Source: Corynebacterium sp. (GTDB taxonomy: Bacteria; Actinomycetota; Actinomycetes; Mycobacteriales; Mycobacteriaceae). Taken from it: a DNA stretch of 64,000 nt. A program made the position numbers and the translations under genes. Location of the stretch: the NCBI RefSeq assembly GCF_052107835.1, contig NZ_JBQEDF010000012.1:161-64160 (forward strand). The letters are read 5' to 3'. Position 1 is the first letter of the stretch, and every line of letters starts with the position of its first letter. Under the pieces are notes generated by a model that ran no database searches, was not told where the DNA came from, and saw only the letters and a program-made list of their open reading frames with translations. Of this stretch, positions 1 through 64,000 are shown piece by piece.

Positions 1-1
1 C

Positions 2-355
2 ACGGCAGAACTGTTCAACGAGGTCATCTTCGTTGACGTCACCGGCACCTCCAAGGGCAAGGGCTACGCCGGCGCGATGAAGCGTCACGGCTTCGCCGGC
101 CAGGGCGCCTCCCACGGTAACCAGGCCGCCCACCGCCGCGTCGGCGGCATCGGCGCCTGCGCCACCCCCGGCCGTGTCTTCAAGGGCACCCGGATGGCGG
201 GCCGCATGGGCAACGAGCGCGTCACCCTGCAGAACCTGAAGATCGCCAAGGTGGACACCGAGTCCAACCTGCTCCTGATCAAGGGTGCCATCCCCGGAGT
301 TAACGGCGGTATCGTCACCGTCAAGACCGCAGTGAAGGGCGGTGCACGAGCATGA
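2..355 (+). CDS. rplC: 50S ribosomal protein L3, C-terminal part (5' end lies outside the window)
   Basis: The frame is open from the window edge. The tail ...[26 protein letters not shown]...LIKGAIPG is the conserved L3 C-terminus. ATGA overlap with rplD at 352-355. Confidence 0.95.
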
Positions 356-1020
356 GCAATCTGACCCTCAACGTCCAGACCGCCGACGGTGCCACCAACG
401 GCTCGGTCGAGCTCCCCGCGTCCATCTTCGACGTGGAGCCCTCCGTTCCGCTGATGCACCAGGTCGTCGTAGCCCAGCTGGCCGCCAAGCGCCAGGGCAC
501 CCACGCCACCAAGACCCGTGGCGAGGTGTCCGGCGGTGGCCGCAAGCCGTTCCGCCAGAAGGGCACCGGCCGCGCCCGCCAGGGTTCGATCCGTGCGCCC
601 CACTACACCGGTGGTGGCACCGTCCACGGCCCGCAGCCGCGTGACTACGACCAGCGGACCCCCAAGAAGATGAAGGTCGCCGCACTGCGTGGCGCCCTGA
701 CCGACCGCGTCCGCAACGAGCGTCTCCACGTCGTGGAGGAGCTCGTCGCCGGACAGACCCCGTCGACGAAGGCCGCACGGACGTTCCTCGAGCGTCTGAC
801 CGACCGCAAGTCGGTCCTGGTCGTCCTCGGTCGCGAGGACGTCGCCGCGTGGAAGTCGGTCAACAACCTGCCGAACATCCACACCCTGGCCTTCGACCAG
901 CTCAACACCTACGACGTCCTGAACGCGGATGATCTCGTGTTCTCCGTCGAGGCGCTCAACGGCTTCATCGCCGCGGCTGACTCCAAGACCAGCGCAGCAG
1001 CGAAGGAGGAGGCCAAGTGA
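352..1020 (+). CDS. rplD: 50S ribosomal protein L4
   Basis: 222 aa with [29 protein letters not shown], the L4 core motif. Position between L3 and L23. GTGA overlap with the next gene. Confidence 0.97.
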
Positions 1021-1322
1021 GCACCATCGCCGACCCCCGGGACATCATCGTCGCGCCCGTCGTCTCCGAGAAGTCCTACGGACTCATGGAGCAGAACGTG
1101 TACACGTTCCTGGTGAACCCGGACTCCAACAAGACCCAGATCAAGATTGCCGTCGAGCAGATCTTCGGTGTGAAGGTCGCCAGCGTCAACACCCTGAACC
1201 GTGAGGGCAAGCGCAAGCGCACCCGCACCGGGTACGGGCAGCGCAAGGCCACCAAGCGCGCCATGGTGACCCTGGTCGCCGGCAGCGATCCCATCGACAT
1301 CTTCGGTGGTGCGACCGCGTAG
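1017..1322 (+). CDS. rplW: 50S ribosomal protein L23
   Basis: 101 aa, ...[39 protein letters not shown]... Conserved S10-operon order. Confidence 0.96.
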
Positions 1323-1360
1323 CGGCCGTGCACACCGACAGGTAAAGAGAGAGCAGAAGT

Positions 1361-2203
1361 ATGGCTATTCGCAAGTACAAGCCGACTACGCCGGGTCGCC
1401 GCCAGAGCTCCGTGTCCGAGTTCGACGAGATCACTCGTTCGACCCCGGAGAAGTCTCTGCTGCGCCCGCTGTCCAAGACCGGCGGCCGCAACGTCCACGG
1501 CCACATCACCACCCGTCACAAGGGTGGCGGCCACAAGCGGCGCTACCGTGTCATCGACTTCCGTCGCAATGACAAGGACGGCATCACCGCCAAGGTCGCG
1601 CACATCGAGTACGACCCCAACCGCACCGCGAACATCGCGCTGCTGAACTACGCCGACGGCGAGAAGCGGTACATCATCGCTCCCCGTGGTCTGACGCAGG
1701 GCACCGTGATCGAGTCCGGTTCGACGGCCGACATCAAGGCCGGCAACAACCTGCCCCTGCGCAACATCCCCACCGGTACGACCATCCACGCTGTGGAGCT
1801 CAAGCCCGGTGGCGGTGCCAAGATGGCCCGCTCCGCCGGTGCCTCGGTGCAGCTGCTGGGTAAGGAAGGCAAGTACGCCATCCTGCGTATGCCGTCCACC
1901 GAGATCCGTCGCGTCGACGTCCGTTGCCGCGCCACCATCGGCCAGGTCGGCAACGTCGACCAGATCAACATCCGGTGGGGCAAGGCCGGCCGCATGCGCT
2001 GGAAGGGCGTCCGCCCGACCGTCCGCGGTGTCGTCATGAACCCCGTCGACCACCCGCACGGTGGTGGCGAGGGCAAGACCTCCGGTGGTCGCCACCCGGT
2101 CTCCCCGTGGGGCCAGCCCGAGGGCCGTACCCGCAAGCCCAACCGTCCGAGCGACAAGCTGATCGTCCGCCGTCGCCGCAGCAACAAGAACAAGAAGCGC
2201 TAA
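1361..2203 (+). CDS. rplB: 50S ribosomal protein L2
   Basis: 280 aa with [17 protein letters not shown] and [15 protein letters not shown] motifs. Purine-rich SD (aaagagagag) lies upstream of the ATG. Confidence 0.98.
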
Positions 2204-2218
2204 AGGAGGTAGTTGAGA

Positions 2219-2497
2219 ATGCCACGCAGCCTCAAGAAGGGCCCGTTCGTCGACGAACACCTCCTCGCGAAGGTGGACGTCCAGAACGACGCCGGTACCA
2301 AGAAGGTCATCAAGACCTGGTCACGTCGGTCGACCATCCTGCCCGACTTCATCGGCCACACTTTCGCCGTCCACGACGGCCGGAAGCACGTCCCGGTGTT
2401 CGTTGACGAGTCCATGGTCGGTCACAAGCTGGGCGAGTTCGCCCCGACGAAGACCTTCAAGGGACACGTCAAGAATGACCAGAAGGGTCGGCGATAG
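2219..2497 (+). CDS. rpsS: 30S ribosomal protein S19
   Basis: [16 protein letters not shown]... is the canonical S19 N-terminus. The ORF track starts at TTG 2213, but ATG 2219 sits 9 nt behind the SD AAGGAGG (2202-2209). Confidence 0.95.
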
Positions 2498-2499
2498 AG

Positions 2500-2865
2500 A
2501 TGACTGACACCGCTGTCAACAACGCACGCGCAACCGCCAAGTTTGTCAGGGTCACCCCGATGAAGGCACGTCGCGTCATCGACACCATCCGCGGCAAGTC
2601 CGTGGACGATGCCCTGGCACTCCTGCGGTTCGCACCGCAGTCGGCTTCCGAGCCGATCGCCAAGGTCGTCGCCTCCGCAGCCGCGAATGCCGAGAACAAC
2701 TTCGGCCTGGACCCCGCCACGCTCGTCGTCTCCGAGGCTTTCGCCGACGAGGGACCGACGCTCAAGCGGTTCCAGCCCCGCGCGCAGGGTCGGGCCTTCC
2801 AGATCCGCAAGCGCACCAGCCACATCACCGTGGTTGTCGAGAGCCAGAAGGGAAGTGCTCAGTAG
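2500..2865 (+). CDS. rplV: 50S ribosomal protein L22
   Basis: 121 aa, ...[32 protein letters not shown]... Conserved operon position. Confidence 0.96.
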
Positions 2866-3617
2866 TGGGCCAGAAGATTCATCCCCACGGCCTCCGGCTG
2901 GGTATCACTTCCGAGTGGCGCTCCCGCTGGTACGCCGACAAGCAGTACGCTGACTACCTCGCCGAGGACATCAAGATCCGCGAGTTCCTGTCGAAGGGCC
3001 TCGACCGCGCCGGCATCGCCGACGTCGTCATCGAGCGCACCCGCGACCGGGTCCGCGTGGACATCCACACCGCCCGCCCGGGCATCGTCATCGGCCGCCG
3101 TGGCTCCGAGGCCGACCGCATCCGCGGTCAGCTGGAGAAGCTCACCGGCAAGCAGGTCCAGCTGAACATCCTCGAAGTCAAGAACATCGACTCCAACGCG
3201 AAGCTGGTGGCACAGTCCATCGCCGAGCAGCTCAGCAACCGCGTGGCCTTCCGCCGCGCGATGCGCAAGGCGATCCAGTCCGCCATGCGTCAGCCTGAGG
3301 TCAAGGGCATCAAGGTCGTGTGCTCCGGTCGTCTCGGCGGTGCCGAGATGGGCCGCACCGAGCGCTACCACGAAGGTCGCGTCCCGCTGCACACGCTGCG
3401 TGCCGAGATCGACTACGGCACCTTCGAGGCCCACACCACCTTCGGCCGCATCGGCGTGAAGGTCTGGATCTACAAGGGCGACGTCGTCGGCGGTCGCCGC
3501 GAGTCCCTGCTGAACGCGCGCGAGGAGCGGCCGGGCCGCGGTGGCGGTAACCGCCGCGAGCGTCCGCGTCGCGGTGGCGCACGCCGTCAGCGCGCAGAGC
3601 AGAAGCAGGAGGGTTAA
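2865..3617 (+). CDS. rpsC: 30S ribosomal protein S3
   Basis: 250 aa, [14 protein letters not shown]..., KH-domain region, basic Arg/Gly tail. The GTG start shares G2865 with the rplV TAG. Confidence 0.97.
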
Positions 3618-3620
3618 CCC

Positions 3621-4037
3621 ATGCTTATCCCCAAGCGCACGAAGTACCGCCGCCAGCACCGGCCGCACCGGTCCGGTGTGTCCAAGGGCGGTAACCGCGT
3701 GACGTTCGGCGACTACGGCCTTCAGGCCCTGGAGCCGACCTACATCACCAACCGTCAGATCGAGTCCGCCCGTATCGCCATCAACCGCCACGTCAAGCGT
3801 GGTGGCAAGGTGTGGATCAACATCTTCCCGGACCGCCCCCTGACCCAGAAGCCGCTCGGCGTGCGTATGGGTTCCGGTAAGGGCCCCGTGGAGAAGTGGG
3901 TGGCCAACGTCAAGCCCGGCCGCATCCTGTTCGAGATGAGCTACCCGAACGAGGAGACCGCCCTCGAGGCCCTCCGCCGTGCCGGCAACAAGCTGCCCTG
4001 CAAGGTGCGCATCGTGAAGAAGGAGGATCAGTTCTGA
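3621..4037 (+). CDS. rplP: 50S ribosomal protein L16
   Basis: 138 aa, [15 protein letters not shown]...[24 protein letters not shown]. Confidence 0.97.
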
Positions 4038-4270
4038 TGGCTACCGGAACCCCGGCTCACGAATTCCGCGAGCTCAACAACGAAGAACTGACCACCCGTC
4101 TCACGGAGGCGAAGGAAGAGCTGTTCAACCTGCGCTTCCAGTCCGCCACCGGTCAGCTGTCCAACAACCGTCGACTGGGCACCGTCAAGCGCGACATCGC
4201 CCGGATCTACACCGTCCTGCGCGAGCGCGAGCTCGGGCTGTCGACCATCCCCGGTGGTGACGACGCATAA
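4037..4270 (+). CDS. rpmC: 50S ribosomal protein L29
   Basis: ATG at 4037 overlaps the rplP TGA (TGATG). 77 aa, ...[30 protein letters not shown]... The ORF-track entry 3896..4270 is over-extended at the N-terminus. Confidence 0.93.
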
Positions 4271-4551
4271 TGAGCGAGGCAACTGTGAGCAACGAGAACA
4301 CCAAGGGCGCCCGCAAGGTCCGTTCCGGATACGTGGTGTCCGACAAGATGAGCAAGACCATCGTGGTTGAGCTCGAGGACCGTAAGAAGCACGCCCTCTA
4401 CGGCAAGATCATGCGCGCGAACTCCAAGGTGAAGGCGCACGACGAGGACGAGACCGCCGGCATCGGCGACCTGGTCCGTATCGAGGAGACCCGGCCGCTG
4501 TCCAAGGACAAGCACTTCCGGCTCGTCGAGATCATCGAGAAGGCCAAGTAG
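4270..4551 (+). CDS. rpsQ: 30S ribosomal protein S17
   Basis: 93 aa, ...[33 protein letters not shown]... Last gene of the S10 block. Confidence 0.96.
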
Positions 4552-4559
4552 TTCCGCTT

Positions 4560-4642
4560 CCGGGTACTCTTCGTACCCCGGCGGACTCCCTGTCCCGCTT
4601 GACGCGGCAGACCCCCGTCCCGGCTTTTGCCGGGGGCGGGGG
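4560..4642. terminator. Two GC-rich hairpins between convergent rpsQ and the aryl-AMP ligase gene (bidirectional terminator region)
   Basis: ccgggtac-tcttc-gtaccccgg (4560-4581) and cccccgtcccggc-tttt-gccgggggcggggg (4612-4642). Both sit in the 117-nt convergent gap. Confidence 0.6.
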
Positions 4643-4668
4643 TTCCGTGCGTTCAGGGGCCGGTGCGC

Positions 4669-6318
4669 TCACCTGGCCGACTGCTGGTCCCTCTTGCTGA
4701 TCTTGCCCACCCCGGTCAACGGGAACTCGTCGACGATGTCGATGGCATCCGGCACCGCGAAGCTCGCCAGGCCGTGGTCACGGGCGTACTTGCGCAGGGT
4801 GGTGTGGGTGAGACCGGCATCGGTGGATGACACGGAGCCCCGGGGGATGACGAACGCCCGGATCCTCTCGCCGAGCAGCTCGTCCTCCATCCCCACCACG
4901 GACACGTCGTGGACACCGGGGTGGGTCAGCAGGACATTCTCGACCGCCTCGGGGGCGATCTTCTCACCGCCGCGGTTGATCTGGTCCTTGGCCCGCCCCA
5001 CCACGGTCAGCGTCCCGCCGGTGAACACCACGATGTCGCCGGTGCGGTAGAAACCGTCGGAGGTGAAGGAACGTTCGTTCACCTCCGGCGCGCGGTGGTA
5101 CCGGCGGATCGTGTAGGGCCCGCGGGTCAGCAGGTGTCCCGGCTGCCCCTCCGGGACGTCACGGTCCGCGTCGTCGACGACGCGGATCTCGTCGTGGGGG
5201 CTCATCGGACGGCCCTGGGTGGAGACGATCTCCTCGATCGACGCGTCCAACGGCGTGTAGTTCACCAGCCCCTCGGCCATGCCGAAGACCTGCTGCAGGT
5301 TCCACCCCAGTTCGGGACGCACCCGTCTGGCCGCCGCCTCGGACAGTTTCGCCCCGCCCACCCACACGGTGCGCACTGCGGAGACGTCGTGGGCGTCGCG
5401 CTCCGGGGAGTTCAGCAGGCTGATCAGTGCCGGCGGTACCAGGGCGAGATGGGTCACCCGGTGACGTTCAATCAGGGGCAGGACCGTGGTGGGCATGGGG
5501 TCCGGGGCGAACACCATCGTGGCTCCGACCTGGACCGCGCCCAGTATCCCCGGCGAGCTCATCGTGAAGTTGTGGGACGCGGGCAGGGCGACGAGCAGGA
5601 CGTCGCCGTGTCCCAGGTCGCAGACGTCGATGGAGGCACGGACGGAGTAGAGGTAGTCGTCGTGGGTCTTCGGGATCTGCTTCGGTACCCCTGTCGTCCC
5701 ACCGGAGAGCTGGAGGAAGGCCAGTTCGTCCGCGCGAACCTCCGCGGGTTCGGGGGCGTCACCGGGCTCGGCGGAGCTCCAGGGATCAGCCGCCTGCTCG
5801 TCAACGAGGATCATCGAGACCGTCGGACCGTCCTCCAGCGGTGCGGTGAGATCCCTGTGGACCCGCTTCAGGTGCCGGTTCGGTCGTGCAGTGCTGAGGT
5901 AGAACGTGGCGGGGGCATGGGTCGCGAAGTGCCGGATCTCCTGGGAACCGTGCGCGGGCAGGGAGAACACCGGGATCGCACCCAGGCGCCAGACGGCGAA
6001 GACCGCCTCCAGGTAGGCCACGGCGTTGGGCATCTGGACGATCACGCCGTCCCCGCGTGAGATTCCCGCCCGCGACAGGACGGTGGATGCCCGGGTCACG
6101 CCCTCGTCCAGTTCCCCCCAGGTCACGGTCCGGGACGCGTCGGTGGCGGCGGTGTCGTCCGTCCACGTGTCCGCGGCCCGCCGGAACAGCTGCCAGTGGG
6201 TGTCGCCGTTCCATACACCGAGGTCGCGGTAGTGTTCCGCGGCCTCGGCGGGTACGCCGGTGGCGAGCACTCCGGTGCGGGGCTCCGGGCCGGTGGAGAT
6301 GTCGGGGAGGGTGGTCAT
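4669..6318 (-). CDS. Aryl-acid (2,3-dihydroxybenzoate/salicylate)-AMP ligase, DhbE/EntE/MbtA family
   Basis: FLQLSGGTTGVPKQIPKTHDDYLYS (A3), HNFTMSSPG, YRTGDIV, GGEKIAPEAVE and GKISKRD (A10) are typical of stand-alone aryl-adenylating enzymes. The start MTTLPD at 6318 forms an ATGA overlap with the NRPS stop; the ORF-track start 6456 is an over-extension. Confidence 0.88.
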   Translation of the reverse strand: MTTLPDISTGPEPRTGVLATGVPAEAAEHYRDLGVWNGDTHWQLFRRAADTWTDDTAATDASRTVTWGELDEGVTRASTVLSRAGISRGDGVIVQMPNAVAYLEAVFAVWRLGAIPVFSLPAHGSQEIRHFATHAPATFYLSTARPNRHLKRVHRDLTAPLEDGPTVSMILVDEQAADPWSSAEPGDAPEPAEVRADELAFLQLSGGTTGVPKQIPKTHDDYLYSVRASIDVCDLGHGDVLLVALPASHNFTMSSPGILGAVQVGATMVFAPDPMPTTVLPLIERHRVTHLALVPPALISLLNSPERDAHDVSAVRTVWVGGAKLSEAAARRVRPELGWNLQQVFGMAEGLVNYTPLDASIEEIVSTQGRPMSPHDEIRVVDDADRDVPEGQPGHLLTRGPYTIRRYHRAPEVNERSFTSDGFYRTGDIVVFTGGTLTVVGRAKDQINRGGEKIAPEAVENVLLTHPGVHDVSVVGMEDELLGERIRAFVIPRGSVSSTDAGLTHTTLRKYARDHGLASFAVPDAIDIVDEFPLTGVGKISKRDQQSAR

Positions 6319-9300
6319 GTCAGTGGCTCCAGATCTGCGGTGAGGGCGTCGGAGATGAACGGTGTGATCCGGTCCCATCCGTCCGGGGTGACCAGGCCGG
6401 AGTGGGTCGTGTCGAGGGTGAGGTGGGCCGGGGTGCGGCCGAGGGCCCCCGTCCAAGCGGGAACGGGGTCCCAGACGGCGGGCGCGGCAGTGCCGGATGC
6501 GGCGCGGGAGGCGGTGACGACCTGGACGTCGCCGGTGAATCCGGTGAGGTCCACCGGGGACGCGGACTGCAGCAGGGAGTCGCAGAATTCCAGGTTGGCC
6601 CTGAGGGTCTCCGTCCCCCCGTCGCCGTCTGACGTGCCGGGCATCCCGGCGATGTCGGCGAGCTGCGCGGGGGTGGCTCCGTCCGTGGACGCGGGGCGCG
6701 CCGGACCCGTCCCCGCCGGGTAGGCGTCGATGATGCCGAGGTAGGCGACCTGCTCCCCGCGCCGGAGGAGCTCGGCGGTCATGGCCTGGGCGACCGTGCC
6801 ACCGAAGGAGTACCCGAGGAGACGGTAAGGGCCGTGGCCACGCGCCTGCTGGATCACGTCGACGTAGGACGCCGCCAGCCCGGCCAGGGACGAGACGCCG
6901 GGGAGCGGGTCCGGCAGCTGGAGGCCGGTGACCGGGATGCCCGGACCGCCCTTCGCCGTGTCCAACCGGTCGGCGAGACCGCGGAAGGGCAGTGCCAGAC
7001 CACCGCCGGGGTGGATGCAGAACAACGGTGCCCCGGCCCCCGGGGCCAGCGGCAGGACCTGCCGGGTGCCACCGCCGCCGAGCCGGCCGGCGAGGGCGGC
7101 CGGGGATCCGGTCTCGACGATGTCCTGGATGGTGACCTTCTCCAGCCCCGCCCGCCGCAGCCGGCCGAGCAGGCGCATGGCCAGCAGGGAGTGCCCGCCG
7201 ATGTCGAAGAAGTTGTCGTGGGCACCGACCGTGTCGGTCCCCAGGAGGGTGGCCATGGCTTCGGCGATGGTGGCGGTGGCGTCCGCGTCACCGGCCGGTT
7301 CGGCACCGGGGACGGTGTCCCCGTCGGGCTCCGGGACAGCGTCCCCGCGGGTCGGCCCGTCGGTCGGCTCCCACGGTCCGGGCAGGCTGTTGAGCAGGGC
7401 GCCGGTGCTGATCCGCGTGTCGGCCACAACGGTCGACAGGACCTGCGCCAGGGTGCGGTGGGCGAGGTCCACGAACCGGGCGTCCACCAGGTCGGGGCGG
7501 TGGGCGAGGACGATCCGCAGCGTCGGACCCGGCGGAGCGACCACGGAGAGCGGGAAGTCGGTCATCCCGTCCGCGTGCACCCCGGCCACGGTGATGGTGT
7601 CAGGGCTGGTATCCGTCGCCGTCCCGTCCGGCTCCCCGGGGACACCCGGGAAGTTGTCGTGGACCACCAGGGAGTCGAAGAGCTGCCCGTGCCCGGCGAG
7701 CCGTTCGATGCGCACCAGCGGGGTGGACTCGTGGGCGGTCATCCCCGCCTGGGTCCGGCCCACGGTGCGCAGCAGTCCGGCGAGGGAGTCGGCGGGGTCG
7801 AGGGTCACCCGGGCAGGGAGGGTGTTGATGAACAGGCCCACGGTGTTGCTGATCCCCGGCAGTTCGGTGGGCCTGCCGGACACCGTGGTGCCGAACACCA
7901 CGTCCCGCGAGCCGGTGAGGGATGCCAGGGTGAGCGCCCACGCCGCCTGGAGCAGAGTGTTCGGGGTGACACCGGCGGCGGACGCCCGGTCCAGCAGGGC
8001 GGCCGGGGTGAGTGTGCCCGAGGTGACCTCGTGGAGAGTCTCGCCGGTGACGGTGCCCGCGCGGTCCCGGTCCGCGTCGGTCGGTGGGGCGATCCCCCGG
8101 ATGAGGGTGCCGCCGGTCAGACCGTTGAGCCGGGCGGACCAGGCGTCCTCGTCGGCGCGGGTGTCCCGGGACCCCAGCCAGTCGAGGTAGTCGGCGTAGG
8201 GTGCGGCCTCCGGAAGTGCCCGGCCGTGGTAGACGGCGAGCAGGTCGTGCACCATGACGGGGGTCGACCAGCCGTCCGTGACCAGGTGGTGGTTCCCCAG
8301 GGTCAGGCGTGCCGCCGACCCGGGCAGGAGGACGAGTTCCGCGGCGACGAGGGGCCCGTACCCCAGGTCGATGCGACGGCCGGCCATGGTGCGCAGCAGG
8401 TCGTCGGCGGCGGAGGTGGCCGCGTCGCCGGGGAGACCGCGCAGGTCCACGGTCCGCCACGGCAGGTCGACGTCCCGCGGGACGAGCTGGACGGGGGAGG
8501 GGAGTGTGGAGGTGTCGAAGCGGGCGCGCAGCAGGGGGTGGCGTTCGAGCACCTGCAGGAGGGCGGAGCGCAGGCGTCCGGGGTCGACGGTGCCGCGCAG
8601 GTCGATCCCGGCGGCCAGGACGTAGCCGTCGCCGCCACTCTCCGCGTGGAACAGCAGTCCCTCCTGCAGCGGCGACACCGGGAGGACGTCGGACAGGGGG
8701 CCGTGGACGCTCTCCCATGCGTTGATGGTTGCCTGGTCAACATCCGGGACGTGGGTGAGGTCGCTGGGGCTGGCGCCGCCGGGTGATGTCCGGGCCAGGA
8801 CGGCCAGTGCGGTGAAGGCGGGGGTGAAGGACTCGGCCGGGAAGTCCGGGGAGGTGCTGTGGAACCCGCCCGCGTCGGCATCGACGAGCAGGAGCGGGGT
8901 CGGCAGCGTCCCACCCCGCAGCGTCATGGCCGTCCGCCCGGTGGCCACGGTCACCGCGGGTGGTGTGACGGTGTCTCCGGCCGGGGAGCGCAGGTGTTCC
9001 TTGGCGTGGAGCAGGGACTGACGCGCCCGCTGTGCCGGGGTTCCCTGGCCAGCCGGGAGGGCGGGGATGATCCGCGATCCACCGGGGGCGTCCGACAGTG
9101 CCACCGGGCCGTCGACGTTCAGCAGTGCCGCGGCAGCGGCGATCTCCTCCGGTGTCACGGTGAAGAGTGTGGGGAGGTCGCCGAAGATGGCGTCCGCGTC
9201 CGGGATTCCCGCAACGTCCGGGGGTGTGACGGGCTCCCCGTGGAGGGCACGGGCCAGCCCGTCCAGGATGTCCCCGGCGGCCACCGGGTCGAGGACCGCG

Positions 9301-12300
9301 GTGTCGACCGCCACCCGGACCCGGGTCGTCCCTTCGGCGGCGTTGTCCGGGATGTCATCCCGCACGATCCCCAGTGACCAGGGCACCCCGGCCGCCGGGT
9401 CGATCAGACTGAGGAGGTCGTCGTCGCCGGTGACCGTGCCGGCGGCCGCGCGCCCGGCGGGCACCGGGGGAACGCGCGGGACGATGAGCCGGGGGCCGTC
9501 CGGTGCGCCGGCGTCGAGCACGGCGCGCAGGACGCCGTGTGCCGCCATCATGGTCGCCGCCGCCTCCGCGAGAACATCACGCAGCTGGTCCGGTGCACCG
9601 TCCACGGAGATCTCGCCGACGAGGGCGGGGCGGGGTGCGTCACGGAAGGACGACGGCAGCGCAACCGTTCCGGAGTGGATGGTGTCAGTGGGTGTGCGGT
9701 CCTCCGCGGTTCCGTCGTCGCGGGTACCGCCCCCGTCCGGCGCCACTGCACCGGCGGAGGATGCGACATGGCGCAGCTCGGTCCCGGTGAGCAGGTCACC
9801 GGCCTGGACAGCCACCCCGTCGCGGCGCAGGCGTCCGGCGACGGTCAGGGCACCGATGCTGTCGCCGCCCAGGGCGATGAAGTCACGGTCCAGGGCCACG
9901 GCCTCCGGACCGGTGCCCAGCACCCCGGCCACGGCGTCCACCAGGGCCCGCTCGGTGTCGGTCAGGTCTGCTGCGGACGGGTCGTCGGCGCTGTCCCGCC
10001 CGTCCTGCTGCGGCCCGTCGTCCTCCGACGCCTGCAGGGCGCGCCGGTCTATCTTGCCGCCGATGGTTAAGGGGAGCCGGTCGTGCACCCGGACGCGTGT
10101 GGGGACCAGGTGGCCGGGAACCCGGTCGGCGAGCGCGGCGCGGACATCGAACGACGGTTCCGTGGCCGCAGCCTCCGGTGACAGGGTCACGTGGGCGATC
10201 AGCTTGAGTGCCCCCGGCGTCCCGAAGGTGCCCACCGCGGCACCGGTGACCTGCGGAAGTCCCTGCAGGGCGGCCTCGACTTCCCCGGGCTCCACGCGGT
10301 GGCCGCGGATCTCCAGCTGGTCGTCCGCACGCCCCAGGAAGTGGTGGGCGCCGCCGCGCGGCCCGGGAACCCAGCGCACCAGGTCCCCGGTCCGGTAGCG
10401 GCGGCTGCCCGCGGACGTGCTGAACACGTCCGCGGTCTGCTCCTCCAGCCCGCGGTAGCCGAGCGCGATCTGCGGCCCGGACAGGTGGAGCTCCCCGGTC
10501 TCGTTGTCCGGAGCGACCTCCCCGTCGACATCGAGGATCTCGGCGGTCATGCCGGGGACGGGGTGTCCGATGATGACCGGGCCGGGGACGACGGCCGCGG
10601 CCAGCGCATCCACCGTCGCCTCCGTCGGGCCGTAGACGTTCCATGCCGCCAGTCCGGGACTGGCGGCGAGCCGGTCCCACAATGACTGCGGAATCGCCTC
10701 ACCACCGAGGATCACGGTGGACACGCCCGCCCCGTCCAGCACGCCGGACTCGATGAGCGCCCCGGCCAGCGAGGGGGTGGCGTCCAGCACGTCGATGCCG
10801 TCGGCGAGCAGTGCGGTGCGCATCAGCCCGGGATCACCGACCGTCCGCGCCGGGTAGAGGTGGACGGTGGCGCCGGTGAAGAGCCAGGACAGCTGGTCGA
10901 GCGCGGCGTCGAAGGAGAAGGACGCGGTGTGGGCCACGTGCAGCTCCCCCTCACACCGTGCTCTGGCCCAGGCGTCCGGGTACAGGGTGGTGCGGTGGCC
11001 GGCGAGCAGCGCCTCGACACTGGACCGGCTGATCTCCACCCCCTTCGGCTGCCCGGTCGTCCCGGAGGTGTACAGCAGGTAGGCCAGGTCGTCCTGAGCT
11101 CCGGTCACGTCGTCGGGGGATACACCGGTCGCGGTGATCCCGTCGGCGTCGAGGACCGCCGTGGCACCGGAGTCGGTGAGGATCCGGTCGCGCCGGGCCT
11201 TCGGGTGCCCGCGGTCGAGGATCACGAAGGCCCGGTGCGCACGCCACACCGCGAGGACGGCGACGGCAAGATCCGTGCCCTTCGGCAGGTCGAGGGCGAT
11301 CACGTCGCCGTCCCCGGAGGACGCGGTGATCCGTCGGGCCGTCCGGGTGATCCGTTGCTGCAGGTCGGTGGCGGGGAGGAACCCGTCGTCGTCGACGAGC
11401 CCGCCGGCGGCGCCGTGGCCGCCGATACCGTCGATGAGCCCGTCGAGACCGGGGACGGTGTCCGGCAGCGGGGCGCCGGCGCGCTCGGCGGACGCGGCGG
11501 CGACGAATGCTGGATCGCGCAGCCGGATGTCCTTCAGCGGGCCGTCGGCGAAGAGCAGCGTCCGGATGTCCCGGAGCCGCTGGGTGGCGGTGTTGGTGTC
11601 CACGCTGTCCGGATCGGTCTCGAAGGCGAGGTCGATGCCTCCGTCCACCGTCGGGGTGACGACGAGGACCAGGTCCTCCGGCGGACCGCCGGCGATGTTG
11701 CGCAGTACCCCGGGTGTGCCGTGGAAGTCGAGGGAGAAGTCGAAGGTCTTCAGGTTCAGGCCGATGCCGTGCAGCACGGCCGGGCCGGCGAGTTCCCCCG
11801 CCAGGTCGCGGACCAGGTCACTGCCGGGGTAGCGCTGGTGGGTGCGGATGTCGTCCAGTGCAGCGTGGGCGGTCCGGGCGACGTCGGGGACCGAGGCGTC
11901 GGCCCGGACGTCGAAACGCAGGGGCTGCATGTTGACCAGCATGGCCGGGGTGCGGCGCAGCGGGCCGGACGTGCGGGCCATCATCGGCATGGCGATCAGG
12001 GCCTCGTCGACGGCGTGGCCCATCTTGCGCAGCCAGGCCCCGTAGGCGCCGAGGACCAGGTCCGACCAGACCAGGCCGTGGGCCTCGGCCCGGTCACGCA
12101 ACCCCGACATCTCCACGGGGTCCATCCGCAGGGTGGTGGTGATGCTTGCGGTCCCCGCACCGTGGACCAGGTCCTCCCGGCCGGTGGTGTCCGGTGCGGG
12201 GGTCATCCGGTCCCTGAAGAACTCCCGGTCGGAGCGGTAGGCGTCGCCGGAGCGGTAGGTGAGGTCGGCGTCCACGATCTCGGCGACGGGGGCGAACCTC

Positions 12301-12839
12301 GGGGGACGCGCTGTCCGCCCTCCGGCGAGTTCCGTGAAGTGCGCGGCTGTACGGCGGGTCAGCAGGGCGGCGCTGTACCCGTCGACGATGAGGTGGTGGT
12401 ACAGCTGTATGCACCACACGGCGCTGCCCAGGTCGAGGATCAGGAAGCGGTGCAGTGGCCCGCCGGTCATGGTGCGCCACCGTTCACCGCACTCCGCCTT
12501 CTCCGCGTCGATGATGGCGGACGCCAGGACGTACGGGTCCGGCACCGTCCCCGGGTCGGAGATGTCGCGGATCTCCGGTCGTGCGGCGGGGGAGGGGTCC
12601 ACGTACTGGGCGGGTTCGCCGTCACCGGTGAAGCGCAGCCGCAGCGTCTCGGACTCGTCCACCGTGCGGCGTACCGCCTCCGCCAGCAGTGCCGTGTCCA
12701 CCGGCGCGAGTTCGAGAACCTCCCCGACCACGTAGTACGGCGAGGTGGGGTCCAGTTTCTGCGCGTTCCAGATCCCCCGTTGGGCGGCGGTCAGCGGCAG
12801 ACGCTGCGGTGGTACCTCGGAGGAGGGGGAGTCGGTCAC
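6315..12839 (-). CDS. Non-ribosomal peptide synthetase, domain order C-A-T-X(degenerate C/E-like)-C-T-TE
   Basis: Residue numbers refer to the 2198-aa ORF opening at TTG 12911. Motifs: HHLIVDGYS (172), LAYLLYTSGTTGQPKG (609), GGKIDRRAL (951), FIALGGDSIG (Ser1018), HHLVTDGWS (1541), FFDIGGHSLL (Ser1908), GYSFGG (Ser2035). There is no A domain between the second C and the second T. GTG 12839, preceded by the SD AAGGA 8 nt upstream, is the more plausible start and leaves a 96-bp divergent promoter gap. Confidence 0.92.
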   Translation of the reverse strand: MTDSPSSEVPPQRLPLTAAQRGIWNAQKLDPTSPYYVVGEVLELAPVDTALLAEAVRRTVDESETLRLRFTGDGEPAQYVDPSPAARPEIRDISDPGTVPDPYVLASAIIDAEKAECGERWRTMTGGPLHRFLILDLGSAVWCIQLYHHLIVDGYSAALLTRRTAAHFTELAGGRTARPPRFAPVAEIVDADLTYRSGDAYRSDREFFRDRMTPAPDTTGREDLVHGAGTASITTTLRMDPVEMSGLRDRAEAHGLVWSDLVLGAYGAWLRKMGHAVDEALIAMPMMARTSGPLRRTPAMLVNMQPLRFDVRADASVPDVARTAHAALDDIRTHQRYPGSDLVRDLAGELAGPAVLHGIGLNLKTFDFSLDFHGTPGVLRNIAGGPPEDLVLVVTPTVDGGIDLAFETDPDSVDTNTATQRLRDIRTLLFADGPLKDIRLRDPAFVAAASAERAGAPLPDTVPGLDGLIDGIGGHGAAGGLVDDDGFLPATDLQQRITRTARRITASSGDGDVIALDLPKGTDLAVAVLAVWRAHRAFVILDRGHPKARRDRILTDSGATAVLDADGITATGVSPDDVTGAQDDLAYLLYTSGTTGQPKGVEISRSSVEALLAGHRTTLYPDAWARARCEGELHVAHTASFSFDAALDQLSWLFTGATVHLYPARTVGDPGLMRTALLADGIDVLDATPSLAGALIESGVLDGAGVSTVILGGEAIPQSLWDRLAASPGLAAWNVYGPTEATVDALAAAVVPGPVIIGHPVPGMTAEILDVDGEVAPDNETGELHLSGPQIALGYRGLEEQTADVFSTSAGSRRYRTGDLVRWVPGPRGGAHHFLGRADDQLEIRGHRVEPGEVEAALQGLPQVTGAAVGTFGTPGALKLIAHVTLSPEAAATEPSFDVRAALADRVPGHLVPTRVRVHDRLPLTIGGKIDRRALQASEDDGPQQDGRDSADDPSAADLTDTERALVDAVAGVLGTGPEAVALDRDFIALGGDSIGALTVAGRLRRDGVAVQAGDLLTGTELRHVASSAGAVAPDGGGTRDDGTAEDRTPTDTIHSGTVALPSSFRDAPRPALVGEISVDGAPDQLRDVLAEAAATMMAAHGVLRAVLDAGAPDGPRLIVPRVPPVPAGRAAAGTVTGDDDLLSLIDPAAGVPWSLGIVRDDIPDNAAEGTTRVRVAVDTAVLDPVAAGDILDGLARALHGEPVTPPDVAGIPDADAIFGDLPTLFTVTPEEIAAAAALLNVDGPVALSDAPGGSRIIPALPAGQGTPAQRARQSLLHAKEHLRSPAGDTVTPPAVTVATGRTAMTLRGGTLPTPLLLVDADAGGFHSTSPDFPAESFTPAFTALAVLARTSPGGASPSDLTHVPDVDQATINAWESVHGPLSDVLPVSPLQEGLLFHAESGGDGYVLAAGIDLRGTVDPGRLRSALLQVLERHPLLRARFDTSTLPSPVQLVPRDVDLPWRTVDLRGLPGDAATSAADDLLRTMAGRRIDLGYGPLVAAELVLLPGSAARLTLGNHHLVTDGWSTPVMVHDLLAVYHGRALPEAAPYADYLDWLGSRDTRADEDAWSARLNGLTGGTLIRGIAPPTDADRDRAGTVTGETLHEVTSGTLTPAALLDRASAAGVTPNTLLQAAWALTLASLTGSRDVVFGTTVSGRPTELPGISNTVGLFINTLPARVTLDPADSLAGLLRTVGRTQAGMTAHESTPLVRIERLAGHGQLFDSLVVHDNFPGVPGEPDGTATDTSPDTITVAGVHADGMTDFPLSVVAPPGPTLRIVLAHRPDLVDARFVDLAHRTLAQVLSTVVADTRISTGALLNSLPGPWEPTDGPTRGDAVPEPDGDTVPGAEPAGDADATATIAEAMATLLGTDTVGAHDNFFDIGGHSLLAMRLLGRLRRAGLEKVTIQDIVETGSPAALAGRLGGGGTRQVLPLAPGAGAPLFCIHPGGGLALPFRGLADRLDTAKGGPGIPVTGLQLPDPLPGVSSLAGLAASYVDVIQQARGHGPYRLLGYSFGGTVAQAMTAELLRRGEQVAYLGIIDAYPAGTGPARPASTDGATPAQLADIAGMPGTSDGDGGTETLRANLEFCDSLLQSASPVDLTGFTGDVQVVTASRAASGTAAPAVWDPVPAWTGALGRTPAHLTLDTTHSGLVTPDGWDRITPFISDALTADLEPLT

Positions 12840-12935
12840 GGGGGGAGTCCTTTCGGAAGGTGTGGAGAGGCTTACTTCATTCCCGGAGGATGGTAGAGTC
12901 CGCACGGTCAATCACGAACGAACACGGAGCAGGGA

Positions 12936-13199
12936 GTGGAGTTGTCGGGAACAGTGGACGGTGTGGATGTGGACGGCACGATGGGGAAACTGACCGCGCG
13001 GGTGGCGGATCTGCTGGGCTGCGGGGTAGGGGACCTCGATCCGGACGAGGAGCTCATGGACCAGGGACTGGACTCCGTCCGGCTCGTGGAGCTCGTGTCC
13101 CTCCTGCGTGCGGAGGGTTTCCACGCGGACTTCGCCGATCTGGCGGAGGAGAGTTCCCTCTCCGCGTGGCGTGAGCTGCTCACCGACCTGGCGTCATAG
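12936..13199 (+). CDS. Free-standing (aryl) carrier protein, phosphopantetheine-binding
   Basis: 87 aa with DQGLDSVRLVELV (a GLDS-type Ser attachment site). GTG 12936 follows the SD GGAG; ATG 12981 is an alternative start. Divergent from the NRPS. Its stop abuts the stop of the convergent A-domain gene. Confidence 0.8.
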   Translation: MELSGTVDGVDVDGTMGKLTARVADLLGCGVGDLDPDEELMDQGLDSVRLVELVSLLRAEGFHADFADLAEESSLSAWRELLTDLAS

Positions 13200-14876
13200 G
13201 CCCGCCACCAGGGCCTTGCGGTCGAGCTTTCCGTTCGGGCTGAACGGGAGGGCGTCGATGACGGTGAACCGGGACGGCACCATGTACTCCGGGACAGTCT
13301 CGGCGAGCCCCGCCGCCAGCTGCGTGGCGTCGGGGGCGGTCGTGTCCTCCGCGACGATGAAGGCCACCAGCTCCGCTGTCCCGTCCGGCCCGTCGACGGC
13401 GACCGTGGCCGCCTGGCGGACCCCGGGGAGTTCGCGCAGCCGGGCCTCGACCTCGCCGAGCTCCACCCGGTTGCCGCGGATCTTCACCTGGTCGCCGATG
13501 CGTCCCAGGAACCGCAGGAGGCGTTCGCCGTTGACCTCGGTCCAGGCGACGATGTCGCCGGTGCGGTACATGCGGCCGCCGTCTGTCCCGGGTTCCGGGG
13601 AGGGGACGAAGACCTCCGCGGTGAGGTCGGGGCGGGCGAAGTAGCCGGTGCCGACCTGTGGTCCGGAGATGCACAGCTCACCGGGGGTGTCCCAGGAGTC
13701 CCCGGCGGGGTCGACCTCGGTCCCGTCCTCCCGGAACACGTACACGCCGACATTGTCCTCCGGCAGCCCCAGGAGGCTGGCGTGGTCGTCGAAGTCGGGG
13801 GAGGTCACGAGGTCGTCGGTGTACTCGACCCAGGTGACGTCCATCGCGGTCTCGGTGGGGCCGTAGAGGCCGTGGACGCGGCAGCCGATCCCCTCACGTG
13901 CACGCTTCACCACGTCACCCGGCACGGCTTCCCCGCCGAGAATCAGGTGGCGGAGAGGCGACAGTGCGGTCAGTGGCGTCCCGAGGTCGTCCAGGACGTC
14001 GAACAGGACGCGGAGCAGGGACGGCACCATGGACAGGACGGTGACGTTGTGCCGGCCGACCATGTCGACCAGGGCATCGACGTCACCTGGCCACCAGTCC
14101 GGCGGAGGCACGACGACGGTGCCGCCGGTGGCGAGCGGGCCCAGCAGTTCGGCCACGCCGACATCGAAACTGACCGGCGCCTTCTGCAGCATGCGGATGC
14201 CCGCGGAACCGGTGGCCGGTGCATCCCCGGCGAGGACACGTCCCATCCACTGGAAGTGCGCGGTGACACCGATGTGCGTGTTCAACGCACCCTTGGGCGT
14301 CCCGGTCGTGCCGGAGGTGTAGATCAGGTAGCAGGGGTCGTCCGGTGTGACGGGACGGGACTGCTCGGCCGCGGTGAAGGGACGGTGCTCCGCGGCAAGG
14401 AACCCACGGCCCAGCGGGGAGTCGTCGGTGACGGTGCCGGTGGGAAGACCGCTCTCCGTGAATCCCCGTGGCAGCGACGCCCCGCCGAGTGCGAACGCGG
14501 CCGCCGGCGCGCAGTCGTCGAGGATGAAGGCGACCCGTTCGGCGGGGTAGGACGCGTCGACCGGGACGTACACCGCACCGGCCCGGATGATGCCGGACGC
14601 GACGACCGGCAGCCAGCCGCACCGGTTGGCCAGGACAACCACCCGGTCACCGGTGCCCACACCAATCGCCCGGAGGTGACGGGCCACCGCGGAGGAACGC
14701 CGGTCGAGGTCCGCGAAGGTCACGGGTCCGCCGTCGCCGGCCACGGCGGGACTGTCGGGGTGTTCCGCGGCGGACCGCAGGAGGAGTTCGTCGAGGGTTG
14801 CCGGCTCGACCGGGGTGGCGGGGCCGAAGCGCAGGTCACCGGCGCGTCCGGCGAACGCCGGGAGTGTGCTTGTCAC
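13194..14876 (-). CDS. Stand-alone NRPS adenylation domain protein (no carrier domain)
   Basis: 560 aa with LIYTSGTTGTPKGA, YGPTETAMDVT, YRTGDIV, KIRGNRVELGEVE and NGKLDRKAL; it ends 10 aa after A10. The GTG start at 14876 gives a GTGA overlap with the upstream monooxygenase stop. The 912-aa ORF-track entry is an out-of-context extension. Confidence 0.88.
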   Translation of the reverse strand: MTSTLPAFAGRAGDLRFGPATPVEPATLDELLLRSAAEHPDSPAVAGDGGPVTFADLDRRSSAVARHLRAIGVGTGDRVVVLANRCGWLPVVASGIIRAGAVYVPVDASYPAERVAFILDDCAPAAAFALGGASLPRGFTESGLPTGTVTDDSPLGRGFLAAEHRPFTAAEQSRPVTPDDPCYLIYTSGTTGTPKGALNTHIGVTAHFQWMGRVLAGDAPATGSAGIRMLQKAPVSFDVGVAELLGPLATGGTVVVPPPDWWPGDVDALVDMVGRHNVTVLSMVPSLLRVLFDVLDDLGTPLTALSPLRHLILGGEAVPGDVVKRAREGIGCRVHGLYGPTETAMDVTWVEYTDDLVTSPDFDDHASLLGLPEDNVGVYVFREDGTEVDPAGDSWDTPGELCISGPQVGTGYFARPDLTAEVFVPSPEPGTDGGRMYRTGDIVAWTEVNGERLLRFLGRIGDQVKIRGNRVELGEVEARLRELPGVRQAATVAVDGPDGTAELVAFIVAEDTTAPDATQLAAGLAETVPEYMVPSRFTVIDALPFSPNGKLDRKALVAGL

Positions 14877-16222
14877 TGGAGGATCCTTTCGTCGGTGGTG
14901 GACGGCTGGCGCAGCGATTCCGGGGCGGGGGCGCACCCGGCCCCGAGCCCGGCGAGGACGCGGTCGGAGAGTTCCCCGAGACAGCTGAGGTTCGCCAGGC
15001 CAGGTCCCTGGCGGAGGCCGGAGAGGGTGGGGAGGAACAACGTCGGGTCCATGCCCTCGAGGGCGAGGTCGGCGCCGATCCCGGCCTCCACGGCCTGGCT
15101 GGTCACCTGACCCGAACAGGCGCTGATCAGCCGGGCGACGGTGCGGTCGTCCATCATGCGGGTGAACCACAGTGGGGAGTTGCCGCGGGCGTCGACGACC
15201 ATGTCGAAGACCTCGGTCCGTCCGTCGTCGGTGTGCACGGCGGCGAGGCCGTTGTGGTCGGTGACGCCGGTGACCCGGCCGCGCAGGTGGTTGACCCGGT
15301 CCTCGCCCTTCAGCCGTGCCTGCACCTGGGCGGAGAAGACACCGCGGTCGCAACAGGCGATGACCTCGCGGCGGTCGGCGTCGTCCAGCGTCGTCCACAG
15401 GGTGGGGTCGGTGTAGAGCCCGTTCTCGAAAGCGCCCTCGGCGCGGGTGAAGATGGTGGCCAGCGGGGAGATCACCGCCAGGTCGACGACGTCGTGGTTG
15501 ACGACCTCCTCCACGATGCTCGCGGCCGTCTCGCCGCCGCCGATCACCGCGACGCGGGAGGCGGTCGGCAGACGTCCCGAGGAGACCGCCTGCCAGAACC
15601 CCGCCACCGAGAACACCGTGGGCAGCGGCGCGATCCGGCGGTCGGAGCGTCCCGGGCCGGTCAGCATCAGCGCGTCGGCCTCGATGCGGGTGGTCGAGCC
15701 GTCGAGACGGCCGACGGTCAGGGACCACCCGTCGGCACCGTCGTCTCCGGCCACCCGCGCGGCGCCCGGGTTGCGCAGACCGATGCGGTTGACCTGGCCG
15801 GGGACCAGATGCATCCCGGTACGGGCCGCGGCCCAACGCAGGTACTCGGCCCACAGGTAGTGGCGGGGACTGGGGTGGTCGTTGTCGACCCACCAGGCGT
15901 AGCGGCCGGTGTCGACCAGGAAGCCCGTCCACCCGGACGCGAGCAGTTCACGGTCGACCGCGCTGTTGGCGTCGGTGCCGGGCGGCCCGGCAATGCGGGT
16001 GCGGTAGGGGAAGCCGACGTCTTTGGTGGGGGACGTGCCGAGTCGGTGCCGGCCGTCGGTCCATCCGCCACCGGACCGCCAGTTCCCGCCGATGCCCTGG
16101 TAGTCGACGACGGTGATGCTGGGGGCGGGCAGGCCGAGGGAACGCAGGGCGGCCGCCTTGGCGTTCACGGCGACCGCCTTGGGCCCGGCGCCGAGGATGA
16201 GGAGAGAGGGGGGAATCTGCAC
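14873..16222 (-). CDS. FAD-dependent amine N-hydroxylase, MbtG / lysine N6-monooxygenase-like
   Basis: 449 aa. The N-terminal LLILGAGPKAVAVNAKAAAL dinucleotide fold and GGNWRSGGGWTDGRHRLGTSPTKDVGFPYRT resemble MbtG-type lysine N-oxygenases as I recall them. Operon context with the A domain. Confidence 0.72.
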   Translation of the reverse strand: MQIPPSLLILGAGPKAVAVNAKAAALRSLGLPAPSITVVDYQGIGGNWRSGGGWTDGRHRLGTSPTKDVGFPYRTRIAGPPGTDANSAVDRELLASGWTGFLVDTGRYAWWVDNDHPSPRHYLWAEYLRWAAARTGMHLVPGQVNRIGLRNPGAARVAGDDGADGWSLTVGRLDGSTTRIEADALMLTGPGRSDRRIAPLPTVFSVAGFWQAVSSGRLPTASRVAVIGGGETAASIVEEVVNHDVVDLAVISPLATIFTRAEGAFENGLYTDPTLWTTLDDADRREVIACCDRGVFSAQVQARLKGEDRVNHLRGRVTGVTDHNGLAAVHTDDGRTEVFDMVVDARGNSPLWFTRMMDDRTVARLISACSGQVTSQAVEAGIGADLALEGMDPTLFLPTLSGLRQGPGLANLSCLGELSDRVLAGLGAGCAPAPESLRQPSTTDERILQ

Positions 16223-16269
16223 GGTGAGGGGTGCTCCTGGTCAGTTGTCCTGTGGTCCACTGGGCAGGC

Positions 16270-16302
16270 TACCCTGATTCGTGACCCCTGATCAAAGGGT
16301 AG
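16270..16302. promoter_or_regulatory. Dyad-symmetry element in the divergent promoter region between the N-hydroxylase and acyltransferase genes
   Basis: CTACCCTGAT-N12-ATCAAAGGGTAG. The overlapping 19-mers at 16259-16277 and 16294-16312 match the DtxR consensus TTAGGTTAGCCTAACCTAA at only 12/19 and 11/19. Confidence 0.3.
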
Positions 16303-16354
16303 GGTGTCTTTAGAATCAAATGTGCAGTACGACCAGTGGGAGAGGACCAAGACT

Positions 16355-17041
16355 GTGACCGAGAACATTGCCGCCGCGCCGATCGACCTGAGCGTCCTGC
16401 ACCGGCTGCGGACCGATGTGGGGCCGGACGGACGACTGCCGGATGCCCCGCCGGTTCCCGCGGTCTACCGGACCCCCGGTGAGGGCATCAGCCTCCGGGT
16501 CGCCGACCCGTCGGAGGACTCGCAGGACCCCGGGAAGGTCGCCGACTGGATGGGCCGTCCGCACCTGGTGGAGACCTGGGAGCAGGACTGGAGCGCGCAG
16601 ACGTGGGCCGCCGACTGGCGGGCGAAACTGTCCACGACCTACTCCCTGCCACTGATCCTGGGCTACGGGGAGGACGAGGTCGGCTACATGGAGATCTACC
16701 GGCCGCACCGCGACGAGATCGGGCTGGTCTACGGCTCCGAGCCGCATGACCTGGGCTTCCATGTGGCGGTCGGGGAGGAGTCGTTGACCGGTCGGGGGAT
16801 CTTCAGCCCATTCCTCGGTGACATGGCCCGGAACCTGCTGGAGGCAGACCCGGACTGCCATCTCGTGCTCGTGGAGCCGTCTTCGACGAACCACCGCGTG
16901 CACCGCGTCCTGCGCCGGGGTGGTGGCGTGGACGCCGGCGAGCGCCAGCAGAGGGCGGACCGGAGGGTCAGGCTGTTCTACTGGGCGGACGGGACGGTCG
17001 ACCCGGCCGACCGCCTGCTCAGTGCTCCTGTTGACGACTGA
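16355..17041 (+). CDS. Siderophore N-acyltransferase, GNAT fold, IucB/MbtK-like
   Basis: DWMGRPHLVETWEQDW...LILGYGEDEVGYMEIYRPHRDEIG...HDLGFHVAVGE is the hydroxylysine/hydroxyornithine acyltransferase signature. GTG 16355 follows the SD GGGAGAGGA. The 17 codons from the ORF-track start 16304 have AT-rich third positions, atypical for this genome. Confidence 0.8.
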   Translation: MTENIAAAPIDLSVLHRLRTDVGPDGRLPDAPPVPAVYRTPGEGISLRVADPSEDSQDPGKVADWMGRPHLVETWEQDWSAQTWAADWRAKLSTTYSLPLILGYGEDEVGYMEIYRPHRDEIGLVYGSEPHDLGFHVAVGEESLTGRGIFSPFLGDMARNLLEADPDCHLVLVEPSSTNHRVHRVLRRGGGVDAGERQQRADRRVRLFYWADGTVDPADRLLSAPVDD

Positions 17042-17079
17042 CCGCGACGAAGTGTAGCGCCCGTGCTACACCGTGCGTC

Positions 17080-17370
17080 ATGAGCGCCCCCGATCCTCAT
17101 GCCCCTGGCATTGAGTCCCTCTCGCAGCGTGAACTGCGCAATGATTCCGGGCGTGTCCTCCGCTCGGTGAATCAGGGGGAGTCCTTCGTCCTGACCAACA
17201 GTGGCGTGCCGGTCGGGAAGATCGTCCCGCTTGATACCCCTGTATCTGGGCTGCGGATCGCACGTCCGGCGAAGCGCCGCGGTGGATGGTCGGCACTGGG
17301 AATCCGCCGGAAGTCCGTCCCGGCGGGTCTGCCGGGTATCCTCGACGATCTCCGGGGCGACCGGCTGTGA
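17080..17370 (+). CDS. Type II antitoxin, Phd/YefM (VapB-like) family
   Basis: 96 aa. ...LSQRELRNDSGRVLRSVNQGESFVLTNSGVPVGKIVPL... is the typical antitoxin N-terminal fold. GTGA overlap with the downstream PIN gene. Confidence 0.7.
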   Translation: MSAPDPHAPGIESLSQRELRNDSGRVLRSVNQGESFVLTNSGVPVGKIVPLDTPVSGLRIARPAKRRGGWSALGIRRKSVPAGLPGILDDLRGDRL

Positions 17371-17636
17371 CAGTCGCGCAGACAGTCTACGTCGACACCT
17401 CCGCTGCCGGAGTGCTACTGATTGACCGGCCCGAGAGTGGAGCGCTGCTGGACTGGCTGGACCGTTCCGTGTTCCGGAGCGCGGGACTACTGCCGATGAG
17501 GTCTCTGCGCACCCTCGATGCCCTGCACCTTGAGGCCGCTCTACGCCTGGACGCCGCGGCCCTTCTCACCTACGACCACAGGCTGGGTGAGGCCGCCCGT
17601 GCCGTGGGGCTGGACGTGATCGCGCCGGGAACCTGA
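17367..17636 (+). CDS. PIN-domain (VapC-like) toxin, abnormally short (89 aa), probably internally deleted
   Basis: VYVDTSAAGVLL (first acidic PIN residue), then LRTLDALHLEAA and LTYDHRLGEAARAVGLDV (C-terminal PIN motifs). About 35-40 aa between them, including the conserved Glu segment, appear to be missing. Confidence 0.6.
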   Translation: MTVAQTVYVDTSAAGVLLIDRPESGALLDWLDRSVFRSAGLLPMRSLRTLDALHLEAALRLDAAALLTYDHRLGEAARAVGLDVIAPGT

Positions 17637-17660
17637 ACCGGTGCCGGCGTGTGGGGGCGG

Positions 17661-18965
17661 TCAGTCGCGCACTGGGGTGATCAGTCGTGCGGTCACGCCG
17701 CTGCCGACCCGGCCGGATCGCCCTCCCGTGGCCTTCGGGTCGGTGACTCCGGGCAGGAGGACCAGCGTGGAGCCGCCGGGGTGCCCGTCCTGCAGCCGCT
17801 TCGCCACGGCGAAACCGTTGACCTCGGGAAGGTGGGTCAGGTCCACTGTGCGGTCCGCGATGATGTGGTCCACCGTCCCGAACAGGTTGCGTGCCTGTGC
17901 GGGGACGGGACGCTGCGGGGTCTGTGCGGTGCCGTCAACGATGCCGGCGTCGGTCAGCCGTGCCAGTGCAGCCAGGCTGATCAGTGCCTGCTCCAGCCAG
18001 CGCCACAGCAGCACCCCGTCCGCCCCGCCCCGCTCGTCGACGACCGACACCCGGGCGAGTGCCTGTGTCCCCAGGATCACGTGGGGCACCCCGTCCACCG
18101 GACGCACCGGGCCGGTCACCGAGATCTTCGCCTCACTGACCTCCACGGTGGCGTCCGGTTCGACCGTGTCCCGTTCGGCGTCCACGGAGGCGTCCAGGAG
18201 CGAGGCGGTGGCGTCCACGATGTCCCTGACCACCGGGGCACCGGTCAGGAGCTCGGATTCCGTGGCGCCGGTATGCGGCACGGAGGCGGAGAACTGCTGG
18301 TCGAGGCGTCCCACCGTCCGTCGTTCCGGGGCGGTGCGGGCACGCAGCGCCACCGTGTCAATGGGGTGTCCCGCCGCGGCGCGCGCGATGACCACCGCGG
18401 CGGCGAGGATCTCCTGGTGCCCGACACCGAGCTGTGGGGGGAGCACATCCAGCAGTGCCTCCGCGTCGCTGACATCGAAGGTCTTGTAGGTCGCCGGACC
18501 GCCACCGTCGATGGCGGCGGGCGGGACGTCGGCGGCGAGCCACGGCCAGGAACCGACGGGCCCCACGCTGCCTCCCGACAGCAGTGTCCTGACGTCCCCG
18601 ATGACCGTGGCCCACGATGCCGCGTCCACCACGCCACGGTGCACACAGACCAGGATGCGGGTGGGTGAGAGGTAGCTGACGCGCCACACCAGGCCCGCCT
18701 CCGGATCCATCGAGGCCGCCAGGACGCCGGGACCGGACCTCTCTTCCGCGATCACGTCGTCCGCGGTGACCAACGGTTCCTCCGGGACGCGCACCGTGGT
18801 CCCGGCGACCACCGCCCGCAGAGCCCCGTGGGATGCCATCATCGCCGAGACCGTCCGCCGCAGCGTGGCGTCCGGCACCGGCTCGTCCGCGTCGATTGCC
18901 CCCCAAAGGGCGGCGGACGGCGGCACGGGGGACGCGGTGAACTCGGTGGCGGTGGAAGGGGACAT
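17661..18965 (-). CDS. Free-standing condensation/epimerization-like protein with a degenerate active site (VHRGVVDAASW instead of HHxxxDG)
   Basis: 434 aa. Its N-terminal part (LRRTVSAMMASHGALRAVV...) is paralogous to the X region of the NRPS (LAEAAATMMAAHGVLRAVL...). The DxxSW motif is retained, but the second (catalytic) His is Arg. Confidence 0.7.
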   Translation of the reverse strand: MSPSTATEFTASPVPPSAALWGAIDADEPVPDATLRRTVSAMMASHGALRAVVAGTTVRVPEEPLVTADDVIAEERSGPGVLAASMDPEAGLVWRVSYLSPTRILVCVHRGVVDAASWATVIGDVRTLLSGGSVGPVGSWPWLAADVPPAAIDGGGPATYKTFDVSDAEALLDVLPPQLGVGHQEILAAAVVIARAAAGHPIDTVALRARTAPERRTVGRLDQQFSASVPHTGATESELLTGAPVVRDIVDATASLLDASVDAERDTVEPDATVEVSEAKISVTGPVRPVDGVPHVILGTQALARVSVVDERGGADGVLLWRWLEQALISLAALARLTDAGIVDGTAQTPQRPVPAQARNLFGTVDHIIADRTVDLTHLPEVNGFAVAKRLQDGHPGGSTLVLLPGVTDPKATGGRSGRVGSGVTARLITPVRD

Positions 18966-19000
18966 GGCACCGAACGTTACATGGACATATCGTTGTAAGT

Positions 19001-19921
19001 ATGGCTACGAACAGCTGGACCGACAAGGACATCCCCGACCAGTCCGGCAGGACCGCCGTCGTCACCGGGGCCAACAGCGGCCTCGGTTTCGAGACGTCCC
19101 GGGCACTGGCGTCCAGGGGTGCGCACGTTGTCCTGGCCGTGCGCTCCACCGACAACGGTGAGGACGCGGCCGACCGGATCAGGCATTCGGTGCCGGACGC
19201 CGAACTGACCGTCCAGCAGCTGGACCTGGCCTCGCTCGACTCGGTGCGCGAGGCGGCAGATGTGCTGAAGCAGACCTTTCCCGCGATTGACCTGCTGGTC
19301 AACAATGCCGGGGTGATGTACCCGCCGAAGCTGGAGACCGCCGAGGGGTTCGAGCTGCAGTTCGGTGTGAACCACCTCGGCACGTTCGCCTTCACCGGTC
19401 AACTGCTCGACAACGTGCTGACGGTCCCGGACTCGAGGATCGTCACCGTGTCCAGTGTGGCGCACCAGATGCGCGCCGAGATCCACTTTGATGACCTGCA
19501 GTGGGAGCGTTCCTTCGACACGGTGGCCGCCTACGGCCAGTCCAAGCTGTCGAACCTCCTGTTCGCCTACGAACTCCAGCACCGTCTGAAGGCCGCGGGC
19601 GCGGACGCCATCTCGGTGGCCGCGCACCCCGGGGTCTCCGACACGGCATTGTTCCGCTACCTTCCCGGACCGGTGCAGAAGGTGTGGCCGGCGGTGCGTC
19701 CAGTTGTCTCCCAGCCCGCGGCGAAGGGGGCGCTGCCGTCACTGCGTGCGGCCACCGACCCGGACGTCTTCGGCGGGCAGTACTTCGGTCCCCGGGGTCC
19801 CGGAGGCTTCCGGGGTGCCCCGGTGGTGGTGTCCTCCACCGAACAGACCCATGACCGGGACCTGCAGCGGCGCCTGTGGGACGTCTCCGGGGAACTGACC
19901 GGGGTAACCTTCCCGGTCTGA
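19001..19921 (+). CDS. Short-chain dehydrogenase/reductase (SDR), retinol-dehydrogenase-like subgroup
   Basis: 306 aa with TAVVTGANSGLGFETSRALASRGAHVVLAVR (TGxxxGxG), NNAG, and Y..SK in AAYGQSKLSN. Confidence 0.85.
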   Translation: MATNSWTDKDIPDQSGRTAVVTGANSGLGFETSRALASRGAHVVLAVRSTDNGEDAADRIRHSVPDAELTVQQLDLASLDSVREAADVLKQTFPAIDLLVNNAGVMYPPKLETAEGFELQFGVNHLGTFAFTGQLLDNVLTVPDSRIVTVSSVAHQMRAEIHFDDLQWERSFDTVAAYGQSKLSNLLFAYELQHRLKAAGADAISVAAHPGVSDTALFRYLPGPVQKVWPAVRPVVSQPAAKGALPSLRAATDPDVFGGQYFGPRGPGGFRGAPVVVSSTEQTHDRDLQRRLWDVSGELTGVTFPV

Positions 19922-19939
19922 GCCGGCCGTCGCCGGGAA

Positions 19940-20959
19940 CTACAGCTGCGGCCCGAGTTCCGGGTCCTGCCCGGTCAGCGCGGCGCGTCCGATGACGGCG
20001 AGCTTGTCACGGCGGCGTTCGTGCAGGGTGTGGGTGCGCAGGTCGCGCCAGTGACGGTCGAGGTCACTGTTCGCCGCGGTGCCGCGGGTTCCGGTGAGTT
20101 CGAAGATGCGGGATGCCAGGTCCACGGTGAGTCGACCGGTCGTCACTTTCGCCGCGGCGACCTGCAGGGAGACGGTGGCCGGATCCGCGTTCCCCTCCCA
20201 CAGGTCATCCAGCGCCCGGCCCGCCTTCTCGACCACGGCCTCGGCGGCGAAGCGTTGGGCGACAAGTTCCCCGGCGAGATGGGCGGTCAGGGGATCGGGG
20301 TCGGCGGAGGCCGTCAGTTCCAGCGTCGCGTCCAACGCCGCCCCGGCGATGCCGACGTCGATCGCTGCATGCAGGAGCTGAGCGAAGACACCGTAGCCGG
20401 GGAGGGTCAGCGCATCGTCGAAGGCACGGACGTCCTGCTCGTCGACGGCGACGTTGTCGAACTCCACCGTGCCGGAACCGGTGAACTCCTGGCCGAGTGC
20501 GGACCAGTCGTCCACCACCCTCAGGCCGGGAGTGTCAACCGGGAGGAACACGCCGAGGCTCTGGGTGTCCTCGCCGGGACGCCGGGCGGTGACCACGACG
20601 ACATCGGCGTAGATCGAGCCGGTGCAGAAGATCTTCCGGCCGTTGAGCACGCCGTCGTCGAGGATGACGGGCTCACGTTCGGCCTGGGCGTTGGCGATGA
20701 GGGTGCCGCCGAGCAGCCGGTCCGCCCAGTGTTGCTCGGTGCCGGGATGGGATCCGTCGAAGAGCCAGCGGCTGAAGGTCATGTGGCTCTGCGGGATCTG
20801 TCCCAGGGAGCCGTCCCCGCCGGCGAGGATGCGGAACGCCTCCGCGATGGCGGAGGCGGGGTACTCCGGGCCGCCCAGCCGGGCGGGCACCGTGGCGGCG
20901 AGCAGGCCGGAGTGTTTGAGCCGGATGACAGCGTCGGCGACCTGTGCGGCGCGGTTCAC
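19940..20959 (-). CDS. Acyl-CoA-dehydrogenase-fold flavin monooxygenase, SfnB/DszC-like (short N-terminus)
   Basis: 339 aa from GTG 20959 (GTGA overlap with the sfnG stop). Contains LKHSGLLAATVPARLGGPEY and GRKIFCTGSIYADVVVV...VDDWSALGQEFTGSGTVEF. The ORF-track N-terminal extension overlaps sfnG in another frame. Confidence 0.75.
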   Translation of the reverse strand: MNRAAQVADAVIRLKHSGLLAATVPARLGGPEYPASAIAEAFRILAGGDGSLGQIPQSHMTFSRWLFDGSHPGTEQHWADRLLGGTLIANAQAEREPVILDDGVLNGRKIFCTGSIYADVVVVTARRPGEDTQSLGVFLPVDTPGLRVVDDWSALGQEFTGSGTVEFDNVAVDEQDVRAFDDALTLPGYGVFAQLLHAAIDVGIAGAALDATLELTASADPDPLTAHLAGELVAQRFAAEAVVEKAGRALDDLWEGNADPATVSLQVAAAKVTTGRLTVDLASRIFELTGTRGTAANSDLDRHWRDLRTHTLHERRRDKLAVIGRAALTGQDPELGPQL

Positions 20960-22050
20960 GCGTTGACGTCGGCCGTGGTGCGGGCGCGCAGCGGCTGGAT
21001 GATCTCCTCGCCGAAGCGACGGACTTCCTCGTCGAAGTGCAGGTATCCGGTGAGGATCAGATCCGCGCCCACGTTGCGCAGCTCGTCGATACGCTCCTCG
21101 ACCTGTTCGCGGGTGCCGATCAGGCCGGTGCGGAAACCGTCGTTGTACTGCACCAGGTCCTCCAGCGTGGAGTCCGACCACATGCCCTTGCCGTCCGAGG
21201 TGGACTGCCCGGCCTGCTTCACGGACTGGCGGAATCCCTCGACCGCGCCGTGGCTGGCGTTGTCGACGATGTGGCGCAGCTTGTCGTGCGCCTCCTTCTC
21301 GGTATCCTCGAGGATGACGAAGCCGTTGACGCCGATCTTCGTCTCGCGTCCCGCCTCGTCGGCGAAGCGTTTGACGTCCTCGATCTGGGCCTTGACCTCG
21401 TCGACAGGCTTGCCGTTGATGAAGTACCAGTCGGAGTAGTTGCCGCCGTTGAACTGGGCGGCGGTGGAGTTCCCGCCCTGGAACAGCTCCGGGGCGATCT
21501 GCGGGTGGGGGCTGATGGAGTAGTCGTGCAACCGGTAGAAGTCACCCTGGAAGTCGGCGTGGTCGCCCTCGAAGATGGCGCGCAGGACCTGCAGGAATTC
21601 ACCGGTGCGCCGGTAGCGTTCATCATGCTCCAGCCACGGCTCACCGAACTTGGTGAACTCGTCCTTCAGCCAGCCGGACACGACGTTCAGTGCGATGCGC
21701 CCGTTGTAGAGCTCGGACGCGGTGGTGGCGAGGTTCGCCAGCACGGCCGGCTGCCAGAGTCCGGGGTGGACGGCGGCGATGACCTTCAGGCGCTCGGTCG
21801 CCTCCAGCAGGGAGAGCGAGAAGCTCACGGACTCGTGCTGTGACTCGGCGCCGTAGGATCCCAGGTAGCGGACCTGGGACAGGGCGTAGTCGAAGCCGAC
21901 GTCCTCGGCGTTCTTCGCCAGTTTCCGGTTGTAGTCGATGCCCCAGTCGGTGCGCTGCTCGACCTCGGAGACCACCAGGCCCCCGGAGACGTTGGGCACC
22001 CAGTAGGCGAACTGGAGATCCTGCGGCTGTGTGATGGATGAGGTGGACAT
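20956..22050 (-). CDS. sfnG: FMNH2-dependent dimethylsulfone monooxygenase (LLM family)
   Basis: 364 aa. FAYWVPNVSGGLVVSEVEQRTDWGIDYNRKLA...ALNVVSGWLKDEFTKFGEPWLEHDERYRRTGEF matches my recollection of SfnG closely. Confidence 0.85.
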   Translation of the reverse strand: MSTSSITQPQDLQFAYWVPNVSGGLVVSEVEQRTDWGIDYNRKLAKNAEDVGFDYALSQVRYLGSYGAESQHESVSFSLSLLEATERLKVIAAVHPGLWQPAVLANLATTASELYNGRIALNVVSGWLKDEFTKFGEPWLEHDERYRRTGEFLQVLRAIFEGDHADFQGDFYRLHDYSISPHPQIAPELFQGGNSTAAQFNGGNYSDWYFINGKPVDEVKAQIEDVKRFADEAGRETKIGVNGFVILEDTEKEAHDKLRHIVDNASHGAVEGFRQSVKQAGQSTSDGKGMWSDSTLEDLVQYNDGFRTGLIGTREQVEERIDELRNVGADLILTGYLHFDEEVRRFGEEIIQPLRARTTADVNA

Positions 22051-22057
22051 ACGGTGA

Positions 22058-22624
22058 TCAGAGCTCCCCGACGGTTGAGACCTGGGACCCGTGGAACACC
22101 AGCGGGGTCTCAGACGGTGCCTGCTCGCGGACGCGGTCGACCTGGAGGATCGCGGTGACGTGGTCGCCGGTGTCCAGCTCGTTGATGATGTGGCCGGTCA
22201 GGTGCACGGCGGAGTCGCCGACCAGCACGGCCCCGCGGTCGTTCTCCCAGTCGATGTCGTCGAAACGGTTCTCGATGGGGCCGGCGAGCTGCCGGACGAG
22301 GTGCTGGTGGTTGCGGGTCAGGACGGAGATGCCGAGGTGCTCCGCGTCCTTGAGCAGCGGCCATGAGCGGGAGGACTTCTGGATGCTCACGGCAACCAGT
22401 GCGGGTTCCAGCGAGAGGCCGACGTAGGAGCCGACGATCAGTCCAATGGGCTGACCGTCGATGACGGCGGCGACGGTGGTGATCGGGGTGGGGATGGACG
22501 CCCAGGCGCTGCGCAGTTCGGTGGGCGAGAGCTGTGCGTCGGGACCATGGGCGGCGATGGCTGTGGGGTCGGCGACGGAGGCTGCCGCTGCGGCAGCGGT
22601 CTGTGAGTCAAGCGAAGAAGTCAC
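22058..22624 (-). CDS. NAD(P)H-flavin reductase (flavin reductase-like domain)
   Basis: 188 aa with ...GLIVGSYVGLSLEPALVAVSIQKSSRSWPLL...FDDIDWE... GTG start with the SD AGGAGA 6 nt upstream. First gene of the sfnG operon. Confidence 0.8.
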   Translation of the reverse strand: MTSSLDSQTAAAAAASVADPTAIAAHGPDAQLSPTELRSAWASIPTPITTVAAVIDGQPIGLIVGSYVGLSLEPALVAVSIQKSSRSWPLLKDAEHLGISVLTRNHQHLVRQLAGPIENRFDDIDWENDRGAVLVGDSAVHLTGHIINELDTGDHVTAILQVDRVREQAPSETPLVFHGSQVSTVGEL

Positions 22625-22680
22625 GATCGGTCTCCTGGTGGGGTGCGGGTGCGGTGGGCTACGTCTTCAGTGTCAACAAG

Positions 22681-22696
22681 TAGACCATACGGTCTG
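22681..22696. promoter_or_regulatory. McbR-type operator candidate (TAGAC-N6-GTCTA)
   Basis: TAGACcatacgGTCTg, 9/10 to the C. glutamicum McbR motif. On the minus strand it lies just upstream (4 nt) of a TTGACA hexamer (22671-22676), about 55 nt upstream of the flavin-reductase start. Confidence 0.5.
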
Positions 22697-23139
22697 TTCC
22701 ATGGGCCAGGATTCCCCAAAGGGGTGAATGGAAGGTGTTCCGGGGTCAGTCGGGGTCAGTCGGCGGGCTTTAACCGGACGGAGGACCACTCGTCCGGCTG
22801 GGAGATAGTGGATGTGTGCCGGACGCGACAAGGGCCCCGGCTGGATCGAGGTCGGCGCATCAACCGTCGGCAGGGAAGAGTTCCCCGGAGAATGGGTAGC
22901 GGTCGCGCTGGACGTCAACCATGCCGTCACCCGGGGCTCGTCATAGGGAGGGTGCCCGTCGGTAGATTCTCGGCTATCCGACGAGGTTCACGTCGACTAT
23001 TCGTCGTGGTTGTGCCCCCGGCACGTGACTGTCGAAGGGACATGACACAGGTGAGGCGCTCCAGGTTGGTTTTGGACCATCGGACCAACATGGAGCGCCA
23101 CATCCTTGACAGTCGATCATGGCGGCGCTGGGGGTGGTT

Positions 23140-24402
23140 CTAGCCGTCCTCGCCGCGCACGCCGGCGCTCCAGGCGTAGGGCAGGGCGGTGCCGTCACCG
23201 TCCAGGGCGAACCGGCCGATGGCCTGCTGCTTGTAGACCGCCGGGTTGTGGACCGCCAGCGTCCGCGCATTGCGCCAGTGCCGGTCCAGGTTCAGCTTGT
23301 CCGAGGAAATGGAGGCGCCACCGGTCTCGAAGATCTCGTTCACCGCGTCCAGCACCAGCGGAATCAGGGAGACCTGCGCCTCGGAGGACGCCAGCTCCGC
23401 GGCATCGATCTGCTCGTCCGTCCCACCGAAGGCCACAGCTACCGCATCCGCCACAGCCAGTGCCGTGGCCCGTGCGGTGAACGCCGCGGAGTGGACCCGG
23501 CCCAGTACGGCCTGGACCAGCGGGTCCTCCCGGGGCAGGTCAGCGGGCGCGTGGGTGTACGTGCGGTCACGACCCTGCACCCGGTCGCGGGCGTCGTCGG
23601 CGGCGCGCCGGGCGATGCCGGCGAGCGCGACCAGGTGGAAGAGCTGCCGGAACGAGGTGTCGGGGGTGCGTCCGGGCGTCCCGTAGCCGCCGGGGGCGAT
23701 CTGCTCCGGCGCAACCTTCACCTCGTGGAAGATCGTCGTGCCGGATCCGGTGAGGCGCTGGCCGAAGCCGTCCCAGTCGTCGATCTGCTGCACGCCCTCG
23801 CCGTCGGCGGGGACATTGACCGCCACACGCTCGCCGTCGAGGTCGGCGGACACGCTGATGATGTCGGAGAACAGGCTGCCGGTGCTGTAGTACTTGGTGC
23901 CGTTGAGCAGGTACGCGCCCTCATTCTGCGGGTCCGGGGTCAGGCGGGTCTGGTAGCGGTCCACCGCGCCGTGCCCGCGCTCGGAGATCGCGTTGCCGAA
24001 CAGGACGCCGGACGCGACCTTGTCGAGGTTCTGCTGTGCCGCCGCGGCGGCGTCCGGATCCTCCGACTGGGCACCGAGCAGGAAGCTCTCCACGCTGTAG
24101 AAGTGCACGCGCAGGGCCTGGGTGATGTTGGAGTCGGCGACGGCGAGGTCGGTGAGCAGGGAGAACGTCTGGCGCACGCTGGCGCCGAAGCCGCCCTGGT
24201 CCACCGGGAGGCGCAGGCGTCCGAAGCCGGAATCGCGCAGCAGACGGACCGCCTCGGTCGGCAGTTCACGGTTGGCGTCGCGGTCGGCGGCGCCCTGGGC
24301 GATGCGGTCGAACAGGGGCTGGAAGACCTCGGAGAGGGAGGCGTCCGTGGGTTCCTCGGGTGCCTCGGTGGCGGAGAGGGTTTCGGGGGCGGTGGTCGTC
24401 AT
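23140..24402 (-). CDS. Acyl-CoA-dehydrogenase-fold flavin monooxygenase, SfnB/DszC-like
   Basis: 420 aa with ...YLLNGTKYYSTGSLFSDIISV...IDDWDGFGQRLTGSGTTIFHEV... ATGA overlap with the upstream NtaA-like gene. Confidence 0.8.
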   Translation of the reverse strand: MTTTAPETLSATEAPEEPTDASLSEVFQPLFDRIAQGAADRDANRELPTEAVRLLRDSGFGRLRLPVDQGGFGASVRQTFSLLTDLAVADSNITQALRVHFYSVESFLLGAQSEDPDAAAAAQQNLDKVASGVLFGNAISERGHGAVDRYQTRLTPDPQNEGAYLLNGTKYYSTGSLFSDIISVSADLDGERVAVNVPADGEGVQQIDDWDGFGQRLTGSGTTIFHEVKVAPEQIAPGGYGTPGRTPDTSFRQLFHLVALAGIARRAADDARDRVQGRDRTYTHAPADLPREDPLVQAVLGRVHSAAFTARATALAVADAVAVAFGGTDEQIDAAELASSEAQVSLIPLVLDAVNEIFETGGASISSDKLNLDRHWRNARTLAVHNPAVYKQQAIGRFALDGDGTALPYAWSAGVRGEDG

Positions 24403-25802
24403 GATGGGGCTCCTGTGGTTGAGATGGTTCGGGCGTTGGCGGCCGGGTGGGTGTCAGAGACGTGGGGCCCGCGTCCGAAGAGTTTGTGGCGCAGCGTCCC
24501 GTCCCCGTAGGACGTCGGGTACTCGCCGCGCTCCTGCAGGACGGGCACGACATGGTCGATGACATCGCGGAAGGTCCCGGGGGTCACCGCGTAGGCCAGG
24601 TTGAATCCGTCGATGCCGGTGGCGTCGACCCAGTCCTCGAGCTGGTCGGCGACCGATACCCCGGAGCCGACAACGACCGGTCCGAGTCCACCGATACCAC
24701 CGAACTCGGCGAGTTCGCGGACGGTCCACTGACGGCCGTCCTCACCGGCGGACTGCTGGAACGCCGCCACCGCCGACTGGATCGCGTTCGACTCGATCCC
24801 GGCGACGGGGTCATCGAGGTCGAACCGGGAGAAGTCCACGCCCATCCACCCGGACATCAGGGTCAGTGACCCCTCATGGTCGATGTAGTTGCGGTACTCG
24901 GTGGCCTTGGCCTGCGCCTTCTCCTCGGTCTCGTCGGTGATGACGGTGAACAACGCGTAGATCACCACGTCCTGCCGCGAGCGTCCCGCGGCCTCCAGCT
25001 TCTCTGTCAGCGTCGCGACAACGCCGGCGAGCTTCTCCTTCGTGGGTGCGGCGACGAACACGGATTCGGCGTGGTCGGCGGCGAAGGTGCTGCCGCGGTC
25101 GGACGCCCCGGCCTGGAAAATGACGGGGGTGCGCTGCGGCGACGGCTCGGAGACGTGGATCCCCGGCACGGTGTAGTTCACCCCCTCGTGGTTGATCGGG
25201 TGCACCTTCGACGGGTCGGTGTACACGCCGGTCAGCGGGTCGGCGAGGACCGCATCGTCCTCCCAGGACCCCTCCCACAACTTGTAGAGCACCTCCAGGT
25301 ACTCGTCGGCGTGGTCGTAGCGGGCGTCGTGGTCGAAGGTGTCGAGCTGACCGTGGGACTGGGTGTTCTCCGCCGCCGAGGGGAGGTACCCGGTCACCAC
25401 GTTCCAGCCGAGCCGACCGTTCGTGAGGTGGTCGAGGGTCGTGATGCGGCGGGCGAACGGGAAGGGGTGCTCGAAAGCTGTGCCGGTGGTCAGGCCGAAT
25501 CCGAGGTGCTCGGTCACCGCGGCCATCGCCGATACCAGCGGCAGCGGATCATTGACCGGGACCTGGGTGCCGGCCTTCAGGGCGGCGTCCGGTGACGCAC
25601 CGTAGAGGTCGTACAGTCCGAGGACGTCGGCGATGAAGACGCCGTCGAAGTAGCCGGTCTCCAGCAGCTGAGCCAGTTCGGTCCAGTAGGACAGGTCGTT
25701 GTACCGGTGAGCCTGGTCATCCGGGTGGCGCCACAATCCGGGGGACTGGTGGACCACGCAGGTCATGTCGAAGGCGTTGAAGCGGATACGGCGCTGGCTC
25801 AT
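24399..25802 (-). CDS. FMN-dependent monooxygenase, NtaA/SnaA/DszA (LLM) family
   Basis: 467 aa with RFNAFDMTCVVHQSPGLWRHPDDQAHRYNDLSYWTELAQLLE...FDGVFIADV, the family N-terminal signature. Confidence 0.85.
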   Translation of the reverse strand: MSQRRIRFNAFDMTCVVHQSPGLWRHPDDQAHRYNDLSYWTELAQLLETGYFDGVFIADVLGLYDLYGASPDAALKAGTQVPVNDPLPLVSAMAAVTEHLGFGLTTGTAFEHPFPFARRITTLDHLTNGRLGWNVVTGYLPSAAENTQSHGQLDTFDHDARYDHADEYLEVLYKLWEGSWEDDAVLADPLTGVYTDPSKVHPINHEGVNYTVPGIHVSEPSPQRTPVIFQAGASDRGSTFAADHAESVFVAAPTKEKLAGVVATLTEKLEAAGRSRQDVVIYALFTVITDETEEKAQAKATEYRNYIDHEGSLTLMSGWMGVDFSRFDLDDPVAGIESNAIQSAVAAFQQSAGEDGRQWTVRELAEFGGIGGLGPVVVGSGVSVADQLEDWVDATGIDGFNLAYAVTPGTFRDVIDHVVPVLQERGEYPTSYGDGTLRHKLFGRGPHVSDTHPAANARTISTTGAPS

Positions 25803-27127
25803 GCAGTCACCCTCGCGCGACGGGACGCCACGAGGCTGCGGACGTCCTCTGCGGTGCGCAGTGTCAGTGCCGGGGTGGGCTCGGAGAACAGGCTGAACAG
25901 GGTCGTGGCAACCGCCGGGTCGGTGGCGGCGGTGCCGAAGAACTCATTGGCGACATCGGCGAACAGTGGATCCGCGAGGAACAGGGAGGTGACTTCCACG
26001 CCAGCCTCCCCGTGCTCGGCCCAGTGCTTCTCGAAGAGTTCGGTGAGCAGGGCATCGTCCCACTCCCGTCCCTCGTCCTCGGCGTCCTTCAGGCCCTCGG
26101 CGAGGGCGGCGACCTGGAACGTGCCGAGCTGCGCGCCCTGCCCGGCGATCGGGTCGACGGCGATGGAGGTGTCACCTAGCGCGGCGACGAGGTTTCCGCC
26201 GGGGGTGATTGCCGTGGGCCCGGTCACGCGGGGTGTCACCGCGCCCTTGAGCCAGGAGAACCGGTCCGTGTCGATGACCTGCAGCTTGCCGATGTCCTCA
26301 GCGACATCGGGGAAGACATCGCGGTGGAGGTCCTTCAGGACGTCCAGGGCACTCTGTGCGTCGGTCGCCGAGCGGAACGCCTCCTCGGTCTTTGTTCCGG
26401 GACGTGCCCAGGCGAGTAGTACCCAGGAGTCGCCGTTGTTGTTGTCGAGGTCCTTGTGCAGGTAGCGGCCGACGAAGACCTCGCCCTCCCCGTGGATCGA
26501 CAGCAGGCCGCCCGGATTCGGGTTGCGTCCGGTGAAGGCGTGGTCGACGGGGAGGCCGTGGGTCGTGACGGTCAGCAGGTAGCGCTGGGCCTCGGTGTAG
26601 GGCGTGCGGTCGGTGTCGGTCTCGAAGATGTTGGCGAGGTTTCCGTCACCCGCCTTCCCGGTCGCGACGAAGGTCAGGTCATGCTCGGCGGCGACGGTGT
26701 CGAGGTCCCCGGGCGTGATGCCCTGGACGATGAACCGGCTGCCGGTGGACCCGGCCTCGTCGAGGAACTCGCCGAGGCGGTCGTCGGCGCGCAGCCGGAC
26801 GTCCACCGACTGTGCCTCGTAGTCGAAGTCGGCGGGGAAGCTGGTGACGCCTGCGACGGCGGCACCGCTGGAGGTGAAGTTGGCGGTCTCGGTGTCGGCG
26901 TACCTGTCGGCGGTGATTGCCGCGTCCGGCGTGCGGGACGCCCCGAAGAGGATGGCGGTGCCGGTGGCGGGAACGTTGTTGAGCAGGTCGTTCCTGTCCT
27001 TGTCGCTGTAGAGGTCGACGCGCCAGCCCTGGCGGCTGAAGGCGAGGGCGGCATTGACGCCGGCGATCCCGGCTCCGATCACTGCGATGGATTTCTGGTT
27101 CTGGGGTGCGGGGTGTGGTGAGGTCAT
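25799..27127 (-). CDS. FAD-dependent monooxygenase, styrene/indole monooxygenase (StyA)-like
   Basis: 442 aa from ATG 27127. Contains KSIAVIGAGIAGVNAALAFSRQGWRVDLYSDKD (Rossmann fold). Overall length and C-terminal helical region resemble StyA-type enzymes. ATGA overlap with the downstream gene. Confidence 0.6.
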   Translation of the reverse strand: MTSPHPAPQNQKSIAVIGAGIAGVNAALAFSRQGWRVDLYSDKDRNDLLNNVPATGTAILFGASRTPDAAITADRYADTETANFTSSGAAVAGVTSFPADFDYEAQSVDVRLRADDRLGEFLDEAGSTGSRFIVQGITPGDLDTVAAEHDLTFVATGKAGDGNLANIFETDTDRTPYTEAQRYLLTVTTHGLPVDHAFTGRNPNPGGLLSIHGEGEVFVGRYLHKDLDNNNGDSWVLLAWARPGTKTEEAFRSATDAQSALDVLKDLHRDVFPDVAEDIGKLQVIDTDRFSWLKGAVTPRVTGPTAITPGGNLVAALGDTSIAVDPIAGQGAQLGTFQVAALAEGLKDAEDEGREWDDALLTELFEKHWAEHGEAGVEVTSLFLADPLFADVANEFFGTAATDPAVATTLFSLFSEPTPALTLRTAEDVRSLVASRRARVTA

Positions 27128-27192
27128 GGTTCGGGATCGTAGGAAGCCGGACGGGGACAATGACACCGTTTGCCGCGGTGCGCAGCGAACCC

Positions 27193-27233
27193 TTGACCTC
27201 AGCGCCGGACTTCGCTATAGACCGCTCGGTCGG
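27193..27233 (+). promoter_or_regulatory. Sigma-70-like promoter (TTGACC-17-TATAGA) overlapped by a McbR-like half-conserved operator
   Basis: TTGACC 27193-27198, a 17-nt spacer, TATAGA 27216-27221. TAGACcgctcgGTCgg at 27218-27233 matches TAGAC-N6-GTCTA at 8/10. About 105 nt upstream of the MFS gene. Confidence 0.4.
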
Positions 27234-27331
27234 GGTCGGCGGACGGGGACGGGGAGGGGTAGGTTTACAGGGGTTCACGCACGGTCCGACCGTGCACATC
27301 TGAGGAGGACAATGCTGACGGAAGAGCGACA

Positions 27332-28684
27332 ATGACCGACAAACAAGCGCAACGGACCCGGGGCAGGCTCGTGATTCCGGTCGCGCTGGGATTCATCGCC
27401 GTCATCGTCGCCGCGGTCAACCTCCGCGCAGGGATCGCCTCCCTGGGGCCCGTGCTGTCCGACGTCCTCGACGCATTCGGGACGTCCAGTTCCCTGGCTG
27501 GTCTGATCACGGCACTCCCCGGAATCCTGTTCGGCATCATGGGGCTGTGCGCGGTGCCGCTGGCCCGTCGGCTGGGCCTGAGCAGGACCATCGTCATCGG
27601 CATGGTCCTCACGCTGGTCGGTCTCGCCGTACGGCCCTGGGTCGGCGGGGTTGCCGTGTTCATGGTCATGACCGGCCTGGTCGTGGCGGGTATCGCCCTG
27701 GGCAACGTGCTGATCCCGGCGTGGGTCAAGAACTACGGCGGACGCCACACCGTGGCGATGATGACCGCCTACGGATCACTGCTCGGCCTGTCCGGTGCCA
27801 TCGGTCCACTGTCCGCGCTGTGGTTCAGCGGTTCGGACGCCTGGCGCTGGGCGCTGTTCGTCTGGGCGTTCCTGGGTGCCGCGCAGGTGGTCGTGTGGCT
27901 GGTTGTCGCGGTTCGCACCGGATCGGACTTCCCCGGTGGACCGCAGAAGAAGCCGGAGAAGCTGGACTTGTCGGACTCCCCGGACTCCCCGGACTCCCCG
28001 GAACCGGAGGAGGAGCCGCTGGTCCCGGCTCGTCTGCACGACCCCGTGGTGGACTCCCATGCCCACGCGAAGGTGTCGCTGTGGCGCGCTCCGACGGCGG
28101 TCTACCTCACGCTGTTCTTCGGCCTGCAGGCCATGAACGCCTACCTGCAGATGGGCTGGTTGCCTCAGATCTACGTGGACGCCGGGGTGTCCCGGGAGGT
28201 CGGCAGCGTGGCGCTGGCGTTGATCGGTGGACTGAACATCCTGGGTGGACTGGTGATGCCCACGGTCATCGACCGGGCGCGCAGTCTCGCCCCGTTCCCC
28301 CTGGTGTTCGCCCTGTTCACCGCGATCGGCTACCTGGGAATCCTGCTGTCGCCGACATCGGTGCCGCTGGTGTGGGCGTTCCTGCTGGGCGTCGGTGGGT
28401 TCTGTTTCCCCACCGCCATCGCCCTGATTCCGGCCCGGAGCCGTTCGCCGCTGGTGACCGCCCGGCTGTCCGGCTTCGTCCAGCCGATGGGTTACTTCAT
28501 CGCCGGTATCGGCCCGTTCCTGATCGGCCTGGTGCATGAGTCGACCGGCGAGTGGGAGTCCATCCTGATCGCCCTGGTTGTGCTGTCCGTGGTGATGGGT
28601 CTGCTGGGGGTGCGTGCAGGGAAGAGGACGGTCATCGACGACGAACTCGCTGCCCCGCACTGGCGGGAGCTCACCGGGCACTGA
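27332..28684 (+). CDS. MFS transporter, CynX/NimT-like
   Basis: 450 aa, 12 predicted hydrophobic spans. AAVNLRAGIASLGPVLSDVLDAFGTSSSLAGLITALP resembles the CynX family. The central loop carries a DSPDSPDSPEPEEEP low-complexity insert. Confidence 0.75.
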   Translation: MTDKQAQRTRGRLVIPVALGFIAVIVAAVNLRAGIASLGPVLSDVLDAFGTSSSLAGLITALPGILFGIMGLCAVPLARRLGLSRTIVIGMVLTLVGLAVRPWVGGVAVFMVMTGLVVAGIALGNVLIPAWVKNYGGRHTVAMMTAYGSLLGLSGAIGPLSALWFSGSDAWRWALFVWAFLGAAQVVVWLVVAVRTGSDFPGGPQKKPEKLDLSDSPDSPDSPEPEEEPLVPARLHDPVVDSHAHAKVSLWRAPTAVYLTLFFGLQAMNAYLQMGWLPQIYVDAGVSREVGSVALALIGGLNILGGLVMPTVIDRARSLAPFPLVFALFTAIGYLGILLSPTSVPLVWAFLLGVGGFCFPTAIALIPARSRSPLVTARLSGFVQPMGYFIAGIGPFLIGLVHESTGEWESILIALVVLSVVMGLLGVRAGKRTVIDDELAAPHWRELTGH

Positions 28685-28892
28685 GTTGGTGTCGGCAGGG
28701 GAGAGGTGAGAAGTTCTACCACTGTGAGGTGATAGGACTTCTTGTGACCTGGGGTTATTCGAGTTCAATTGGTCGAACACCGGTAGAACTTCTCGCTGTA
28801 GTTGCCACTGGACGGGTCCGCGGGGTCCCGCCCTCCATTCAGCGCGATCGGAAGTCTGGCCCGCAAAGTAGACAGAGTGGTTCACTCGGGCC

Positions 28893-30098
28893 ATGACAGA
28901 ACAGACAGCCGAGCACACGCCGCCCGAACTGACCTTCCACTGGTTCCTGCCGCCCTTCGTCGACTCGAGGTACGTCGTCGGTGGGGGGCCCGGTGGTCAG
29001 GTTGCCGCCGACGGGAGCATCGGAAGCGACGAGTCGTACACCCCCGACCGTCCGGTCGACCCGCGCTACCTCAAGCAGCTTGCCCTCGCCGCCGAGCAGA
29101 ACGGCTTCGAGAGCGTCCTGATCCCCGTGGGCCTGTGGTGCGAGGACCCCTGGTTGATCGCCACGAGCCTGCTGGACGTCACCGACCGGCTGAAGTTCCT
29201 CGTCGCGGTGCGTCCCGGCCTGGCCACCGCCCTGAAGGAGGCGCAGTCCACCTCCACCTTCCAGCGCATCTCAGGCAACCGGCTGAACCTCAACGTCGTC
29301 ACCGGAGGCGAGCCGACCCAGCAGAAGGCGTCCGGCGACGACCTACCCAAGGCCCAGCGCTACGAGCGCACCGGCGAGTTCCTGGACCTGTGGAAGCAGC
29401 TCTGGACCAGTGAGGACCCGGTCGACTTCGACGGACGCCACGTCCACGTCGAGGGGGCACGTCTGCCGGCGCGGCCGGACGTGATCCCGCCGGTGTACTT
29501 CTCCGGGTCCTCCCCGGAGGCGCTCGAGGTCGCGCAGGACCACGCCGACATCTACCTGACATGGGGGGAGAAGCCGGACGACGTGGGACAAAAGCTCGCC
29601 GCGGTTCCGGCCTCCCGTGGTGGACTGCGCGTCCACGTCATCGCCCGCGAAACGTCGGGGGAGGCATGGGCAGCCGCCGAGCGGCTGCTCAGCCACGTCT
29701 CCGAGGAAGACGTCCGCGACGCCCAGCAGGCCATCGCGTCCTCCGAGTCCGAAAGCCAGCGCCGCATCGCCGAACTGCACGGTCGCGGCAGCGACTTCCA
29801 GCAGGGCAGCGACGTGCGCTCCCTGGAGATCCACCCCGGACTGTGGACCGGTGTGGGCCTCGTCCGCGGTGGTGCCGGCACAGCTCTGGTGGGCTCCTAC
29901 GAGGAGGTCGCCGACCTCATCGTCGAGTACCAGGCCAACGGGGTCGAGGAATTCGTCCTGTCCGGCTACCCGCACCTGGAGGAGACCTACCACGTGGGTG
30001 AGGGTGTGATCCCCGCCGTGCGTCGCCGCGGGTTCGGCGTGACCAACCACGGTGGCCCGCTGGGCGGGGACGTCCGGGCACAGGAGCGAAGCGCATGA
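28893..30098 (+). CDS. ssuD: FMNH2-dependent alkanesulfonate monooxygenase
   Basis: 401 aa. FHWFLPP..., LIPVGLWCEDPWLIATSLL.VTDRLKFLVAVRPG and NLNVVTGGEP...RYERTGEF parallel E. coli SsuD. An imperfect TAGAC-N6-GTTCA lies at 28869-28884. Confidence 0.85.
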   Translation: MTEQTAEHTPPELTFHWFLPPFVDSRYVVGGGPGGQVAADGSIGSDESYTPDRPVDPRYLKQLALAAEQNGFESVLIPVGLWCEDPWLIATSLLDVTDRLKFLVAVRPGLATALKEAQSTSTFQRISGNRLNLNVVTGGEPTQQKASGDDLPKAQRYERTGEFLDLWKQLWTSEDPVDFDGRHVHVEGARLPARPDVIPPVYFSGSSPEALEVAQDHADIYLTWGEKPDDVGQKLAAVPASRGGLRVHVIARETSGEAWAAAERLLSHVSEEDVRDAQQAIASSESESQRRIAELHGRGSDFQQGSDVRSLEIHPGLWTGVGLVRGGAGTALVGSYEEVADLIVEYQANGVEEFVLSGYPHLEETYHVGEGVIPAVRRRGFGVTNHGGPLGGDVRAQERSA

Positions 30099-31165
30099 GT
30101 CCGCGAGCGAGCATCCGCCGCACGGGGATCGCCAGCATCGGCGTCCTCACCATCACAGCCATCGCCCTGACCGGCTGCAACGCGGTGAGTGACGACGGGG
30201 ACGTGGACACCGAGGCGGAGATCTCCGACGAGGTAGACCCGGAGACCGTCCTGCGCATCGGCGACCCCCGCACCCAGGTCATCCTGGAGGAGGCGGGTCT
30301 GCTGGACGAACTGGATTTCACCCCGGAGTGGGCGAACATGGACGGCGGGCCGAAGACCCTCGAGGCCTTCCGCGCCGAGGCACTGGACGTGGGCGCGGTC
30401 GCGGACATCCCGCCGCTGTTCGCCACCTGGACGGATGAGCCGGTGCGCGTGGTGTCCGCGCGGCAGACCGAGGACCCGCTGGAGCACCCGACCTACGAAC
30501 TGGGTGTCGCACCGAACGCGGACATCGAGTCACCCGAGGACCTGAAGGGCAAACGCATCGCCTACAGTCCCGGCCAGGCGCAGGGCGCGCTGGTGCTCCG
30601 CGTCCTGGAGGAAGCGGGGCTCAGCCAGGACGACGTGGAACTCGTCGAACTGCAGTCCACCGACGACACCTTCGTCAACGTCATCGCCAAGGACGAGGTG
30701 GACGTCGCCCCGCTCGGGGTCGAGCAGGCCCGTTCCTACCTGGCGAAGTACGAGCGCGACGGTGGTTCGACCATCGCCCCCGGCGTGCCCGATGACCCCT
30801 GGCACCTGTACGTTCCCACCGCCACACTCGACGACCCGGACAAGGCCGCCGCACTGAAGCAGTACGTGAAGGTGTGGAACAAGGCCAATGTGTGGATCAA
30901 CGAGAACAAGGACACCTACGCCGAGAAGTACCTGGTCGAGGACCAGGGCCTCGCGCCGGAGGACGCCGACTACGTCGTCGACCGGCAGGGGGAGTTCGTC
31001 ATCCCCGACACGTGGGACGACCTGATCTCCCAGCACCAGGAGACCGCCGACCTGCTGTCGGAGGAACAGGACCACCCGGAGATCGACGTCGAGAAGGACA
31101 TCTACGACCGACGGTTCGAGCCGTCCGAACTCAACGCGGACACGGAAGAAGGAGAGGAGTCATGA
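30095..31165 (+). CDS. ssuA: Sulfonate ABC transporter substrate-binding lipoprotein
   Basis: 356 aa. Signal peptide with the lipobox LTGC, NMT1/SsuA-like body. ATGA-type coupling on both sides. Confidence 0.75.
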   Translation: MSPRASIRRTGIASIGVLTITAIALTGCNAVSDDGDVDTEAEISDEVDPETVLRIGDPRTQVILEEAGLLDELDFTPEWANMDGGPKTLEAFRAEALDVGAVADIPPLFATWTDEPVRVVSARQTEDPLEHPTYELGVAPNADIESPEDLKGKRIAYSPGQAQGALVLRVLEEAGLSQDDVELVELQSTDDTFVNVIAKDEVDVAPLGVEQARSYLAKYERDGGSTIAPGVPDDPWHLYVPTATLDDPDKAAALKQYVKVWNKANVWINENKDTYAEKYLVEDQGLAPEDADYVVDRQGEFVIPDTWDDLISQHQETADLLSEEQDHPEIDVEKDIYDRRFEPSELNADTEEGEES

Positions 31166-32049
31166 CCACCATCCTGAACAGGCCGGCGCGTCCGACGCAG
31201 ACGCGGGGTCCCGCCGCGGACGGGGCGTCCGACACCACCGCACCGCGGGACGTCCGTCCCGTCCGGCGCACCTACGGGCCGGGACGCAAACTCAAGCTCG
31301 GCAGTGCGCTGGGCATCATCGTCCTGCTGGTGCTGTGGACCGTGGGCAGTGCAATCGGGTTCATCGACGAACGGATCCTCGCTGCACCCTGGCAGGTGAT
31401 CACCGCCGCCGGTGAACTGGTCGAGAACGGACGGCTGCAGGACTCCCTGATCGCCTCGCTGACCAGGGCGGGCATCGGCATCGTCATCGGCATCGTCATC
31501 GGCATCGCCGTCGGTATGGTGCTGGCCACGCTGGCCGGACTGTCCCGGATCGGAGAATCCATGGTCGACGGGCCGGTGCAGATCTGGCGCGCCGTGCCGA
31601 CCCTGGCCGTGATGCCCCTGTTCATCCTGTGGTTCGGCATCGGCGAGGAGATGAAGGTCACCACCATCGCCCTGGCGACGCTGATCCCGGTGTACATGAA
31701 CACCTTCGACGGGCTGCGGTCCATCGACAGCCGCTTCGTGGAACTCGCCAGCACACTGGAGGTCAGCCGCCGCGAATTCATCCGCCGGGTCGTGCTGCCG
31801 GGGTCCCTGCCGAACACGATTCTGGGCCTGCGCCTGGGCGTGACCGCCGGACTGCTGGCACTGGTGGTGGTCGAGCAGGTCAACACGACCTCCGGCATCG
31901 GCTACATGATCACCCTCGCATCGAACTACGGGCAGACCGAGATCATCATCGTGGGCCTCGTGGTCTACGCCATCCTGGGTGTCGCGGCGGACGCGATCAT
32001 CCGCACCATCGGAGGGAGAGCGCTGTCATGGCGACGGACAATCAGCTGA
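31162..32049 (+). CDS. ssuC: Sulfonate ABC transporter permease
   Basis: 295 aa from ATG 31162. BPD-transporter EAA-like loop region (…ALATLIPVYMNTFDGLRSID…). The ORF-track start 30874 is over-extended. Confidence 0.8.
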   Translation: MTTILNRPARPTQTRGPAADGASDTTAPRDVRPVRRTYGPGRKLKLGSALGIIVLLVLWTVGSAIGFIDERILAAPWQVITAAGELVENGRLQDSLIASLTRAGIGIVIGIVIGIAVGMVLATLAGLSRIGESMVDGPVQIWRAVPTLAVMPLFILWFGIGEEMKVTTIALATLIPVYMNTFDGLRSIDSRFVELASTLEVSRREFIRRVVLPGSLPNTILGLRLGVTAGLLALVVVEQVNTTSGIGYMITLASNYGQTEIIIVGLVVYAILGVAADAIIRTIGGRALSWRRTIS

Positions 32050-32801
32050 CGGAAACGCCGGACGTGCGGGTCCAGGAGGTCCACCGTTCCTTCGACGGGG
32101 TCACGGACACGCTGGACGGGGTGGACCTGACGATCCGTCCGGGCGAGTTCGTGGCCCTGCTGGGACGCAGCGGTTCGGGCAAGTCCACCCTGCTGCGGGC
32201 CCTGGCTGGTCTGGACCGGGAGGTCAGTGGCTCGGGAGTGATCGACATCCCCGACCGGGTGTCCGTGGTGTTCCAGGACTCGCGCCTGGTGCCGTGGCTG
32301 CGCATCGCCGACAACGTGGCCTTCGGTCTTCCGTCGGGACGCGCCACCGACGAGAAGGTCAGGGCCGCCCTGGACGAGGTCGGTCTGGACGGGCGCGAGC
32401 GAGCGTGGCCGGTGGAGTTGTCCGGCGGGGAGCAGCAGCGTGCCGCCCTGGCACGGGCGCTGGTCCGGGAGCCGCAGCTGCTGTTGGCCGATGAGCCGTT
32501 CGGTGCGTTGGACGCGCTGACGAAGATCCGGATGCACGGTCTGCTGAAGGACCTGGTCGCCCGGCACCGTCCGTCAGTGCTGATGATCACCCATGACGTG
32601 GACGAGGCCATTGCCCTGGCGGACCGCGTCGCGGTGCTTAAGGACGGCCGGCTGAGCCTGGAGGTGTCCACAGGGAACGGTGGTGGGGATGGTGGTGCTG
32701 GCGTTGACCGCGCTGAGCATGCTGACCACGCTGAGTATGCTGACCATGCTGACCTGCGTGCACGTCTGCTGGGTGAGCTCGGCGTGGAGCCGGTGGCCTG
32801 A
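32028..32801 (+). CDS. ssuB: Sulfonate ABC transporter ATP-binding protein with a His/Asp-rich C-terminal tail
   Basis: ATG 32028. Walker A GRSGSGKST, signature LSGGEQQR, Walker B LLLADEPF. The tail ...RAEHADHAEYADHADL is encoded by an 18-nt tandem repeat. Confidence 0.85.
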   Translation: MATDNQLTETPDVRVQEVHRSFDGVTDTLDGVDLTIRPGEFVALLGRSGSGKSTLLRALAGLDREVSGSGVIDIPDRVSVVFQDSRLVPWLRIADNVAFGLPSGRATDEKVRAALDEVGLDGRERAWPVELSGGEQQRAALARALVREPQLLLADEPFGALDALTKIRMHGLLKDLVARHRPSVLMITHDVDEAIALADRVAVLKDGRLSLEVSTGNGGGDGGAGVDRAEHADHAEYADHADLRARLLGELGVEPVA

Positions 32802-32926
32802 CCCCACCTTATTCTGGGAATCAACGCTTGCCCGGGCACGCTCTGCGCCCGATCGTGTGCCCCGGCGAGCGCTTATCTGCAGAGTGACAGTCCGGCCGTT
32901 CCCGCGGAGGAGATCCCGCCCCCTGA

Positions 32927-32993
32927 ATTGTTCTACGCCCGTGCACACTTCGGAACACTTTGGGGCCCTGAGCGTGCACGGGCGTAGAACAAT
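32927..32993. repeat. Perfect 20-bp inverted repeat with a 27-nt loop between convergent ssuB and the merR-like gene
   Basis: attgttctacgcccgtgcac (32927-32946) and gtgcacgggcgtagaacaat (32974-32993). Possibly a bidirectional terminator or a palindromic extragenic element. No U-tract. Confidence 0.7.
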
Positions 32994-33045
32994 CCCCTGG
33001 GTTCTGTGACGGTGGCCGGGCACACTCGAAGGCGGACACTCCCGC

Positions 33046-33462
33046 TCAGGTGTCGAGGTTCGAGCCGATGTCGCAGAGCTTCCCGTCGGACCCCAGTGCA
33101 TCGAGCTGGGTTTTCAGGTCCTCGACCCGTTGTTCAGCTTCGCGGACGAGTCGCTCGGCGACCGGACCCCAATCAGCGGGTCCGGGATCTCCGGGGAGTG
33201 AGGCGAAGAGGTCGGAGATCTCCGCGACAGTCAGTCCCACTCGTTTGGCGACTTTGGCGACCTGGATGCGGCACGCCGCGGAGTCATCGAAACGCCGCTG
33301 GTTTCCCGAGTTCCGCACCGCGTTGACCACGCCATGCTTCTCGTAGAACCGCACCGCGGAAGGGGCCACGCCGCTTTCGGCGGCCACCTCGCCGACGGTG
33401 AGTCCGTCATTCGTGTTGGTGGTCAAGATTTCGGCGGGTACCGCTGTGGTGTGTGTCACCAT
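33046..33462 (-). CDS. MerR-family transcriptional regulator
   Basis: 139 aa from ATG 33462. LTVGEVAAESGVAPSAVRFYEKHGVV is the MerR HTH, followed by a coiled-coil dimerisation helix. No SoxR-type Cys cluster. Confidence 0.85.
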   Translation of the reverse strand: MVTHTTAVPAEILTTNTNDGLTVGEVAAESGVAPSAVRFYEKHGVVNAVRNSGNQRRFDDSAACRIQVAKVAKRVGLTVAEISDLFASLPGDPGPADWGPVAERLVREAEQRVEDLKTQLDALGSDGKLCDIGSNLDT

Positions 33463-33490
33463 TTCGAAGTTACGCCCGGCAGCTCTTGAC

Positions 33491-33506
33491 TTCAACATAT
33501 GTTTAA
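33491..33506. promoter_or_regulatory. Palindromic operator candidate in the merR / FMN-reductase divergent region
   Basis: TTCAACATATGTTTAA (perfect core AACATATGTT at 33494-33503), immediately after a TTGACT hexamer (33486-33491). This is a MerR-like arrangement, but I could not place a convincing -10. Confidence 0.35.
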
Positions 33507-33523
33507 CCATCAGCGTGGTGGTC

Positions 33524-34141
33524 ATGACTACATCGACTGCGAAATCCATCTCACCGGCACCACCCGCGACGCGTGTGGCGGTGATCTCCTCCAGTGTGCG
33601 GGACGGGCGGGTATGCCCGAGCGTCGCGGCCTGGGTCGTCAAGATTCTGGCGGATACCGAGGACGCCCACATTGACCTGATCGACCTTGCTGAGATCACC
33701 CTGCCCGACGATTCCCAGCTCTACCCCGGTGGAGGGCCGGGGACCGAGGTTGCGGACCGCATCGAGGGCGCGGATGCCTTCGTGTTCGTCACCCCGGAGT
33801 ACAACCATTCCTTCCCCGCTTCCCTGAAACGACTGATCGACTGGCACTACAGCGAGTGGATGCTCAAGCCCGCGAGCATCGTCGGCTATGGCGTCCAGGG
33901 CGGCTATGCTGCGATGGAGCAGCTACGAGGGGTGCTGGCTGAGCTGAATATGGTCACCACCCGGCGGTGCCTGGGGCTCGCCGCACCGTGGATGAGCATC
34001 GACGGCGAAGACGGCGACGGCGATGGCAGCTACATGCCGGGGGACTCCGTGGACACGGCCCTGTCCGCTGTATTGGCGGAACTGAACTGGTGGTCCGGGG
34101 TGCTCAAGGATGCCCGTGCCAACCGCCCCTTCCCTGGCTGA
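33524..34141 (+). CDS. NAD(P)H-dependent FMN reductase
   Basis: 205 aa from ATG 33524 with VAVISSSVRDGRVCPSVAAWV...ADAFVFVTPEYNHSFPASLKRLIDW. Confidence 0.82.
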   Translation: MTTSTAKSISPAPPATRVAVISSSVRDGRVCPSVAAWVVKILADTEDAHIDLIDLAEITLPDDSQLYPGGGPGTEVADRIEGADAFVFVTPEYNHSFPASLKRLIDWHYSEWMLKPASIVGYGVQGGYAAMEQLRGVLAELNMVTTRRCLGLAAPWMSIDGEDGDGDGSYMPGDSVDTALSAVLAELNWWSGVLKDARANRPFPG

Positions 34142-34152
34142 GGGCATGTCAC

Positions 34153-35625
34153 ATGGATTCCCGAACACGCACCGTCGGCCTGGTACTGGCTCTCGCCGGG
34201 TTACTCATTGTCGTCGACACCACCGTGACCGTTGCGGCCCTTCCGGCCATCGTCGCTGACCTGGACACCACACTGCCCCGCGGGTCGTGGATGACGACCG
34301 GGTACATTCTCGGACTCATCGCGGTGATTCCACTGAGTGGCTGGCTCGCTGGACGGTACGGCGACAGGAATGTCTATCTTGCGGGTCTCGGCGTATTCGT
34401 CGTGGCCTCCGTCGCCGCCGGATTCTCCCCGGATGTCGGATGGCTCATCGCTTTCCGCGTACTCCAGGGGCTGGGCGGCGGCGTCCTGAATCCACTGGGC
34501 CAGGCCATTGCCCTGCGCAGTGCCCCCAGGAAACACCGGGGAAAGGTGATGAGCCTGGTCGGGTTGCCCGTACTGATAGGTCCCGTGCTGGGTACGCCGC
34601 TGTCGGCACTGCTCGTTGACACCGCCTCGTGGCGGTGGCTGTTCTGGATCAATCTTCCCTTCGGTGCTGTCGCCCTTGTGCTCTGCCTGAGGTATCTCCC
34701 GGACGCTCAGCGCAGCGACGATGAGGGGAGAGTGGACGTGATCGGTTTGCTGCTCGTGGTTACCGGCTGTGTCAGCCTGGTCCTGGCGGGTACCTCCATC
34801 GGGGATTCCGGACGTCTCACCGTTGGTACCGCTGCCACGGCCGTGGCTGGGCTCGTGATGTTGGGCGGATTCGCACGCCGTAGCCTGGGCCGCCGCAATC
34901 CGCTCGTTCACGTGGGACTGCTCGCACGACGCGAGGTTGTGTCCGGGGCCGTGATCTCGTTGTGCTTCGCCGGCGGCTACTTCGGGTCCATGGCCATCGT
35001 CCCCGCCTTCGTTCAGGGCGTACGCGGGGATCCTGTGTCCGTCGCCGGTGTCCTGGCGATCCCCACTGGACTGGCCGTGGGAATCACACTGCAGGTGGCG
35101 ACCAGACTGGTTGACCGCATCGACCCGCGCCGCGTGATCATGACCGGGACCGCAACGGCGCTGTGCGGGGCCCTGGGCCTCGGACTCGCGTTGAGTCTCA
35201 ATGCGCCCTACCCGTTCATCGGGGTGGTGAGCATGCTGGTCGGCATCGGATCGGGTGCCACGCTCATGCCCACCACCGTAGCGGCGACACGCACGTTGGA
35301 CGGTGGGGAGCTTCCCCGGGCCACCACGCTTCTCAACCTGTTCAGCCAACTCGGCAACGCGCTGGGGACGGCGCTCGTCGCTTCGACCATCACCGTGCTG
35401 GTTGGGCGTCGGGCCGATGACATCGGTGCCGGCGACCGGGGAGGACTGGCCGCGATGGTCGCGCTCGACCCCGGCGAGCGGGCGCAGCTGGCGGGGGAGC
35501 TCTCCGCGGGAGTCGGTCTGAGCTACATCACCCCGGCCATCCTCATCATGGCGGCGCTGGCGACCGCGGTACTGGGCATGCGGGCCAGGTTGTCCGCACC
35601 CTCACCCCAGTCCGGCAGCACGTAG
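34153..35625 (+). CDS. MFS drug/H+ antiporter, DHA2 (EmrB/QacA) family, 14-TMS type
   Basis: 490 aa from ATG 34153 with VDTTVTVAALPAIVADLD, GRYGDRNVYLAGLGVFVVAS and FRVLQGLGGG. Confidence 0.85.
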   Translation: MDSRTRTVGLVLALAGLLIVVDTTVTVAALPAIVADLDTTLPRGSWMTTGYILGLIAVIPLSGWLAGRYGDRNVYLAGLGVFVVASVAAGFSPDVGWLIAFRVLQGLGGGVLNPLGQAIALRSAPRKHRGKVMSLVGLPVLIGPVLGTPLSALLVDTASWRWLFWINLPFGAVALVLCLRYLPDAQRSDDEGRVDVIGLLLVVTGCVSLVLAGTSIGDSGRLTVGTAATAVAGLVMLGGFARRSLGRRNPLVHVGLLARREVVSGAVISLCFAGGYFGSMAIVPAFVQGVRGDPVSVAGVLAIPTGLAVGITLQVATRLVDRIDPRRVIMTGTATALCGALGLGLALSLNAPYPFIGVVSMLVGIGSGATLMPTTVAATRTLDGGELPRATTLLNLFSQLGNALGTALVASTITVLVGRRADDIGAGDRGGLAAMVALDPGERAQLAGELSAGVGLSYITPAILIMAALATAVLGMRARLSAPSPQSGST

Positions 35626-35955
35626 CAGTGCGGCGCACCCCATGGCGAGCAGGACGGCAATGATCATCGGGACGCGGAGGAACAGGGCGGCGACACCGAC
35701 GCCGACACCGATCATGCGGGCGGAGGTGGAGAGATCCTGCCCGTCGAACACGGTCTGGGTGGCGGCGACGGCGAGGATGATGACCACTGTCGCCCGGTCC
35801 ATCCACGTCCGGATGTCCGCGCCGGGGCCACCATCGACCTGCTGCTCCGGGGTGCCGGCCAGACGTGCACCCCACCACACGCCGGCGAGTCGGATCAGGT
35901 AGGTGACGACGACGAGGGTTCCTGCCGCGGCGAGGAAGGCCATTGTGTCCATCAT
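35602..35955 (-). CDS. azlD: Branched-chain amino acid exporter small subunit
   Basis: 117 aa hydrophobic protein (MMDTMAFLAAAGTLVVVTYLIRLAG...). ATGA overlap with azlC. It is the C-terminal part of the spurious 533-aa ORF-track entry. Confidence 0.7.
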   Translation of the reverse strand: MMDTMAFLAAAGTLVVVTYLIRLAGVWWGARLAGTPEQQVDGGPGADIRTWMDRATVVIILAVAATQTVFDGQDLSTSARMIGVGVGVAALFLRVPMIIAVLLAMGCAALLRAAGLG

Positions 35956-36629
35956 CGCCTCCCTGTACGGGTGGCAATGAACCACGGGACCAGGGCCACC
36001 AGTGCGCAGATCGCGGCCAGGCCTGGCGGCACCACCGGAGTCAGCAGCAGTGCCAGTGCCACTGCCATCGACGCGGTCACCACCATCGGCCGCCCCCGCA
36101 GGTCGCCGAGCACCATCGCAACGAGGATCACGGGGAAGGCGGCGTCGAACCCGAACATGTCGGTGTCGATGACCCCGGCGATGAGTTGTCCGCCGGCAGC
36201 GCCGCAGACCCAGCAGAGCCCCATGATCACGCCGAGGCCGGTGAACCTGACCCATTTCTCGCGCCTGGTGCGTCCGACCCGTCCGAAGGCGACCGTTTCG
36301 TCGTTGACCAGGTGTGCGCCGAGCACGCTGCGCCAGCCACCGGGCACGAAGGTGCCGACGTTCATCCCGTAGGCGAGATTGCGTGTGTTGACCATCGCAC
36401 CGCCGAGAACCGCGGCCACGGGGGAGCCTCCGGCGCCGAGGGTCCCGACGAAGAGGATCTCCGCGGCACCGCCGTAGGCCAGGGCGGCGAGGAACACGGT
36501 CTGCCAGAGGTGCAGGCCGGCATCGTGTGAGAGTGATCCGTAGGAGATCGCCACGGCGACGAGGGTGAGGCAGATGACGGCGCCACTGCGCCATGCAGCC
36601 GTTCCGTGTGATGGGTTCATGTTCGCCAT
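35952..36629 (-). CDS. azlC: Branched-chain amino acid exporter large subunit
   Basis: 225 aa with ...LAALAYGGAAEILFVG...VNTRNLAYGM...LVNDETVAF..., AzlC-like. Confidence 0.78.
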   Translation of the reverse strand: MANMNPSHGTAAWRSGAVICLTLVAVAISYGSLSHDAGLHLWQTVFLAALAYGGAAEILFVGTLGAGGSPVAAVLGGAMVNTRNLAYGMNVGTFVPGGWRSVLGAHLVNDETVAFGRVGRTRREKWVRFTGLGVIMGLCWVCGAAGGQLIAGVIDTDMFGFDAAFPVILVAMVLGDLRGRPMVVTASMAVALALLLTPVVPPGLAAICALVALVPWFIATRTGRR

Positions 36630-36675
36630 ACTGAACCCTACCGCCGGTGTTCGTCAAATGAGTCGTTCGTCCCGT

Positions 36676-37257
36676 ATGATGAACGCCATGGCCAGGGACA
36701 CAGACAGGGACACCCGCTACGACCACGGGCGCATGGGCGCCGCCCTGCGCACCGAACGCGAGAACGCGGGCCTCAGCCTCACCGAAGCGTCCCATAGGGC
36801 CGGGATCGGCAAATCCACCCTGTCCGTCCTGGAGTCCGGCTCCGGCAACCCCAGCGTGGAAACCCTGTGGGCACTGGCCTCCGTCTACGACATCCCCCTG
36901 TCGCGCATCATCGACCCGCCCGCGCCGGACATCGCCGTGACCAGGGTCGGCGACCTGTCCTTCCTGGAATCCGAGGAGAGCACCTACCGGGTTGCGCTGG
37001 TGACCCCGGGGGCGCCGTCGACCCGCCGTGACATCTACTACATCGCGGCGGGGCCGGACGCGGTGAAGGCGTCGCGCCCCCACCCGCGGGGAACCGTCGA
37101 GTACGTGCTCATCACGTCGGGCAGCGCTCTCATCGGGGTGGATGGCAGGGAAACCACCCTCGGTGTCGGCGACACCATCCGCTACCGGGGCGACGTCCCA
37201 CACACCTTCGAGGCAATGGAGGACGGCACCACCGCCGTCACCATCGTCGAGGGCTGA
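36676..37257 (+). CDS. XRE-family HTH regulator with a C-terminal cupin domain
   Basis: LRTERENAGLSLTEASHRAGIGKSTLSVLESGSGNPSVETLWALASVY (HTH_XRE), then a cupin beta-barrel (HPRGTVEYVLITSG...GDTIRYRGDVPHTF). The start could be ATG 36676, 36679 or 36688. Confidence 0.8.
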   Translation: MMNAMARDTDRDTRYDHGRMGAALRTERENAGLSLTEASHRAGIGKSTLSVLESGSGNPSVETLWALASVYDIPLSRIIDPPAPDIAVTRVGDLSFLESEESTYRVALVTPGAPSTRRDIYYIAAGPDAVKASRPHPRGTVEYVLITSGSALIGVDGRETTLGVGDTIRYRGDVPHTFEAMEDGTTAVTIVEG

Positions 37258-37333
37258 GCGGGGCCCGCAGGTTATTCCCCCGGGGAACCCTTTTCCTTAC
37301 CGTGTGCCCTGTACCGGGTGCTACGGTTTCCAC

Positions 37334-39961
37334 GTGCCAGCAAGTTGGAAAGTGTTCACCAGGGACCTCTCCCGGATACTACGCAAGCCCAAAGTATGGC
37401 TGATCGTGGTCGGGGTCATGATCATCCCGGCCCTGTACACCTGGTTCAACGTGGCTGCGCTCTGGGACCCGTACGACAACACCGGCGATATCGACGTCGC
37501 CGTGGTGAACGAGGACGAGGGCGGGGAATCGGACATCACCGGTCCACTCGACGTCGGCAGTCAGCTTGTCGACCAGCTGAAGGAGAATGACCAGCTGGGA
37601 TGGACGTTCATGGACTCCGATGAGGCCGATGACGCCCTCAAGGGCGGTGACATCTACGCCACCATCGAGGTCCCCCCGACTTTCACGGGGGACCTACTCA
37701 GCATGGTCGAGGGAACCTACTCCCAACCCACGCTGACCTACCGGGTCAACGAGAAGCAGAACGCCATCTCCCCGCAGATCACGGACCAGGGTGCCACCAC
37801 CCTCGATTCCACGATCAATTCGGTGGCCAAGGAGCAGATCACGGAAGCGGTCACGACCGAGATCCGGAATGCCAGCGGCGATCTCACCGATAATCTGGAT
37901 GGGGCGCAGGACGACACCGCCGACGCATTCGACGGTCTCGCAGAGACCATGTCCGACGCACGGGGTTCTGTCACGCGGATCCAGGGCGGTATCGAACGGG
38001 CAGGTCCGACCATCACGGCGACGCAGGACACACTGAGATCCGTCGACACGACCCTGGGCACCGCCCAGACGGCGCTCGGCGAAGTGCAGTCGATCATGAC
38101 CGAGGTCCAGGAACAGATCGCCGGCTTCTCCGACGCCGCGACCACCGCCTACCTGGAGGGAACGTCGGCGCTGGCGGATGCAACCTCGTCGGCGAACTCC
38201 GCGATCTCATCGGCCACCGGTGAGCTCGAACGGGCCGGGGCCAGTATCGACACCGCGACCAGGGACGCGTCGGGCGCCCTCCGGCAGGGTGAACGGGCCA
38301 TCGGACAGTTGCAGGATCTCCTCGACGGGGCCGCGGTGACACCGGCAGTGGCGCAGCCGCTGCAGGACGCGCTCGACGACCTCGAGGAGCGCAACTCCAC
38401 GAACCGCCAACTCCTCGACAACCTCGAGACGCTGCAGGGCGATGCGTCCGGCGCGGTCGGTGTCGTGGAGGAGGCGGCGGACGCGCTGGAACGGGCCACC
38501 AGCAACTCCCGTGAAGAAGCCCAGGGAATGCAGTCGTCCGCCAGTGATTCGCTGCCTGATCTCAACGGGGCCATTTCCCGGGTCTCCGCGACCGCAGGCA
38601 ACTTCTCCGGCGCCCTGGGATCCACCCAGACCCTGCTGCAGGAGTCCGTCGGGCTCCTGGACGGAGTCGGCGGCACACTGGAGGAGTCCGACGGGGTCCT
38701 GGAGAATTTCAAGGGTGAGTTGACGGGAATCGAGGATGGCCTGGAGACCGCCCGGGCGGATGTCCTCGCACTCAACGCGACGTCGGAGGGAGGCCTCCTG
38801 GACACCGTGAACAACCTGGATTCCGTGGGAATCTCCCAGTTCATGGCCACGCCCGCGGAGGTGGACAGCCATTCGGTGTACCCGGTCGGGAACTACGGTT
38901 CGGGGATGTCGGCCCTGTTCACCAACCTGACACTGTGGATCGGCGCCTTCATGCTGATGCTGATCTTCCGGACGGAGGTGGACACCGAGGGCTTCAAGAA
39001 GCTGACTGTCGGCCAGGCCTACCGTGGCCGTCTTCTGCTGCTCGCCACCCTGGGTGTGTGCCAGGCGCTGGTTGTCTCGGTGGGAAACCTGGTCATCGGG
39101 GTGCAGACGGTCAATCCGTTCATCTTCGTCGGCACCAGCGTGCTCATCGGCCTGAGTTACCTGACGATCGTCTACGGGCTGATCTCCACCCTGGGCCACG
39201 TCGGTCGTGTGATTGCGGTGGTGCTGGTCTTCCTGCAGATCCCCGGGGCCTCCGGAATGTATCCGATCGAGATGACGCCCGGGTTCTTCCAGGCAATATC
39301 CCCGTTCCTGCCGTTCACCTACGGCATAGACGCGCTCCGGGAGACCGTCGGCGGCTTCTACGGCAACCACTACTGGAAGGCAATGGGCGTCCTTGCCGGG
39401 ATGGCCCTGGTGGCCCTCGTGGCCGGGACGCTGCTGCGGCGCTGGATGTCCAACGTGAACCTGCTGGTGAACCGCCAGCTCGATTCCGGCGGACTGGTGG
39501 TCAGTGAGGACGTGCAGGTCGTGGGCAGCAGTTACCGGCTGACGGATATGATCCACGCGCTGCGTGACCGGGACGCCTACCGGGAGGAGATCGATCAGCG
39601 GTGGAAACCGCTCAGGGACAACTACCCGAGGCTGTTGAAACTGGCCGTGATCGTCGGCGTTGCCGGGGTGCTCATCCTGGGCGTGATCGCCCGCCTGTTC
39701 ACGGAGAACAAACCCCTCATCTTCGGGCTCTTCTGCCTGTGGTGCCTGTTGGTCGTCGGCTTCATCGCCGGCCTCGAGTACATCAAGCAGAGCTTCGCCC
39801 ACGCGCAGGAACTGTCGGATCTTCCCGATGACGAGCTGCAGGCGGCCATGGCAACGCAGGGTTCCCGGTCACTGGAGGACCCCGAGGTGTCCGACGGGCC
39901 CGACGAACCCGGTGAGCCAGGTGAGTCCGTTGAGCCCGACGGGAAAGGCGGGGAGTCATGA
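37334..39961 (+). CDS. YhgE/Pip-domain membrane protein (N-terminal TM, ~480-aa extracytoplasmic Ala/Thr/Asp/Gln-rich helical region, C-terminal ABC-2-type TM bundle)
   Basis: KVFTRDLSRILRKPKVWLIVVGVMIIPALYTWFNVAALWDPYDNTG is the YhgE/Pip N-terminal signature. The C-terminal hydrophobic block is roughly 38870-39430 plus 39650-39780. Start GTG 37334 (alternative 37352). Acidic tail. Confidence 0.8.
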   Translation: MPASWKVFTRDLSRILRKPKVWLIVVGVMIIPALYTWFNVAALWDPYDNTGDIDVAVVNEDEGGESDITGPLDVGSQLVDQLKENDQLGWTFMDSDEADDALKGGDIYATIEVPPTFTGDLLSMVEGTYSQPTLTYRVNEKQNAISPQITDQGATTLDSTINSVAKEQITEAVTTEIRNASGDLTDNLDGAQDDTADAFDGLAETMSDARGSVTRIQGGIERAGPTITATQDTLRSVDTTLGTAQTALGEVQSIMTEVQEQIAGFSDAATTAYLEGTSALADATSSANSAISSATGELERAGASIDTATRDASGALRQGERAIGQLQDLLDGAAVTPAVAQPLQDALDDLEERNSTNRQLLDNLETLQGDASGAVGVVEEAADALERATSNSREEAQGMQSSASDSLPDLNGAISRVSATAGNFSGALGSTQTLLQESVGLLDGVGGTLEESDGVLENFKGELTGIEDGLETARADVLALNATSEGGLLDTVNNLDSVGISQFMATPAEVDSHSVYPVGNYGSGMSALFTNLTLWIGAFMLMLIFRTEVDTEGFKKLTVGQAYRGRLLLLATLGVCQALVVSVGNLVIGVQTVNPFIFVGTSVLIGLSYLTIVYGLISTLGHVGRVIAVVLVFLQIPGASGMYPIEMTPGFFQAISPFLPFTYGIDALRETVGGFYGNHYWKAMGVLAGMALVALVAGTLLRRWMSNVNLLVNRQLDSGGLVVSEDVQVVGSSYRLTDMIHALRDRDAYREEIDQRWKPLRDNYPRLLKLAVIVGVAGVLILGVIARLFTENKPLIFGLFCLWCLLVVGFIAGLEYIKQSFAHAQELSDLPDDELQAAMATQGSRSLEDPEVSDGPDEPGEPGESVEPDGKGGES

Positions 39962-42174
39962 AGAACATCCTGACGATCCTGCGCAATGACCTCCGCGGGG
40001 TTCGCAACAACGTGATGACCGCCATCGTGTTGTTTGGTCTGGTCATCATCCCGCTGGTGTTCTCCGTCTTCAATGTGCTCGCCAGCTGGGACCCCTTCGA
40101 GAACACCGACGAGCTCGAGATCGCCGTCGCCAGCGCGGATGAGGGACATGTCAGTGACCTGGCACCGATGGACCTCAATCTCGGCGACCAGGTCCTGTCC
40201 CAACTGAGCCGCAACGACCAGATCGACTGGGTCATCACCAACGAGGACGACGCCATCGAGGGGACGAAGTCGGGGGACTACTATGCGTCGATCGTCCTGC
40301 CCCCGGATTTCAGTACCTCGATGCTCACGTTCTACGTGACGGGCACCGAACCGTCGACGCTCGACATGTACACCAACGAGAAGAAGAACGCCCTGTCGGA
40401 GCAGATCACCATGCAGGGTGCCGACGGCATGATCGAGCAGATCAACGACAACTTCACCCGGGTCGTCAGCAATGTGGGGCTGGGGGTGGTGTCGTCCCTG
40501 TCGGACTACATGGAGCAGGACGACACGAAGGCGGCCATCGACCGCATCGAGGCGCGCGTGGAGAACGTCGGGGCACGCCTGGAGTCCGGCGCGGAGACGG
40601 TGCGTTCCCTGACCGGTCTCCTGGATTCCACGGTGACGATGGTGGATGGTGCGAGCAACATCGTCGGCGCTGCGGGCGCGCAGTTCGACGACAGCGGTGA
40701 CGGCGACGGTGACGACTCCGGTATCGGTGACGGAACCGGCGCGATCACGGGCCTCGACTCCACGCTCCAGAGCGCGACGGACTCCCTGGAGACGGCCCTG
40801 AACGCCACCGGCGACAGTTACGGTGCGGTGAGCCAGCGGCTCGACTCACTCTTCGACAGTGCCGGTTCCGCGAGCAGCACCACCGCGTCGACGTTCACCA
40901 CACTGTCCCAGGAGGTCGGCCGGCAGGTCACCAACTTCGAGTCCCTGCGCGACACCCTGGAGAGCAATGTGTCCGGTGTCCTCCCGGACGTGGCCGAGCC
41001 CGGTTTCGACAGGATGATGGCGCAGCTGGACGCCGCCATCGACCGTAGCTCCGACCTGCAGGAGAACCTGGCGCAGACCGGGCAGGACATCGAGCAGGGG
41101 AACCAGTCGGCGCAGGAGACCCGTCAGAGCACCGAGGAGGCGATCGGCCGGGCCCAGGACGCCGCCAGCGGCGCGGTGACGTCCTACCAGGAAGACCTGA
41201 AGCCCCAACTGTCGCAGCTCGGTGAGACGTTGGGGACCATCGGCGACAACGTGGACAGTGTCAAGGAGGACATCGACGGAATCACGGCAACCATGTCGGG
41301 TTCCGACGGCTCGCTGGGCAACACGCTTGAACGGCTGCGGAACGGCACCACCGAACTCGCCGATTCCCTCGACGGCCATGCCGGACGGTTCAACGAACTG
41401 ACGGACGCCCTGTCGACCGCCGGCGAGTCGGGGGACTTCTCCAGGTTGGCCGGCGTCGTGGGAGATGATCCGGAAGCGCTGGCGTCGCAGCTGTCCTCGC
41501 CGATCGACATTGAGCGTGATCCGGTGTTCCCGGTCGCCAGCTTCGGTGCTGGTATGGCACCGATGTACATCGTGCTGTCCCTGTGGGTCGGGGCGGTGCT
41601 CGCGACCGTGCTCGTGCGCACCAATGTCCCCGGTAGTGCGCCGCTGGCGGACAAGGAGGACCAGACGTACACGCGGACGCAGGCATTCTTCGGGCGCTTC
41701 GGCATCTTCGCCCTCATCGGACTGGCGCAGAGCACCCTGGTGGCCCTCGGCCAGATCATCTTCGTGCAGGTTGAGGCAGAGCATCCGTTCCTGCTGCTGG
41801 TGAGTGCATGGGTGACGTCACTGGTCTTCATGTTGATCGTCTACACACTGGTGCTGTCGTTCGGCAGTGTGGGTAAGGCCATTTCTGTCTTCCTGCTGGT
41901 CATACAGATCTCGGGCGCCGGAGGGGCGTACCCGTTGACGCTGTTGCCGGGGTGGGTCCAGGCCGTCAGTCCGTGGCTCCCGGCGACGTACGCAATGGAC
42001 GCGGTGCGCTCCGCCATCGCCGGGATCTACCGGAATGACCTGTGGATCAACCTGGGTATGCTGCTGTTGTTCGTGGTCCCGGCGCTGATCCTGGGGCTGC
42101 TGCTGCGCCGCGCTCTGGACGGCTACAACCGCAAGACCACCGAGGCCCTGGAGGCGACGAAGATCATGAACTAG
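39958..42174 (+). CDS. YhgE/Pip-domain membrane protein, second paralogue
   Basis: MKNILTILRNDLRGVRNNVMTAIVLFGLVIIPLVFSVFNVLASWDPFENT. Same architecture as the first copy. ATGA coupling to the upstream paralogue. Confidence 0.82.
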   Translation: MKNILTILRNDLRGVRNNVMTAIVLFGLVIIPLVFSVFNVLASWDPFENTDELEIAVASADEGHVSDLAPMDLNLGDQVLSQLSRNDQIDWVITNEDDAIEGTKSGDYYASIVLPPDFSTSMLTFYVTGTEPSTLDMYTNEKKNALSEQITMQGADGMIEQINDNFTRVVSNVGLGVVSSLSDYMEQDDTKAAIDRIEARVENVGARLESGAETVRSLTGLLDSTVTMVDGASNIVGAAGAQFDDSGDGDGDDSGIGDGTGAITGLDSTLQSATDSLETALNATGDSYGAVSQRLDSLFDSAGSASSTTASTFTTLSQEVGRQVTNFESLRDTLESNVSGVLPDVAEPGFDRMMAQLDAAIDRSSDLQENLAQTGQDIEQGNQSAQETRQSTEEAIGRAQDAASGAVTSYQEDLKPQLSQLGETLGTIGDNVDSVKEDIDGITATMSGSDGSLGNTLERLRNGTTELADSLDGHAGRFNELTDALSTAGESGDFSRLAGVVGDDPEALASQLSSPIDIERDPVFPVASFGAGMAPMYIVLSLWVGAVLATVLVRTNVPGSAPLADKEDQTYTRTQAFFGRFGIFALIGLAQSTLVALGQIIFVQVEAEHPFLLLVSAWVTSLVFMLIVYTLVLSFGSVGKAISVFLLVIQISGAGGAYPLTLLPGWVQAVSPWLPATYAMDAVRSAIAGIYRNDLWINLGMLLLFVVPALILGLLLRRALDGYNRKTTEALEATKIMN

Positions 42175-43055
42175 GGCCGCGGCCTGCCCTCGATCCAGTA
42201 GGCGACCCAGTCCACGAACGCGGTGTCCACGTCCCATTCGTCCACCGCGATGCCGCGCACCGTCTTGGTCATGCCGACCTCCCCGCTGGCCCACACGTAC
42301 TCCGGTGAGGCGGACGGGTGCCCCTCGTCCGCACGGGCGCGCAGGTGCACCTCCACGCCCTCGGCCTCCATGCCGGGGGCGGCGTAGAGGATCGCCAGGG
42401 ACGCCAGTTTCTCCTGCCACTGCTCCGCCAGGCCCGGCTCCAGGTCGTCGGGGGAGTGGGCGATGACGACCACGTGGTAGCGGGTCAGGTCGTCCGGGTG
42501 GTGGTCCTCGGTGAACTCGAGGACGGCGCGCAGGGCCGGTACCGCGGACGGGTCGGCGACGAACAGGGGGCGCTCCGCGTGGCGGATCCAGATCGCGTTG
42601 GCGAGCCAGATCCCGGCGGTCGTGCCGGGCTCCACCTGTGACACCCACAGAGCACCGGGCCCGGGATGGTCGTCGTGCATCACCACGTCCACGTCGATCT
42701 CCCCGGTCTCCTGCCGGAAGTGCCGGACGGTGTACCAGCGCAGGCCGGGGCGCTCGTCCTCGTCGATGTCGGCGACGGCGGCGCGGATGTTGCGTCCCCC
42801 GGTGTCGAGCAGCTCGAACCTGCGTCCCGGCTGCGGCATGATGAGTCCGAAGAACTCGTCCGGGCCGGTGAGTTCCAGGGCGCGGAGGTCCGGGGAGGCG
42901 AGGGTCAGGCGCCGCAGGTTCGGGGCGATCAGTTCGTTCGCGGTGACGGTGACGGCGACCTGGCGTCCGGCGTTCTCGTCACCGTCGGGGTCCACGCGCC
43001 GCGGGTGCTCCTTCAGTTCGGTGTCGCGGACGGCGGAGGCGGGGAGGGTGGTCAA
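42171..43055 (-). CDS. Siderophore-interacting protein (SIP/ViuB-type ferric-siderophore reductase)
   Basis: 294 aa with LRRLTLASPDL, LRWYTVRHF (RxYT FAD motif) and PLFVADPSAVPALRAVLE. TTG start in a TTGA overlap with the ATPase stop. The exact start is uncertain. Confidence 0.8.
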   Translation of the reverse strand: MTTLPASAVRDTELKEHPRRVDPDGDENAGRQVAVTVTANELIAPNLRRLTLASPDLRALELTGPDEFFGLIMPQPGRRFELLDTGGRNIRAAVADIDEDERPGLRWYTVRHFRQETGEIDVDVVMHDDHPGPGALWVSQVEPGTTAGIWLANAIWIRHAERPLFVADPSAVPALRAVLEFTEDHHPDDLTRYHVVVIAHSPDDLEPGLAEQWQEKLASLAILYAAPGMEAEGVEVHLRARADEGHPSASPEYVWASGEVGMTKTVRGIAVDEWDVDTAFVDWVAYWIEGRPRP

Positions 43056-43900
43056 GAGTTCTCCTTTTCTATGTGGTCGCCGGCTTCCGGCGGGGCGGAC
43101 GGGACGATCAGGGGACCGCCGACCACCGGGTCGTCGATGACGGTGGCGTCGAGGTTGAAGACGTCCTTCAGAAGTGCCGGGGTGATGATCTCGGTCGGGG
43201 TGCCGGACGCGACGACATCGCCGGAGTGCATCACCACCAGGTGGTCGGAGTAGCGGATCGCCAGGTTCAGGTCGTGCAGTACCATTACCACGGTACGGTC
43301 CAACCGTCGCTTGAGGTGGCGGACCAGGTCAAGGACCTCGATGGAGTGGGACAGATCCAGGTAGGTCGTCGGTTCATCGAGGAAGAGGACCTCGGTGTGC
43401 TGGGCGAGCACCATGGAGATCCACACCCGCTGGCGCTGTCCGCCGGACAGGGAGTCCACGGGACGGTCGGCGAGGTTCGCCACGGAGGTCATCTCCAGGG
43501 CGGCCATGACCTCCTCCTCGTCGGTGGAGGACCACTGCCGGATCCAGGACTGGTGGGGGTGGCGTCCACGTGCGACCAGGTCGGAGACGATCAGCCCCGG
43601 CGGGGAGATCGGGGACTGCGGCAGGACGCCGATGATCTTCGCCAGGTCCTTGCGCCGCATGGTTCCCACGTCGGTGTCACCCAGGTGGATGTCGCCGGAC
43701 CGGGACGGCAGGAGGCGGGACACCGCGCGCAGCAGGGTGGACTTGCCGCAGCCGTTCGGCCCGATGATCGTGGTGACCTTGCCACCGGGCACGTCCAGGG
43801 TGAGGTCCTCGATGATGGGCCTGTCGGACCCGTAGCCGACAGTCAGGCCGGACGCGCTGATCGTGTGCGCATGTGGGGTGTGGGACGTTGAGGTACTCAT
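43052..43900 (-). CDS. Iron-siderophore ABC transporter ATP-binding protein (FepC/FecE-like)
   Basis: 282 aa from ATG 43900. Walker A GPNGCGKST, LSGGQRQR, Walker B LFLDEPTTYLD. ATGA overlap with the permease. Confidence 0.88.
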   Translation of the reverse strand: MSTSTSHTPHAHTISASGLTVGYGSDRPIIEDLTLDVPGGKVTTIIGPNGCGKSTLLRAVSRLLPSRSGDIHLGDTDVGTMRRKDLAKIIGVLPQSPISPPGLIVSDLVARGRHPHQSWIRQWSSTDEEEVMAALEMTSVANLADRPVDSLSGGQRQRVWISMVLAQHTEVLFLDEPTTYLDLSHSIEVLDLVRHLKRRLDRTVVMVLHDLNLAIRYSDHLVVMHSGDVVASGTPTEIITPALLKDVFNLDATVIDDPVVGGPLIVPSAPPEAGDHIEKENS

Positions 43901-45015
43901 TCGGTGGAGGTCCTCCGGTTGTTCTGGACGAGCAGGTAGATCAGGAACAGTCCGCCGACCGCGGAGGTCAGCAGTCCGACGGGCAGCTCCACGGGCATGA
44001 TTGTCTGGGTGGCGATGTCGGCGAGCACCAGCAGGGAGGCACCGAACAGGGCGGACGCCAGCAACGGCGGGGTGGAGCGTCCGCAGAGGCGTTGGGCGAT
44101 CTGCGGGGAGACGAAGGCGACGAAGCCGATCGGGCCCGCCGCCGACACGGCCACCGCCGCCAGTGCCACGGAGAACAGCAGCAGGGCGACCTGCACGCCG
44201 GTCACGTTCTGGCCCAGGGACCTGGCGATGTCCGGGCCGAGGATGCTGGCCAGCAGCTGGAAGGCGATCCAGGCGAACAGTGGGACACCGATGAGGATGC
44301 CGACCATCACCGGCAGGCCCTTCGTCCAGTCCGAGGCGTTCAATGAACCGGACAGCCACAGTTGGGCGGAGGCCGCGTCCCGCAGGTCCGCGCGGGTCAT
44401 CAGGAAGGAGATGTACGCCGACAGCAGGGCGGAGATGATGATGCCCGAGAGCACGAGCCGGAACGGGTCCATGCCGCGCCGGTAGGCCAGCACCCAGATC
44501 ACCAGGCCGGTGAGCAGTCCACCGAGCAGGGCGGCCACCGGGATGCCGACGCCGGCGAGCCAGCCGACGAATCCGCCGGACGCCCCGCCGCCGAGCACGA
44601 TGATGGTCACCGCCATGGCGGAGGCACCGGTGGTGATGCCCAGGATGTCGGGGCTGGCCAGGGCATTGCGGGTCACGGACTGGGTCAGCGCGCCGGACAG
44701 TCCCAGGGCCGCCCCCACCGCGAGTCCCGTGAGCGCCCGGGGCATCCGCCAGTCGAAGACCACCAGGTTCTCGATGCGGGTCCCGTCGCCGGTGAGGACG
44801 ATCTCGATGACGCGCCACGGGGTGATGGGGTAGTCGCCGAGTCCGATGCACACCGCCAGGAGCAGGGCGGTGGCCACCGCGAGCAGCACGGTGGTGAAGA
44901 ACTGCCGGGGGCGCCACACCGTGGAGTAGGCGCCGATGCGGAAAGCGGGGCGTCCGGGGACCCGGACGTCGGAGACGTAGCGCCGTCTGCGGCGCGTGTT
45001 CCCGGGGGCGCTCAC
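43897..45015 (-). CDS. Iron-siderophore ABC transporter permease (FepG/FecD-like)
   Basis: 372 aa from GTG 45015 (GTGA overlap). FecCD-family body (…GAALGLSGALTQSVTRNALASPDILGITTGA…). Confidence 0.85.
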   Translation of the reverse strand: MSAPGNTRRRRRYVSDVRVPGRPAFRIGAYSTVWRPRQFFTTVLLAVATALLLAVCIGLGDYPITPWRVIEIVLTGDGTRIENLVVFDWRMPRALTGLAVGAALGLSGALTQSVTRNALASPDILGITTGASAMAVTIIVLGGGASGGFVGWLAGVGIPVAALLGGLLTGLVIWVLAYRRGMDPFRLVLSGIIISALLSAYISFLMTRADLRDAASAQLWLSGSLNASDWTKGLPVMVGILIGVPLFAWIAFQLLASILGPDIARSLGQNVTGVQVALLLFSVALAAVAVSAAGPIGFVAFVSPQIAQRLCGRSTPPLLASALFGASLLVLADIATQTIMPVELPVGLLTSAVGGLFLIYLLVQNNRRTSTE

Positions 45016-46106
45016 AGCTGAACCACCTTCCTGCGGACCAGCATGTAGATGAACATCGGGGCGCCGACGAAGGCGAGCACGATACCGACCTGGAGTTCCC
45101 CGGGCCGGGTGATCAGCCGTCCGAGGACGTCGGCGTAGAGCAGAAGGCACGCCCCGCCGAGTGCGGAGTACGGCAGTATCCACCGGTAGTCCGGTCCGGT
45201 GACCGACCGCACGAGGTGCGGCACCACCAGTCCGAGGAAGGCGATCGGCCCGGCGGCCGCGGTGGCTGCGGCGGCCAGCAGGGCGATGACGACCATCCCG
45301 ACGAGTCTGGCGATCCTGGTGTTCACCCCGAGGGAGGACGCGACGTCGTCGCCGAGGTTGAGCAGGTTGAGCTGCGGGCCGGTGGCGAAGGCCAGGATGA
45401 GGCCGATGAGGATGACCGGCAGGACTCCCCAGAACACGCCCATGTCGCGTCCGGAGACGGAGCCGACGGTCCAGAAGCGCATGCGGTCGAGGTTGCTGTC
45501 GTCGGTGAGGACCATCGCACTGATGATGGCCTGCAGTACGGCGTTCATCGCGGCGCCGCCGAGGATGAGGGTGAGGGGGTGGACGTTGCCGCCGCCGACG
45601 GAGGCGAGTCCGAAGACGGCGGCGGTGGCGAGGATCGCGCCGAAGAACGCCCAGACGGCGGTCATCCCGGTGCTGGTCACGTTGAAGACGGCGAAGCTGA
45701 TGACCACGGCCAGGGCGGCTCCCGAGGAGATGCCGAGGATGCCGGGGTCGGCGAGCGGGTTGCGGGTGTGGCCCTGGATGAGGGCGCCTGCGACGCCGAG
45801 GGCGGCGCCGACGATGATGCCGATCAACGTCCGGGGGAACCTGAGTTCCACGATGACCTGCAGGTCGGGGTCGGTGATGTCGTCCGAGCCGATGGCCCCC
45901 GGCACATCGCGGAGGCGGTCGAGGAGCACGTCGGTGGGGATGATGCGTGACCCGAAGGCGAGGCTGAGTCCCATGCCGATGACGAGCAGCACCAGCAGGA
46001 CGACCAGCCCGAGCAGACGTCGGCGTCTCAGCTGGGAGGCCGCGGACGGGGCTGCGGTGTCCGCGTGTGGTCCGCCCGGGGCGGTGGCGGTTGTGCCCGT
46101 CGTCAT
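45012..46106 (-). CDS. Iron-siderophore ABC transporter permease (FepD/FecC-like)
   Basis: 364 aa with ...RFPRTLIGIIVGAALGVAGALIQGHTRNPLADPGILGISSGA..., the FecCD family signature. Confidence 0.88.
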   Translation of the reverse strand: MTTGTTATAPGGPHADTAAPSAASQLRRRRLLGLVVLLVLLVIGMGLSLAFGSRIIPTDVLLDRLRDVPGAIGSDDITDPDLQVIVELRFPRTLIGIIVGAALGVAGALIQGHTRNPLADPGILGISSGAALAVVISFAVFNVTSTGMTAVWAFFGAILATAAVFGLASVGGGNVHPLTLILGGAAMNAVLQAIISAMVLTDDSNLDRMRFWTVGSVSGRDMGVFWGVLPVILIGLILAFATGPQLNLLNLGDDVASSLGVNTRIARLVGMVVIALLAAAATAAAGPIAFLGLVVPHLVRSVTGPDYRWILPYSALGGACLLLYADVLGRLITRPGELQVGIVLAFVGAPMFIYMLVRRKVVQL

Positions 46107-46161
46107 TGGACCCCTTCCGGTCGTCAGAAAACGGGCGGGGACACAGGCCCCTCGCCCGAGG

Positions 46162-46180
46162 ATAGGTTCACCTTACGGTG
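46162..46180. promoter_or_regulatory. DtxR/IdeR-like iron-box candidate upstream of the permease-ATPase-SIP operon
   Basis: ATAGGTTCACCTTACGGTG matches TWAGGTWAGSCTWACCTWA at about 13/19, with a perfect TAGGTT left arm. It lies 56 nt upstream of the start at 46106. Confidence 0.4.
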
Positions 46181-46280
46181 TGCCTGACGACCGTGCAATA
46201 CGACGGCCCAGCCTGAATCCCCGTGAATGAGGAACGGTCACGGAGTCACCTGGGCGTGCGTACTGTGTCCGGGAAATGGA

Positions 46281-46541
46281 TCAGAAAGGGAGCTTCGGGA
46301 GCGGCGGCAGCTTGATGTCCAGGGCGTTCATGAGGCTGATGATCGACGCCACGGCACCGGCCACGGTGCCGACGCTGCCGATGACGCCCAGGGGGTTGTC
46401 GGGGAGCTCGATGGAGCTGCCGCCTTCGCCGTTCTCGCTGGAGCCGGGGAGTCCGGTGTCCTCGGCGGTGGCGACGCCGGCTCCGGCGAAGGCGACGGTG
46501 GTGGCGGTGGCGATGGCAAGGAACGACTTCTTGAGCTTCAT
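46281..46541 (-). CDS. Small secreted/envelope protein, paralogue a (86 aa) of a four-gene family I could not assign
   Basis: ATG 46541 behind the SD AGGAGA. Signal peptide MKLKKSFLAIATATTVAFAGAGVATA|ED. Gly/Ala/Ser zipper stretch GVIGSVGTVAGAVASIISL. Pro-rich tail KLPPLPKLPF. Confidence 0.65.
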   Translation of the reverse strand: MKLKKSFLAIATATTVAFAGAGVATAEDTGLPGSSENGEGGSSIELPDNPLGVIGSVGTVAGAVASIISLMNALDIKLPPLPKLPF

Positions 46542-46861
46542 GTGGCTTCTCTCTCCTGGAAACGTGATGCGCGGGGTGCGCAGCGCTGGACACATCGTGG
46601 TTGTTTCGGGAGGGAACGTCCACTGACGCGGGAGGTGGTTGTGACGGCAGAAGGGTATTCCACGGGGCCTGGGAGGGCGTCGGTGCGGTGGGCGCGCCGG
46701 GTGCCCGGCGGGAAGCCGGTGGTCGGACGTACCGGGGTGGAGGCCGCACATTTTCAGCCCGAACATGCGGTCGCAGAAGGTGGTTGCCGGGGAGGGGGTG
46801 CGGGACCAGGGGGCTTCCCGGATGCTGTCATGCTGCAGGTCACAGCGGTTAAACATCTGTG

Positions 46862-46897
46862 GACACAACAAAACCCCCGGCCTCTCGGGCGGGGGTT
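46862..46897 (-). terminator. Rho-independent-type terminator after paralogue b
   Basis: Hairpin aaccccc(g)g...cgggggtt at 46872-46897, followed on the minus strand by TTGTTGTGTC. Confidence 0.55.
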
Positions 46898-46930
46898 GTG
46901 CGTACCGTGATGACGGTTCGGAGACGGGAA

Positions 46931-47188
46931 TCAGCCCTGTGCGCCGAGGAACGCGAGGGTGTCCTCGATGACGCCCTGGAAGCTGTCGGAGGCGTCGACG
47001 ACCGCTCCGAAGGCTCCCGTGATATCGCTGATGTTGTCGGCGGCATCGCCGAGATCACCCAGAGAGCCGATCGGGGCCGGGTCCTCCGGCTCTTCCGGCT
47101 CATCCTCCTGGGCGGCAGCCATGCCGGTGCCGGCGAGGGCGAGGGTCGACACGGTGGCGGCGGTGAACAGGGTTCTGCGGATCTTCAT
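46931..47188 (-). CDS. Small secreted acidic protein, paralogue b (85 aa)
   Basis: SD AAGGAG 8 nt upstream. MKIRRTLFTAATVSTLALAGTGMAAA|QEDEPEEPEDP... The C-terminal module AFGAVVDASDSFQGVIEDTLAFLGAQG aligns with paralogues c and d. Confidence 0.7.
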   Translation of the reverse strand: MKIRRTLFTAATVSTLALAGTGMAAAQEDEPEEPEDPAPIGSLGDLGDAADNISDITGAFGAVVDASDSFQGVIEDTLAFLGAQG

Positions 47189-47240
47189 GTGTGGAGCTCC
47201 TTGCGAGCGGATCGGTGGTGAGGGGTACGCGCTGGAAATT

Positions 47241-47283
47241 CAACAACCCCCGGCATCCGGAAACCGGGGACGGGGGTTGTTGG
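47241..47283 (-). terminator. Hairpin terminator after paralogue c
   Basis: Perfect 11-bp stem caacaaccccc/gggggttgttg enclosing an inner ccgg-aaa-ccgg hairpin. It lies 22 nt past the stop at 47305. Confidence 0.55.
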
Positions 47284-47304
47284 GGTGTCCGTGTGGACAG
47301 CGGC

Positions 47305-47667
47305 TTACAGGAAGCCGTTGGCTTCGAGCCACCCGGTCGTGTTGGACACGACCTCCTGCCAGGTGTCGGACGCGCCGACGACGGCGTCGTAGGCCTCGGC
47401 GACCGCACCGATGGAGGCGGCGCCACCGGCAACGGATGCCAGGGCGATCAGGACCTTGCTGTAGTCGATCTGGCCGTCGGTGTAGGAACCGAGGTCGTCG
47501 GCACCGGTGATGGAGCCGAAGACGTCGCGGTTCTGGGACAGCTCGGCGGAGCCGGCGGTGGGCGTGCTGCCCTCGGGCAGGTCATCCTGTGCAGAGGCGA
47601 CGCCGGTACCGGCGATGGCGATGGCGGAAACCGATGCGAGGGTGACGAAAGTCTTGCGAACCTTCAT
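47305..47667 (-). CDS. Small secreted acidic protein, paralogue c (120 aa)
   Basis: Strong SD GAAGGAGAG. MKVRKTFVTLASVSAIAIAGTGVASA|QDD. The mature part is about 65 % identical by eye to paralogue d. Confidence 0.75.
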   Translation of the reverse strand: MKVRKTFVTLASVSAIAIAGTGVASAQDDLPEGSTPTAGSAELSQNRDVFGSITGADDLGSYTDGQIDYSKVLIALASVAGGAASIGAVAEAYDAVVGASDTWQEVVSNTTGWLEANGFL

Positions 47668-47879
47668 ATTGGTGTCTCTCCTTCTTGAGGATCGTCGTTG
47701 GAGGGGTGGGACGAATCCGAAACTAACACGGGGGAGAGGGGTGCGAAACAGATAGGATCAGGACGAATTGCAGGGCAGGTACACGCCGGGGTATGCGATC
47801 CTTAATTTGCCTGAGAACCTATTGGGACCTGCGAAAATGGCCCCTGGGGTATGCCATGAATGGACCCCGGGGTATGAAG

Positions 47880-47906
47880 AAACCCCGGTCCAGGAGACCG
47901 GGGTTT
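47880..47906 (-). terminator. Hairpin terminator after paralogue d
   Basis: Perfect 11-bp stem aaaccccggtc/gaccggggttt with a 5-nt loop, 40 nt past the stop at 47946. Confidence 0.55.
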
Positions 47907-47945
47907 CAGCTGATTCTGTCGCCTGTTGGCGGAGGGGGAGCGTCC

Positions 47946-48302
47946 CTAGAGAACGCCCTGGCTCTCGAGGAAGCCGATGGTGTCGGAGACCACGCCCTGC
48001 CACGTGTCGGACGCGCCCACGACGGCGTCGTACGCGCCAGCGATGGCGGCCACGGAGGCGGCGCCACCAGCGATGGAGGCAAGGGCGATGAGGGTCTTGC
48101 CGTAGTCGATCTGGCCGTCGGTCCAGGAACCGAGGGCGTCAGCGCCGGTGATGGAGCCGAAGACGTCGCGCTCGGCGGAGGCGTCGGCGGATCCCTGGGT
48201 GGGAGGGGTGTCCGGAGTGTCCTGTGCTGAGGCAACGCCGGTGCCAGCGATGGCGAGGGTGGTGGCGGCGCCAGCGGCCGCCAGGCTCTTCTTGACAGAC
48301 AT
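47946..48302 (-). CDS. Small secreted acidic protein, paralogue d (118 aa)
   Basis: ATG 48302 (the ORF-track start 48428 is over-extended). MSVKKSLAAAGAATTLAIAGTGVASA|QDT...DVFGSITGADALGSWTDGQIDYGKTLIALASIAGGAASVAAIAGAYDAVVGASDTWQGVVSDTIGFLESQGVL. Confidence 0.75.
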   Translation of the reverse strand: MSVKKSLAAAGAATTLAIAGTGVASAQDTPDTPPTQGSADASAERDVFGSITGADALGSWTDGQIDYGKTLIALASIAGGAASVAAIAGAYDAVVGASDTWQGVVSDTIGFLESQGVL

Positions 48303-48974
48303 AATGTTCCTCTGAGTATGTGAGGGTTCAGGGTCGGTCATTAACTTAGTGCACGCTGAGTCTCCCGAATACAGGAAATTTCCAGCTTGCCCACATGTGG
48401 GGGTAGGTATATTTGCACATGTACCCACCGGGGTATTCAGAACCTGTCGCCCGGGTCCGACGGTTGAGGCACTTTCCGTCGCGGTTGTTTCGTTCCGGCT
48501 CCGCGGTCCTTCGGAAGTGCATCACCGATGTGGTCCGTGAAAACCCCTGGGGAAGGGTGTGATCTCTGGTGTTTCTGTGTCCTGGCAGGGGCCGCGGATC
48601 CTTTCCGTGGCCGTCGCAGTGCGCGGTGGTGCCCGGGGGATTGCGGTCGCAGGGGCAGTCCATTGAAAGGTGAGCCTCACCTGCAATAACAGAGATTCCG
48701 GAAGGTGAACAACAGATGTCGGGAATGTTAAGGTTCCGGGGTGAGGGGGTGGAGTTTCCTGATGTCCCGCCCCTGATGCTTACGTCCTGCGTCCCGGGTC
48801 TGTCCTGCCACGGTTTTTGTTCCCCGTCACCGGAGGTGGCATACTTGGGCGGTTGCCTGTGGTCCGCGGGGAGACGTACGTCCCCCGCACGACCGCGTGA
48901 AGGCACGGACCGCGTGCGTGAGGGTCGGTAATCCCACGTACACAGAACTACTAGGTCTACAAGGAGACTCCGAA

Positions 48975-49349
48975 GTGATTCAGCAGGAATCGCGTCTGAA
49001 GGTCGCCGACAACACCGGAGCCCGGGAAATCCTGGTCATCCGCGTGCTCGGCGGCTCCACCCGACGCTCCGGCGGTATCGGTGACGTCGTCGTCGCCACC
49101 GTCAAGGAAGCAGCCCCCGGTGGGAACGTCAAGGCCGGCGACATCGTCAAGGCCGTCATCGTCCGCACCAAGAAGGAGACCCGTCGTCCCGACGGCTCCT
49201 ACATCGCATTCGACGAGAATGCCGCCGTCCTGATCAAGGGCGCCGACAACACCGACCCGCGCGGAACGCGCATCTTCGGGCCGGTCGCCCGCGAACTGCG
49301 CGACAAGCGCTTCATGCGCATCGTTTCTCTCGCCCCGGAGGTGCTCTAA
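48975..49349 (+). CDS. rplN: 50S ribosomal protein L14
   Basis: GTG 48975 behind the [37 protein letters not shown]... is the canonical L14 N-terminus. The ORF-track start 48897 is over-extended. Confidence 0.96.
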
Positions 49350-49352
49350 CCC

Positions 49353-49667
49353 ATGAAGATTCGTAAGGGAGACACCGTCCTGGTGATCTCGGGACCGGAC
49401 AAGGGCGCCAAGGGCCGGGTCATCGAGGCCTACCCGCAGCGCGACAAGGTCCTGGTCGAGGGCATCAACCGCATCAAGAAGCACGTCGTGAACTCCGCGC
49501 CCGAGCGCGGTGCGGAGTCCGAGGGCATCGTCACCCAGGAAGCACCCGTCCACGTGTCCAACGTGATGGTCCTGGACGCTGAGGGTGAGCCCACCCGCGT
49601 CGGCTACCGCTTCGACGAGGACGGCAAGAAGATCCGCATCTCTCGCCGCACCGGGAAGGACATCTAA
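49353..49667 (+). CDS. rplX: 50S ribosomal protein L24
   Basis: 104 aa with [39 protein letters not shown] (KOW motif). Confidence 0.96.
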
Positions 49668-50236
49668 TGAGCGAGAACTACACTCCCCGGCTCAAGACCC
49701 GCTACCGCGGTGAGATCCGTGAGACCCTGAACAACGAGTTCAACTACGACAACGTCATGCAGATCCCCGGCGTGACCAAGGTCGTCGTGAACATGGGCGT
49801 CGGCGAGGCTGCCCGTGACTCGAAGCTGATCAACGGCGCCATCAAGGACCTCACCCTGATCACCGGCCAGAAGCCGCAGATCCGTGAGGCCAAGAAGGCC
49901 ATCTCGAACTTCAAGCTGCGCGAGGGTATGCCCATCGGCGCCCGCGTCACCCTTCGTGGCGACCGCATGTGGGAGTTCCTGGACCGTCTGCTGACCGTCG
50001 CCCTGCCCCGGATCCGCGACTTCCGCGGCCTCTCGGACCAGCAGTTCGACGGCAACGGCAACTACACCTTCGGTCTCAACGAGCAGTCCATGTTCTACGA
50101 GATCGACGTCGACTCCATCGACCGTCCCCGCGGCATGAACATCACCGTGGTGACCACCGCCACCAACAACGACGAAGGCCGCTCGCTGCTCCGCGAGCTG
50201 GGCTTCCCGTTCGAGGCCGGCCAGAACGCCAAGTAG
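49667..50236 (+). CDS. rplE: 50S ribosomal protein L5
   Basis: 189 aa with ...[20 protein letters not shown]...[20 protein letters not shown]... Confidence 0.96.
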
Positions 50237-50259
50237 GCCACTGGGCTTACCGGTGTAAC

Positions 50260-50304
50260 AGCGCCGCCCCTTCCCGGATTCGTCCGGGGTGGGGCGGCGC
50301 TTTT
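50260..50304 (+). terminator. Rho-independent terminator after rplE
   Basis: agcgccgcccc (50260-50270) pairs with ggggcggcgct (50291-50301), encloses an inner cccgga-ttcg-tccggg hairpin, and is followed by ttt. Confidence 0.75.
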
Positions 50305-50326
50305 CCGCTGTCGTGTCAGGGGGACG

Positions 50327-50611
50327 TCACGGATGGGCCAGCAGATGCTCCGCCGCGGCAGACAGTTCGTCCCGCACTGCCCCGAGGTCCTCCGGCGTGG
50401 CGGTGTCCAGCAGGGTCTTGATCGTCTGGTTCGCCTTGTCCCCGTGCTCCCGGTCGTCATCGTCCCACTCCCCGGAGAGGTGTGCCGTGATCAGGTGCGC
50501 ATCATCGTCCAGGACCAGGGCGGCGTCCTGCGTGGTGGTGGCCGACGTCGTTGTCGCATCGATGTAGTCGGTGACGATACCGCGCAGGTTCGGGGGCAGG
50601 GGAGAAGTCAT
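50327..50611 (-). CDS. Hypothetical small acidic protein (94 aa) downstream of the nitrate reductase gene
   Basis: ATG 50611, 44 nt after the nitrate-reductase stop. GC-rich third positions support coding. No SD or family recognised. Confidence 0.45.
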   Translation of the reverse strand: MTSPLPPNLRGIVTDYIDATTTSATTTQDAALVLDDDAHLITAHLSGEWDDDDREHGDKANQTIKTLLDTATPEDLGAVRDELSAAAEHLLAHP

Positions 50612-50655
50612 GCAGACCAGTGTTGTCACCAACCGCAGACCGTGCAACCTGGAAC

Positions 50656-53600
50656 TCAGTACACGTCGCGGACGTAGCGGCGCTCGGCGGCGAGGGCGGA
50701 GATGAAGGACGACGCGGCGTCCGGCGCCATACGCCCCTGCTCCTCGACGATCTGCCGCAGTGCCTGATCCACATCCGTCGCCATCCGTTTCGCGTCGCCG
50801 CACACGTAGAGGTGAGCGCCGCGGTCGAGCCAGGACCACAACTCCCCGGCATGGTGTCGCATCAGGTCCTGGACGTAGACCTTCTCCGCCTGGTCCCGGG
50901 AGAATGCGAGGTCAAGCCTGGTAAGCACGCCACTGTTGTGCATGCCGGTCAGCTCATCGCGGTACAGGAAGTCGGTGGCCTCGTGCCGGTCACCGAAGAA
51001 GAGCCAGTTCTCGCCGGTCGACCCGGTCCGCACCCGGTCGTGCAGGAACCCGCGGAACGGGGCAACGCCCGTGCCGGGCCCGATCATGATCATCGGCGCC
51101 TCCGGTTCGACAGGTGGGCCGAAGCTCTTGTTGGGTTTGATGAAGATCCGCATCGCGTCGCCGGGTTCCGAATCCGCCAGGAACGTCGAGCACACCCCAT
51201 GGCGTTCGCGTCCCTCCCGGGAGCTGTACCGCACCGCGGACACGGTGACCTCCACCCGGTTCGGGTCGGTCCGTGGGGACGATGAGATCGAGTACATCCG
51301 CGGTTTCATCGCCGGCAGCACCTCGAGCCACTGCTCCATCGGAGCCTCGACGGGGTGGGACGCGAGGACGTCCAGTGCCTGCCGCCCCCAGGAGAAGTCC
51401 TGCAGGCGGGCGGGATCGGCGGCGATCTCCTCCAGCCCGGCCTCCGGGTGGTGCCCGTGTACCAGGCGCAGCAGGTCGGGAGTGATGCCGGTGAGGTCAT
51501 AGTCAGTGGTGAGGGACTCCACGAGCTCGTCATCGGCAGTGACGCCGGTGTGCGCGAGCCATTCCCCGACCACCTCCGGGCGGTTGCGTGGCCACACCCC
51601 GAGCGCGTCGCCGGTGCTGTAGGTCAGCGTGCCGTCCGGGACCGCGAACCCGAACCGGCGGACGTCCTTGCCCGAGCCAGTCGCCGTCAACCGTGTGTTC
51701 TCCACCAACGCGGTGGGCAGGGGGTTCCTCCGGGAGTAGGACGCATCACCGGACGTGTCGCGCGTGATCAGGCCCGGGTCCCCACCCAGGGCAGTGACCA
51801 CCGCGTCCTGCCACGAGGCGGCTTCCTCCTCGAAGTCCGGTTCGCAGCACACCAGGTCCGCGACCCGTGTCGCGCCGAGGTCGGTGAGGCGGTCGTCCAA
51901 CTTCCGGGCGAAGCCGCAGAAGTCCGCGTAGGACGAATCGCCGAAGCCCAGCACCGCAGTGTGCAGGCCGTCGAGGTTGGCCGGGGTGTCGGAGAGTTCG
52001 TCCCACAGGGCAACGGCGTTGTCCGGGGCGTCCCCGTCGCCGGTGGAGGAGACGACGAACAGCACAGTGCCCGTGTAACCGACGAGGTCGGCGACCCGGA
52101 CACGGTCGGCGCACACGGCGCCGGTGTTCACCCCCGCCGCGTCAAGACCACTGACCAGGGACGGGATGACGTCCTCCACCGTGCCGGTCTGCGAGGCCCA
52201 CACAATGGTGGCTGCGGTGCCCGCGGTGAACCCGGTACCGGAGGAATCGGCGGGATCAACCGGAGCGGCCTTCTCGATGAGCTGCAGCGCCACCGCGCAG
52301 GCCTTGAACTCCGGCTGCAGGGACTCCGCATCGACCGCGTCATTGGTCACGGCATTGACCGGTGTGTCCGCGTAGTGCATCGGGATGAAGCAGGTGCCCG
52401 GCACAATGTCCGGCGACAGGACGGCCGGTGCACGTGCCGTCCCGCGGCGTGAGGACACCTCCACCACATCGCCCTCGCCGATGCCCAGGTCCTCCGCGTC
52501 GGACGGATGGATCTGCAGGAAGGAGTGCGGGTTGAGCTTCATCAGCGCCGCCACCCGCTTCGTCTTCGTCATGGTGTGCCACTGGTGCGGCAGGCGCCCG
52601 GTGGTCAGCACCAGGGGGAACGTGGCATCGGGACGCTCGGCGGCCGGCAGGTAGGGCCGGGCGACGAACTGGGCACGGCGCGTGGGTGTGGGGAATGCGA
52701 GCCGTGGGGTATGGCCGGTCCCGTCGGTGAACAGATCCTGGCTGATCCCGTCGTTGACGTAGCGCACCGGATTGCGGCTCCCCGCCTGCGGCGCGGCCGG
52801 CCACTGCACCGGGCCACGCCGGAGACGCCCGTAGTCCACCCCGCGGATGTCCCATCCGGTCAGCGGATTATGGAAGCGCCGGATCTCATCGAAGACCTCG
52901 GCGGCGCTGGAGAAGTCGAAGCCGTCGCAACCCATGGCCCGGGCCACGCGGCAGATCAGCATCCAGTCCGGTTCGGCATCCCCCGGTGCGCTGAGCAGGG
53001 GAGAGGTGAGCGTGAGGTTGCGCTCGGAATTGACCATCACCCCCTCCGACTCGGTCCACAGGGCCGCGGGCAGGACCACGTCGGCGTAGGCGGAGGTCTC
53101 CGAACCGGCGTAGGCATCCTGCACCACCACGAACTCGGCGGCCTCGAGGCCCTCGATGACCTTGCCGCGGTTCGGCACGGAGCCGACGGGGTTGGTGCAG
53201 ATCACCCACACGGCCTTGAGTGTTCCCTCGTCCTCGCTGGCCAATGATTCGAACATGTCGACCGTGCCGCCGCCCAGCCTGGTGTGCAGCGTCCCGTCGG
53301 GAATCCCCCAGATCTCCTCGACGTCCTTACGGTGCCCCTCGTTGAGTACGGTGCGCTGACCCGGCAGTCCCGGGCCCATGTAGCCCATCTCGCGTCCGCC
53401 CATCGCATTCGGCTGCCCGGTCAGGGAGAACGGTCCCGCCCCTGTCCGGCAGATTGATCCGGTGGCCAGGTGCAGGTTGCACAGGGCGTTGGTGTGCCAG
53501 GTTCCGTGGACGGACTGGTTCAGACCCATCGTCCACAGGCTCATGAACTTGTCGGTGGATCCGATCCACGCAGCTGCCTGCCGCAGATCGTCCCCGTCGA

Positions 53601-54417
53601 GTCCGGTGATCTCCGCGACAGTGTCCACCGGGTAGTCCGCGAGGTGCTCGTCCATCGCGTCCCACCCGTCGGTGAACTCGGCGATGAACTCCCCGTCAAC
53701 GTCGCCGTTGTCCAGGACCAGCCGGAGCAGCCCGTTGAGCAGCGCCATGTCCGTGCCGGGGCGCACCGGCAGGTGCAGGTCCGCCTTCTTCGCCGTCGCC
53801 GTGCGGCGCGGGTCGACGACGATGAGCTTCGCCCCCTGCTTTACCCGGTCCATCATCCGCAGGAACAGGATCGGGTGGCAGTCAGCCATGTTCGCGCCGA
53901 TGACCAGGAACACATCGGCGTGGTCCAGGTCGTCGTAGCTGCCGGGAGGACCGTCCGCACCCAGGGACTGCTTGTAGCCGGTCGCCGCGCTGGCCATGCA
54001 CAGCCGCGAGTTCGACTCGATCATGTTCGTCCCGAAGTAGCCTTTGGCCAGCTTGTTCGCCAGGTACTGCGCCTCCATGGACATCTGCCCGGAGACGTAG
54101 AAGGCCACGGCGTCGTCCCCGTGCTCCTCACGGATCTCGGCGAACCGGCGTGCCGTGTGGCCGAGGGCGGTGTCCAGGTCGACCGGGTCACCGTTGACCA
54201 GCGCCGTCTGTTGCCGCCCACCCGCGTTGAGCAGGTCGGCGGTGGTGCTTCCCTTGGTGCACAGCCGCCCACGGTTCGCCGGATGGTCCGGGGTCCCCGT
54301 CGAGGACAGGACGTCGCGTCCTGCGCTGTCCGCGGTGAGGGTGAGGCCGCAGCCCACGCCGCAGTAGCCGCAGACGGTGTCCACTGAGGTCGCGGTAGTC
54401 ACGGTCGAAGCAGTCAT
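50656..54417 (-). CDS. Assimilatory nitrate reductase fused to a diflavin (flavodoxin + FAD/NADPH) reductase module
   Basis: 1253 aa. N-terminal CGYCGVGCGL 4Fe-4S motif plus a molybdopterin-oxidoreductase body. C-terminal third has IVWASQTGTVEDV (flavodoxin), RMYSISSSP (FAD) and MIGPGTGVAPFRGF (NADPH), as in CysJ. Confidence 0.88.
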   Translation of the reverse strand: MTASTVTTATSVDTVCGYCGVGCGLTLTADSAGRDVLSSTGTPDHPANRGRLCTKGSTTADLLNAGGRQQTALVNGDPVDLDTALGHTARRFAEIREEHGDDAVAFYVSGQMSMEAQYLANKLAKGYFGTNMIESNSRLCMASAATGYKQSLGADGPPGSYDDLDHADVFLVIGANMADCHPILFLRMMDRVKQGAKLIVVDPRRTATAKKADLHLPVRPGTDMALLNGLLRLVLDNGDVDGEFIAEFTDGWDAMDEHLADYPVDTVAEITGLDGDDLRQAAAWIGSTDKFMSLWTMGLNQSVHGTWHTNALCNLHLATGSICRTGAGPFSLTGQPNAMGGREMGYMGPGLPGQRTVLNEGHRKDVEEIWGIPDGTLHTRLGGGTVDMFESLASEDEGTLKAVWVICTNPVGSVPNRGKVIEGLEAAEFVVVQDAYAGSETSAYADVVLPAALWTESEGVMVNSERNLTLTSPLLSAPGDAEPDWMLICRVARAMGCDGFDFSSAAEVFDEIRRFHNPLTGWDIRGVDYGRLRRGPVQWPAAPQAGSRNPVRYVNDGISQDLFTDGTGHTPRLAFPTPTRRAQFVARPYLPAAERPDATFPLVLTTGRLPHQWHTMTKTKRVAALMKLNPHSFLQIHPSDAEDLGIGEGDVVEVSSRRGTARAPAVLSPDIVPGTCFIPMHYADTPVNAVTNDAVDAESLQPEFKACAVALQLIEKAAPVDPADSSGTGFTAGTAATIVWASQTGTVEDVIPSLVSGLDAAGVNTGAVCADRVRVADLVGYTGTVLFVVSSTGDGDAPDNAVALWDELSDTPANLDGLHTAVLGFGDSSYADFCGFARKLDDRLTDLGATRVADLVCCEPDFEEEAASWQDAVVTALGGDPGLITRDTSGDASYSRRNPLPTALVENTRLTATGSGKDVRRFGFAVPDGTLTYSTGDALGVWPRNRPEVVGEWLAHTGVTADDELVESLTTDYDLTGITPDLLRLVHGHHPEAGLEEIAADPARLQDFSWGRQALDVLASHPVEAPMEQWLEVLPAMKPRMYSISSSPRTDPNRVEVTVSAVRYSSREGRERHGVCSTFLADSEPGDAMRIFIKPNKSFGPPVEPEAPMIMIGPGTGVAPFRGFLHDRVRTGSTGENWLFFGDRHEATDFLYRDELTGMHNSGVLTRLDLAFSRDQAEKVYVQDLMRHHAGELWSWLDRGAHLYVCGDAKRMATDVDQALRQIVEEQGRMAPDAASSFISALAAERRYVRDVY

Positions 54418-54694
54418 GGTCCATCACGCTAGGTACGCGGTGTTACGTTCCGGTCTGTGCGCGGTTACGCCGACGACAACAAGATCTCACGGTGGTGGGG
54501 GAGCCCCGGTGAGCCGTCCTCACGACGGGACCGTGGGGGATGAGAGCAGACCGACACCTGCGACACACGTCCGGGACAACTCCGAGAAATAGCATCCCAC
54601 CAGCAGTTAAGTGTTTGTTTCCCGGGTTCACCCTGGGCGGTCGGTGCGGTTATAGGTAGAAGGAACACCGTAGAGACCTGGAAGAGAGATAGCC

Positions 54695-56086
54695 GTGAGC
54701 AACACCGAGACCATTGCCCCGCCGGTCCAGCAAGCCGACCAACCCACCCTCGAGGTGACCGGGGGGCGCTGGATCACCAACTGGCAACCCGAGGACCCCG
54801 CCTTCTGGAACGGCCCCGGACGCGCCACCGCCCGCCAGAACCTGATCTGGTCGGTCTTCTGCGAGTTCCTCGGCTTCGCTGTCTGGCAGATGTGGTCCGT
54901 GACCGTCATCTTCCTGCCGCAGGCCGGCATCGACCTGACGTCCTCCCAGCAGTTCTGGCTCGTCTCCCTGCCGCCGCTGGTCGGCGCGACGGCACGCATC
55001 CCCTACAGCTTCACCGTCCCCATCTTCGGGGGGCGCAACTGGACGGTGATCTCGGCGCTGCTCCTGCTGATCCCCACCGTGGCCACGGGCCTGATCCTGA
55101 TGGCGGACAACCCGCCGGTCTGGGTGCTGTTCATCATCGCCGCGACCGCGGGCCTCGGAGGCGGGAACTTCGCCAGCTCCATGTCCAACATCACCTTCTT
55201 CTACCCCAAGGCGGAGAAGGGTGCGGCACTGGGCATCAACGCCGCTGGCGGGAACCTGGGCGTGGCCGTGGCACAGCTGGTCATCCCCATCGCCGTGACC
55301 CTGTTCGCCTTCGGGGCCTTCGACCCGAACCTGCCGATGGCCGGTCTGATCTGGATCCCGTTCATCCTGGTCGCCGCATGGGGTGCGCGGCGCTACATGC
55401 ACAACCTCTCCACTGCGACGAACGACATCAAGGGGTCACTGTCCGCGCTGAAGGAGAAGCACCTGTGGATCATCTCGTTCCTGTACGTCGGGGCCTTCGG
55501 CTCCTTCATGGGCTTCGGCTCGGTGTTCCCCACACTGATCAACGCCCAGTTCCCCGACTTCTCGTCCTTCACCGTGCTGGGGGCGTCGCTGGGGCTGGCG
55601 TTCCTCGGACCACTGGTCGGCTCCCTGGCACGTCCCTACGGGGGACGCCTCGCCGACCGGATCGGCGGGGCGCGGGTCAGCATCGTGGTGTTCCTGTGCA
55701 TGGCGCTGGTGACGACAGCGATGGTGCTGATGCTGGAGAACATCAACTTCGGGATCTACCTGCTTCTGTTCCTGATGCTGTTCACCCTGACCGGGCTGGC
55801 GAACGGTTCGGTCTACCGGATGATCCCCACGGTCTTCGAGCTGGCCGTCCCGTCCGACGACCCGGTCGGCCACGAGCGCAAGAGCGCCGCCGCCCTGGGC
55901 TACATCGGCGCGGTCGGTGGCTTCGGCGGTTTCGCCATCCCGCAGGTGCTGAACTACTCGGAGAGTTCCACCGGGGCCTTCGACACCGCGTTCTGGGTGT
56001 TCGCCGGGGCGTACGTGCTGATGGCGCTGGTGACCTGGGCCGTCTACCACCGTCCGGGGACGCGGTTCGCCGGGGCGAACGTGTGA
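54695..56086 (+). CDS. narK: Nitrate/nitrite transporter, MFS NNP family
   Basis: 463 aa, GTG start after GGAAGAGAG. Contains ...GGGNFASSMSNITFFYPKAEKGAALGINAAGGNLG..., the NNP signature. Divergent from the nitrate reductase. Confidence 0.88.
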   Translation: MSNTETIAPPVQQADQPTLEVTGGRWITNWQPEDPAFWNGPGRATARQNLIWSVFCEFLGFAVWQMWSVTVIFLPQAGIDLTSSQQFWLVSLPPLVGATARIPYSFTVPIFGGRNWTVISALLLLIPTVATGLILMADNPPVWVLFIIAATAGLGGGNFASSMSNITFFYPKAEKGAALGINAAGGNLGVAVAQLVIPIAVTLFAFGAFDPNLPMAGLIWIPFILVAAWGARRYMHNLSTATNDIKGSLSALKEKHLWIISFLYVGAFGSFMGFGSVFPTLINAQFPDFSSFTVLGASLGLAFLGPLVGSLARPYGGRLADRIGGARVSIVVFLCMALVTTAMVLMLENINFGIYLLLFLMLFTLTGLANGSVYRMIPTVFELAVPSDDPVGHERKSAAALGYIGAVGGFGGFAIPQVLNYSESSTGAFDTAFWVFAGAYVLMALVTWAVYHRPGTRFAGANV

Positions 56087-56100
56087 GGGGCTGAGCTGGA

Positions 56101-57651
56101 CTACCGACTGCTCCGGGCACGCAGGCGCAGATCCGCACTGTCGCGGAATTCCTGCTCGATCTGCTCCAGCGTCTTGTCCTTCGTCTCAGGGACGATCCGG
56201 TAGACCCAGTACAGGGCCACGACTTGCAGTGCGACGAAGATGAACACCGTGGCCCCGAACCCGATGGCGTCCATGAGGTAGGGGAAGAACAGCGCCACGC
56301 AGAAATTCATCGACCACTGGACTCCAGCGGCCAGACCCATCGCCTCACCGCGTACCCGCAGCGGGAAGATCTCGGACATGAACAGCCACGTCATCGCGCC
56401 GACCGCGCACTGCATGATGCCCACGAAAGCCACGATCGAGAACAGGATCACCCACCGCTTCACCGGATTTCCGTCCGGTACCAGCAGAGAGGTCAGCCCC
56501 AGGATGGTCAGGGTGGTGATCGTGCCGGTGAGGCCACCCATCAGCATCCGGCGGCGGCGCACTCGGGTGTTCAGGTGCATCGACAGCAGCATGCCGACCA
56601 CGCCCGCCAGGCCGATCAGCAGGTTGACGGTGAAGGCCGTGTTGCCCTCGAAACCGGCGTCCTCCAGGATCGTCACGCCGTAGTACTGCACCACGTTGAT
56701 GCCGGAGATCTGGTTGATGACGGCCATCCCGAAACCGACGAGCATGACCCGCCGCATCCACGGGCTGGAGAACAGGTCCCGGAACCTCCTCCGGGACGCC
56801 TGGGTGTCATAGTCCGCGAGTTCGCGTATACCCTCCACGTCGCCGGAGACCGGGTGGGTGATCTCGTCGGTGTGCGGCTGCGGGGCATCCGGGGTGCCGT
56901 AGCGGGTGGTCTCGTAGTCCGGGGAGCCGTAGACGTGCTCGCGGATGGTGCGCAGCGCGTTGAGCATGGCCTCGATGCGTCCGTGCCCGGCCAGCCAGCG
57001 CGGTGATTCGGGCACGACCGTCATCCCGACCCAGAGGATGATCGCCGGGACCAGGCACAGGGCCAGCATCCAGCGCCAGGTCCCCGCTTCCTCGGATCCG
57101 ATGGAGCGGGCGATGATCGCGTTGAAGCCGAAGGCGAGGAACTGGCCGAAGACGACCATGAACTCGTTCTGGTTCACCACGCGGCCACGCAGGTGCGTGG
57201 GGGCCAGTTCCGCCAGGTAGATCGGGATGATGCCGGACGCCGAACCGACCGCGAACCCCAGCACGATGCGGAAAAGTGCGAGTATGACCCACGTCGGGGA
57301 GAGCACCGACCCCAGGGACCCGACGACGAAGATCATCGCGACGATGGTGATGGTGGGACGGCGGCCGATCCGGTCGGCGATACGCCCGCCGAAGATCGCG
57401 CCGAAGATGGCGCCGAACTGCAGCGCGGAGGTGACCAGGCCCTCGTAGCGCTCCTCGAGGCCGAGGTCGCCGGTGAGCGACGGCAGTGCACCGTTGATCA
57501 CGCCCGTGTCATAACCGAACAGCAGTCCACCGCAGGTCAGGATGGTGATCACCACCCAGAAGCGGCGGTTCGGTGGACCAGCCTTCGGGGGTTGGGGTCC
57601 TGCCCGCAGCCTGCTTCCTCTGTCGGGCTTCGCCGTCATCGGTGGGGTCAT
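56101..57651 (-). CDS. Sugar-porter-family MFS transporter (inositol/hexose type)
   Basis: GLLFGYDTGVINGAL, GRIADRIGRRP, PESPRWL and PETKDKTLEQIEQEF are the sugar-transporter signatures. The start is ATG 57651 or 57639; the ORF-track start 57759 is over-extended. Confidence 0.85.
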   Translation of the reverse strand: MTPPMTAKPDRGSRLRAGPQPPKAGPPNRRFWVVITILTCGGLLFGYDTGVINGALPSLTGDLGLEERYEGLVTSALQFGAIFGAIFGGRIADRIGRRPTITIVAMIFVVGSLGSVLSPTWVILALFRIVLGFAVGSASGIIPIYLAELAPTHLRGRVVNQNEFMVVFGQFLAFGFNAIIARSIGSEEAGTWRWMLALCLVPAIILWVGMTVVPESPRWLAGHGRIEAMLNALRTIREHVYGSPDYETTRYGTPDAPQPHTDEITHPVSGDVEGIRELADYDTQASRRRFRDLFSSPWMRRVMLVGFGMAVINQISGINVVQYYGVTILEDAGFEGNTAFTVNLLIGLAGVVGMLLSMHLNTRVRRRRMLMGGLTGTITTLTILGLTSLLVPDGNPVKRWVILFSIVAFVGIMQCAVGAMTWLFMSEIFPLRVRGEAMGLAAGVQWSMNFCVALFFPYLMDAIGFGATVFIFVALQVVALYWVYRIVPETKDKTLEQIEQEFRDSADLRLRARSSR

Positions 57652-57798
57652 CTCCTCACGGGTTGGCGCTGCTGGTGTGCAGCGCTGTGTCTCTCTGTCG
57701 ACCTCGCGCGCCCGCTGGGGGAATGAACGAACCCCGGCCGGTGGGGCCGGGGTGTGCACGCGAGGTCTTCCACCTGCCGAGCCTAGTCCTCCGTGGCG

Positions 57799-58920
57799 CT
57801 ATCCGCCGATGGCGCTCATGGTGCGTTCGGGTTGGACGTAGGCGTCGTCGTTGAGGGTGATGTCGTCGGAGCCGTAGGCGCGGGGCTTGCCCCACATTGC
57901 GCGGGCCCAGCCGACCGCGACGTCGTCGTCGGTGGCGTCGGCGCGCAGCAGCCACATCAGGTCGGTCTCCTCGTTGGAGAACAGGCAGCTGCGGATCTTG
58001 CCGTCGGCGGTGATGCGGGTGCGCGAGCACGCGGAGCAGAACGACTCGGTGACCGAGGCGATGATGCCGATCTTGCCGAGGGGTTCGGCGTCGGACGCCG
58101 CGTCCTGCGCGTAGACGTCCCACAGCTGGGCGGGGGCCGAGCCGCGTGGGGCGGGGTCCTGGTGCAGGACGAAGCGCTCGGACAGCTTCGTGCGCAGTTC
58201 CGCGGCGGAGACGAGGTTGTCGCGGGCCCAGGTGTGGTCGGCGTCGAGGGGCATCTGTTCGATGAAGCGCAGTTGGTAGCCGCGGTCCAGGCACCAGGCG
58301 GCGAGGTCTGCGCATCCTTTGTCGTTGATGCCGCGCATCATCACGGCGTTGACTTTCACCGGTTCCAGGCCGGCGGCTTTGGCGGCCTCGAGTCCGGCGA
58401 TGACCTGGGGCAGGCGGTCGCGGCGGGTGAGTTCGGTGAAGGTGTCGCGGTCGACGGTGTCGAGGGAGACGTTGACGCGGGTCAGTCCGGCGTCGACGAG
58501 GTCGTTGATGCGTTTGTCCAGGCCGATGGCGTTGGTGGTGATCGAGATCGGGATGTCGGGGTGCAGGTGCCGGACGCCGCGGATGATGTCGGCGAGGTCT
58601 TTGCGTACCAGTGGTTCGCCGCCGGTGAAGCGGATGTCTTTGACACCGAGGATGCGCACGCCGATGTCAGCGATGCGGATGGCTTCGTCGGCGGTGAGCA
58701 GGGAGTCTTTGTGGAGCCAAGGCAGGCCGTCGGCGGGCATGCAGTAGGTGCAGCGCAGGTTGCATTTGTCGATCAGGGAGATGCGCAGGTCGTCGGCGGT
58801 GCGTCCCCACCGGTCACGCAGACGCAACGGGCCGGAGGCTGTGGCCCCGTCGGCGTCCCTGGCACCGTCGGGAAGAGCGGGGGACGCCGGGAGCGACGGC
58901 ACAGGCAGCATGGTGGTCAT
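57799..58920 (-). CDS. moaA: GTP 3',8-cyclase (molybdenum cofactor biosynthesis protein A)
   Basis: 373 aa with the radical-SAM motif CNLRCTYCMP, the C-terminal cluster CSACSRTRITADGKIRSCLF, and a terminal MSAIGG. Confidence 0.93.
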   Translation of the reverse strand: MTTMLPVPSLPASPALPDGARDADGATASGPLRLRDRWGRTADDLRISLIDKCNLRCTYCMPADGLPWLHKDSLLTADEAIRIADIGVRILGVKDIRFTGGEPLVRKDLADIIRGVRHLHPDIPISITTNAIGLDKRINDLVDAGLTRVNVSLDTVDRDTFTELTRRDRLPQVIAGLEAAKAAGLEPVKVNAVMMRGINDKGCADLAAWCLDRGYQLRFIEQMPLDADHTWARDNLVSAAELRTKLSERFVLHQDPAPRGSAPAQLWDVYAQDAASDAEPLGKIGIIASVTESFCSACSRTRITADGKIRSCLFSNEETDLMWLLRADATDDDVAVGWARAMWGKPRAYGSDDITLNDDAYVQPERTMSAIGG

Positions 58921-59125
58921 GTCTCGGTGTCCTCTCTGCTCCTGGGCTTCGTGTACTCCGGTCTACCGTGCCAGCGACCCCGAGCGGGTATCGGCGGCGT
59001 CCGGCAGCACCGAACGGCTCTACGGCGCGGCGTGACGGTTCGCCCCGCACATCGCGGGGACCGCGCACTAGACTCCCAGGGTAGTCCTCCGGGGCTCTGA
59101 CGTCAGACTGAGGAAGAGGAATCCC

Positions 59126-59983
59126 ATGTCCGGTACCACCACCACTCTCCGCAACCACCGTGTGAGCATCGTGTTCGCCGCCGTGTTCTTCGCGGTTGTC
59201 CTGCTGTTCGTCACCGCGTGTTCGTCCTCCGGGGAGGACAGCAGCGACGAGGACGGCGACGGTGACACCACAGCGTCCGGCAGCATCCAGGTCTTCGCCG
59301 CAGCGTCGCTGAACAACGTCGGTGAGGAGTTGGCCGACGCGTTCACCGAGGAGAACGACGGCGCCGGGGTCGAGTACAACTTCGCCGGGTCCTCCGCCCT
59401 GGTCCAGCAGATCGAGCAGGGCGCGGACGCGGACCTGTTCATCAGTGCTGACCAGGAGAACATGGACGCCGCCCTGGAACTGGACGAGTTCGCCGATGCC
59501 GATCCGCAGGTCGTCGCGACCAACCTGCTGGTCCTGGCCACGGCACCGGGTAACCCGGCCGGTATCGAGTCCCTTGATGACCTGAAAGACGACGGCAGTG
59601 CGCAGGACGCACGCATCGCGGTCTGCGCCGATGGCGTGCCCTGCGGCACCCTGGCCAACGAGGTTCTCGACGACGAGGGCATCGCGCTGGACAGTCCGAC
59701 CGAGGAGGCCAACGTCAGTGACGTCGCGACCAAGGTCTCCACCGGTGAGGTCGACGCCGGCTTCATCTACTCCACCGATGCCCTGGCGCTGCAGGAGAAC
59801 GCCGGCGACGGTGACGACGAGGCCATCAACGTCGTCGACATCGACGATGTCGAGCCCAACGAGTACCCCGCCGCACTGACCACCACCGGCCAGGACAATG
59901 ACACCGCGGCGGCCTTCCTGGAGTGGCTGTCCACCGATACCGCACGGGAGATCCTCGAGAAGTACGGGTTCGGTGCGGTTTAG
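59126..59983 (+). CDS. modA: Molybdate ABC transporter substrate-binding lipoprotein
   Basis: 285 aa. Lipobox VTAC. IQVFAAASLNNVGEELADAF...NFAGSSALVQQIEQGADADLFISAD is ModA-like. Confidence 0.88.
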   Translation: MSGTTTTLRNHRVSIVFAAVFFAVVLLFVTACSSSGEDSSDEDGDGDTTASGSIQVFAAASLNNVGEELADAFTEENDGAGVEYNFAGSSALVQQIEQGADADLFISADQENMDAALELDEFADADPQVVATNLLVLATAPGNPAGIESLDDLKDDGSAQDARIAVCADGVPCGTLANEVLDDEGIALDSPTEEANVSDVATKVSTGEVDAGFIYSTDALALQENAGDGDDEAINVVDIDDVEPNEYPAALTTTGQDNDTAAAFLEWLSTDTAREILEKYGFGAV

Positions 59984-60821
59984 GGCCGCCACCTCCGTCC
60001 CCGCGGCCATCGTCCTTGTTGCGCTGGTCGCGGTCCTTCTGCTGCTCGGCCCGCTGGTCGGGCTGATCCTGAACATCCCGTGGAACCGCGCGGTCGAGCT
60101 GGTCACCGACCCGGCAGCGGTCGAGTCACTGACCCTGTCGCTGTCGACCGCGCTGGTCGCCACCGTCATCTGCATCATTCTCGGTCTGCCGCTGTCGCTG
60201 TGGCTGGTCGGCTTCATCCGGCGTCACCCGGGGTGGGGGGAGACGGTCCAACTGATCGTCTACGCACCGCTGGTGCTCTCCCCGGTGGTGTCAGGCCTGG
60301 CGCTGGTCTTCTTCTGGGGACGCAACGGCGTCGTCGGCGGGGCGCTCGACAGCGTCGGCGTCCAGGTCGCCTACACGTCTCTGTCGGTGATCCTGGTGCA
60401 GGTGTTCGTCGCCATGCCGTTCTTCGTCTCCACCACGGTCACCTCCCTGCGGGCGATTTCGCCGGTGCTGCAGGAGGCCGCGGCACTGGACGGGGCGACG
60501 CGCTGGCAGACCATCACCCGTGTCCTCGTCCCACTGGCGTGGCCGGGGATTGCGACGGGAACGGTCATGGGGTTCGCCCGTGCTCTCTCCGAGTACGGCG
60601 CGACCCTGACCTTTGCCGGTAACGTAGCCGGGGAAACCCGGACGATCCCGTTGCTGATCGAACTGGGGCTGAGCGCCAATGACATGGACCGCGCCCTGGG
60701 CGCGTGCATCATGCTCATCGGCGTCTATGTACTGGTCGTCGGCGGGATCGCCGCTATTCGTGGAGGTCGGAAACGTGGGAGATCAGGGGCACAGCAGAAC
60801 CCCGGAGTCACACCTGGATGA
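59973..60821 (+). CDS. modB: Molybdate ABC transporter permease
   Basis: 282 aa from GTG 59973 (overlaps the modA end by 11 nt). ...AAALDGATRWQTITRVLVPLAWPGI... and ARALSEYGATLTFAGN are ModB signatures. No modC follows. Confidence 0.85.
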   Translation: MRFRAATSVPAAIVLVALVAVLLLLGPLVGLILNIPWNRAVELVTDPAAVESLTLSLSTALVATVICIILGLPLSLWLVGFIRRHPGWGETVQLIVYAPLVLSPVVSGLALVFFWGRNGVVGGALDSVGVQVAYTSLSVILVQVFVAMPFFVSTTVTSLRAISPVLQEAAALDGATRWQTITRVLVPLAWPGIATGTVMGFARALSEYGATLTFAGNVAGETRTIPLLIELGLSANDMDRALGACIMLIGVYVLVVGGIAAIRGGRKRGRSGAQQNPGVTPG

Positions 60822-61992
60822 GGTACGCGCGCTCCTCGGCGCGCGTGGTGTCGTCCCCGTTCCAGCGCGGGATGCGGTGGGACGCCGCCTGGTGGAGGAC
60901 GTGGCGGCCGTCGAGGATTCGCCGCGCTTCGACAACTCCCAGATGGACGGCTATGCCCTGGCGTCCGCGCACCTCGACGGGGGGACGTTCGCCGTCGGTC
61001 CGACTGTCGCTGCGGGGACTGACCCCTGGGACGTGCTCGCGGAGACCAACGGCAGGATCCAGGACGCGGTGATCCCGGTGATGACCGGGGCACGGCTGCC
61101 CGCGGGCACCGCGGCTGTCGTGCCGGTGGAGACGTGTGAACCCCCGGACTTCGTGGACGGGAGCGGGCCGGTGCAGGTCCCTGCCGCCCCGGCGGGGCAG
61201 TTCGTCCGGGTGCGGGGCTCGGATATCGCGGCCGGGTCCGTCCTGCTTCCCGCCGGTCATGAGGTGAATCCGAGGACGGTGGGCGTTGCCGCGGCGCAGG
61301 GGATCTCCGCGCTTCCGGTGGCGCGGCGGGCCCGCGTCCTGATCTGCACCGGGGGAGACGAGATCGGCGGTACAGGCGCCGCCGTCATCCGCGACGCCAA
61401 CGGTCCGATGCTCGCCGCCCTGTGTGCCCGGCACGGCATCGAGGTCGCGGGGACGGTGAGCACCAGCGACAATCCACCGGCCTTCCGTGCCGCACTGGCC
61501 GACGCCGTCTCCCGCGCCCGTGCCGACACCGGTGGCCTGGATGCGGTGGTGACCAGCGGCGGGATCAGCCACGGCAAGTTCGAGGTCGTGCGGCAGGTTC
61601 TCTCGGGCCAGGATGACAGCTGGTTCGGGCATGTCGCCCAGCAGCCCGGTGGTCCGCAGGGTGTGGCGCGTTTCGAGGGGGTTCCGGTGATCTGCCTGCC
61701 GGGTAATCCGGTCTCCACGGTGGTGAGTTTCCGGCTGTTCGTCGCCCCGGTGCTGGGGGAGGTGCCAGGGACTGTGACCGCCCGGGCTGCGGACGTCCTG
61801 CCCGGGCTCACCGGTAAGGACCGTTTCCTACGGGGACGGGTGGTGGTGTCGGACGGCGTGGCCACCGCCTCCCTTGTCGGGGGCGCCGGGTCCCATCTGC
61901 TGGCACAGTCGGCGGAGGCGGACTGCCTGCTGCGCGTGCCAGCGGGGGAGGATGTGGCCGAGGGGGAGTTGGTCGCGGTGTACCCGCTGTAG
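60775..61992 (+). CDS. moeA: Molybdopterin molybdotransferase
   Basis: 405 aa from GTG 60775 (SD GGAGG 8 nt upstream; overlaps the modB end). Contains PRFDNSQMDGYAL, PVMTGARLPAG and VTSGGISHGKFEVV. Confidence 0.85.
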   Translation: MGDQGHSRTPESHLDEVRALLGARGVVPVPARDAVGRRLVEDVAAVEDSPRFDNSQMDGYALASAHLDGGTFAVGPTVAAGTDPWDVLAETNGRIQDAVIPVMTGARLPAGTAAVVPVETCEPPDFVDGSGPVQVPAAPAGQFVRVRGSDIAAGSVLLPAGHEVNPRTVGVAAAQGISALPVARRARVLICTGGDEIGGTGAAVIRDANGPMLAALCARHGIEVAGTVSTSDNPPAFRAALADAVSRARADTGGLDAVVTSGGISHGKFEVVRQVLSGQDDSWFGHVAQQPGGPQGVARFEGVPVICLPGNPVSTVVSFRLFVAPVLGEVPGTVTARAADVLPGLTGKDRFLRGRVVVSDGVATASLVGGAGSHLLAQSAEADCLLRVPAGEDVAEGELVAVYPL

Positions 61993-62162
61993 CGGGGCAT
62001 GGTTCACCTTCCGGATGGTAAATTCCGCGGCATGGTTGACCGGACCCGAACCCGTATTCTCCACCGGGCCCTGGATCTCCTCAACGACCCCGGTACCGAC
62101 GACCGGGCGCAGGTACTGGTGCAGGTGCGGGCGGTGCTGGACACGCTGGACGGCGGTGGGAC

Positions 62163-62561
62163 ATGACCGCCTGGCTGATGCTGCTCGCGGCGATCCTCTC
62201 CGAGGTCGAGGCGTCCCTCTCCCTGAAGGCGGCGGTGGAGAACCCGGTCTGGTACCTGCCGGTGGTGATCGGGTACTCCCTGGCCTTCGTCATGCTCTTC
62301 CAGACCCTGAAGACCGGTATGGGCCTGGGGGTTGCCTACGGGATCTGGGCGGCGTGCGGGGTGGCGTTGACGGCGATCCTGGCGACGGTCATCTTCGGCG
62401 AGGTGATGACCGTCATGAAGTCGCTGGGCATCGTGATGGTGATGGGCGGTGTCCTGCTGGTCGAGATCGGATCCCAGCGTGCCATCCTCCGCGAGCGCCA
62501 GCGGGCGCTGGTTGTCCGTGCCGCGGACGGGCTGAACGGTCCTACGGGGGTCGATGACTGA
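62163..62561 (+). CDS. Small multidrug resistance (SMR) family protein, subunit 1 of a pair, with a 25-aa C-terminal extension
   Basis: 132 aa with MTAWLMLLAAILSEV (Glu14), GVAYGIWAACGVAL, and 4 TM spans. Confidence 0.85.
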   Translation: MTAWLMLLAAILSEVEASLSLKAAVENPVWYLPVVIGYSLAFVMLFQTLKTGMGLGVAYGIWAACGVALTAILATVIFGEVMTVMKSLGIVMVMGGVLLVEIGSQRAILRERQRALVVRAADGLNGPTGVDD

Positions 62562-62878
62562 TGGCATGGTTGCTCCTGCTTGCAGCGATCATCTGCGAGG
62601 TCCTGGCCACGGTCTGCCTGCGCATGTCGGTCACCGGCAGTCGTCTCTGGTACCTGCCCGTGGCGATCGGTTACCTCCTCGCCTTCGCTGCCCTGGGCAC
62701 AGCACTGCGGCTCGGGATGGAGATCGGCGTGGCGTACGGGATCTGGGCGGCGTCCGGCGTGGCGCTGACCGCCGTGCTCAGCAGAGTGGTCTTCAAGGAG
62801 CCGTTGACGCTGATGATGACCTGCGGCATTGTCCTGATCATGGGCGGGGTGCTGTTCATCGAGGTCGGTAGCGTGTGA
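62561..62878 (+). CDS. Small multidrug resistance (SMR) family protein, subunit 2 of a pair
   Basis: 105 aa with MAWLLLLAAIICEV (Glu13) and GVAYGIWAASGVAL. Its ATG shares one base (62561) with the TGA stop of subunit 1. Confidence 0.85.
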   Translation: MAWLLLLAAIICEVLATVCLRMSVTGSRLWYLPVAIGYLLAFAALGTALRLGMEIGVAYGIWAASGVALTAVLSRVVFKEPLTLMMTCGIVLIMGGVLFIEVGSV

Positions 62879-62896
62879 CTGCCGTCGTCAACGCGG

Positions 62897-64000
62897 CTAC
62901 AGCTCGAGGTAGCGCACCGCGTCCCCCGCCGCCAGACCGTCCTGCGGGACGACCAGCAGGACGTCCGCTGCCGCGTAACCGCTGAGCATGTGGGAGTGCG
63001 CGCCGGGGGCGGGCGTGAAGCGGTCACCGCCGTTACTGGTGCTGTCGCTGTCGCGGGTGGCGGGGACGAGCCGCACGCGGTCGCGCTGGATCGGGTCCAC
63101 ATCCGCGGTCACTACACCGGTTCCGGTTGCGGTCGGTGAGGCGAGTCCCAGGCGCGACGTCACCGCCGGGGCGACGAAGGAGTGCAGCGACACATGCGCG
63201 GCGAAGGGGTTGCCGGGCACACCGATGACCAGCTGTGTGTCCTCACCACGGCCGCGCCGGGTGATCAGGGTGGGGTGCCCGGGCTGGCAGGCGACTTCGT
63301 CGGCGAGGATCTCGTCGGCGGCACGGGTGATGAAGCGCCGCGCGAAGTCCTGGCCGGAGCGACCTGAACCTCCCGTGAGTACCACGATGTCGGCGCCGCG
63401 CACGTCGGGACGCCGCAGCCAGTCCTCCACGGCGACCGGGTCGTCCGGCAGACGGTCGGTGGCGATGGTGTCCGCGCCCCAGTCACCCAGCAGTGCAGGG
63501 AAGGACGCGCTGAAGGCGTCGCGGACCTCGCCCGGTTCGGGTATCCCGTTGCCGATGACCTCGTTGCCGGTGAAGGCGCAGGCCACGCGGGGTTTCCGGG
63601 TGACCTCCACCTCGTCCACCCCGCAGGCACCGAGCATGGCGACGTGCCGGGCAGTCAACCTCACCCCTGCTCTGACCAGGACCTCCCCGGCCGACCACTC
63701 CTGGCCGGCGGGGCGGATGTCGCGCCCCGGCACGGGGGTGTCGGCGGTGAGGGTGCCGCTGTCGACCACGGCGTTCTCGGAACGGACCACGGCAGTCGTG
63801 CCGTCGGGGATCAGCGACCCGGTGAGCACTGGCAGTGCCTCGCCGGGAGCCAGTGTGCCGCCGGTGCGGTGGACGTTGCGGCCCTGTGCGTCCCTGGTCG
63901 GCTCAGCGAGTAGCCGCCACGGTCCCTCGCCGTTGACCGCGAAACCGTCCATCGCCGACGAGGTGTAGTGCGGCACGTCCATGGGGGAGGGGAGATCGGC
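62897..64000 (-). CDS. moeA: Molybdopterin molybdotransferase paralogue (N-terminus outside the window)
   Basis: ...PHYTSSAMDGFAV..., PVLTGSLIPDG and VLTGGSGRSGQDF. The frame stays open upstream of Met 63982 to the window edge, and MoeA proteins normally have ~40 aa before the SAMDG motif. Confidence 0.8.
   Translation of the reverse strand, partial: ADLPSPMDVPHYTSSAMDGFAVNGEGPWRLLAEPTRDAQGRNVHRTGGTLAPGEALPVLTGSLIPDGTTAVVRSENAVVDSGTLTADTPVPGRDIRPAGQEWSAGEVLVRAGVRLTARHVAMLGACGVDEVEVTRKPRVACAFTGNEVIGNGIPEPGEVRDAFSASFPALLGDWGADTIATDRLPDDPVAVEDWLRRPDVRGADIVVLTGGSGRSGQDFARRFITRAADEILADEVACQPGHPTLITRRGRGEDTQLVIGVPGNPFAAHVSLHSFVAPAVTSRLGLASPTATGTGVVTADVDPIQRDRVRLVPATRDSDSTSNGGDRFTPAPGAHSHMLSGYAAADVLLVVPQDGLAAGDAVRYLEL

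Follow-up and report, generated by a model that had tools for sequence, protein, structure and literature searches.

In our judgement, an NRPS gene cluster of a high-GC Corynebacterium probably directs, under iron control, the synthesis of a siderophore of mixed catecholate-hydroxamate type. As predicted from the sequence, the product is most likely an iron scavenger not yet described, in which a dipeptide capped by dihydroxybenzoate bears a group of the N-hydroxylysine type. The cluster is conserved within Corynebacterium and is not unique to the genome studied here; it has been mentioned in genome papers, is uncharacterised, and represents a variation on well-known chemistry rather than a new kind of system.

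Gene content, conservation and putative iron control

The seven parts that the preliminary description had assigned to an aryl-capped, hydroxamate-type NRPS cluster were all found at 4669–18965 of the 64-kb window (the whole stretch of DNA that was analysed), and their assignments hold (Table 1). The core cluster is kept in orthologous loci of at least nine Corynebacterium species with 55–78% protein identity, and a more distant orthologous cluster in C. kroppenstedtii occupies the same rpsQ-rplN locus; region 1–4270 of the window is presumably the ribosomal S10 operon, as read from its position before rpsQ and the same layout in L017 and L018. The earlier remark that the architecture matched no known cluster agrees with published antiSMASH results on orthologues, for which the best match in C. 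variabile was madurastatin at 23% (PMC12096840) and the authors of the C. kroppenstedtii study report 'no hitherto known siderophore pathway' (PMC13244258).

Table 1. Features of the cluster and of the uptake genes, with positions in the window
Feature	Position	Strand	Basis or remark
2,3-dihydroxybenzoate-AMP ligase, EntE/DhbE type	4669..6318	-	Pfam AMP-binding and AMP-binding_C, NCBIfam, PDB
NRPS, 2174 aa, C1-A1-T1-X-C2-T2-TE	6315..12839	-	Pfam: C, A, PP, C, PP, TE
TE, thioesterase, GYSFGG	6318..7028	-	Pfam
T2 carrier, A-less module, IGGHSL	7080..7271	-	Pfam PP-binding
C2, condensation, D-donor (DCL) type, NHHLVTDGWS	7416..8690	-	PDB best matches
X, degenerate epimerisation/condensation-like, ~342 aa	8697..9722	-	no Pfam match; homology to free protein
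T1 carrier, LGGDSI	9762..9959	-	PP-binding; boundaries estimated from LGGDSI motif
A1, in-cis adenylation, pocket code DADDIGVVDK	10053..11369	-	alignment to GrsA-PheA
C1, aryl-accepting starter-type condensation, YHHLIVDGYS	11472..12806	-	Pfam; EntF/MxcG-like
DtxR-like box (putative) TGTGGAGAGGCTTACTTCA	12861..12879	.	divergent NRPS/ArCP promoter, sequence scan
Free aryl carrier protein (ArCP), 87 aa, EntB-ArCP-like GLDSVR	12936..13199	+	Pfam PP-binding, E 5.9e-11
Stand-alone A domain, 560 aa, code DVASIGLMDK	13194..14876	-	Pfam; ends at A10 motif, without carrier
L-lysine N6-monooxygenase, NbtG/MbtG family	14873..16222	-	PDB 4D7E
Two DtxR-like palindromes (putative) CTGGGCAGGCTACCCTGA, ACCCCTGATCAAAGGGTAGGGTG	16260..16308	.	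divergent mbtG/mbtK promoter, sequence
N6-hydroxylysine N-acyltransferase, MbtK/IucB family	16355..17041	+	Pfam Acetyltransf_8, 119 bits
Free-standing X paralogue, 434-aa condensation-fold protein	17661..18965	-	AlphaFold, Foldseek, HHalign; no Pfam match
Siderophore-interacting reductase (SIP)	42171-43055	-	uptake gene
FecE/FepC-type ATPase fusion	43052-44917	-	uptake gene
FecCD permease	45012-46106	-	uptake gene

The DtxR/IdeR reference is a 19-bp palindromic operator of the TTAGGTTAGCCTAACCTAA type that overlaps the promoter. A scan of the window with the DtxR consensus gave 7 matches against 9.4 expected, that is, no enrichment, and the best sites carry 6–7 mismatches; the case for the putative boxes is made by their location and their conservation across species. 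The core TAAGCCTC(T/A)CCA of the NRPS/ArCP box is kept in 9/9 orthologous intergenic regions, and the elements GGGTAGCCT(A/G)CCC and CCTA(C/T)CCTTTGAT(C/A)AGG of the mbtG/mbtK promoter are kept across 9 species; the species compared share only 55–75% protein identity. This is consistent with DtxR control of both divergent promoters. The reductase, ATPase and permease genes at 42–46 kb are probably the cognate uptake genes and would serve to import the ferric complex and reduce it; orthologues in C. kalidii (L012), 76–83% identical, lie ~3 kb from the cluster. The enzyme set, the nearby reductase and ABC importer and the conserved palindromes in both divergent promoters support the siderophore-like reading proposed before.

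Predicted aryl cap and proposed peptide assembly line

In the proposed assembly line, the ligase would adenylate 2,3-dihydroxybenzoate (DHB), presumably made elsewhere in the genome, and load it onto the free ArCP. The best NCBIfam match of the ligase is DHB-AMP ligase TIGR02275, whose equivalog cutoff of 723 bits it misses with a score of 559, and its best PDB matches are the DHB-AMP ligases 6e8o (521 bits) and DhbE (502 bits). Its pocket motifs HNFTMSSPG and GLVNYT are those of DhbE and 6e8o, with the DHB-type residues S240 and V329 (DhbE numbering), whereas the salicylate ligase 5wm2 reads ..ALACPG and GLLNYT. Because the pocket is DHB-type, the cap is predicted to be 2,3-DHB and not salicylate, which, of the two caps originally considered, favours the catecholate over the phenolate. 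The ArCP, 65–74% identical across orthologous loci, is accompanied by an aryl-accepting starter C domain (Pfam); the highest scores of NRPS module 1 are to MxcG (482 bits) and EntF (473 bits), neither of them close to the cutoff for the whole protein.

As the preliminary description had noted, DHB biosynthesis genes (isochorismate synthase, isochorismatase and DHB dehydrogenase) and a PPTase gene were not found among the scanned ORFs of the 64-kb window, the Pfam ORF scan covering all but 1–4270, about 31165–31272 and 62558–62878, nor was an MbtH-like protein found in the 64-kb window by a six-frame motif search. These absences count against the best explanation. An SDR gene at 19001–19921 is of the PRK06197 type rather than DhbA. 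The C. kroppenstedtii orthologous cluster contains a DhbA-type 2,3-dihydro-DHB dehydrogenase gene (TIGR04316, 280 bits), and C. variabile carries entA-entC1-entB-fes elsewhere in its genome (PMC3219685).

The NRPS stop is overlapped by 4 bp by the start of the ligase gene. The longest NRPS ORF spans 6315–12911; a conserved ribosome-binding site and GTG (GAAAGGA-N-GTG) place the start at 12839, as do gene calls on contigs of the same species, which gives a protein of 2174 aa, and the order C-A-T-X-C-T-TE, opening directly with a C domain, stands. Both C domains carry a canonical HHxxxDG and lack a Cy motif, ~345 aa between T1 and C2 are Pfam-silent, and no A domain was detected by Pfam between C2 (ending at aa 1832) and T2 (starting at aa 1881). 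A1 would activate residue 1 and hold it on T1, C1 would pass DHB onto it, and C2 would join DHB-residue 1 to residue 2 on T2, whose module lacks an A domain and which would receive its residue in trans from the stand-alone A domain, in agreement with the original outline of an aryl starter, one in-cis and one in-trans residue. The domains that C2 matches best in the PDB are all C domains located behind an E domain (PvdL C3, 197 bits; McyB, 186; BacC, 160; SrfA-C, 155; TycB1, 130), compared with at most 105 bits for other C-domain types. C2 is thus classed by its matches as D-donor (DCL) type, yet no active epimerase is evident, which counts against the best explanation.

Pocket codes were read by alignment to GrsA-PheA (as a check, the reference itself read DAWTIAAICK), which reproduced the A1 code extracted earlier by eye. 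This code is near-invariant in 11 sequences (the window and 10 loci) with one I-to-V change; the variants are DADDVGVVDK (L007) and DADDLGMVDK (C. kroppenstedtii), giving DADD[IVL]G[VM]VDK overall. The pocket carries three acidic residues, and charge logic, together with a modest similarity to the A domain of epsilon-poly-lysine synthetase (184 bits), suggests that residue 1 may be cationic, namely Lys, Orn or Arg. However, the nearest code (8/10) is DAQDLGVVDK, which we take to be the published Gln code, and this counts against the cationic reading. For the C. kroppenstedtii A1 orthologue, antiSMASH reportedly calls Gln (PMC13244258).

The stand-alone A and hydroxylase genes overlap by 4 bp, and without exception the A gene comes immediately after the mbtG-like gene. 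This order is found in all nine loci as well as in C. kroppenstedtii and C. meridianum, the latter keeping only mbtG, A, (T-TE) and SIP. The code of the stand-alone A domain, DV(A/G)S(I/L)GLMDK, is invariant even in 43–45% identical homologues; it resembles no code that we were able to match and differs from that of the nocobactin A domain of NbtD, and both points count against the best explanation. The only other nearby A domain in C. meridianum reads DVWHISLIDK, presumably a serine-type code. Because the A gene is translationally coupled to a lysine N6-hydroxylase gene in every relative, we infer from this linkage that residue 2 is N6-hydroxylysine. The hydroxylase matches the NbtG structure 4D7E over near full length (435 bits, E 2e-129) and is ~50% identical to Nocardia NbtG/MbtG proteins, and the acyltransferase matches the MbtK structures 9nnq (E 8e-28) and 1yk3 (E 4e-27); both members of the lysine N6-hydroxylase and lysine N-acyltransferase pair of mycobactin/nocobactin pathways are therefore present. 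The acyltransferase would yield the N6-acyl-N6-hydroxylysine hydroxamate before or after loading, and the TE would hydrolyse the product off T2, unless release takes place through oligomerisation or closure of a lactam, which is possible.

The degenerate domain X and its free-standing paralogue

Judged by fold and remote homology, X is a decayed epimerisation domain, and it would stand in the assembly line without the canonical catalytic residues. At the HHxxxDG position it reads VDTAVLDP, and in-line copies elsewhere read VHRSVLDP (C. variabile group) and VHSAVVDA (C. kroppenstedtii). In a motif survey, the catalytic His and Glu were absent from X in every orthologue, that of the distant C. 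kroppenstedtii included, and X is the least conserved NRPS domain across orthologues; since the degeneracy extends to all of them, it is likely to be an old stable state rather than recent decay.

X is 30% identical to the free-standing protein over 139 aa and aligns to its family with an HHalign probability of 99.8% (E 9.5e-30). The AlphaFold model of the free paralogue (pLDDT 71) matches condensation-superfamily structures in Foldseek with probability 1.0 and E about 1e-10, the X-domain structures 4tx2 and 6m7l being among the matches. The protein carries VHRGVVDAASW as its motif and ends in a Gly-rich tail that hardly varies, and its family reads (H/Y)RGVVDA, with LRARGR at the EGHGRE position; the E-domain catalytic second His (HHxxxDG) and Glu (EGHGRE) are absent in both X and the free paralogue, for which an E-domain fold and remote E-domain homology were found (Foldseek, HHalign). 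The free copy occurs in only 4/9 neighbouring loci and, in Ca. C. avicola, lies elsewhere in the island, away from the NRPS genes. The C/E-like fold first assigned to it is thus supported, and its membership of the pathway is uncertain because roughly every second orthologous cluster lacks it and because in one species it lies apart from the NRPS genes. In species with a free copy, the in-line X has lost even the HR remnant.

Known systems, alternative products and a possible role for X

As a decayed E domain, X places the backbone (DHB, a D-configured basic residue and a second residue) nearer to the logic of chrysobactin, vanchrobactin or heterobactin than to that of mycobactin, and Cy and PKS parts are absent; in the initial comparison with mycobactin and heterobactin, heterobactin is the closer. 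Heterobactin of Rhodococcus erythropolis consists of DHB, D-Orn, Gly and cyclic N-hydroxy-Orn. It has been suggested for the C. kroppenstedtii orthologue (PMC13244258). The likeness, drawn from architecture and structure, comprises an actinobacterial NRPS, a mixed catecholate-hydroxamate ligand, and a predicted backbone in which DHB caps a basic residue, probably of D configuration, and an N-hydroxy diamino acid stands at the C terminus. Unlike heterobactin, the cluster has a lysine-type (NbtG family) rather than an ornithine-type hydroxylase, two modules rather than three, and an acyltransferase.

CbsF (chrysobactin) and VabF (vanchrobactin) are C-A-T-E-C-A-T-TE enzymes that link DHB to D-Lys or D-Arg and this residue in turn to Ser. 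The cluster shares with them the DHB-AMP ligase, an aryl carrier protein, an EntF/MxcG-type starter C domain, an acid-lined first-residue pocket, an E-position domain after T1, a DCL-type C and a terminal T-TE. It differs in that the E-position domain lacks the catalytic HH and Glu in all orthologues, the A domain for module 2 would act in trans instead of being built into the module, the ArCP is free-standing rather than fused to isochorismatase, and a lysine N6-hydroxylase and N-acyltransferase are present, so that a hydroxamate is expected. We consider it unlikely that the product is instead a catecholate dipeptide of this type (DHB, D-Lys or D-Arg and a second residue, possibly TE-oligomerised), the hydroxylase and acyltransferase serving a separate hydroxamate or a facultative modification. 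The C-A-T-(E-like)-C(DCL)-T-TE backbone is presumably the CbsF/VabF layout with A2 moved in trans, MxcG and EntF are closest to module 1, and C. meridianum has a separate ArCP and C-A(Ser)-T-TE synthetase beside mbtG, A and T-TE, so the two halves can be separate units. However, mbtG, mbtK and the trans A gene are syntenic with the NRPS in nine close relatives and C. kroppenstedtii, and the cluster holds no other possible loader of T2.

The tailoring enzymes also invite comparison with mycobactin and nocobactin, with which the MbtG/NbtG and MbtK/NbtH proteins are shared, as is the divergent hydroxylase/acyltransferase gene pair with Nocardia farcinica. Much less probable than our preferred reading is a pared-down relative of mycobactin in which two hydroxamates derive from lysine (DHB, N6-acyl-N6-OH-Lys and cyclo-N6-OH-Lys; hexadentate). 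A1 would then load lysine, whose N6-hydroxylation and N6-acylation would take place on T1, in the way suggested for mycobactin intermediates bound to carriers, the trans A would load N6-hydroxylysine, and the TE would cyclise it to an N-hydroxy-caprolactam. The divergent arrangement is exactly that of nbtG/nbtH, Lys fits the acidic A1 pocket, and epsilon-poly-lysine synthetase is among the better A1 PDB matches. A catechol and two hydroxamates form the usual hexadentate set, which favours this alternative. So does the prediction that MbtK substrates stay bound to MbtE/F (PMC4376628). Against it, the window shows no salicylate synthase, salicyl-AMP ligase, Cy (oxazoline) domain or PKS modules, both A-domain codes differ from the one nocobactin A domain read (NbtD, DALHPGHVCK), Lys, Orn and Arg are not told apart at A1, and lactamisation by the TE is an assumption. 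The cluster further differs from the mycobactin and nocobactin systems in having no MbtH and no MbtL/M/N acyl-supply genes. That the cluster is decaying or silent appears very unlikely. X has no catalytic motifs and is the fastest-evolving NRPS domain, a Phd/PIN toxin-antitoxin pair is inserted in the present species only, and precursor genes and an MbtH-like protein are missing from the 64-kb window. However, all seven ORFs are intact, third-codon-position GC is high (0.85–0.91 where computed, a range that excludes the ligase, ArCP and stand-alone A ORFs, which did not pass the GC3/GC2 filter), catalytic motifs are present in C1, C2, A1, A2, T1, T2 and TE, and both the orthologues and the promoter elements are conserved, as is the degenerate state of X.

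Non-catalytic condensation-like domains are known from glycopeptide NRPSs, where the X-domain (HRxxxDD) recruits Oxy P450s, and, as 'interface' domains, from beta-hydroxylating siderophore NRPSs. X and the free paralogue share with the glycopeptide X-domain a C/E fold without catalytic His (the free copy reads HRGVVDA), and with both kinds a setting in which several trans-acting enzymes are needed. Unlike the glycopeptide X-domain, their closest sequence relatives are E domains, X lies between T1 and C2 rather than in the terminal module, a free-standing paralogue exists, and partner docking would be hypothetical. By this analogy X and its paralogue might be no relics but a recruitment or 'interface' platform for trans partners, or a non-canonical epimerisation pair, an idea that we regard as improbable. 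If it were correct, epimerisation by the pair would account for the DCL-type C2, whereas a platform would bring one or more of the trans-acting enzymes (the MbtK-like acyltransferase, the lysine N6-hydroxylase, the stand-alone A domain) to intermediates bound to the carriers, and in some species this function would have moved from the in-line X to the diffusible copy.

Composition and conservation of the cluster

When the ORFs were scanned against Pfam and NCBIfam, every part of the siderophore-like cluster was found where the preliminary description had located it, in DNA of high GC content (0.64–0.74 across the window). The gene directly upstream of the region 4669–18965 is rpsQ, with which the ribosomal S10 operon presumably ends, by analogy with the C. 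kroppenstedtii and C. meridianum loci. The C-A-T-X-C-T-TE layout described for the synthetase stood, X being a stretch of ∼345 residues without a Pfam match between T1 and C2, and the Pfam scan detected no A domain between C2 and T2; the length of 2175 aa did not stand, since the start at 12839, where a conserved GAAAGGA ribosome-binding site is followed by GTG, gives 2174 aa and agrees with the gene calls of same-species contigs. A minus-strand ORF overlapping the carrier gene (12908–13183) was discounted, having no Pfam match, as the plus-strand PP-binding reading is kept in the orthologues. Isochorismate or DHB (2,3-dihydroxybenzoate) genes, an MbtH-like gene and a PPTase had been described as absent, and none was found among the scanned ORFs of the 64-kb window.

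Features of the cluster and its surroundings
Feature	Position	Strand	Basis or content
rpsQ	4270–4551		
Island between rpsQ and rplN	4552–48977 (∼4.6–48.9 kb)		44 kb
AMP-binding enzyme (aryl ligase)	4669–6318	−	Pfam and NCBIfam; highest-scoring models TIGR02275 and PRK10946, both DHB-AMP ligases
NRPS	6315–12911 (longest ORF)	−	Pfam order Condensation, AMP-binding, PP-binding, Condensation, PP-binding, Thioesterase
Carrier (ArCP)	12936–13199	+	PP-binding, 87 aa (Pfam)
Stand-alone A domain	13194–14876	−	Ends at its own A10 motif (Pfam)
mbtG-like hydroxylase	14873–16222	−	Flavin monooxygenase (Pfam/NCBIfam)
mbtK-like acyltransferase	16304/16355–17041	+	Acetyltransf_8 (Pfam)
Phd/YefM antitoxin	17080–17370		
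PIN/VapC toxin	17367–17636		
Free protein	17661–18965	−	No family match
SDR	19001–19921		
Sulfur-acquisition set	19940–27166 and 28893–31165		SfnG/SfnB-type, luciferase-like, flavin-reductase and styrene-monooxygenase-like genes; NMT1-type binding protein
ABC-2-type membrane proteins	37142–42174		939 and 738 aa (DUF3533/ABC2_membrane_3)
Siderophore-interacting reductase and FecE/FecCD-type importer	42171–46106		
Gene-poor, lower-GC stretch	46157–48906		ORFs without Pfam match
Molybdopterin oxidoreductase fusion	50656–54417		1253 aa; Fe4S4, Molybdopterin, Molydop_binding, then flavodoxin, FAD_binding_1, NAD_binding_1

Three proteins (free protein, hydroxylase and stand-alone A domain) have homologues that place the host in Corynebacterium. 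With the hydroxylase as query, one search of species-representative genomes found nine loci (C. variabile, C. kalidii, C. neomassiliense, Corynebacterium sp. USCH3, Ca. C. faecigallinarum, Ca. C. avicola and three others), in all of which the genes run mbtK-like, mbtG-like, A, ArCP, NRPS, aryl ligase, with 55–78% protein identity. C. kroppenstedtii carries a more distant version (42–47% identity) that includes a DhbA-type dehydrogenase gene, and C. meridianum a reduced set of mbtG, A, (T-TE) and SIP (siderophore-interacting reductase); the occurrence of both in the same rpsQ–rplN gap of the ribosomal operon suggests that this is an old, conserved insertion site. In the window the island filling this gap holds, besides the cluster, sulfur-acquisition genes, transporters, a siderophore-interacting reductase and a FecE/FecCD-type importer. 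One gene of the sulfur block matches SfnG at 563 bits and a further gene is SfnB-like; most relatives have this block in synteny with the siderophore cluster, although the two are probably unrelated in function.

The toxin–antitoxin pair between the mbtK-like gene and the gene for the free protein is missing from all nine orthologous loci and hence represents a species-specific insertion inside the cluster. Beyond the island, the molybdopterin oxidoreductase fusion is probably an assimilatory nitrate reductase; its neighbours are MFS transporters and molybdenum-cofactor genes.

Predicted building blocks

The solved structures closest to the aryl ligase are DHB-AMP ligases (6e8o, 521 bits; DhbE, 502 bits). 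Two pocket residues reportedly tell DHB from salicylate enzymes, according to the work on the DhbE structure; both are present in the DHB form in the ligase, whose motifs HNFTMSSPG (Ser-Ser) and GLVNYT correspond to ALACPG and GLLNYT in the salicylate ligase 5wm2. On these DHB-type pocket residues the aryl cap is predicted to be 2,3-DHB and salicylate is rejected, so that of the ‘catecholate or phenolate’ proposed earlier the catecholate is retained and the phenolate dropped. The SDR next to the cluster was considered as an EntA/DhbA enzyme and rejected by family comparison; in C. variabile, entA-entC1-entB-fes are reportedly encoded at another locus (PMC3219685).

Pocket codes of the A domains were read by alignment to GrsA-PheA. 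For the in-cis A1 this gave DADDIGVVDK, the same string as had been extracted by eye, which is identical in nine of ten close sequences, with DADDVGVVDK in the tenth (L007) and DADDLGMVDK in C. kroppenstedtii. The code shares 8 of 10 positions with the classical Gln code, DAQDLGVVDK; the family to which that code belongs has K (Glu) or Q (Gln) at residue 239. In A1 this residue is Asp, and its negative charge, along with those of Asp278 and Asp331, would complement a cationic side chain, from which we infer Orn, Lys or Arg as the putative A1 residue; an epsilon-poly-lysine synthetase A domain is among the better PDB matches of A1.

Nearly the whole hydroxylase can be aligned with NbtG, a lysine monooxygenase (4D7E, E 2e-129), and the acyltransferase matches MbtK structures (E 8e-28); their genes are divergent, as are nbtG and nbtH of Nocardia farcinica. 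An MbtN-like supply of acyl chains by the adjoining flavin reductase, luciferase-like and acyl-CoA-dehydrogenase-like genes was rejected, these being SfnG/SfnB-type sulfur-acquisition genes. The stand-alone A domain reads DVASIGLMDK, and DV(A/G)S(I/L)GLMDK is found in all stand-alone homologues checked, down to 43–45% identity. In every relative its gene either overlaps that of the hydroxylase or comes straight after it, and C. meridianum has no other candidate loader of a lysine derivative; from this linkage we infer that the domain would activate N6-hydroxylysine or an N-acyl form and load the A-less T2. Orthology with Mbt/Nbt-type A domains was rejected because the code of the nocobactin NRPS NbtD is unrelated. 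A full-text literature search with DADDIGVVDK, DVASIGLMDK and partial strings returned nothing relevant, so that neither specificity is tied to a published code.

The X domain and its free paralogue

C2 scores best against C domains located after an E domain (PvdL C3, 197 bits; McyB, 186; BacC, 160; SrfA-C, 155; TycB1, 130), other C-domain types giving at most 105 bits. Judged by this likeness, the synthetase descends from a C-A-T-E-C(DCL) layout, DCL being the D-donor condensation type, although an active epimerase is not evident.

The free protein belongs to a small family (17 clusters at 90% identity, none from outside Corynebacterium and each annotated as hypothetical), for which an exhaustive representative search gave a single full-length cluster at 50% identity together with two short fragments. 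Its AlphaFold model (pLDDT 71) resembles the condensation superfamily (Foldseek probability 1.0, E ∼1e-10, TM ∼0.45), with CmnI, CDA-C1, E domains and a glycopeptide X-domain among the matches, while its sequence matches to solved structures are weak and only to epimerisation domains. Its profile also matches internal segments of long NRPSs, and in a profile–profile comparison using an alignment of in-line X regions it matched X at 99.8% probability (E 9.5e-30, 316 columns), which identifies it as a paralogue of X. Neither copy keeps the E/C catalytic motif: at the HHxxxDG position the in-line X reads VDTAVLDP in the window, VHRSVLDP in the C. variabile group and VHSAVVDA in C. kroppenstedtii, and the free copy reads (H/Y)RGVVDA, with LRARGR at the position of the E-domain LEGHGRE. 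Even the HR remnant of the in-line X is gone in species with the free copy. In all comparisons X was less conserved than any other NRPS domain (39% between the two species groups, for example, against 57–75% for the others), and the last ∼90 residues of the free protein, which have no counterpart in X, are almost invariant.

A free copy next to the cluster was seen only in the window and in three of the loci compared; C. variabile, C. neomassiliense and others have none in the vicinity of theirs. The C. variabile-group loci L010 and L011, which lack the free paralogue, carry two tandem mbtK-like acyltransferase genes (8478–9896 and 8488–9860, respectively), the window having one. In Ca. C. avicola the free paralogue (locus L019, 8001–9371) lies apart from the NRPS genes as the first gene of a sulfur-gene block, divergent from an MFS transporter gene.

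Iron supply and relation to known systems

Within the cluster a plain DtxR consensus scan gave no match with ≤5 mismatches, and its matches were not enriched overall. Four of the seven weak matches are intergenic beside iron-related genes (NRPS/ArCP, mbtG/mbtK, upstream of the FecCD permease and at 48666), but the DtxR-type signal came only from cross-species footprinting, in which palindromic cores in both divergent promoters are conserved across nine species: GGGTAGCCT(A/G)CCC, CCTA(C/T)CCTTTGAT(C/A)AGG and TAAGCCTC(A/T)CC. This supports, rather than proves, a putative iron-dependent repression of the cluster. The uptake genes of the island adjoin the cluster in C. kalidii; no gene for a siderophore-binding lipoprotein was found beside the FecCD permease. 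The gene-poor stretch that follows may hold pseudogene remnants, and has DtxR-like palindromes at 46157 (CGAGGATAGGTTCACCTTA) and 48666 (AAAGGTGAGCCTCACCTGC). The two very large ABC-2-type membrane proteins immediately upstream of the SIP gene, which have the same position in Ca. C. avicola, are possible exporter candidates.

The synthetases of chrysobactin and vanchrobactin join DHB, a D-basic residue and a second residue, and it is to these that the backbone logic is closest. Of the ‘mycobactin/heterobactin-like’ character first proposed, two elements hold, namely the hydroxylase and acyltransferase pair of the mycobactin/nocobactin family and an overall ligand set like that of heterobactin, as also suggested in PMC13244258; a mycobactin-type cluster it is not, lacking salicylate machinery, a Cy domain, a PKS and MbtH. 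The earlier view that no known architecture matches is borne out by orthologues, antiSMASH giving madurastatin at 23% for that of C. variabile (PMC12096840) and ‘no hitherto known siderophore pathway’ being reported for that of C. kroppenstedtii (PMC13244258), and our literature search found no paper characterising the product.

The cluster family is conserved, was noticed earlier in genome papers and is made of familiar parts; the synthetase is mildly unusual in three respects, in that one module lacks an A domain and would be loaded in trans, a dead E precedes a DCL domain, and this dead E has a free paralogue. The general understanding of siderophore biosynthesis is unchanged by it. The pairing of a dead E with a DCL-type C domain, together with the free paralogue, is a small natural experiment on the role of non-catalytic condensation-fold domains in NRPSs. 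The cluster is plausibly the source of a new siderophore, with a testable prediction for the product (DHB followed by a cationic residue and, last, an N-hydroxylysine-type hydroxamate) and a culturable host for testing it, C. variabile DSM 44702. It thereby points to an undescribed siderophore in a Corynebacterium clade that comprises cheese-rind C. variabile, animal-gut species and, more distantly, skin-associated C. kroppenstedtii, species whose communities are shaped by iron competition.

Follow-up and report, generated by a model that had tools for sequence, protein, structure and literature searches.

A 64,000-nucleotide stretch of Corynebacterium DNA (hereafter the window) contains the NRPS gene of an aryl-capped hydroxamate siderophore, and residues ~1085-1400 of this NRPS (8712..9659, minus strand) are paralogous to a separately encoded 434-aa protein (17661-18965, minus strand). 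Profiles, trees and motifs place the origin of both copies among epimerization (E) domains rather than ordinary condensation (C) domains, and both lack the E-type catalytic residues. We give about an even chance to the reading that the embedded pseudo-E is a structural relic, while the free pseudo-E is a working, probably non-catalytic partner in trans, comparable to the X-domain of glycopeptide synthetases.

Architecture of the NRPS and its neighbourhood

The NRPS gene (6315..12911, minus strand) encodes 2198 aa when translated from TTG, in the order C1-A-T1-pseudoE-C2-T2-TE. The database version begins 24 codons later and has 2174 aa. C1 (11502..12806, residues ~36-470) carries an intact HHLIVDG, and is followed by A1 (10053..11369, residues 515-953) and the carrier domain T1 (9762..9959, approximately residues 985-1050); the C1-A-T1 stretch resembles EntF/MxcG. 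Downstream of the embedded copy are C2 (7416..8690, residues 1408-1832), with an intact HHLVTDG (nt 8271-8291), and T2 (GGHSL) with TE (6609..7271, residues 1881-2101), all on the minus strand. Pfam assigned C1, A, T1, C2 (1408-1832), T2 (1881-1944) and TE, and matched no family to residues ~1055-1405.

Module 2 lacks its own A domain, and a stand-alone adenylation enzyme (13194..14900, minus strand, start approximate) presumably loads T2. Further genes encode an aryl-acid adenylating enzyme resembling (2,3-dihydroxybenzoyl)adenylate synthase (4669..6456, minus strand; 559 bits, under the 723-bit cutoff), an FAD/NAD(P)-binding protein that Pfam matches weakly and the first-pass annotation labelled MbtG-like (14873..16222, minus strand), and an Acetyltransf_8 (IucB/MbtK-type) N-acyltransferase (16304..17041, plus strand). 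The genes for the FAD/NAD(P)-binding protein, taken as the hydroxylase, and for the acyltransferase were syntenic across all cluster classes. Among the neighbours scanned, neither a P450 or other obvious X-domain client nor an Asp beta-hydroxylase was seen.

The embedded copy lies between partners of the kind that flank E domains. The T1 core is GGDSI (nt 9855-9869), the E-partner type, which all 14 NRPSs examined in the family share, as do 151 of 154 carrier domains preceding E domains in the library set. C2, a DCL domain by position, scored 350.7 bits on an HMM of post-E C domains vs 209.4 bits on the non-post-E HMM, with the same outcome in all seven NRPSs. These signatures identify the setting as that of a classic T(GGDSI)-E-DCL module. 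C2 itself remains strongly DCL-like and may therefore still need a D-configured donor, a need that a purely non-catalytic reading leaves unexplained. Clusters that retain an intact E domain show similar A1 pocket motifs (FDAALDQL ... VDAL/IDAL), which makes it probable that residue 1 is chiral and the same in them as here.

Paralogy and epimerization-type descent

Profile-profile alignment (hhalign) of 6 embedded copies with 18 members of the free family gave a probability of 98.8% (E 1e-16) over 267 columns, matching NRPS residues ~1111-1397 to free residues 37-357. BLASTP of the 306-aa embedded region with the free protein found 42/139 identities (30%, E 6e-7), confined to free residues 16-136. 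The homology claimed in the first-pass annotation is thus borne out; its extent, given there as the N-terminal two-thirds of the free protein, was about right but is nearer three quarters, because the profile-profile match reaches 267 columns. Embedded and free copies formed a single clade with support of 100 in a 68-row tree and 100/99 in a 39-row tree. When the free-family profile was searched against 1.84 billion representatives, the best single-domain matches outside its own family, at 79.4 and 58.9 bits, came from sister NRPSs and were their embedded copies, and every canonical E domain scored 50.9 bits or less.

No Pfam family was assigned to the free protein, and NCBIfam and single-sequence PDB searches likewise returned no match. 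The free-family profile had 10 matches among PDB sequences at E<=10. Tyrocidine and gramicidin S synthetases accounted for six, as E domains or constructs containing one; the remaining four were larger NRPS chains, namely bacitracin synthase 3 (best at 3.2e-4) and three PvdL chains, in which the best matching stretch was just 29 residues; no X-domain was among the 10. The E and C domains used as references came from among the matches of the free-family profile, sorted under motif rules of our own; both E motifs were present in 203 of 245 domain matches (148 library proteins). With hhalign, the free family reached 99.0% (3e-18) against E vs 78.5% (1.7e-5) against C, and the embedded copies 97.2% (3.7e-11) vs 78.2% (1.8e-5). 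The E HMM gave free-family members 33-48 bits, the C HMM -3 to 14 bits. In both trees, embedded and free copies nested within the E domains, among which the 68-row tree also placed two rows labelled 'LCL'.

The description of both copies as condensation/epimerization-like can accordingly be narrowed: they belong to the C superfamily but are specifically of the epimerization type. The decayed E domain, which had been offered as an alternative, is supported for both copies by the E-over-C profiles, the E-nested trees, the GGDSI-type T1, the post-E C2 and the intact E domain in relatives.

An AF2 model of the free protein, with a pLDDT of 69, superposed through residues 2-345 on C-superfamily domains, E entries and the X-domain 4tx2 among them (Z 15.5-20.4; 278-296 aligned residues). 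The model of the embedded copy was unusable (pLDDT 47.6), so its fold is deduced by homology only.

Active-site motifs and the C-terminal extension

The free copy has V-H-R-G-V-V-D (residues 108-114, nt 18624-18644) and the embedded copy V-D-T-A-V-L-D (residues 1202-1208, nt 9288-9308). The first-pass annotation had read these as the replacements of HHxxxDG; their positions were confirmed, and aligning the free-family profile with solved E domains likewise placed H109-R110...D114 onto HHxxxDG. EGHGRE, the other catalytic motif, is likewise missing from the two copies, a loss that the first-pass annotation did not mention. In this alignment R110 corresponds to H743 of TycA, and R208, within LRAR (nt 18336-18347, minus strand), to the catalytic E882; each of these TycA residues is needed for at least 99% of activity, according to PMC8905534. 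In the embedded copy both E motifs are gone, D/T standing in place of HH, with RxR absent and 'GPVALSDA' (nt 9087-9110, minus strand) in the EGHGRE region; a 'GGASPSD' linker (nt 8760-8780, minus strand) closes the domain. A remnant of RTVGWFT survives in the free copy as RTVGRLD (nt 18300-18320, minus strand).

Across all 18 free-family members, R110, G111, D114, R208, R210 and RTxGRLD varied little or not at all. Mean column identity of the family was 61%, with long invariant blocks that include the C-terminal extension (residues 346-434, 17664..17930, minus strand). The embedded copy lacks any counterpart of this extension of ~90 aa, whose near-invariant Gly/Arg-rich end reads LPGVTDPKATGGRSGRVGSGVT.RLI (nt 17679-17756).

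Distribution and selection

The NRPS family was present in 18 of the 301 Corynebacterium genomes sampled. Three of these 18 had an intact embedded E domain at the same site as the pseudo-E, four had an embedded pseudo-E of the HR/RxR type with no free gene, and 11 had a free HR/RxR gene together with an embedded copy. Embedded copies were read at five free-gene loci (the window, L003, L007, L009 and L010), and in all five the HR had gone, as had the Arg that takes the Glu position. Where only the embedded copy exists, HR was kept in 5/5 and RxR in 4/5. The contrast between 'free gene present' and 'embedded decayed' is essentially one evolutionary split, not a replicated correlation.

The free gene co-occurred with the NRPS family in 11/11 cases and was found in no sampled genome lacking that family. 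Its reading frame was intact in all 11 genomes, and it lay 8-10 kb from the embedded copy in nine of them. At two of nine loci, both from MAGs (L001 and L002), it adjoined genes for a luciferase-like monooxygenase and a flavin reductase, with the NRPS on another contig.

Purifying selection acts on the free gene, whose dN/dS of 0.19-0.41 falls within the range of the catalytic domains (0.13-0.48). Embedded copies are relaxed yet not neutral (dN/dS 0.30-0.67); the closest pair, at dS 0.24, gave 0.30, which is below neutrality. They were the fastest-evolving part of the NRPS, with a mean identity of 0.49 vs 0.69-0.78 for other domains. HR/RxR embedded copies from genomes without the free gene had dN/dS of 0.39-0.44, about twice that of their flanks; because they evolve as fast as decayed ones, the rates do not mark HR as a 'working' state. 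Between L004 and L006, dS was 0.84 for the free gene and ~0.23 for the NRPS.

Interpretation and alternatives

In the reading to which we give even chances, specific substitutions in the E domain of this lineage would first have removed the acid/base pair (second His to Arg; EGH to RxR), and the resulting HR/RxR pseudo-E would then have been duplicated. One duplicate would have become a separate gene, retaining HR/RxR, gaining the ~90-aa extension and staying under purifying selection, and the one remaining inside the synthetase would have shed the other motif residues. The embedded copy may now be mainly a folded spacer that maintains the register between T1 and C2. For its part, the free copy may still serve the same assembly line from outside, acting in trans and most likely without catalysis, which would recall the HRxxxDD X-domain of glycopeptide synthetases, a binder of partner enzymes. 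By analogy with the X-domain, a platform role would suit the free copy better, as it keeps an X-like HRxxxD and is under purifying selection; the idea fits the embedded copy of the window less well, because the HR-type residues are lost there. That either copy recruits the hydroxylase or the acyltransferase is speculation.

A different, unlikely reading is that the HR/RxR pseudo-E is still an enzyme, whose Arg or other conserved residues would epimerize the T1-bound intermediate or carry out some other reaction on it, in cis where embedded and in trans where separate, feeding the D-specific C2. The DCL-type C2 (7/7) and GGDSI-type T1 (14/14) give the impression that a D-donor and an E-type partner are still in use, and R110, R208 and R210, invariant in 18/18 free proteins, the HR and RxR of the embedded-only copies, the probably chiral residue 1 and the selection on the free gene point the same way. 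However, both TycA-essential residues are replaced, and to our knowledge no E or C domain works with Arg at those positions; the DCL and GGDSI signatures may also last by mere inheritance. The X-domain of glycopeptide synthetases, in which His is likewise changed to Arg, is moreover described in PMC11546977 as a non-catalytic recruiter. We see little chance that both copies are functionless relics, the embedded one an undeletable linker and the free gene a leftover of partial NRPS duplication. The rapid evolution of the embedded copies (dN/dS up to 0.67), the lack of a family annotation for the free protein and the inactive E domain left in place in LgrA (PMC10510592) would agree with this, but the free gene evolves like the catalytic domains, is intact in all 11 genomes and has invariant blocks reaching into its extension, and the closest embedded pair is below neutrality.

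It is equally improbable that the free protein was recruited elsewhere, as a siderophore-unrelated partner of the luciferase-like monooxygenase, flavin reductase and acyl-CoA-dehydrogenase-like genes. Its location in L001 and L002, its position in the window at the border between the NRPS genes and the monooxygenase group, and the unequal dS between L004 and L006, which suggests separate histories, favour such recruitment; against it, the free gene occurs, among the 301 genomes sampled, only in those of the NRPS family (11/11), lies within 10 kb of the NRPS in 9/11, adjoining the acyltransferase gene, and the monooxygenase group adjoins the cluster also in L014, a genome without the free gene. 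The proposal of the first-pass annotation, an embedded X-like platform recruiting the N-hydroxylase or N-acyltransferase to the T1-bound substrate with the free copy as a second platform, seems to us very improbable. Non-catalytic C-type recruiters such as the X-domain do exist, some purifying selection still acts on the embedded region, and the tailoring genes are syntenic across classes; nevertheless, the embedded copy of the window lacks the X-like HR motif, and no special platform seems needed because the same tailoring genes accompany intact-E clusters.

Comparison with known systems

The best sequence-profile relatives of both copies are canonical E domains (such as TycA, GrsA and TycB3; PDB 2xhg, 5isw and 6ta8). 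The free copy shares their two-lobed C-superfamily fold (Z 15.5-18.4), and the embedded copy occupies the canonical place, with a GGDSI carrier before it and a DCL-type C domain after it. In contrast to canonical E domains, the catalytic His/Glu are Arg/Arg in the free copy, and Thr with no equivalent of the Glu in the embedded copy; both are shorter (~310-345 vs ~430 aa), and the free copy lies outside any synthetase and has its C-terminal extension.

In LgrA (F-A-PCP-C-A-PCP-E), an inactive E domain is retained in cis at the module end, as is the embedded copy here, and that module loads glycine (both from PMC10510592), which makes epimerization impossible. In our case residue 1 is probably chiral, the A1 pocket resembling that of intact-E sister clusters, and the passage on LgrA there describes no free-standing paralogue.

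The glycopeptide X-domain combines a C/E-type fold with an active-site motif altered to HRxxxDD, and is described as non-catalytic and as recruiting partner enzymes (PMC11546977). The free-copy motif (H/Y)RGxxD(A/S/T) is similar, and the free-copy model aligns with 4tx2 at Z 15.6 and an rmsd of 4.4 A over 283 residues. The X-domain is, however, embedded in the last module and recruits P450s, a client type absent from the neighbours scanned here, and the sequence relatives of the free copy are E domains. As the free copy matches E domains, with no X-domain among its PDB matches, the His-to-Arg change probably reflects parallel evolution and not shared descent.

Stand-alone C-superfamily proteins (for example SgcC5, 4znm; CmnI, 9uay; TlmII, 4hvm; AzeD, 8s6l) are free-standing with the same fold (Z 15.9-18.4). 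By their entry titles they are enzymes. The free copy is without both E-type catalytic residues, and its nearest relative is the pseudo-domain embedded in the NRPS of the same cluster. Interface (I) domains are non-catalytic C-family members of siderophore synthetases thought to dock beta-hydroxylases; they are embedded, not free-standing, and linked to Asp beta-hydroxylases. Their likeness to the present copies would lie in being non-catalytic C-family members that serve a siderophore NRPS.

Homology and fold of the embedded and free copies

The NRPS of the window (2198 aa; 6315-12911, minus strand) was resolved by Pfam as C1 - A - T1 - [nothing, ~1055-1405] - C2 - T2 - TE, and the free 434-aa protein (17661-18965, minus strand) had no Pfam family. 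The first-pass annotation had claimed that the unassigned NRPS region (residues ~1085-1400, nt 8712-9659, minus strand; hereinafter the embedded copy) is homologous to the free protein (the free copy), with VDTAVLD and VHRGVVD, respectively, at the HHxxxDG position. Both points held. BLASTP of the 306-aa embedded region against the free protein gave 30% identity over 139 residues (E 6e-7), profile-profile comparison of the two families gave a probability of 98.8% (E 1e-16) over 267 columns, and the motifs were located at NRPS residues 1202-1208 and free-protein residues 108-114. The profile match spans ~1111-1397 of the embedded copy and 37-357 of the free copy, and is followed by ~90 further free-protein residues that are absent from the embedded copy. 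The free-family alignment consisted of the free protein and 17 relatives, all Corynebacterium "hypothetical proteins" without Pfam domains and 55-70% identical; the embedded-family alignment included five sister NRPSs with 37-42% identity in the embedded region. Among 1.84 billion representative proteins, the free family formed one cluster at 50% identity plus two fragments.

Searches of NCBIfam and single-sequence phmmer searches of PDB (E<=10) returned nothing for either copy. A Pfam match of the copies to SMP in a single-sequence search (E 0.57) was noise, and the only PDB match of the embedded-family profile, AvaR1 (E 0.051), which we take to be a TetR-type regulator, was treated as spurious.

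The AF2 model of the free protein (pLDDT 69, pTM 0.63) matched C, Cy, E, and CT domains in Foldseek (E ~1e-10, probability 1.00), and its residues 2-345 superposed on condensation-superfamily domains with Z scores of 15.5-20.4 over 278-296 aligned residues (VIA-align), including the Cy domain of PchE (20.4), a PCP-C didomain (18.7), the E domain of TycB3 (18.4), and the teicoplanin X-domain (15.6). The predicted model thus confirmed a condensation-superfamily fold, with two chloramphenicol-acetyltransferase-like lobes in a V shape. The C, Cy, E, and X subtypes could not be told apart by structure comparison (4tx2, Z 15.6; E domains, 15.5-18.4). The model of the embedded copy, built from six sequences, was too poor to search (pLDDT 47.6, pTM 0.36); for this copy we infer a condensation-superfamily fold from its hhalign matches with the free family (98.8%) and with E domains (97.2%).

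Descent from epimerization domains

At E<=10, the profile of the free family had ten distinct matches among PDB sequences, all of them NRPS chains, including bacitracin synthase 3 (3.2e-4), the E domain of TycA (2xhg, 0.013), TycA PCP-E, TycB3 E, GrsA PCP-E, and PvdL, whose best stretch covered 29 residues only. In these alignments, "cvhrGvvdaesw" of the free family falls on HHLVVDGISW, and "valrargr...rtvGrldrqy" on (I/T)LEGHGRE...RTVGWFT(S/K)YP. Searched against the 1.84 billion representatives, the same profile found 244 proteins at E<=1e-3, nearly all of them multi-thousand-residue synthetases. When 245 domain matches in the 148 listed proteins that are not free-family members were rescored, 203 carried both E-type motifs, 23 fell on domains with the HH motif only, and 19 on domains with neither. 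E-type labels were assigned with our own regular expressions (xHGR and TVGWF). The main evidence for descent from E domains is this preference of the profile for E domains, although C domains are more numerous.

For direct comparison, 60 of 98 such E domains and 60 of 153 non-E C domains from the library-matched proteins were aligned. The free family aligned to the E set with a probability of 99.0% (E 3e-18) and to the C set with 78.5% (E 1.7e-5); the corresponding values for the embedded family were 97.2% (E 3.7e-11) and 78.2% (E 1.8e-5), all with reference domains that were drawn from free-family-profile matches and labeled by our own motif rules. The free family scored 33-48 bits on the E HMM and -3 to 14 bits on the C HMM; the embedded copies, too diverged to be separated in this way, scored 0.4-18 and 3-16 bits. 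In trees, both the free and the embedded copies nested inside the E clade.

The neighboring domains also carried the marks of an epimerizing module. T1 has GGDSI and T2 has GGHSL in all 14 family NRPSs read; in the library synthetases, DSI was present in 151 of 154 carrier domains preceding E, and HSL in 37 of 75 preceding C. C2 scored 350.7 bits on an HMM of post-E C domains versus 209.4 bits on a non-post-E HMM, with the same outcome in 7/7 NRPSs, and was placed in the post-E (DCL) clade with a support of 99. The embedded copy thus lies where an E domain is expected, after a GGDSI carrier and before a DCL-type C domain, which the free copy, as a separate gene, does not. Judged from these motifs and placements, the T1-embedded copy-C2 setting is a former T-E-DCL arrangement. 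Pocket-region motifs of A1 resembled those of clusters that retain an intact E domain, pointing to a probably chiral substrate.

Active-site residues

His743 and Glu882 of TycA form its acid/base pair according to crosslinking and mutagenesis, with product formation reduced by 99% in H743A and 99.5% in E882A, as reported in PMC8905534. In the free copy, Arg110 aligns on His743, the second His of HHxxxDG, Arg208 on Glu882 of EGHGRE, and Arg210 on the His of the latter motif, so that an arginine triad replaces these three residues. Invariant in 18/18 free-family members were R110, G111, D114, R208, R210, and R216-T217-x-G219-R220-L221-D222. In the embedded copy of the window, Asp-Thr occupies the HH position, with Thr in place of the catalytic His, and the EGHGRE motif is unrecognizable ("GPVALSDA"); the catalytic His was absent in 10/10 embedded rows of this class. 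As read from the motifs, the active sites of both copies are dead as those of E domains.

Distribution and evolutionary series in Corynebacterium

The free-family profile was searched against 301 Corynebacterium genomes, 18 of which matched at E<=1e-10. The free gene was present in 11 of the 301 (E<=1e-204), always as an intact ORF. An embedded match lay 8-10 kb from it in eight surveyed genomes, or nine with the window; the other two genomes with the free gene were MAGs, in which the NRPS was on another contig. Four genomes had a strong embedded match only (E 1e-23 to 2e-29), and a repeat search of these (93-99% complete) at E<=1e-3 gave no second match. Three genomes had a weak embedded match only (E ~2e-11).

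The copies fell into four classes according to their residues at the HHxxxDG, EGHGRE, and RTVGWFT positions, in this order. The weak embedded-only genomes (three rows) retained VHHxxVDALSW, VEGHGR(E/D), and VGWFT intact. The strong embedded-only genomes together with the database protein P0030 (five rows) had VHR(G/S)VLDP, (L/M)RxR (LYRH in P0030), and (V/I)xG(S/D/N)L, a state referred to below as HR/RxR, for Arg at the His743 position (HR) and at the Glu882 position (RxR). The free proteins (11 rows) had V(H/Y)RGxxD, LR(A/S)R, and RT(V/L)GRLD. The embedded copies of the window's class (10 rows, from five loci also holding the free gene and from the proteins P0022-P0026, of which P0022 and P0025 have no known genome) had VDxxxxx(P/A), a second motif lost or reduced to ..LxR, and a largely lost third motif. 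Loci with only an HR-type copy had the same gene content without the free gene (acyltransferase, FAD protein, A enzyme, NRPS, and aryl ligase).

A tree of 39 rows had the form (intact-E orthologues, (free, (HR-embedded, decayed-embedded))); the branches joining the four classes had support of at least 98, and the HR-embedded rows grouped at 86/65 only. Placing the free copy as sister to the decayed embedded copies alone, a group named post hoc, cost 14.4 log-likelihood units and was rejected (p-AU 0.028). In the C1-A tree, the HR-only group and two free-gene groups formed a trichotomy. In the simplest history, the E domain would have been inactivated to the HR/RxR state and then duplicated into a separate gene; one lineage would have lost the free gene, its in-line copy keeping HR/RxR, and the other would have kept the free gene while its in-line copy decayed.

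The NRPSs of Corynebacterium sp. USCH3 (L004) and C. glyciniphilum DE0385 (L006) differed by a dS of ~0.23, with 86-94% amino-acid identity per domain, and their free pseudo-E genes by a dS of 0.84, with 77% identity, a mismatch suggestive of recombination or of the transfer of one of them. In Corynebacterium sp. CNJ-954 (~15664-21304 of locus L005), the NRPS was apparently split over reading frames: the tblastn match ended at residue 862, and the C2 frame was open for 640 codons only, which may reflect a frameshift, a pseudogene, or an assembly error.

Selective constraint

Pairwise dN/dS values (Nei-Gojobori) of the free gene were 0.19-0.41, compared with 0.16-0.33 for C1 and A and 0.18-0.48 for C2; the free gene is constrained like the catalytic domains. 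Decayed embedded copies gave 0.30-0.67 (0.30 at dS 0.24 in the closest pair), and HR-type embedded copies 0.39-0.44 against 0.13-0.29 in their flanks (C1, A, and C2). Mean amino-acid identity was 0.49 for the decayed embedded copies versus 0.69-0.78 for the other domains. Both embedded kinds are about twice as relaxed as the neighboring domains and still below neutrality. Since they are similarly relaxed, the rates alone give no sign that the HR-type copies are "more functional" than the decayed ones; the two are set apart only by the motif residues, a contrast based on one split of the tree.

C-terminal extension of the free protein

Residues 404-429 of the free protein (17679-17756, minus strand), ending LPGVTDPKATGGRSGRVGSGVT.RLI, were near-invariant in 18 members that are only 55-70% identical overall, and this Gly/Arg-rich extension is a candidate interface. 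Residues ~365-407 aligned faintly with the C2 stretch before the HH motif ("RTVDL..LP..LVLLPG"; hhalign 7.9%, E 0.0044), and hhalign of the extension against the E and C alignments found nothing. A similarity to AMP-binding fragments in the ESM Atlas (0.77) was at chance level, and a receiver-domain resemblance seen by eye had no Pfam support.

Host and gene neighborhood

The window derives from a high-GC Corynebacterium, and the closest named relatives of its proteins were C. glyciniphilum, C. kalidii, and "Ca. C. avicola". Food-fermentation and dairy metagenomes hold DNA near-identical to the window. In the food metatranscriptome run X15, three small contigs were identical to parts of the acyltransferase gene (16433-17046) and of an SDR gene (19384-19559), and none fell on the free gene or the NRPS, a gap in cover that is uninformative. 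These contigs show that the organism was in the sample; presence in an RNA library alone is no proof of transcription.

The siderophore-type cluster lies downstream of the ribosomal-protein genes rplD and rplB. Besides the NRPS and the free pseudo-E protein, it encodes an aryl-acid adenylating enzyme (4669-6456; DHB-AMP-ligase-like, 559 bits, under the curated cutoff), a stand-alone adenylation enzyme (13194-~14900), an FAD/NAD(P)-binding protein (14873-16222), and an IucB/MbtK-type acyltransferase (16304-17041). NRPS module 2 (C2-T2-TE, 6609-8690) has no adenylation domain, and the stand-alone A enzyme (13194-14900) is encoded just upstream, an arrangement shared by the three cluster classes. 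The scanned neighborhood showed no aryl carrier protein to go with the DHB-ligase-like enzyme and the EntF/MxcG-like C1. A DtxR/IdeR-type iron box (19-nt consensus) had no match in the window at <=3 mismatches, the best match having six, no better than in shuffled sequences.

Two small overlapping ORFs (17080-17636, plus strand) lie between the acyltransferase gene and the free gene. One (96 aa) matched the Phd/YefM antitoxin (E 2.4e-5, below the Pfam cutoff) and the other (116 aa) only the C-terminal end of the PIN domain (E 2.4e-5); they are possibly a toxin-antitoxin pair, perhaps truncated, inserted in the cluster. The SDR-family oxidoreductase gene (19001-19921, plus strand) is divergent from the free gene, with start codons ~35 bp apart, and had a tblastn counterpart in 0/9 related loci; it is thus specific to this genome's arrangement. 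A block bordering the cluster (20956-31165 of the window; 7207-18477 of the related locus L001) encodes luciferase-like monooxygenases, a flavin reductase, an acyl-CoA-dehydrogenase-like protein, a SmoA-like flavoprotein, an MFS transporter, and an NMT1/SsuA-like binding protein. The free gene of two MAGs lay within this block, not beside the NRPS. A 472-aa ORF without a Pfam family (20021-21439, plus strand) overlaps a luciferase-like monooxygenase gene on the opposite strand, and tblastn showed it as "conserved" in related loci. For its 3' part at least, the probable explanation is a shadow of that monooxygenase gene, which would not explain the 5' ~300 codons.

Possible roles of the two copies

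The embedded copy is most likely a structural relic, by analogy with the inactive E domain of LgrA (PMC10510592), and would persist because T1 and the donor side of C2 need a folded C-type domain between them. The free copy is real and under selection, and among the 301 genomes sampled it was found only with this NRPS family, mostly adjoining it. Because the gene is under selection, co-occurs with the NRPS, and shows the His-to-Arg change of the X-domain type, we favor a non-catalytic role in trans on the assembly line, in which the free copy would bind T1 or the T1-X-C2 junction, or dock a partner. The persistence of a DCL-type C2 and a GGDSI-type T1 keeps another reading as an alternative, namely that the free copy may catalyze an arginine-based epimerization in trans.

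A broader reading, which we regard as rather improbable, takes the HR/RxR pseudo-E as a functional module in its own right, working in cis or in trans. Under it, each examined genome would keep exactly one arginine-triad copy, in the synthetase or free, and the in-line copy might decay only where a free copy exists. In that case, the E lineage would have in the free protein its first X-domain-like member that stands alone, acting as a trans-acting adaptor or chaperone for the T-E-C junction or, more boldly, as an arginine-chemistry epimerase that supplies a still D-specific C2.

Dead domains in assembly lines are usually dismissed as scars. In this one genus, three stages coexist: an E domain that is intact, a specifically remodeled pseudo-E, and a separate conserved pseudo-E with a decaying in-line twin. 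This amounts to a natural experiment on what an inactive C/E-type domain adds to module-to-module transfer and whether it can be supplied in trans. It bears on NRPS engineering, in which T-E-C junctions are hard to transplant, and on stereochemistry prediction: tools that call any E-like domain "active" would mispredict the product, as would tools that miss the pseudo-E altogether, as Pfam did here.

Comparison with known systems

In open-access full text, we found no paper on the free-standing family or an HR-type E domain, no conserved free-standing E-lineage pseudo-domain beside a decayed in-line twin, and no three-stage E series within one genus. In-line E domains without activity are already known, as are C-family scaffolds that do not catalyze a reaction. 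In LgrA, the E domain follows a module for an achiral residue, whereas the A1 motifs here point to a probably chiral substrate. The glycopeptide X-domain, with HRxxxDD, is described in PMC11546977 as a non-catalytic recruiter of partner enzymes. The free copy, with (H/Y)-R-G-x-x-D-(A/S/T), shares its His-to-Arg change but not its second Asp, and the embedded copy of the window has neither. The X-domain occupies the last module, ahead of TE, and recruits P450s, whereas the embedded copy is found between T1 and C2 in a line of two modules, and the free copy forms a protein of its own; no P450 family appeared among 17 neighboring proteins scanned. In addition, the X-domain was absent from the PDB sequence matches at E<=10, which comprised E-domain and other NRPS chains only. 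The parallel His-to-Arg change suggests a common route from C-family enzyme to scaffold.

Follow-up and report, generated by a model that had tools for sequence, protein, structure and literature searches.

The window analysed here is a 64,000-nucleotide stretch of DNA from a Corynebacterium sp. (GCF_052107835.1, NZ_JBQEDF010000012.1:161-64160). Four consecutive genes, a to d, lie on its minus strand at 46281-46541 (a), 46931-47188 (b), 47305-47667 (c) and 47946-48302 (d), and encode precursors of 86, 85, 120 and 118 aa, respectively. These ORFs had been proposed in a sequence-only reading of the window, and we reproduced the coordinates and lengths of all four. The intergenic spacers of 389 nt (a/b), 116 nt (b/c) and 278 nt (c/d) likewise agree with the range of 116-389 nt given there. 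We detected no relics of array genes in the long spacers (best tblastn E 0.058) and no further family members elsewhere in the 64-kb window. An ORF at 20055-20378 was rejected as an additional member because it is an off-frame artefact.

GC3 in the called frame is 0.92 for a, 0.85 for b, 0.87 for c and 0.87 for d, and the flanking genes for the FecCD permease, rplN, rplX and rplE have values of 0.85-0.93. The high GC3 of the array genes (0.85-0.92) is confined to the called frame. In comparisons with paralogues and orthologues, b, c and d have dN/dS values of 0.24-0.53 (0.40 for c), and a has a value of 0.81. Since both GC3 and dN/dS support coding, a-d are real genes under selection; codon statistics, suggested earlier as a way of exposing non-coding ORFs, instead match those of the neighbouring real genes.

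Each gene has its own strong SD (GGAGAG for a, AAGGAG for b, GAAGGAGAG for c and AGAGGAA for d). Intrinsic terminator hairpins on the minus strand follow d (47879-47907; 13 perfect pairs, then UUUCUUCAU; -32 kcal/mol, z -3.74) and c (47241-47282; then UUGUUGAAUUU; -34.5 kcal/mol, z -4.45), both of which were also found by the terminator scan. A terminator-like hairpin with a U-rich tail behind it follows b (46863-46903, minus strand; -27.3 kcal/mol, z -1.9). Neither the scan nor folding identified a terminator hairpin after a. Hence, the sequence-only reading was right to assign an SD to every gene and hairpin terminators to b, c and d, and, with a terminator behind each of these three, to describe separate units rather than an operon.

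The region upstream of c (47668-47729, minus strand) contains an extended -10-like box, gTGtTAGTTT. It also contains a leader, CGTCCCACCCCTCC...GATCCTCAAGAAGGAG, kept in the c/d-type genes of other species (14 upstream regions compared, and also in comparison with L024). A related leader stands before b at 47189-47231. Folding of the conserved 5ʹ UTRs revealed no stable structure (z-scores near 0), and an Rfam scan of 45900-49100 gave no match. We also scanned for the sigma-D/sigma-H promoter pattern, G[GT]AA[CT]-N17-20-G[AT]T (PMC11588781), for which the background is 0.064 per 250 nt. The 250 nt preceding each of a-d contain no such promoter. The window has a single sigma-D-type match, at 48737-48711; it is separated from d by ~410 nt and, by our estimate, does not exceed chance. 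Among 49 small genes at 17 loci, two have a promoter of this type, and both are e-type genes (described below) in C. variabile-type genomes. A conserved DtxR-like box is found in front of the FecCD gene only, with none before the small genes.

The four proteins have a common plan: a cleavable Sec-type signal peptide, a disordered and strongly acidic Gly/Ser/Asp/Thr linker that carries conserved (F/L)GS motifs, and a C-terminal alpha-helix. In all four, the predicted signal peptide is 26 aa long and ends in AxA, with the cleavage motif ATA before ED in a, AAA before QE in b, and ASA before QD in both c and d. The mature parts of a, b, c and d are 60, 59, 94 and 92 aa long, with net charges of -5, -15, -12 and -10, respectively, and none contains Cys. 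The n-regions, Ala/Thr-rich h-regions, AxA sites and acidic, Cys-free character are thus as described before. In a set of 161 small proteins comprising the family and its distant look-alikes, the n-region pair is KK in 113, RK in 29, KR in 4 and RR in 1; RR is present in window protein b (MKIRRTLF). Because KK, RK or KR occurs in 146 of the 161 proteins and RR in one, the n-regions indicate that Sec export is more likely than Tat export for the small array proteins, in keeping with the Sec signals claimed earlier.

The individual proteins vary on this plan. The mature part of d begins with a disordered acidic linker with FGS and LGS motifs and continues into a long predicted helix at residues 67-114; in the AF2 model, the linker is disordered and a single helix spans 48 residues, the pLDDT reaching 90 at the C-terminus. 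There are 81 homologues of d, all from Corynebacterium. Protein b, which has orthologues P0091 and P0127, has a C-terminal helix module, AFGAVVDASDSFQGVIEDTLAFLGAQG, in common with c and d, and is without a hydrophobic segment (Hessa sum +11.3). In a, an acidic Gly/Ser linker leads to a hydrophobic helix, VIGSVGTVAGAVASIISLM (AF2 helix at residues 50-75, pLDDT 55), and a Pro-rich tail, LPPLPKLPF. The C-terminal helix of a, c and d is Ala/Gly-rich and moderately hydrophobic, and for the best hydrophobic 19-mer of each, the Hessa sum is +1.4 to +1.9 kcal/mol, no better than for the h-region of its own signal peptide. In c and d, the tail behind this 19-mer has a net charge of about -4, contrary to the positive-inside rule for a cytoplasmic tail. 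The helix of b, c and d closes with a conserved acidic module, A[YF]xAV[VI]xASDx[FWY]QGV[VI]xDTxxFL. The helix had been described as glycine/alanine-zipper-like; its helical periodicity is significant neither for conservation (p 0.12) nor for hydrophobicity (p 0.48).

Five serines (38, 42, 50, 59 and 98) are conserved across the family, all five of them in an eight-sequence alignment, and lie in Gly/Ala-rich flexible contexts. Ser42 is found in 29 of 29 aligned sequences, and Ser38 and Ser98 in at least 90%. O-mycoloylation has no consensus motif (PMC11066868, PMC5310785), and reported sites lie in flexible Gly/Ala-rich contexts (PMC11066868). The conserved serines in FGS, LGS and ASD contexts are therefore candidate O-mycoloylation sites.

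Proteins c and d, described earlier as paralogues, are 67% identical (E 2e-40); their genes share DNA repeat D1 (267 nt at 77% identity) and are mosaic in structure. The C-terminal module assigned to b is also genuine: the last 26 aa of b are 58% identical to those of d (BLASTP E 1e-8), and the c/d profile aligns with the b profile at 98.5% probability and E 3e-15 with signal peptides removed (hhalign). These alignments identify b, c and d as true homologues. Protein a resembles the other three only in its signal peptide and overall build, and comparison of its mature part with c/d (hhalign 28%, E 6e-4) did not demonstrate homology. Hence, the claim of four paralogues stands for b, c and d, but not for a beyond the signal peptide. 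The signal-peptide-coding region itself is a direct repeat, D2, with four minus-strand copies of 58 nt, one per gene, at 71-74% identity (48220-48277 in d, 47585-47642 in c, 47106-47163 in b and 46459-46516 in a). By position, a is the orthologue of the final array gene, the last before FecCD in each of six related loci (alignment A3).

We searched 1.84 billion representatives exhaustively with a profile; the 40 matches were all small Corynebacterium proteins. The c/d type is present in 10 of 185,579 species genomes, and every occurrence is in an array of two to five such genes with rplN-rplX-rplE on one side and a siderophore ABC operon on the other; linkage to rplN, for which a check had been proposed, is thus found in every genome carrying the c/d type (n=10). 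In the window and at 16 further species-level loci, the array is flanked by rplN and the FecCD operon. The array genes fall into four types, and copy number and type shift fast between species. The e-type, a sister type of array gene that is found in sister species and absent from the window, is related to c/d at 91.7% and E 8e-7 (hhalign). The array is divergent from rplN. The rplN neighbourhood had been read as a sign of high transcription; the adjacency is conserved, but position carries no evidence about expression level.

Distant look-alikes adjoin rplN in C. auriscanis, in a C. kroppenstedtii MAG, for which homology to c/d is not established, and in three metagenome contigs. At the end of such rplN-linked look-alikes there is a hydrophobic helix with a Lys-rich tail (FQKIADSFKK, FQKIEKLFK) behind it. 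Two loci, L021 and L022, have their small genes between rpsQ and rplN and lack iron genes in the vicinity. The rplN-adjacent genes in C. striatum and one further species are unrelated to the array genes, so the array locus does not extend to the whole genus. Our results establish the narrow distribution, the fixed rplN-linked position, the turnover in copy number, the shared build and the paralogy of b, c and d. The array genes encode small proteins, exported by prediction, that belong to one fast-evolving gene pool in one Corynebacterium lineage.

No assignable family had been recognized for these proteins, and library searches led to the same result. For a-d there was no Pfam family at E <= 10 and no match in NCBIfam, PADLOC or PHROGs; PDB sequences yielded no meaningful match in single-sequence or profile searches; and Foldseek found 0 matches in the PDB at E <= 10. 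Judged by these searches, a-d belong to an unnamed protein family that is limited to a few Corynebacterium species. Among the corynebacterial porins, the curated models for PorA, PorH and PorB gave no match at E <= 10 to a-d, to C-terminal fragments or to e-type proteins.

It had been suggested that the array proteins recall the PorA/PorH channel-forming peptides of the corynebacterial outer membrane. Similarity to PorH comes from the sister type. The e-type profile scores C. glutamicum PorH at 10.7 bits, a score reached by 0 of 20,000 shuffles (hhalign E 0.002), in an ungapped alignment of 38 columns covering PorH residues 8-45. When a pool of ~4,530 real ORFs was ranked with this profile, PorH came out among the c/d paralogues of the family itself. 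We found no direct similarity to PorH in a-d, and the PorH family porin models NF033937 and NF033938 match neither a-d nor 10 e-type proteins at E <= 10; C. glutamicum PorH, as a control, scores 39.5 bits against NF033938. The NF033937 profile has 97 positions, of which C. glutamicum PorH spans only 44-84, which implies that a longer PorH subfamily has already been catalogued. PorH (C. glutamicum Cgp_3009) is, like the array proteins, a small (57 aa), acidic, Cys-free, alpha-helical envelope peptide, and it acts as an oligomer. Its 57 aa are similar to the mature sizes of a and b (60 and 59 aa). In contrast, PorH has no signal peptide, whereas a-d have signal peptides of 26 aa.

Similarity to PorA is specific to the d gene of the window. 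Against C. glutamicum PorA, d scores 54, compared with 26 +/- 5 for shuffles (p about 5e-4), with 10 of 18 residues identical where VGASDTWQGVVSDTIGFL of d aligns with LGASSKWAGAVADLIGLL of PorA. Gene d is the top match of PorA among 1000 window ORFs (E 0.014). The other comparisons give p 0.004-0.015 (a, b and c) and only p 0.003 (the c/d+b profile), and PorA similarity was not seen in the c/d orthologues of other species. The PorA family porin model NF033925 (cut-off 50 bits) has no match at E <= 10 to a-d or to the C-terminal fragments of 10 family members; C. glutamicum PorA itself, used as a control, reaches 83.5 bits. PorA-type porins diverge fast, with 10% identity between PorACur and PorACj (PMC5944148); weak similarity would therefore be expected. 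PorA (C. glutamicum Cgp_3008) differs from the array proteins in being leaderless, 37-45 aa long and mycoloylated at Ser15, whereas the mature array proteins are 59-94 aa long. The location of the genes also differs: porH and porA, which encode no signal peptide, form one operon between groEL2 and ppk2 (PMC5944148, PMC12632848), whereas the arrays lie between rplN and FecCD in the window and at the 16 other loci. Hence, the suggested link to PorA/PorH gains weak but specific support from the shuffle tests of e-type against PorH and of d against PorA, but not from the curated models or the orthologues in other species. On these alignments, a-d may be signal-peptide-bearing relatives of the PorH/PorA channel peptides, albeit tentatively.

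PorB, an anion channel of C. glutamicum, and its paralogue PorC provide a second comparison. Their genes are adjacent, their precursors of 126 and 123 aa have Sec-type signal peptides, and the mature proteins are small, alpha-helical and O-mycoloylated, with Ser-rich flexible ends (PMC5310785). The c and d precursors are similar, with 120 and 118 aa, signal peptides and an arrangement as neighbouring paralogues (67% identity). The mature parts of c and d are 92-94 aa, set against ~99 aa for mature PorB, a value that presumes a signal-peptide length. PorB is a compact four-helix domain with a disulfide bridge (PMC5310785), whereas a-d lack Cys and are modelled by AF2 with a single long helix. 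Furthermore, porB and porC share a transcript, but b, c and d are each followed by a terminator. No match to PorB was found by Pfam or Foldseek searches at E <= 10, or among PDB sequences. ProtX was rejected as a relative because it is 38 aa long and has no signal sequence (PMC5310785).

We propose, with a probability of roughly 40%, that a-d are Sec-exported, PorH/PorA-like small helical proteins of the mycomembrane. We infer their export route, mycomembrane location, oligomerization, lipidation and channel activity. The precursor would cross the plasma membrane via Sec and the signal peptide would be cut off at AxA. The helix would then be released towards the outer mycolate membrane, since it is too weakly hydrophobic to be a firm stop-transfer anchor. 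There, several copies would oligomerize in the manner of PorH/PorA into small channels or membrane-embedded anchors, and O-mycoloylation of a conserved serine might precede packing of the oligomer. C. kroppenstedtii is described as lacking mycolic acids in a title cited in PMC3219685, and we counted the look-alike in the MAG of this species against a mycomembrane location. A more far-reaching form of the proposal is that the array represents a Sec-dependent branch of a PorH/PorA superfamily, in which short channel-forming helices were fused to a signal peptide and an acidic linker and then expanded into a variable set. This set would supply the C. variabile/glyciniphilum/nuruki clade with its main mycomembrane channels. 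We regard this extension as doubtful.

What else could the array proteins be? They could be single-pass (type I) plasma-membrane proteins that keep their C-terminal hydrophobic helix in the membrane once the signal peptide has been cut off, with the acidic linker outside, perhaps as an accessory of the adjacent siderophore-uptake system or a cation-binding layer. The hydrophobic stretch of ~19-22 residues in a, c and d (Kyte-Doolittle mean ~2.0) is consistent with this, as are the Lys-rich tails of the look-alikes, which fit the positive-inside rule, and the location of the arrays, which are nearly always beside siderophore genes (FecCD/ABC/SIP, or SIP plus siderophore synthesis). However, b has no hydrophobic segment to anchor it, c and d would place a 27-residue tail with a net charge of about -4 in the cytoplasm, and the Hessa sums of a, c and d are marginal for stop-transfer. 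Moreover, the DtxR-like box is restricted to the FecCD gene, and L021 and L022 have no iron genes close by. We therefore consider type I topology unlikely.

Alternatively, a-d could be freely secreted acidic peptides that function in competition, as Sec-dependent bacteriocin-like molecules, in signalling, or in cation or surface binding, and that diversify under between-strain selection. Small, signal-peptide-bearing, multi-copy genes with fast turnover of copy number and type across species are in keeping with such peptides, as are a fairly high dN/dS (0.24-0.81), the mosaic structure of c/d and the soluble-looking b with its net charge of -15. Membrane-active bacteriocins are usually cationic, however, and a-d are strongly acidic. 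Genes for immunity, processing or dedicated export are absent in and beside the array, the PADLOC and PHROG libraries have no match, the position is in the stable core genome rather than a mobile island, and conservation peaks in the hydrophobic helix. Free secretion thus seems rather improbable.

A further explanation is that a-d are non-porin secreted proteins of the envelope-stress response, such as mycomembrane or cell-wall assembly helpers, and positional equivalents of C. glutamicum cg0607. This phenol-inducible gene, which depends on sigma-D/sigma-H, is annotated as encoding a "hypothetical secreted protein" (PMC6338062, PMC11588781). Its locus tag places it between rpsQ (cg0604) and rplN (cg0608) (PMC1578569), and the sigma-D regulon that contains it, which serves envelope integrity, also holds cmt1, porA/porH and protX (PMC6338062, PMC11175481). 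The resemblance to the array consists of the annotation as secreted and of an rplN-adjacent position known by locus tag alone; in addition, L021 is arranged like the cg0607 locus, and a C. variabile e-type gene has GTAAC-N17-GTT at -86. Nonetheless, the GGAAC-N18-GAT promoter type of cg0607 is missing from the 250 nt upstream of a-d, the sole match in the window (~410 nt from d) is at chance level, and C. striatum and another species have a different kind of gene beside rplN. We think it improbable that a-d are equivalents of cg0607. Finally, long ORFs in all frames are abundant in GC-rich DNA and a has a dN/dS of 0.81, but it is very unlikely that a-d are non-functional chance ORFs or decaying remnants, given the frame-specific GC3, an SD on every gene, terminators after b, c and d, orthologues retained at this position in more than 10 species, and dN/dS below 0.55 in b, c and d.

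What is the significance of these genes? The known proteins of the outer (mycolate) membrane of corynebacteria are very few. PorA, PorH and ProtX have no recognizable signal sequences (PMC12632848), and the export and assembly of small helical porins is an open question, for which a PorH/PorA-like helix on a signal peptide would give a tractable handle, as it would for lipidation. A Sec-dependent PorH/PorA branch, if there is one, would serve as a natural experiment on the passage of leaderless PorA, PorH and ProtX across the plasma membrane, and would mean that this type of helix can enter the mycomembrane after ordinary Sec export. A PorH/PorA-like family with signal peptides would also add candidate permeability determinants in cheese-surface and gut corynebacteria. 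Even without a link to porins, our analysis defines an unnamed protein family, and a conserved rplN-adjacent hot spot where genes for small secreted proteins arise, shuffle and vanish.

The four minus-strand genes beside rplN are genuine, and their products belong to an undescribed family of small, acidic, exported helix proteins that is confined to one lineage. Genes a (46281–46541), b (46931–47188), c (47305–47667) and d (47946–48302) encode precursors of 86, 85, 120 and 118 aa, each beginning with a 26-residue signal peptide that ends in AxA. The mature products, of 60, 59, 94 and 92 aa, carry net charges of −5, −15, −12 and −10, respectively, and contain no cysteine. The sequence-only reading could assign them to no family, and they are recognised by none of Pfam, NCBIfam, PADLOC, PHROGs, PDB sequences, and Foldseek against the PDB. 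A word-indexed search with d returned 81 proteins, all 81 from Corynebacterium (C. variabile, C. nuruki, C. glyciniphilum and other relatives) and called hypothetical wherever a name is given. Searched exhaustively with a profile, 1.84 billion representatives yielded only 40 proteins at E <= 0.001; when one genome per species was scanned across 185,579 species, 10 carried the c/d type. Weaker profile matches were further small proteins of the same build, which we sorted into four types, e, c/d, b and a. The e type, which is absent from the window, matches c/d by hhalign at 91.7% (E 8e-7).

How closely are the four genes related? c and d are clear paralogues (67% identity, E 2e-40), as proposed from the sequence alone. 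The proposal that b retains only a C-terminal module also holds: the last 26 residues are common to b and d (E 1e-8), and profile–profile comparison of b with c/d after removal of the signal peptides gives 98.5% probability (E 3e-15). The kinship of a with the others stands for the signal peptide and general build, which it shares with b–d, but not for the mature part, for which profile–profile comparison with c/d demonstrates none (28%, E 6e-4). A 58-nt repeat in the signal-peptide coding region is common to all four genes at 71–74% DNA identity. Gene a has positional orthologues in related species, each the last array gene before FecCD. Common to them are a GILGS motif and a hydrophobic helix of the NITTVISLI type, and an LPKLPF tail is often present as well. 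Pro-rich C-terminal tails with a final Phe (LPKLPF, LPALPF, FPLPF, IPNFPF) occur in both a-type and e-type proteins: at the C terminus of a in the window (46281–46310), in proteins P0105, P0118, P0092 and P0094, and at 5308–5607 of L003, a related locus. The ending IQLPKLPF is identical in the a-type P0105 and the e-type P0118. Such a tail may act in sorting or anchoring and pass from one array member to another.

What is the function of these proteins? We assign a probability of about 0.4 to the reading that they are small helical proteins of the mycolate outer membrane that resemble PorH/PorA and are exported by Sec. Membership of the PorA or PorH family by curated models fails, since the NCBIfam models gave no match at E <= 10 to a–d, to ten C-terminal fragments or to ten e-type proteins. 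The C. glutamicum PorA and PorH queries were checked against NCBIfam models, scoring 83.5 bits on NF033925 and 39.5 bits on NF033938, respectively. What survives of the earlier suggestion of a PorA/PorH resemblance is a weak, specific signal. The score of d against PorA was 54, compared with 26 ± 5 for 5000 composition-preserving shuffles (p about 5e-4), with 10 of 18 residues identical in the aligned stretch; and among 1000 window ORFs of at least 30 aa, the best match to PorA was gene d (E 0.014). However, a profile of the c/d and b module reached only p 0.003 against PorA, and the PorA similarity is not seen in the c/d orthologues of other species. The PorH signal is more consistent. The five best matches to PorH among 3523 ORFs from 18 loci were all e-type. 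A profile of the C-terminal 50 residues of the e type scored 10.7 bits against PorH, a value reached by none of 20,000 shuffles, in an ungapped alignment over PorH residues 8–45 (hhalign E 0.002). When about 4,530 real ORFs were ranked with the e-type profile, PorH stood level with the c/d paralogues of the array family. The matches thus form a chain that runs from PorH to the e type (weak but specific), on to c/d (good) and then to b (strong). Weak similarity is unsurprising in this porin class, because the PorA-type porins of C. jeikeium and C. urealyticum are 10% identical (PMC5944148). The NF033937 PorH model has 97 positions, of which C. glutamicum PorH covers only 44–84; hence, some catalogued PorH-family proteins have about 43 extra N-terminal residues. 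Like c and d, PorB and PorC have signal peptides and paralogous neighbours, and their precursors are similar in size. However, PorB folds as a four-helix domain tied by a disulfide (PMC5310785), and it matched the array proteins neither by sequence nor by fold.

The AF2 model of d (29 homologues) has a signal helix, a disordered stretch at 27–60 and one continuous helix at 67–114, with pLDDT climbing to 82–90 over the last 30 residues; that of a has a helix at 50–75 only, with low confidence. Neither conservation nor hydrophobicity has significant helical periodicity, and hence there is no evidence for a channel-lining face. Ser42 is present in 29 of 29 aligned sequences, and Ser38 and Ser98 in at least 90%, in small-residue contexts. 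In an eight-sequence alignment, Ser38, Ser42, Ser50, Ser59 and Ser98 are all conserved, again in such contexts. O-mycoloylation follows no strict motif, and its reported context is of the small-residue type seen around these serines (PMC11066868).

An alternative explanation, which we consider unlikely, is that a–d encode small type I proteins of the plasma membrane. On the Hessa scale, the most hydrophobic 19-residue segments of a, c and d sum to +1.4 to +1.9 kcal/mol, values that are marginal for plasma-membrane retention and close to those of the signal-peptide h-regions in the same proteins; b has no such segment. Moreover, the helix of c and d runs on into an acidic tail that, if cytoplasmic, would break the positive-inside rule. 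We place somewhat less weight again on free secretion of the products as acidic peptides.

Another envelope-stress role, like that of C. glutamicum cg0607, seems about as doubtful as free secretion. In that species cg0604 is rpsQ and cg0608 is rplN (PMC1578569), and cg0607, a “hypothetical secreted protein”, has a phenol-induced GGAAC-N18-GAT promoter used by sigma-D and sigma-H (PMC6338062, PMC11588781). The sigma-D regulon includes cmt1 (protein O-mycoloyl transferase), porA, porH and protX (PMC11175481). The array may be a positional analogue of cg0607. However, when up to 250 nt upstream of 49 small genes from 17 loci were scanned for G[GT]AA[CT]-N17-20-G[AT]T, the pattern turned up in just two C. 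variabile-type genomes, in each case ahead of the e-type gene, and a–d have none within this distance, which argues against a cg0607-like role. An ECF-type promoter-like GGAAC-N19-GTT lies at 48711–48737 on the minus strand, in the 672-nt spacer between d and rplN, directed towards d and ~410 nt upstream of it. The equivalent spacer of sister species holds a PorH-like e-type gene with a conserved GTAAC ~85–95 nt 5ʹ of its ATG; the window spacer contains no convincing relic of an e-type gene (best tblastn E 0.058, 48592–48696).

Each of the four genes has its own strong SD, and b, c and d are each followed by a hairpin with a U-rich tail, as the sequence-only reading described. Folding relative to shuffles is clear for c and d (z −4.45 and −3.74) and weaker for b (−1.9); no terminator hairpin was found 3ʹ of a. 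The c/d- and b-type genes have in common an extended −10-like box and a conserved C-rich leader, which cross-species comparison defines as TGnTAnnnT ... CGTACC ... CCCCTCAC ... GATCC ... AAGGAG (47668–47729 and 47189–47231, minus strand). The same leader precedes c/d-type genes at L003, L007, L012, L015, L016 and L024. Its CCTC could pair with the SD; the leader has no stable fold, with predicted folds no more stable than those of shuffles. GC content at third codon positions in the called frame is 0.85–0.92 for a–d and 0.85–0.93 for the flanking FecCD, rplN, rplX and rplE genes, and dN/dS against paralogues and orthologues is 0.24–0.53 for b, c and d and 0.81 for a. The four ORFs first called by eye are present at the same positions and lengths and behave as genes by these measures; it is exceedingly improbable that they are non-genes.

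Linkage of the array to rplN holds for the window and for every related locus examined: the array is divergent from rplN-rplX-rplE and is followed by a FecCD-FecCD-ABC-SIP siderophore operon. A DtxR-like operator, TAAGGTGAACCTATCCTCG (46157–46175, minus strand, 13 of 19 consensus positions), lies between a and the FecCD gene starting at 46106, and is identical in sequence and position in eight related species. Such a box is found only in front of the FecCD gene and before none of the small genes, and it probably puts the siderophore operon under iron control. The linkage does not extend to C. striatum and another species, whose rplN neighbours are of other kinds; hence, the locus is not genus-wide. 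The C. striatum neighbour is 296 aa long, has a signal peptide and, at the C terminus, a hydrophobic stretch, and looked like a sortase substrate; the other, which has no Pfam match, looked by eye like a multi-pass transporter.

While the place is fixed, the content changes: e, e, c/d, c/d, b in C. variabile; e, c/d, a in C. glyciniphilum; c/d, b, a in L024, the closest relative; two c/d genes in the C. nuruki-like L026; and d, c, b, a in the window. The lone c/d gene of L024 (5001–5366) has a c-like 5ʹ UTR, signal peptide and C-terminus and a d-like linker (TPDTPPTQGSADASAERD), a mosaic that suggests recombination or gene conversion between array copies. In L025, a metagenome variant of the closest relative, an IS element with an rve-type transposase (3989–4945) lies between rplN and the array. 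The ~70 nt directly upstream of rplN, probably its leader or promoter region, are near-identical in the window (48900–48974) and L024 (4084–4160); the remaining spacer is unalignable.

Small proteins that combine a signal peptide and an acidic, serine-rich linker with an FFGW motif and a hydrophobic helix are also encoded next to rplN in C. auriscanis, a MAG assigned to C. kroppenstedtii and three metagenome contigs. They are marginal profile matches only, and their homology to c/d is not established. At L021 and L022 their genes separate rpsQ from rplN and lie on the opposite strand. Some (L017 5121–5480, L021 6001–6294, L023 872–1177) end in GSSN, GSSM or SLSS, reminiscent of the NFSS with which PorH and PorB terminate and of ProtX, which is mycoloylated at its penultimate serine (PMC5310785). 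In the C. kroppenstedtii-assigned MAG (L019), a 60-aa gene at 1744–1926 matching Lantibiotic_a (PF14867) lies between two small genes, a few kb past rplE. The array locus next to rplN is conserved and fast-evolving, and the position common to the array and these look-alikes suggests that the locus is old and that its sequences turn over very quickly.
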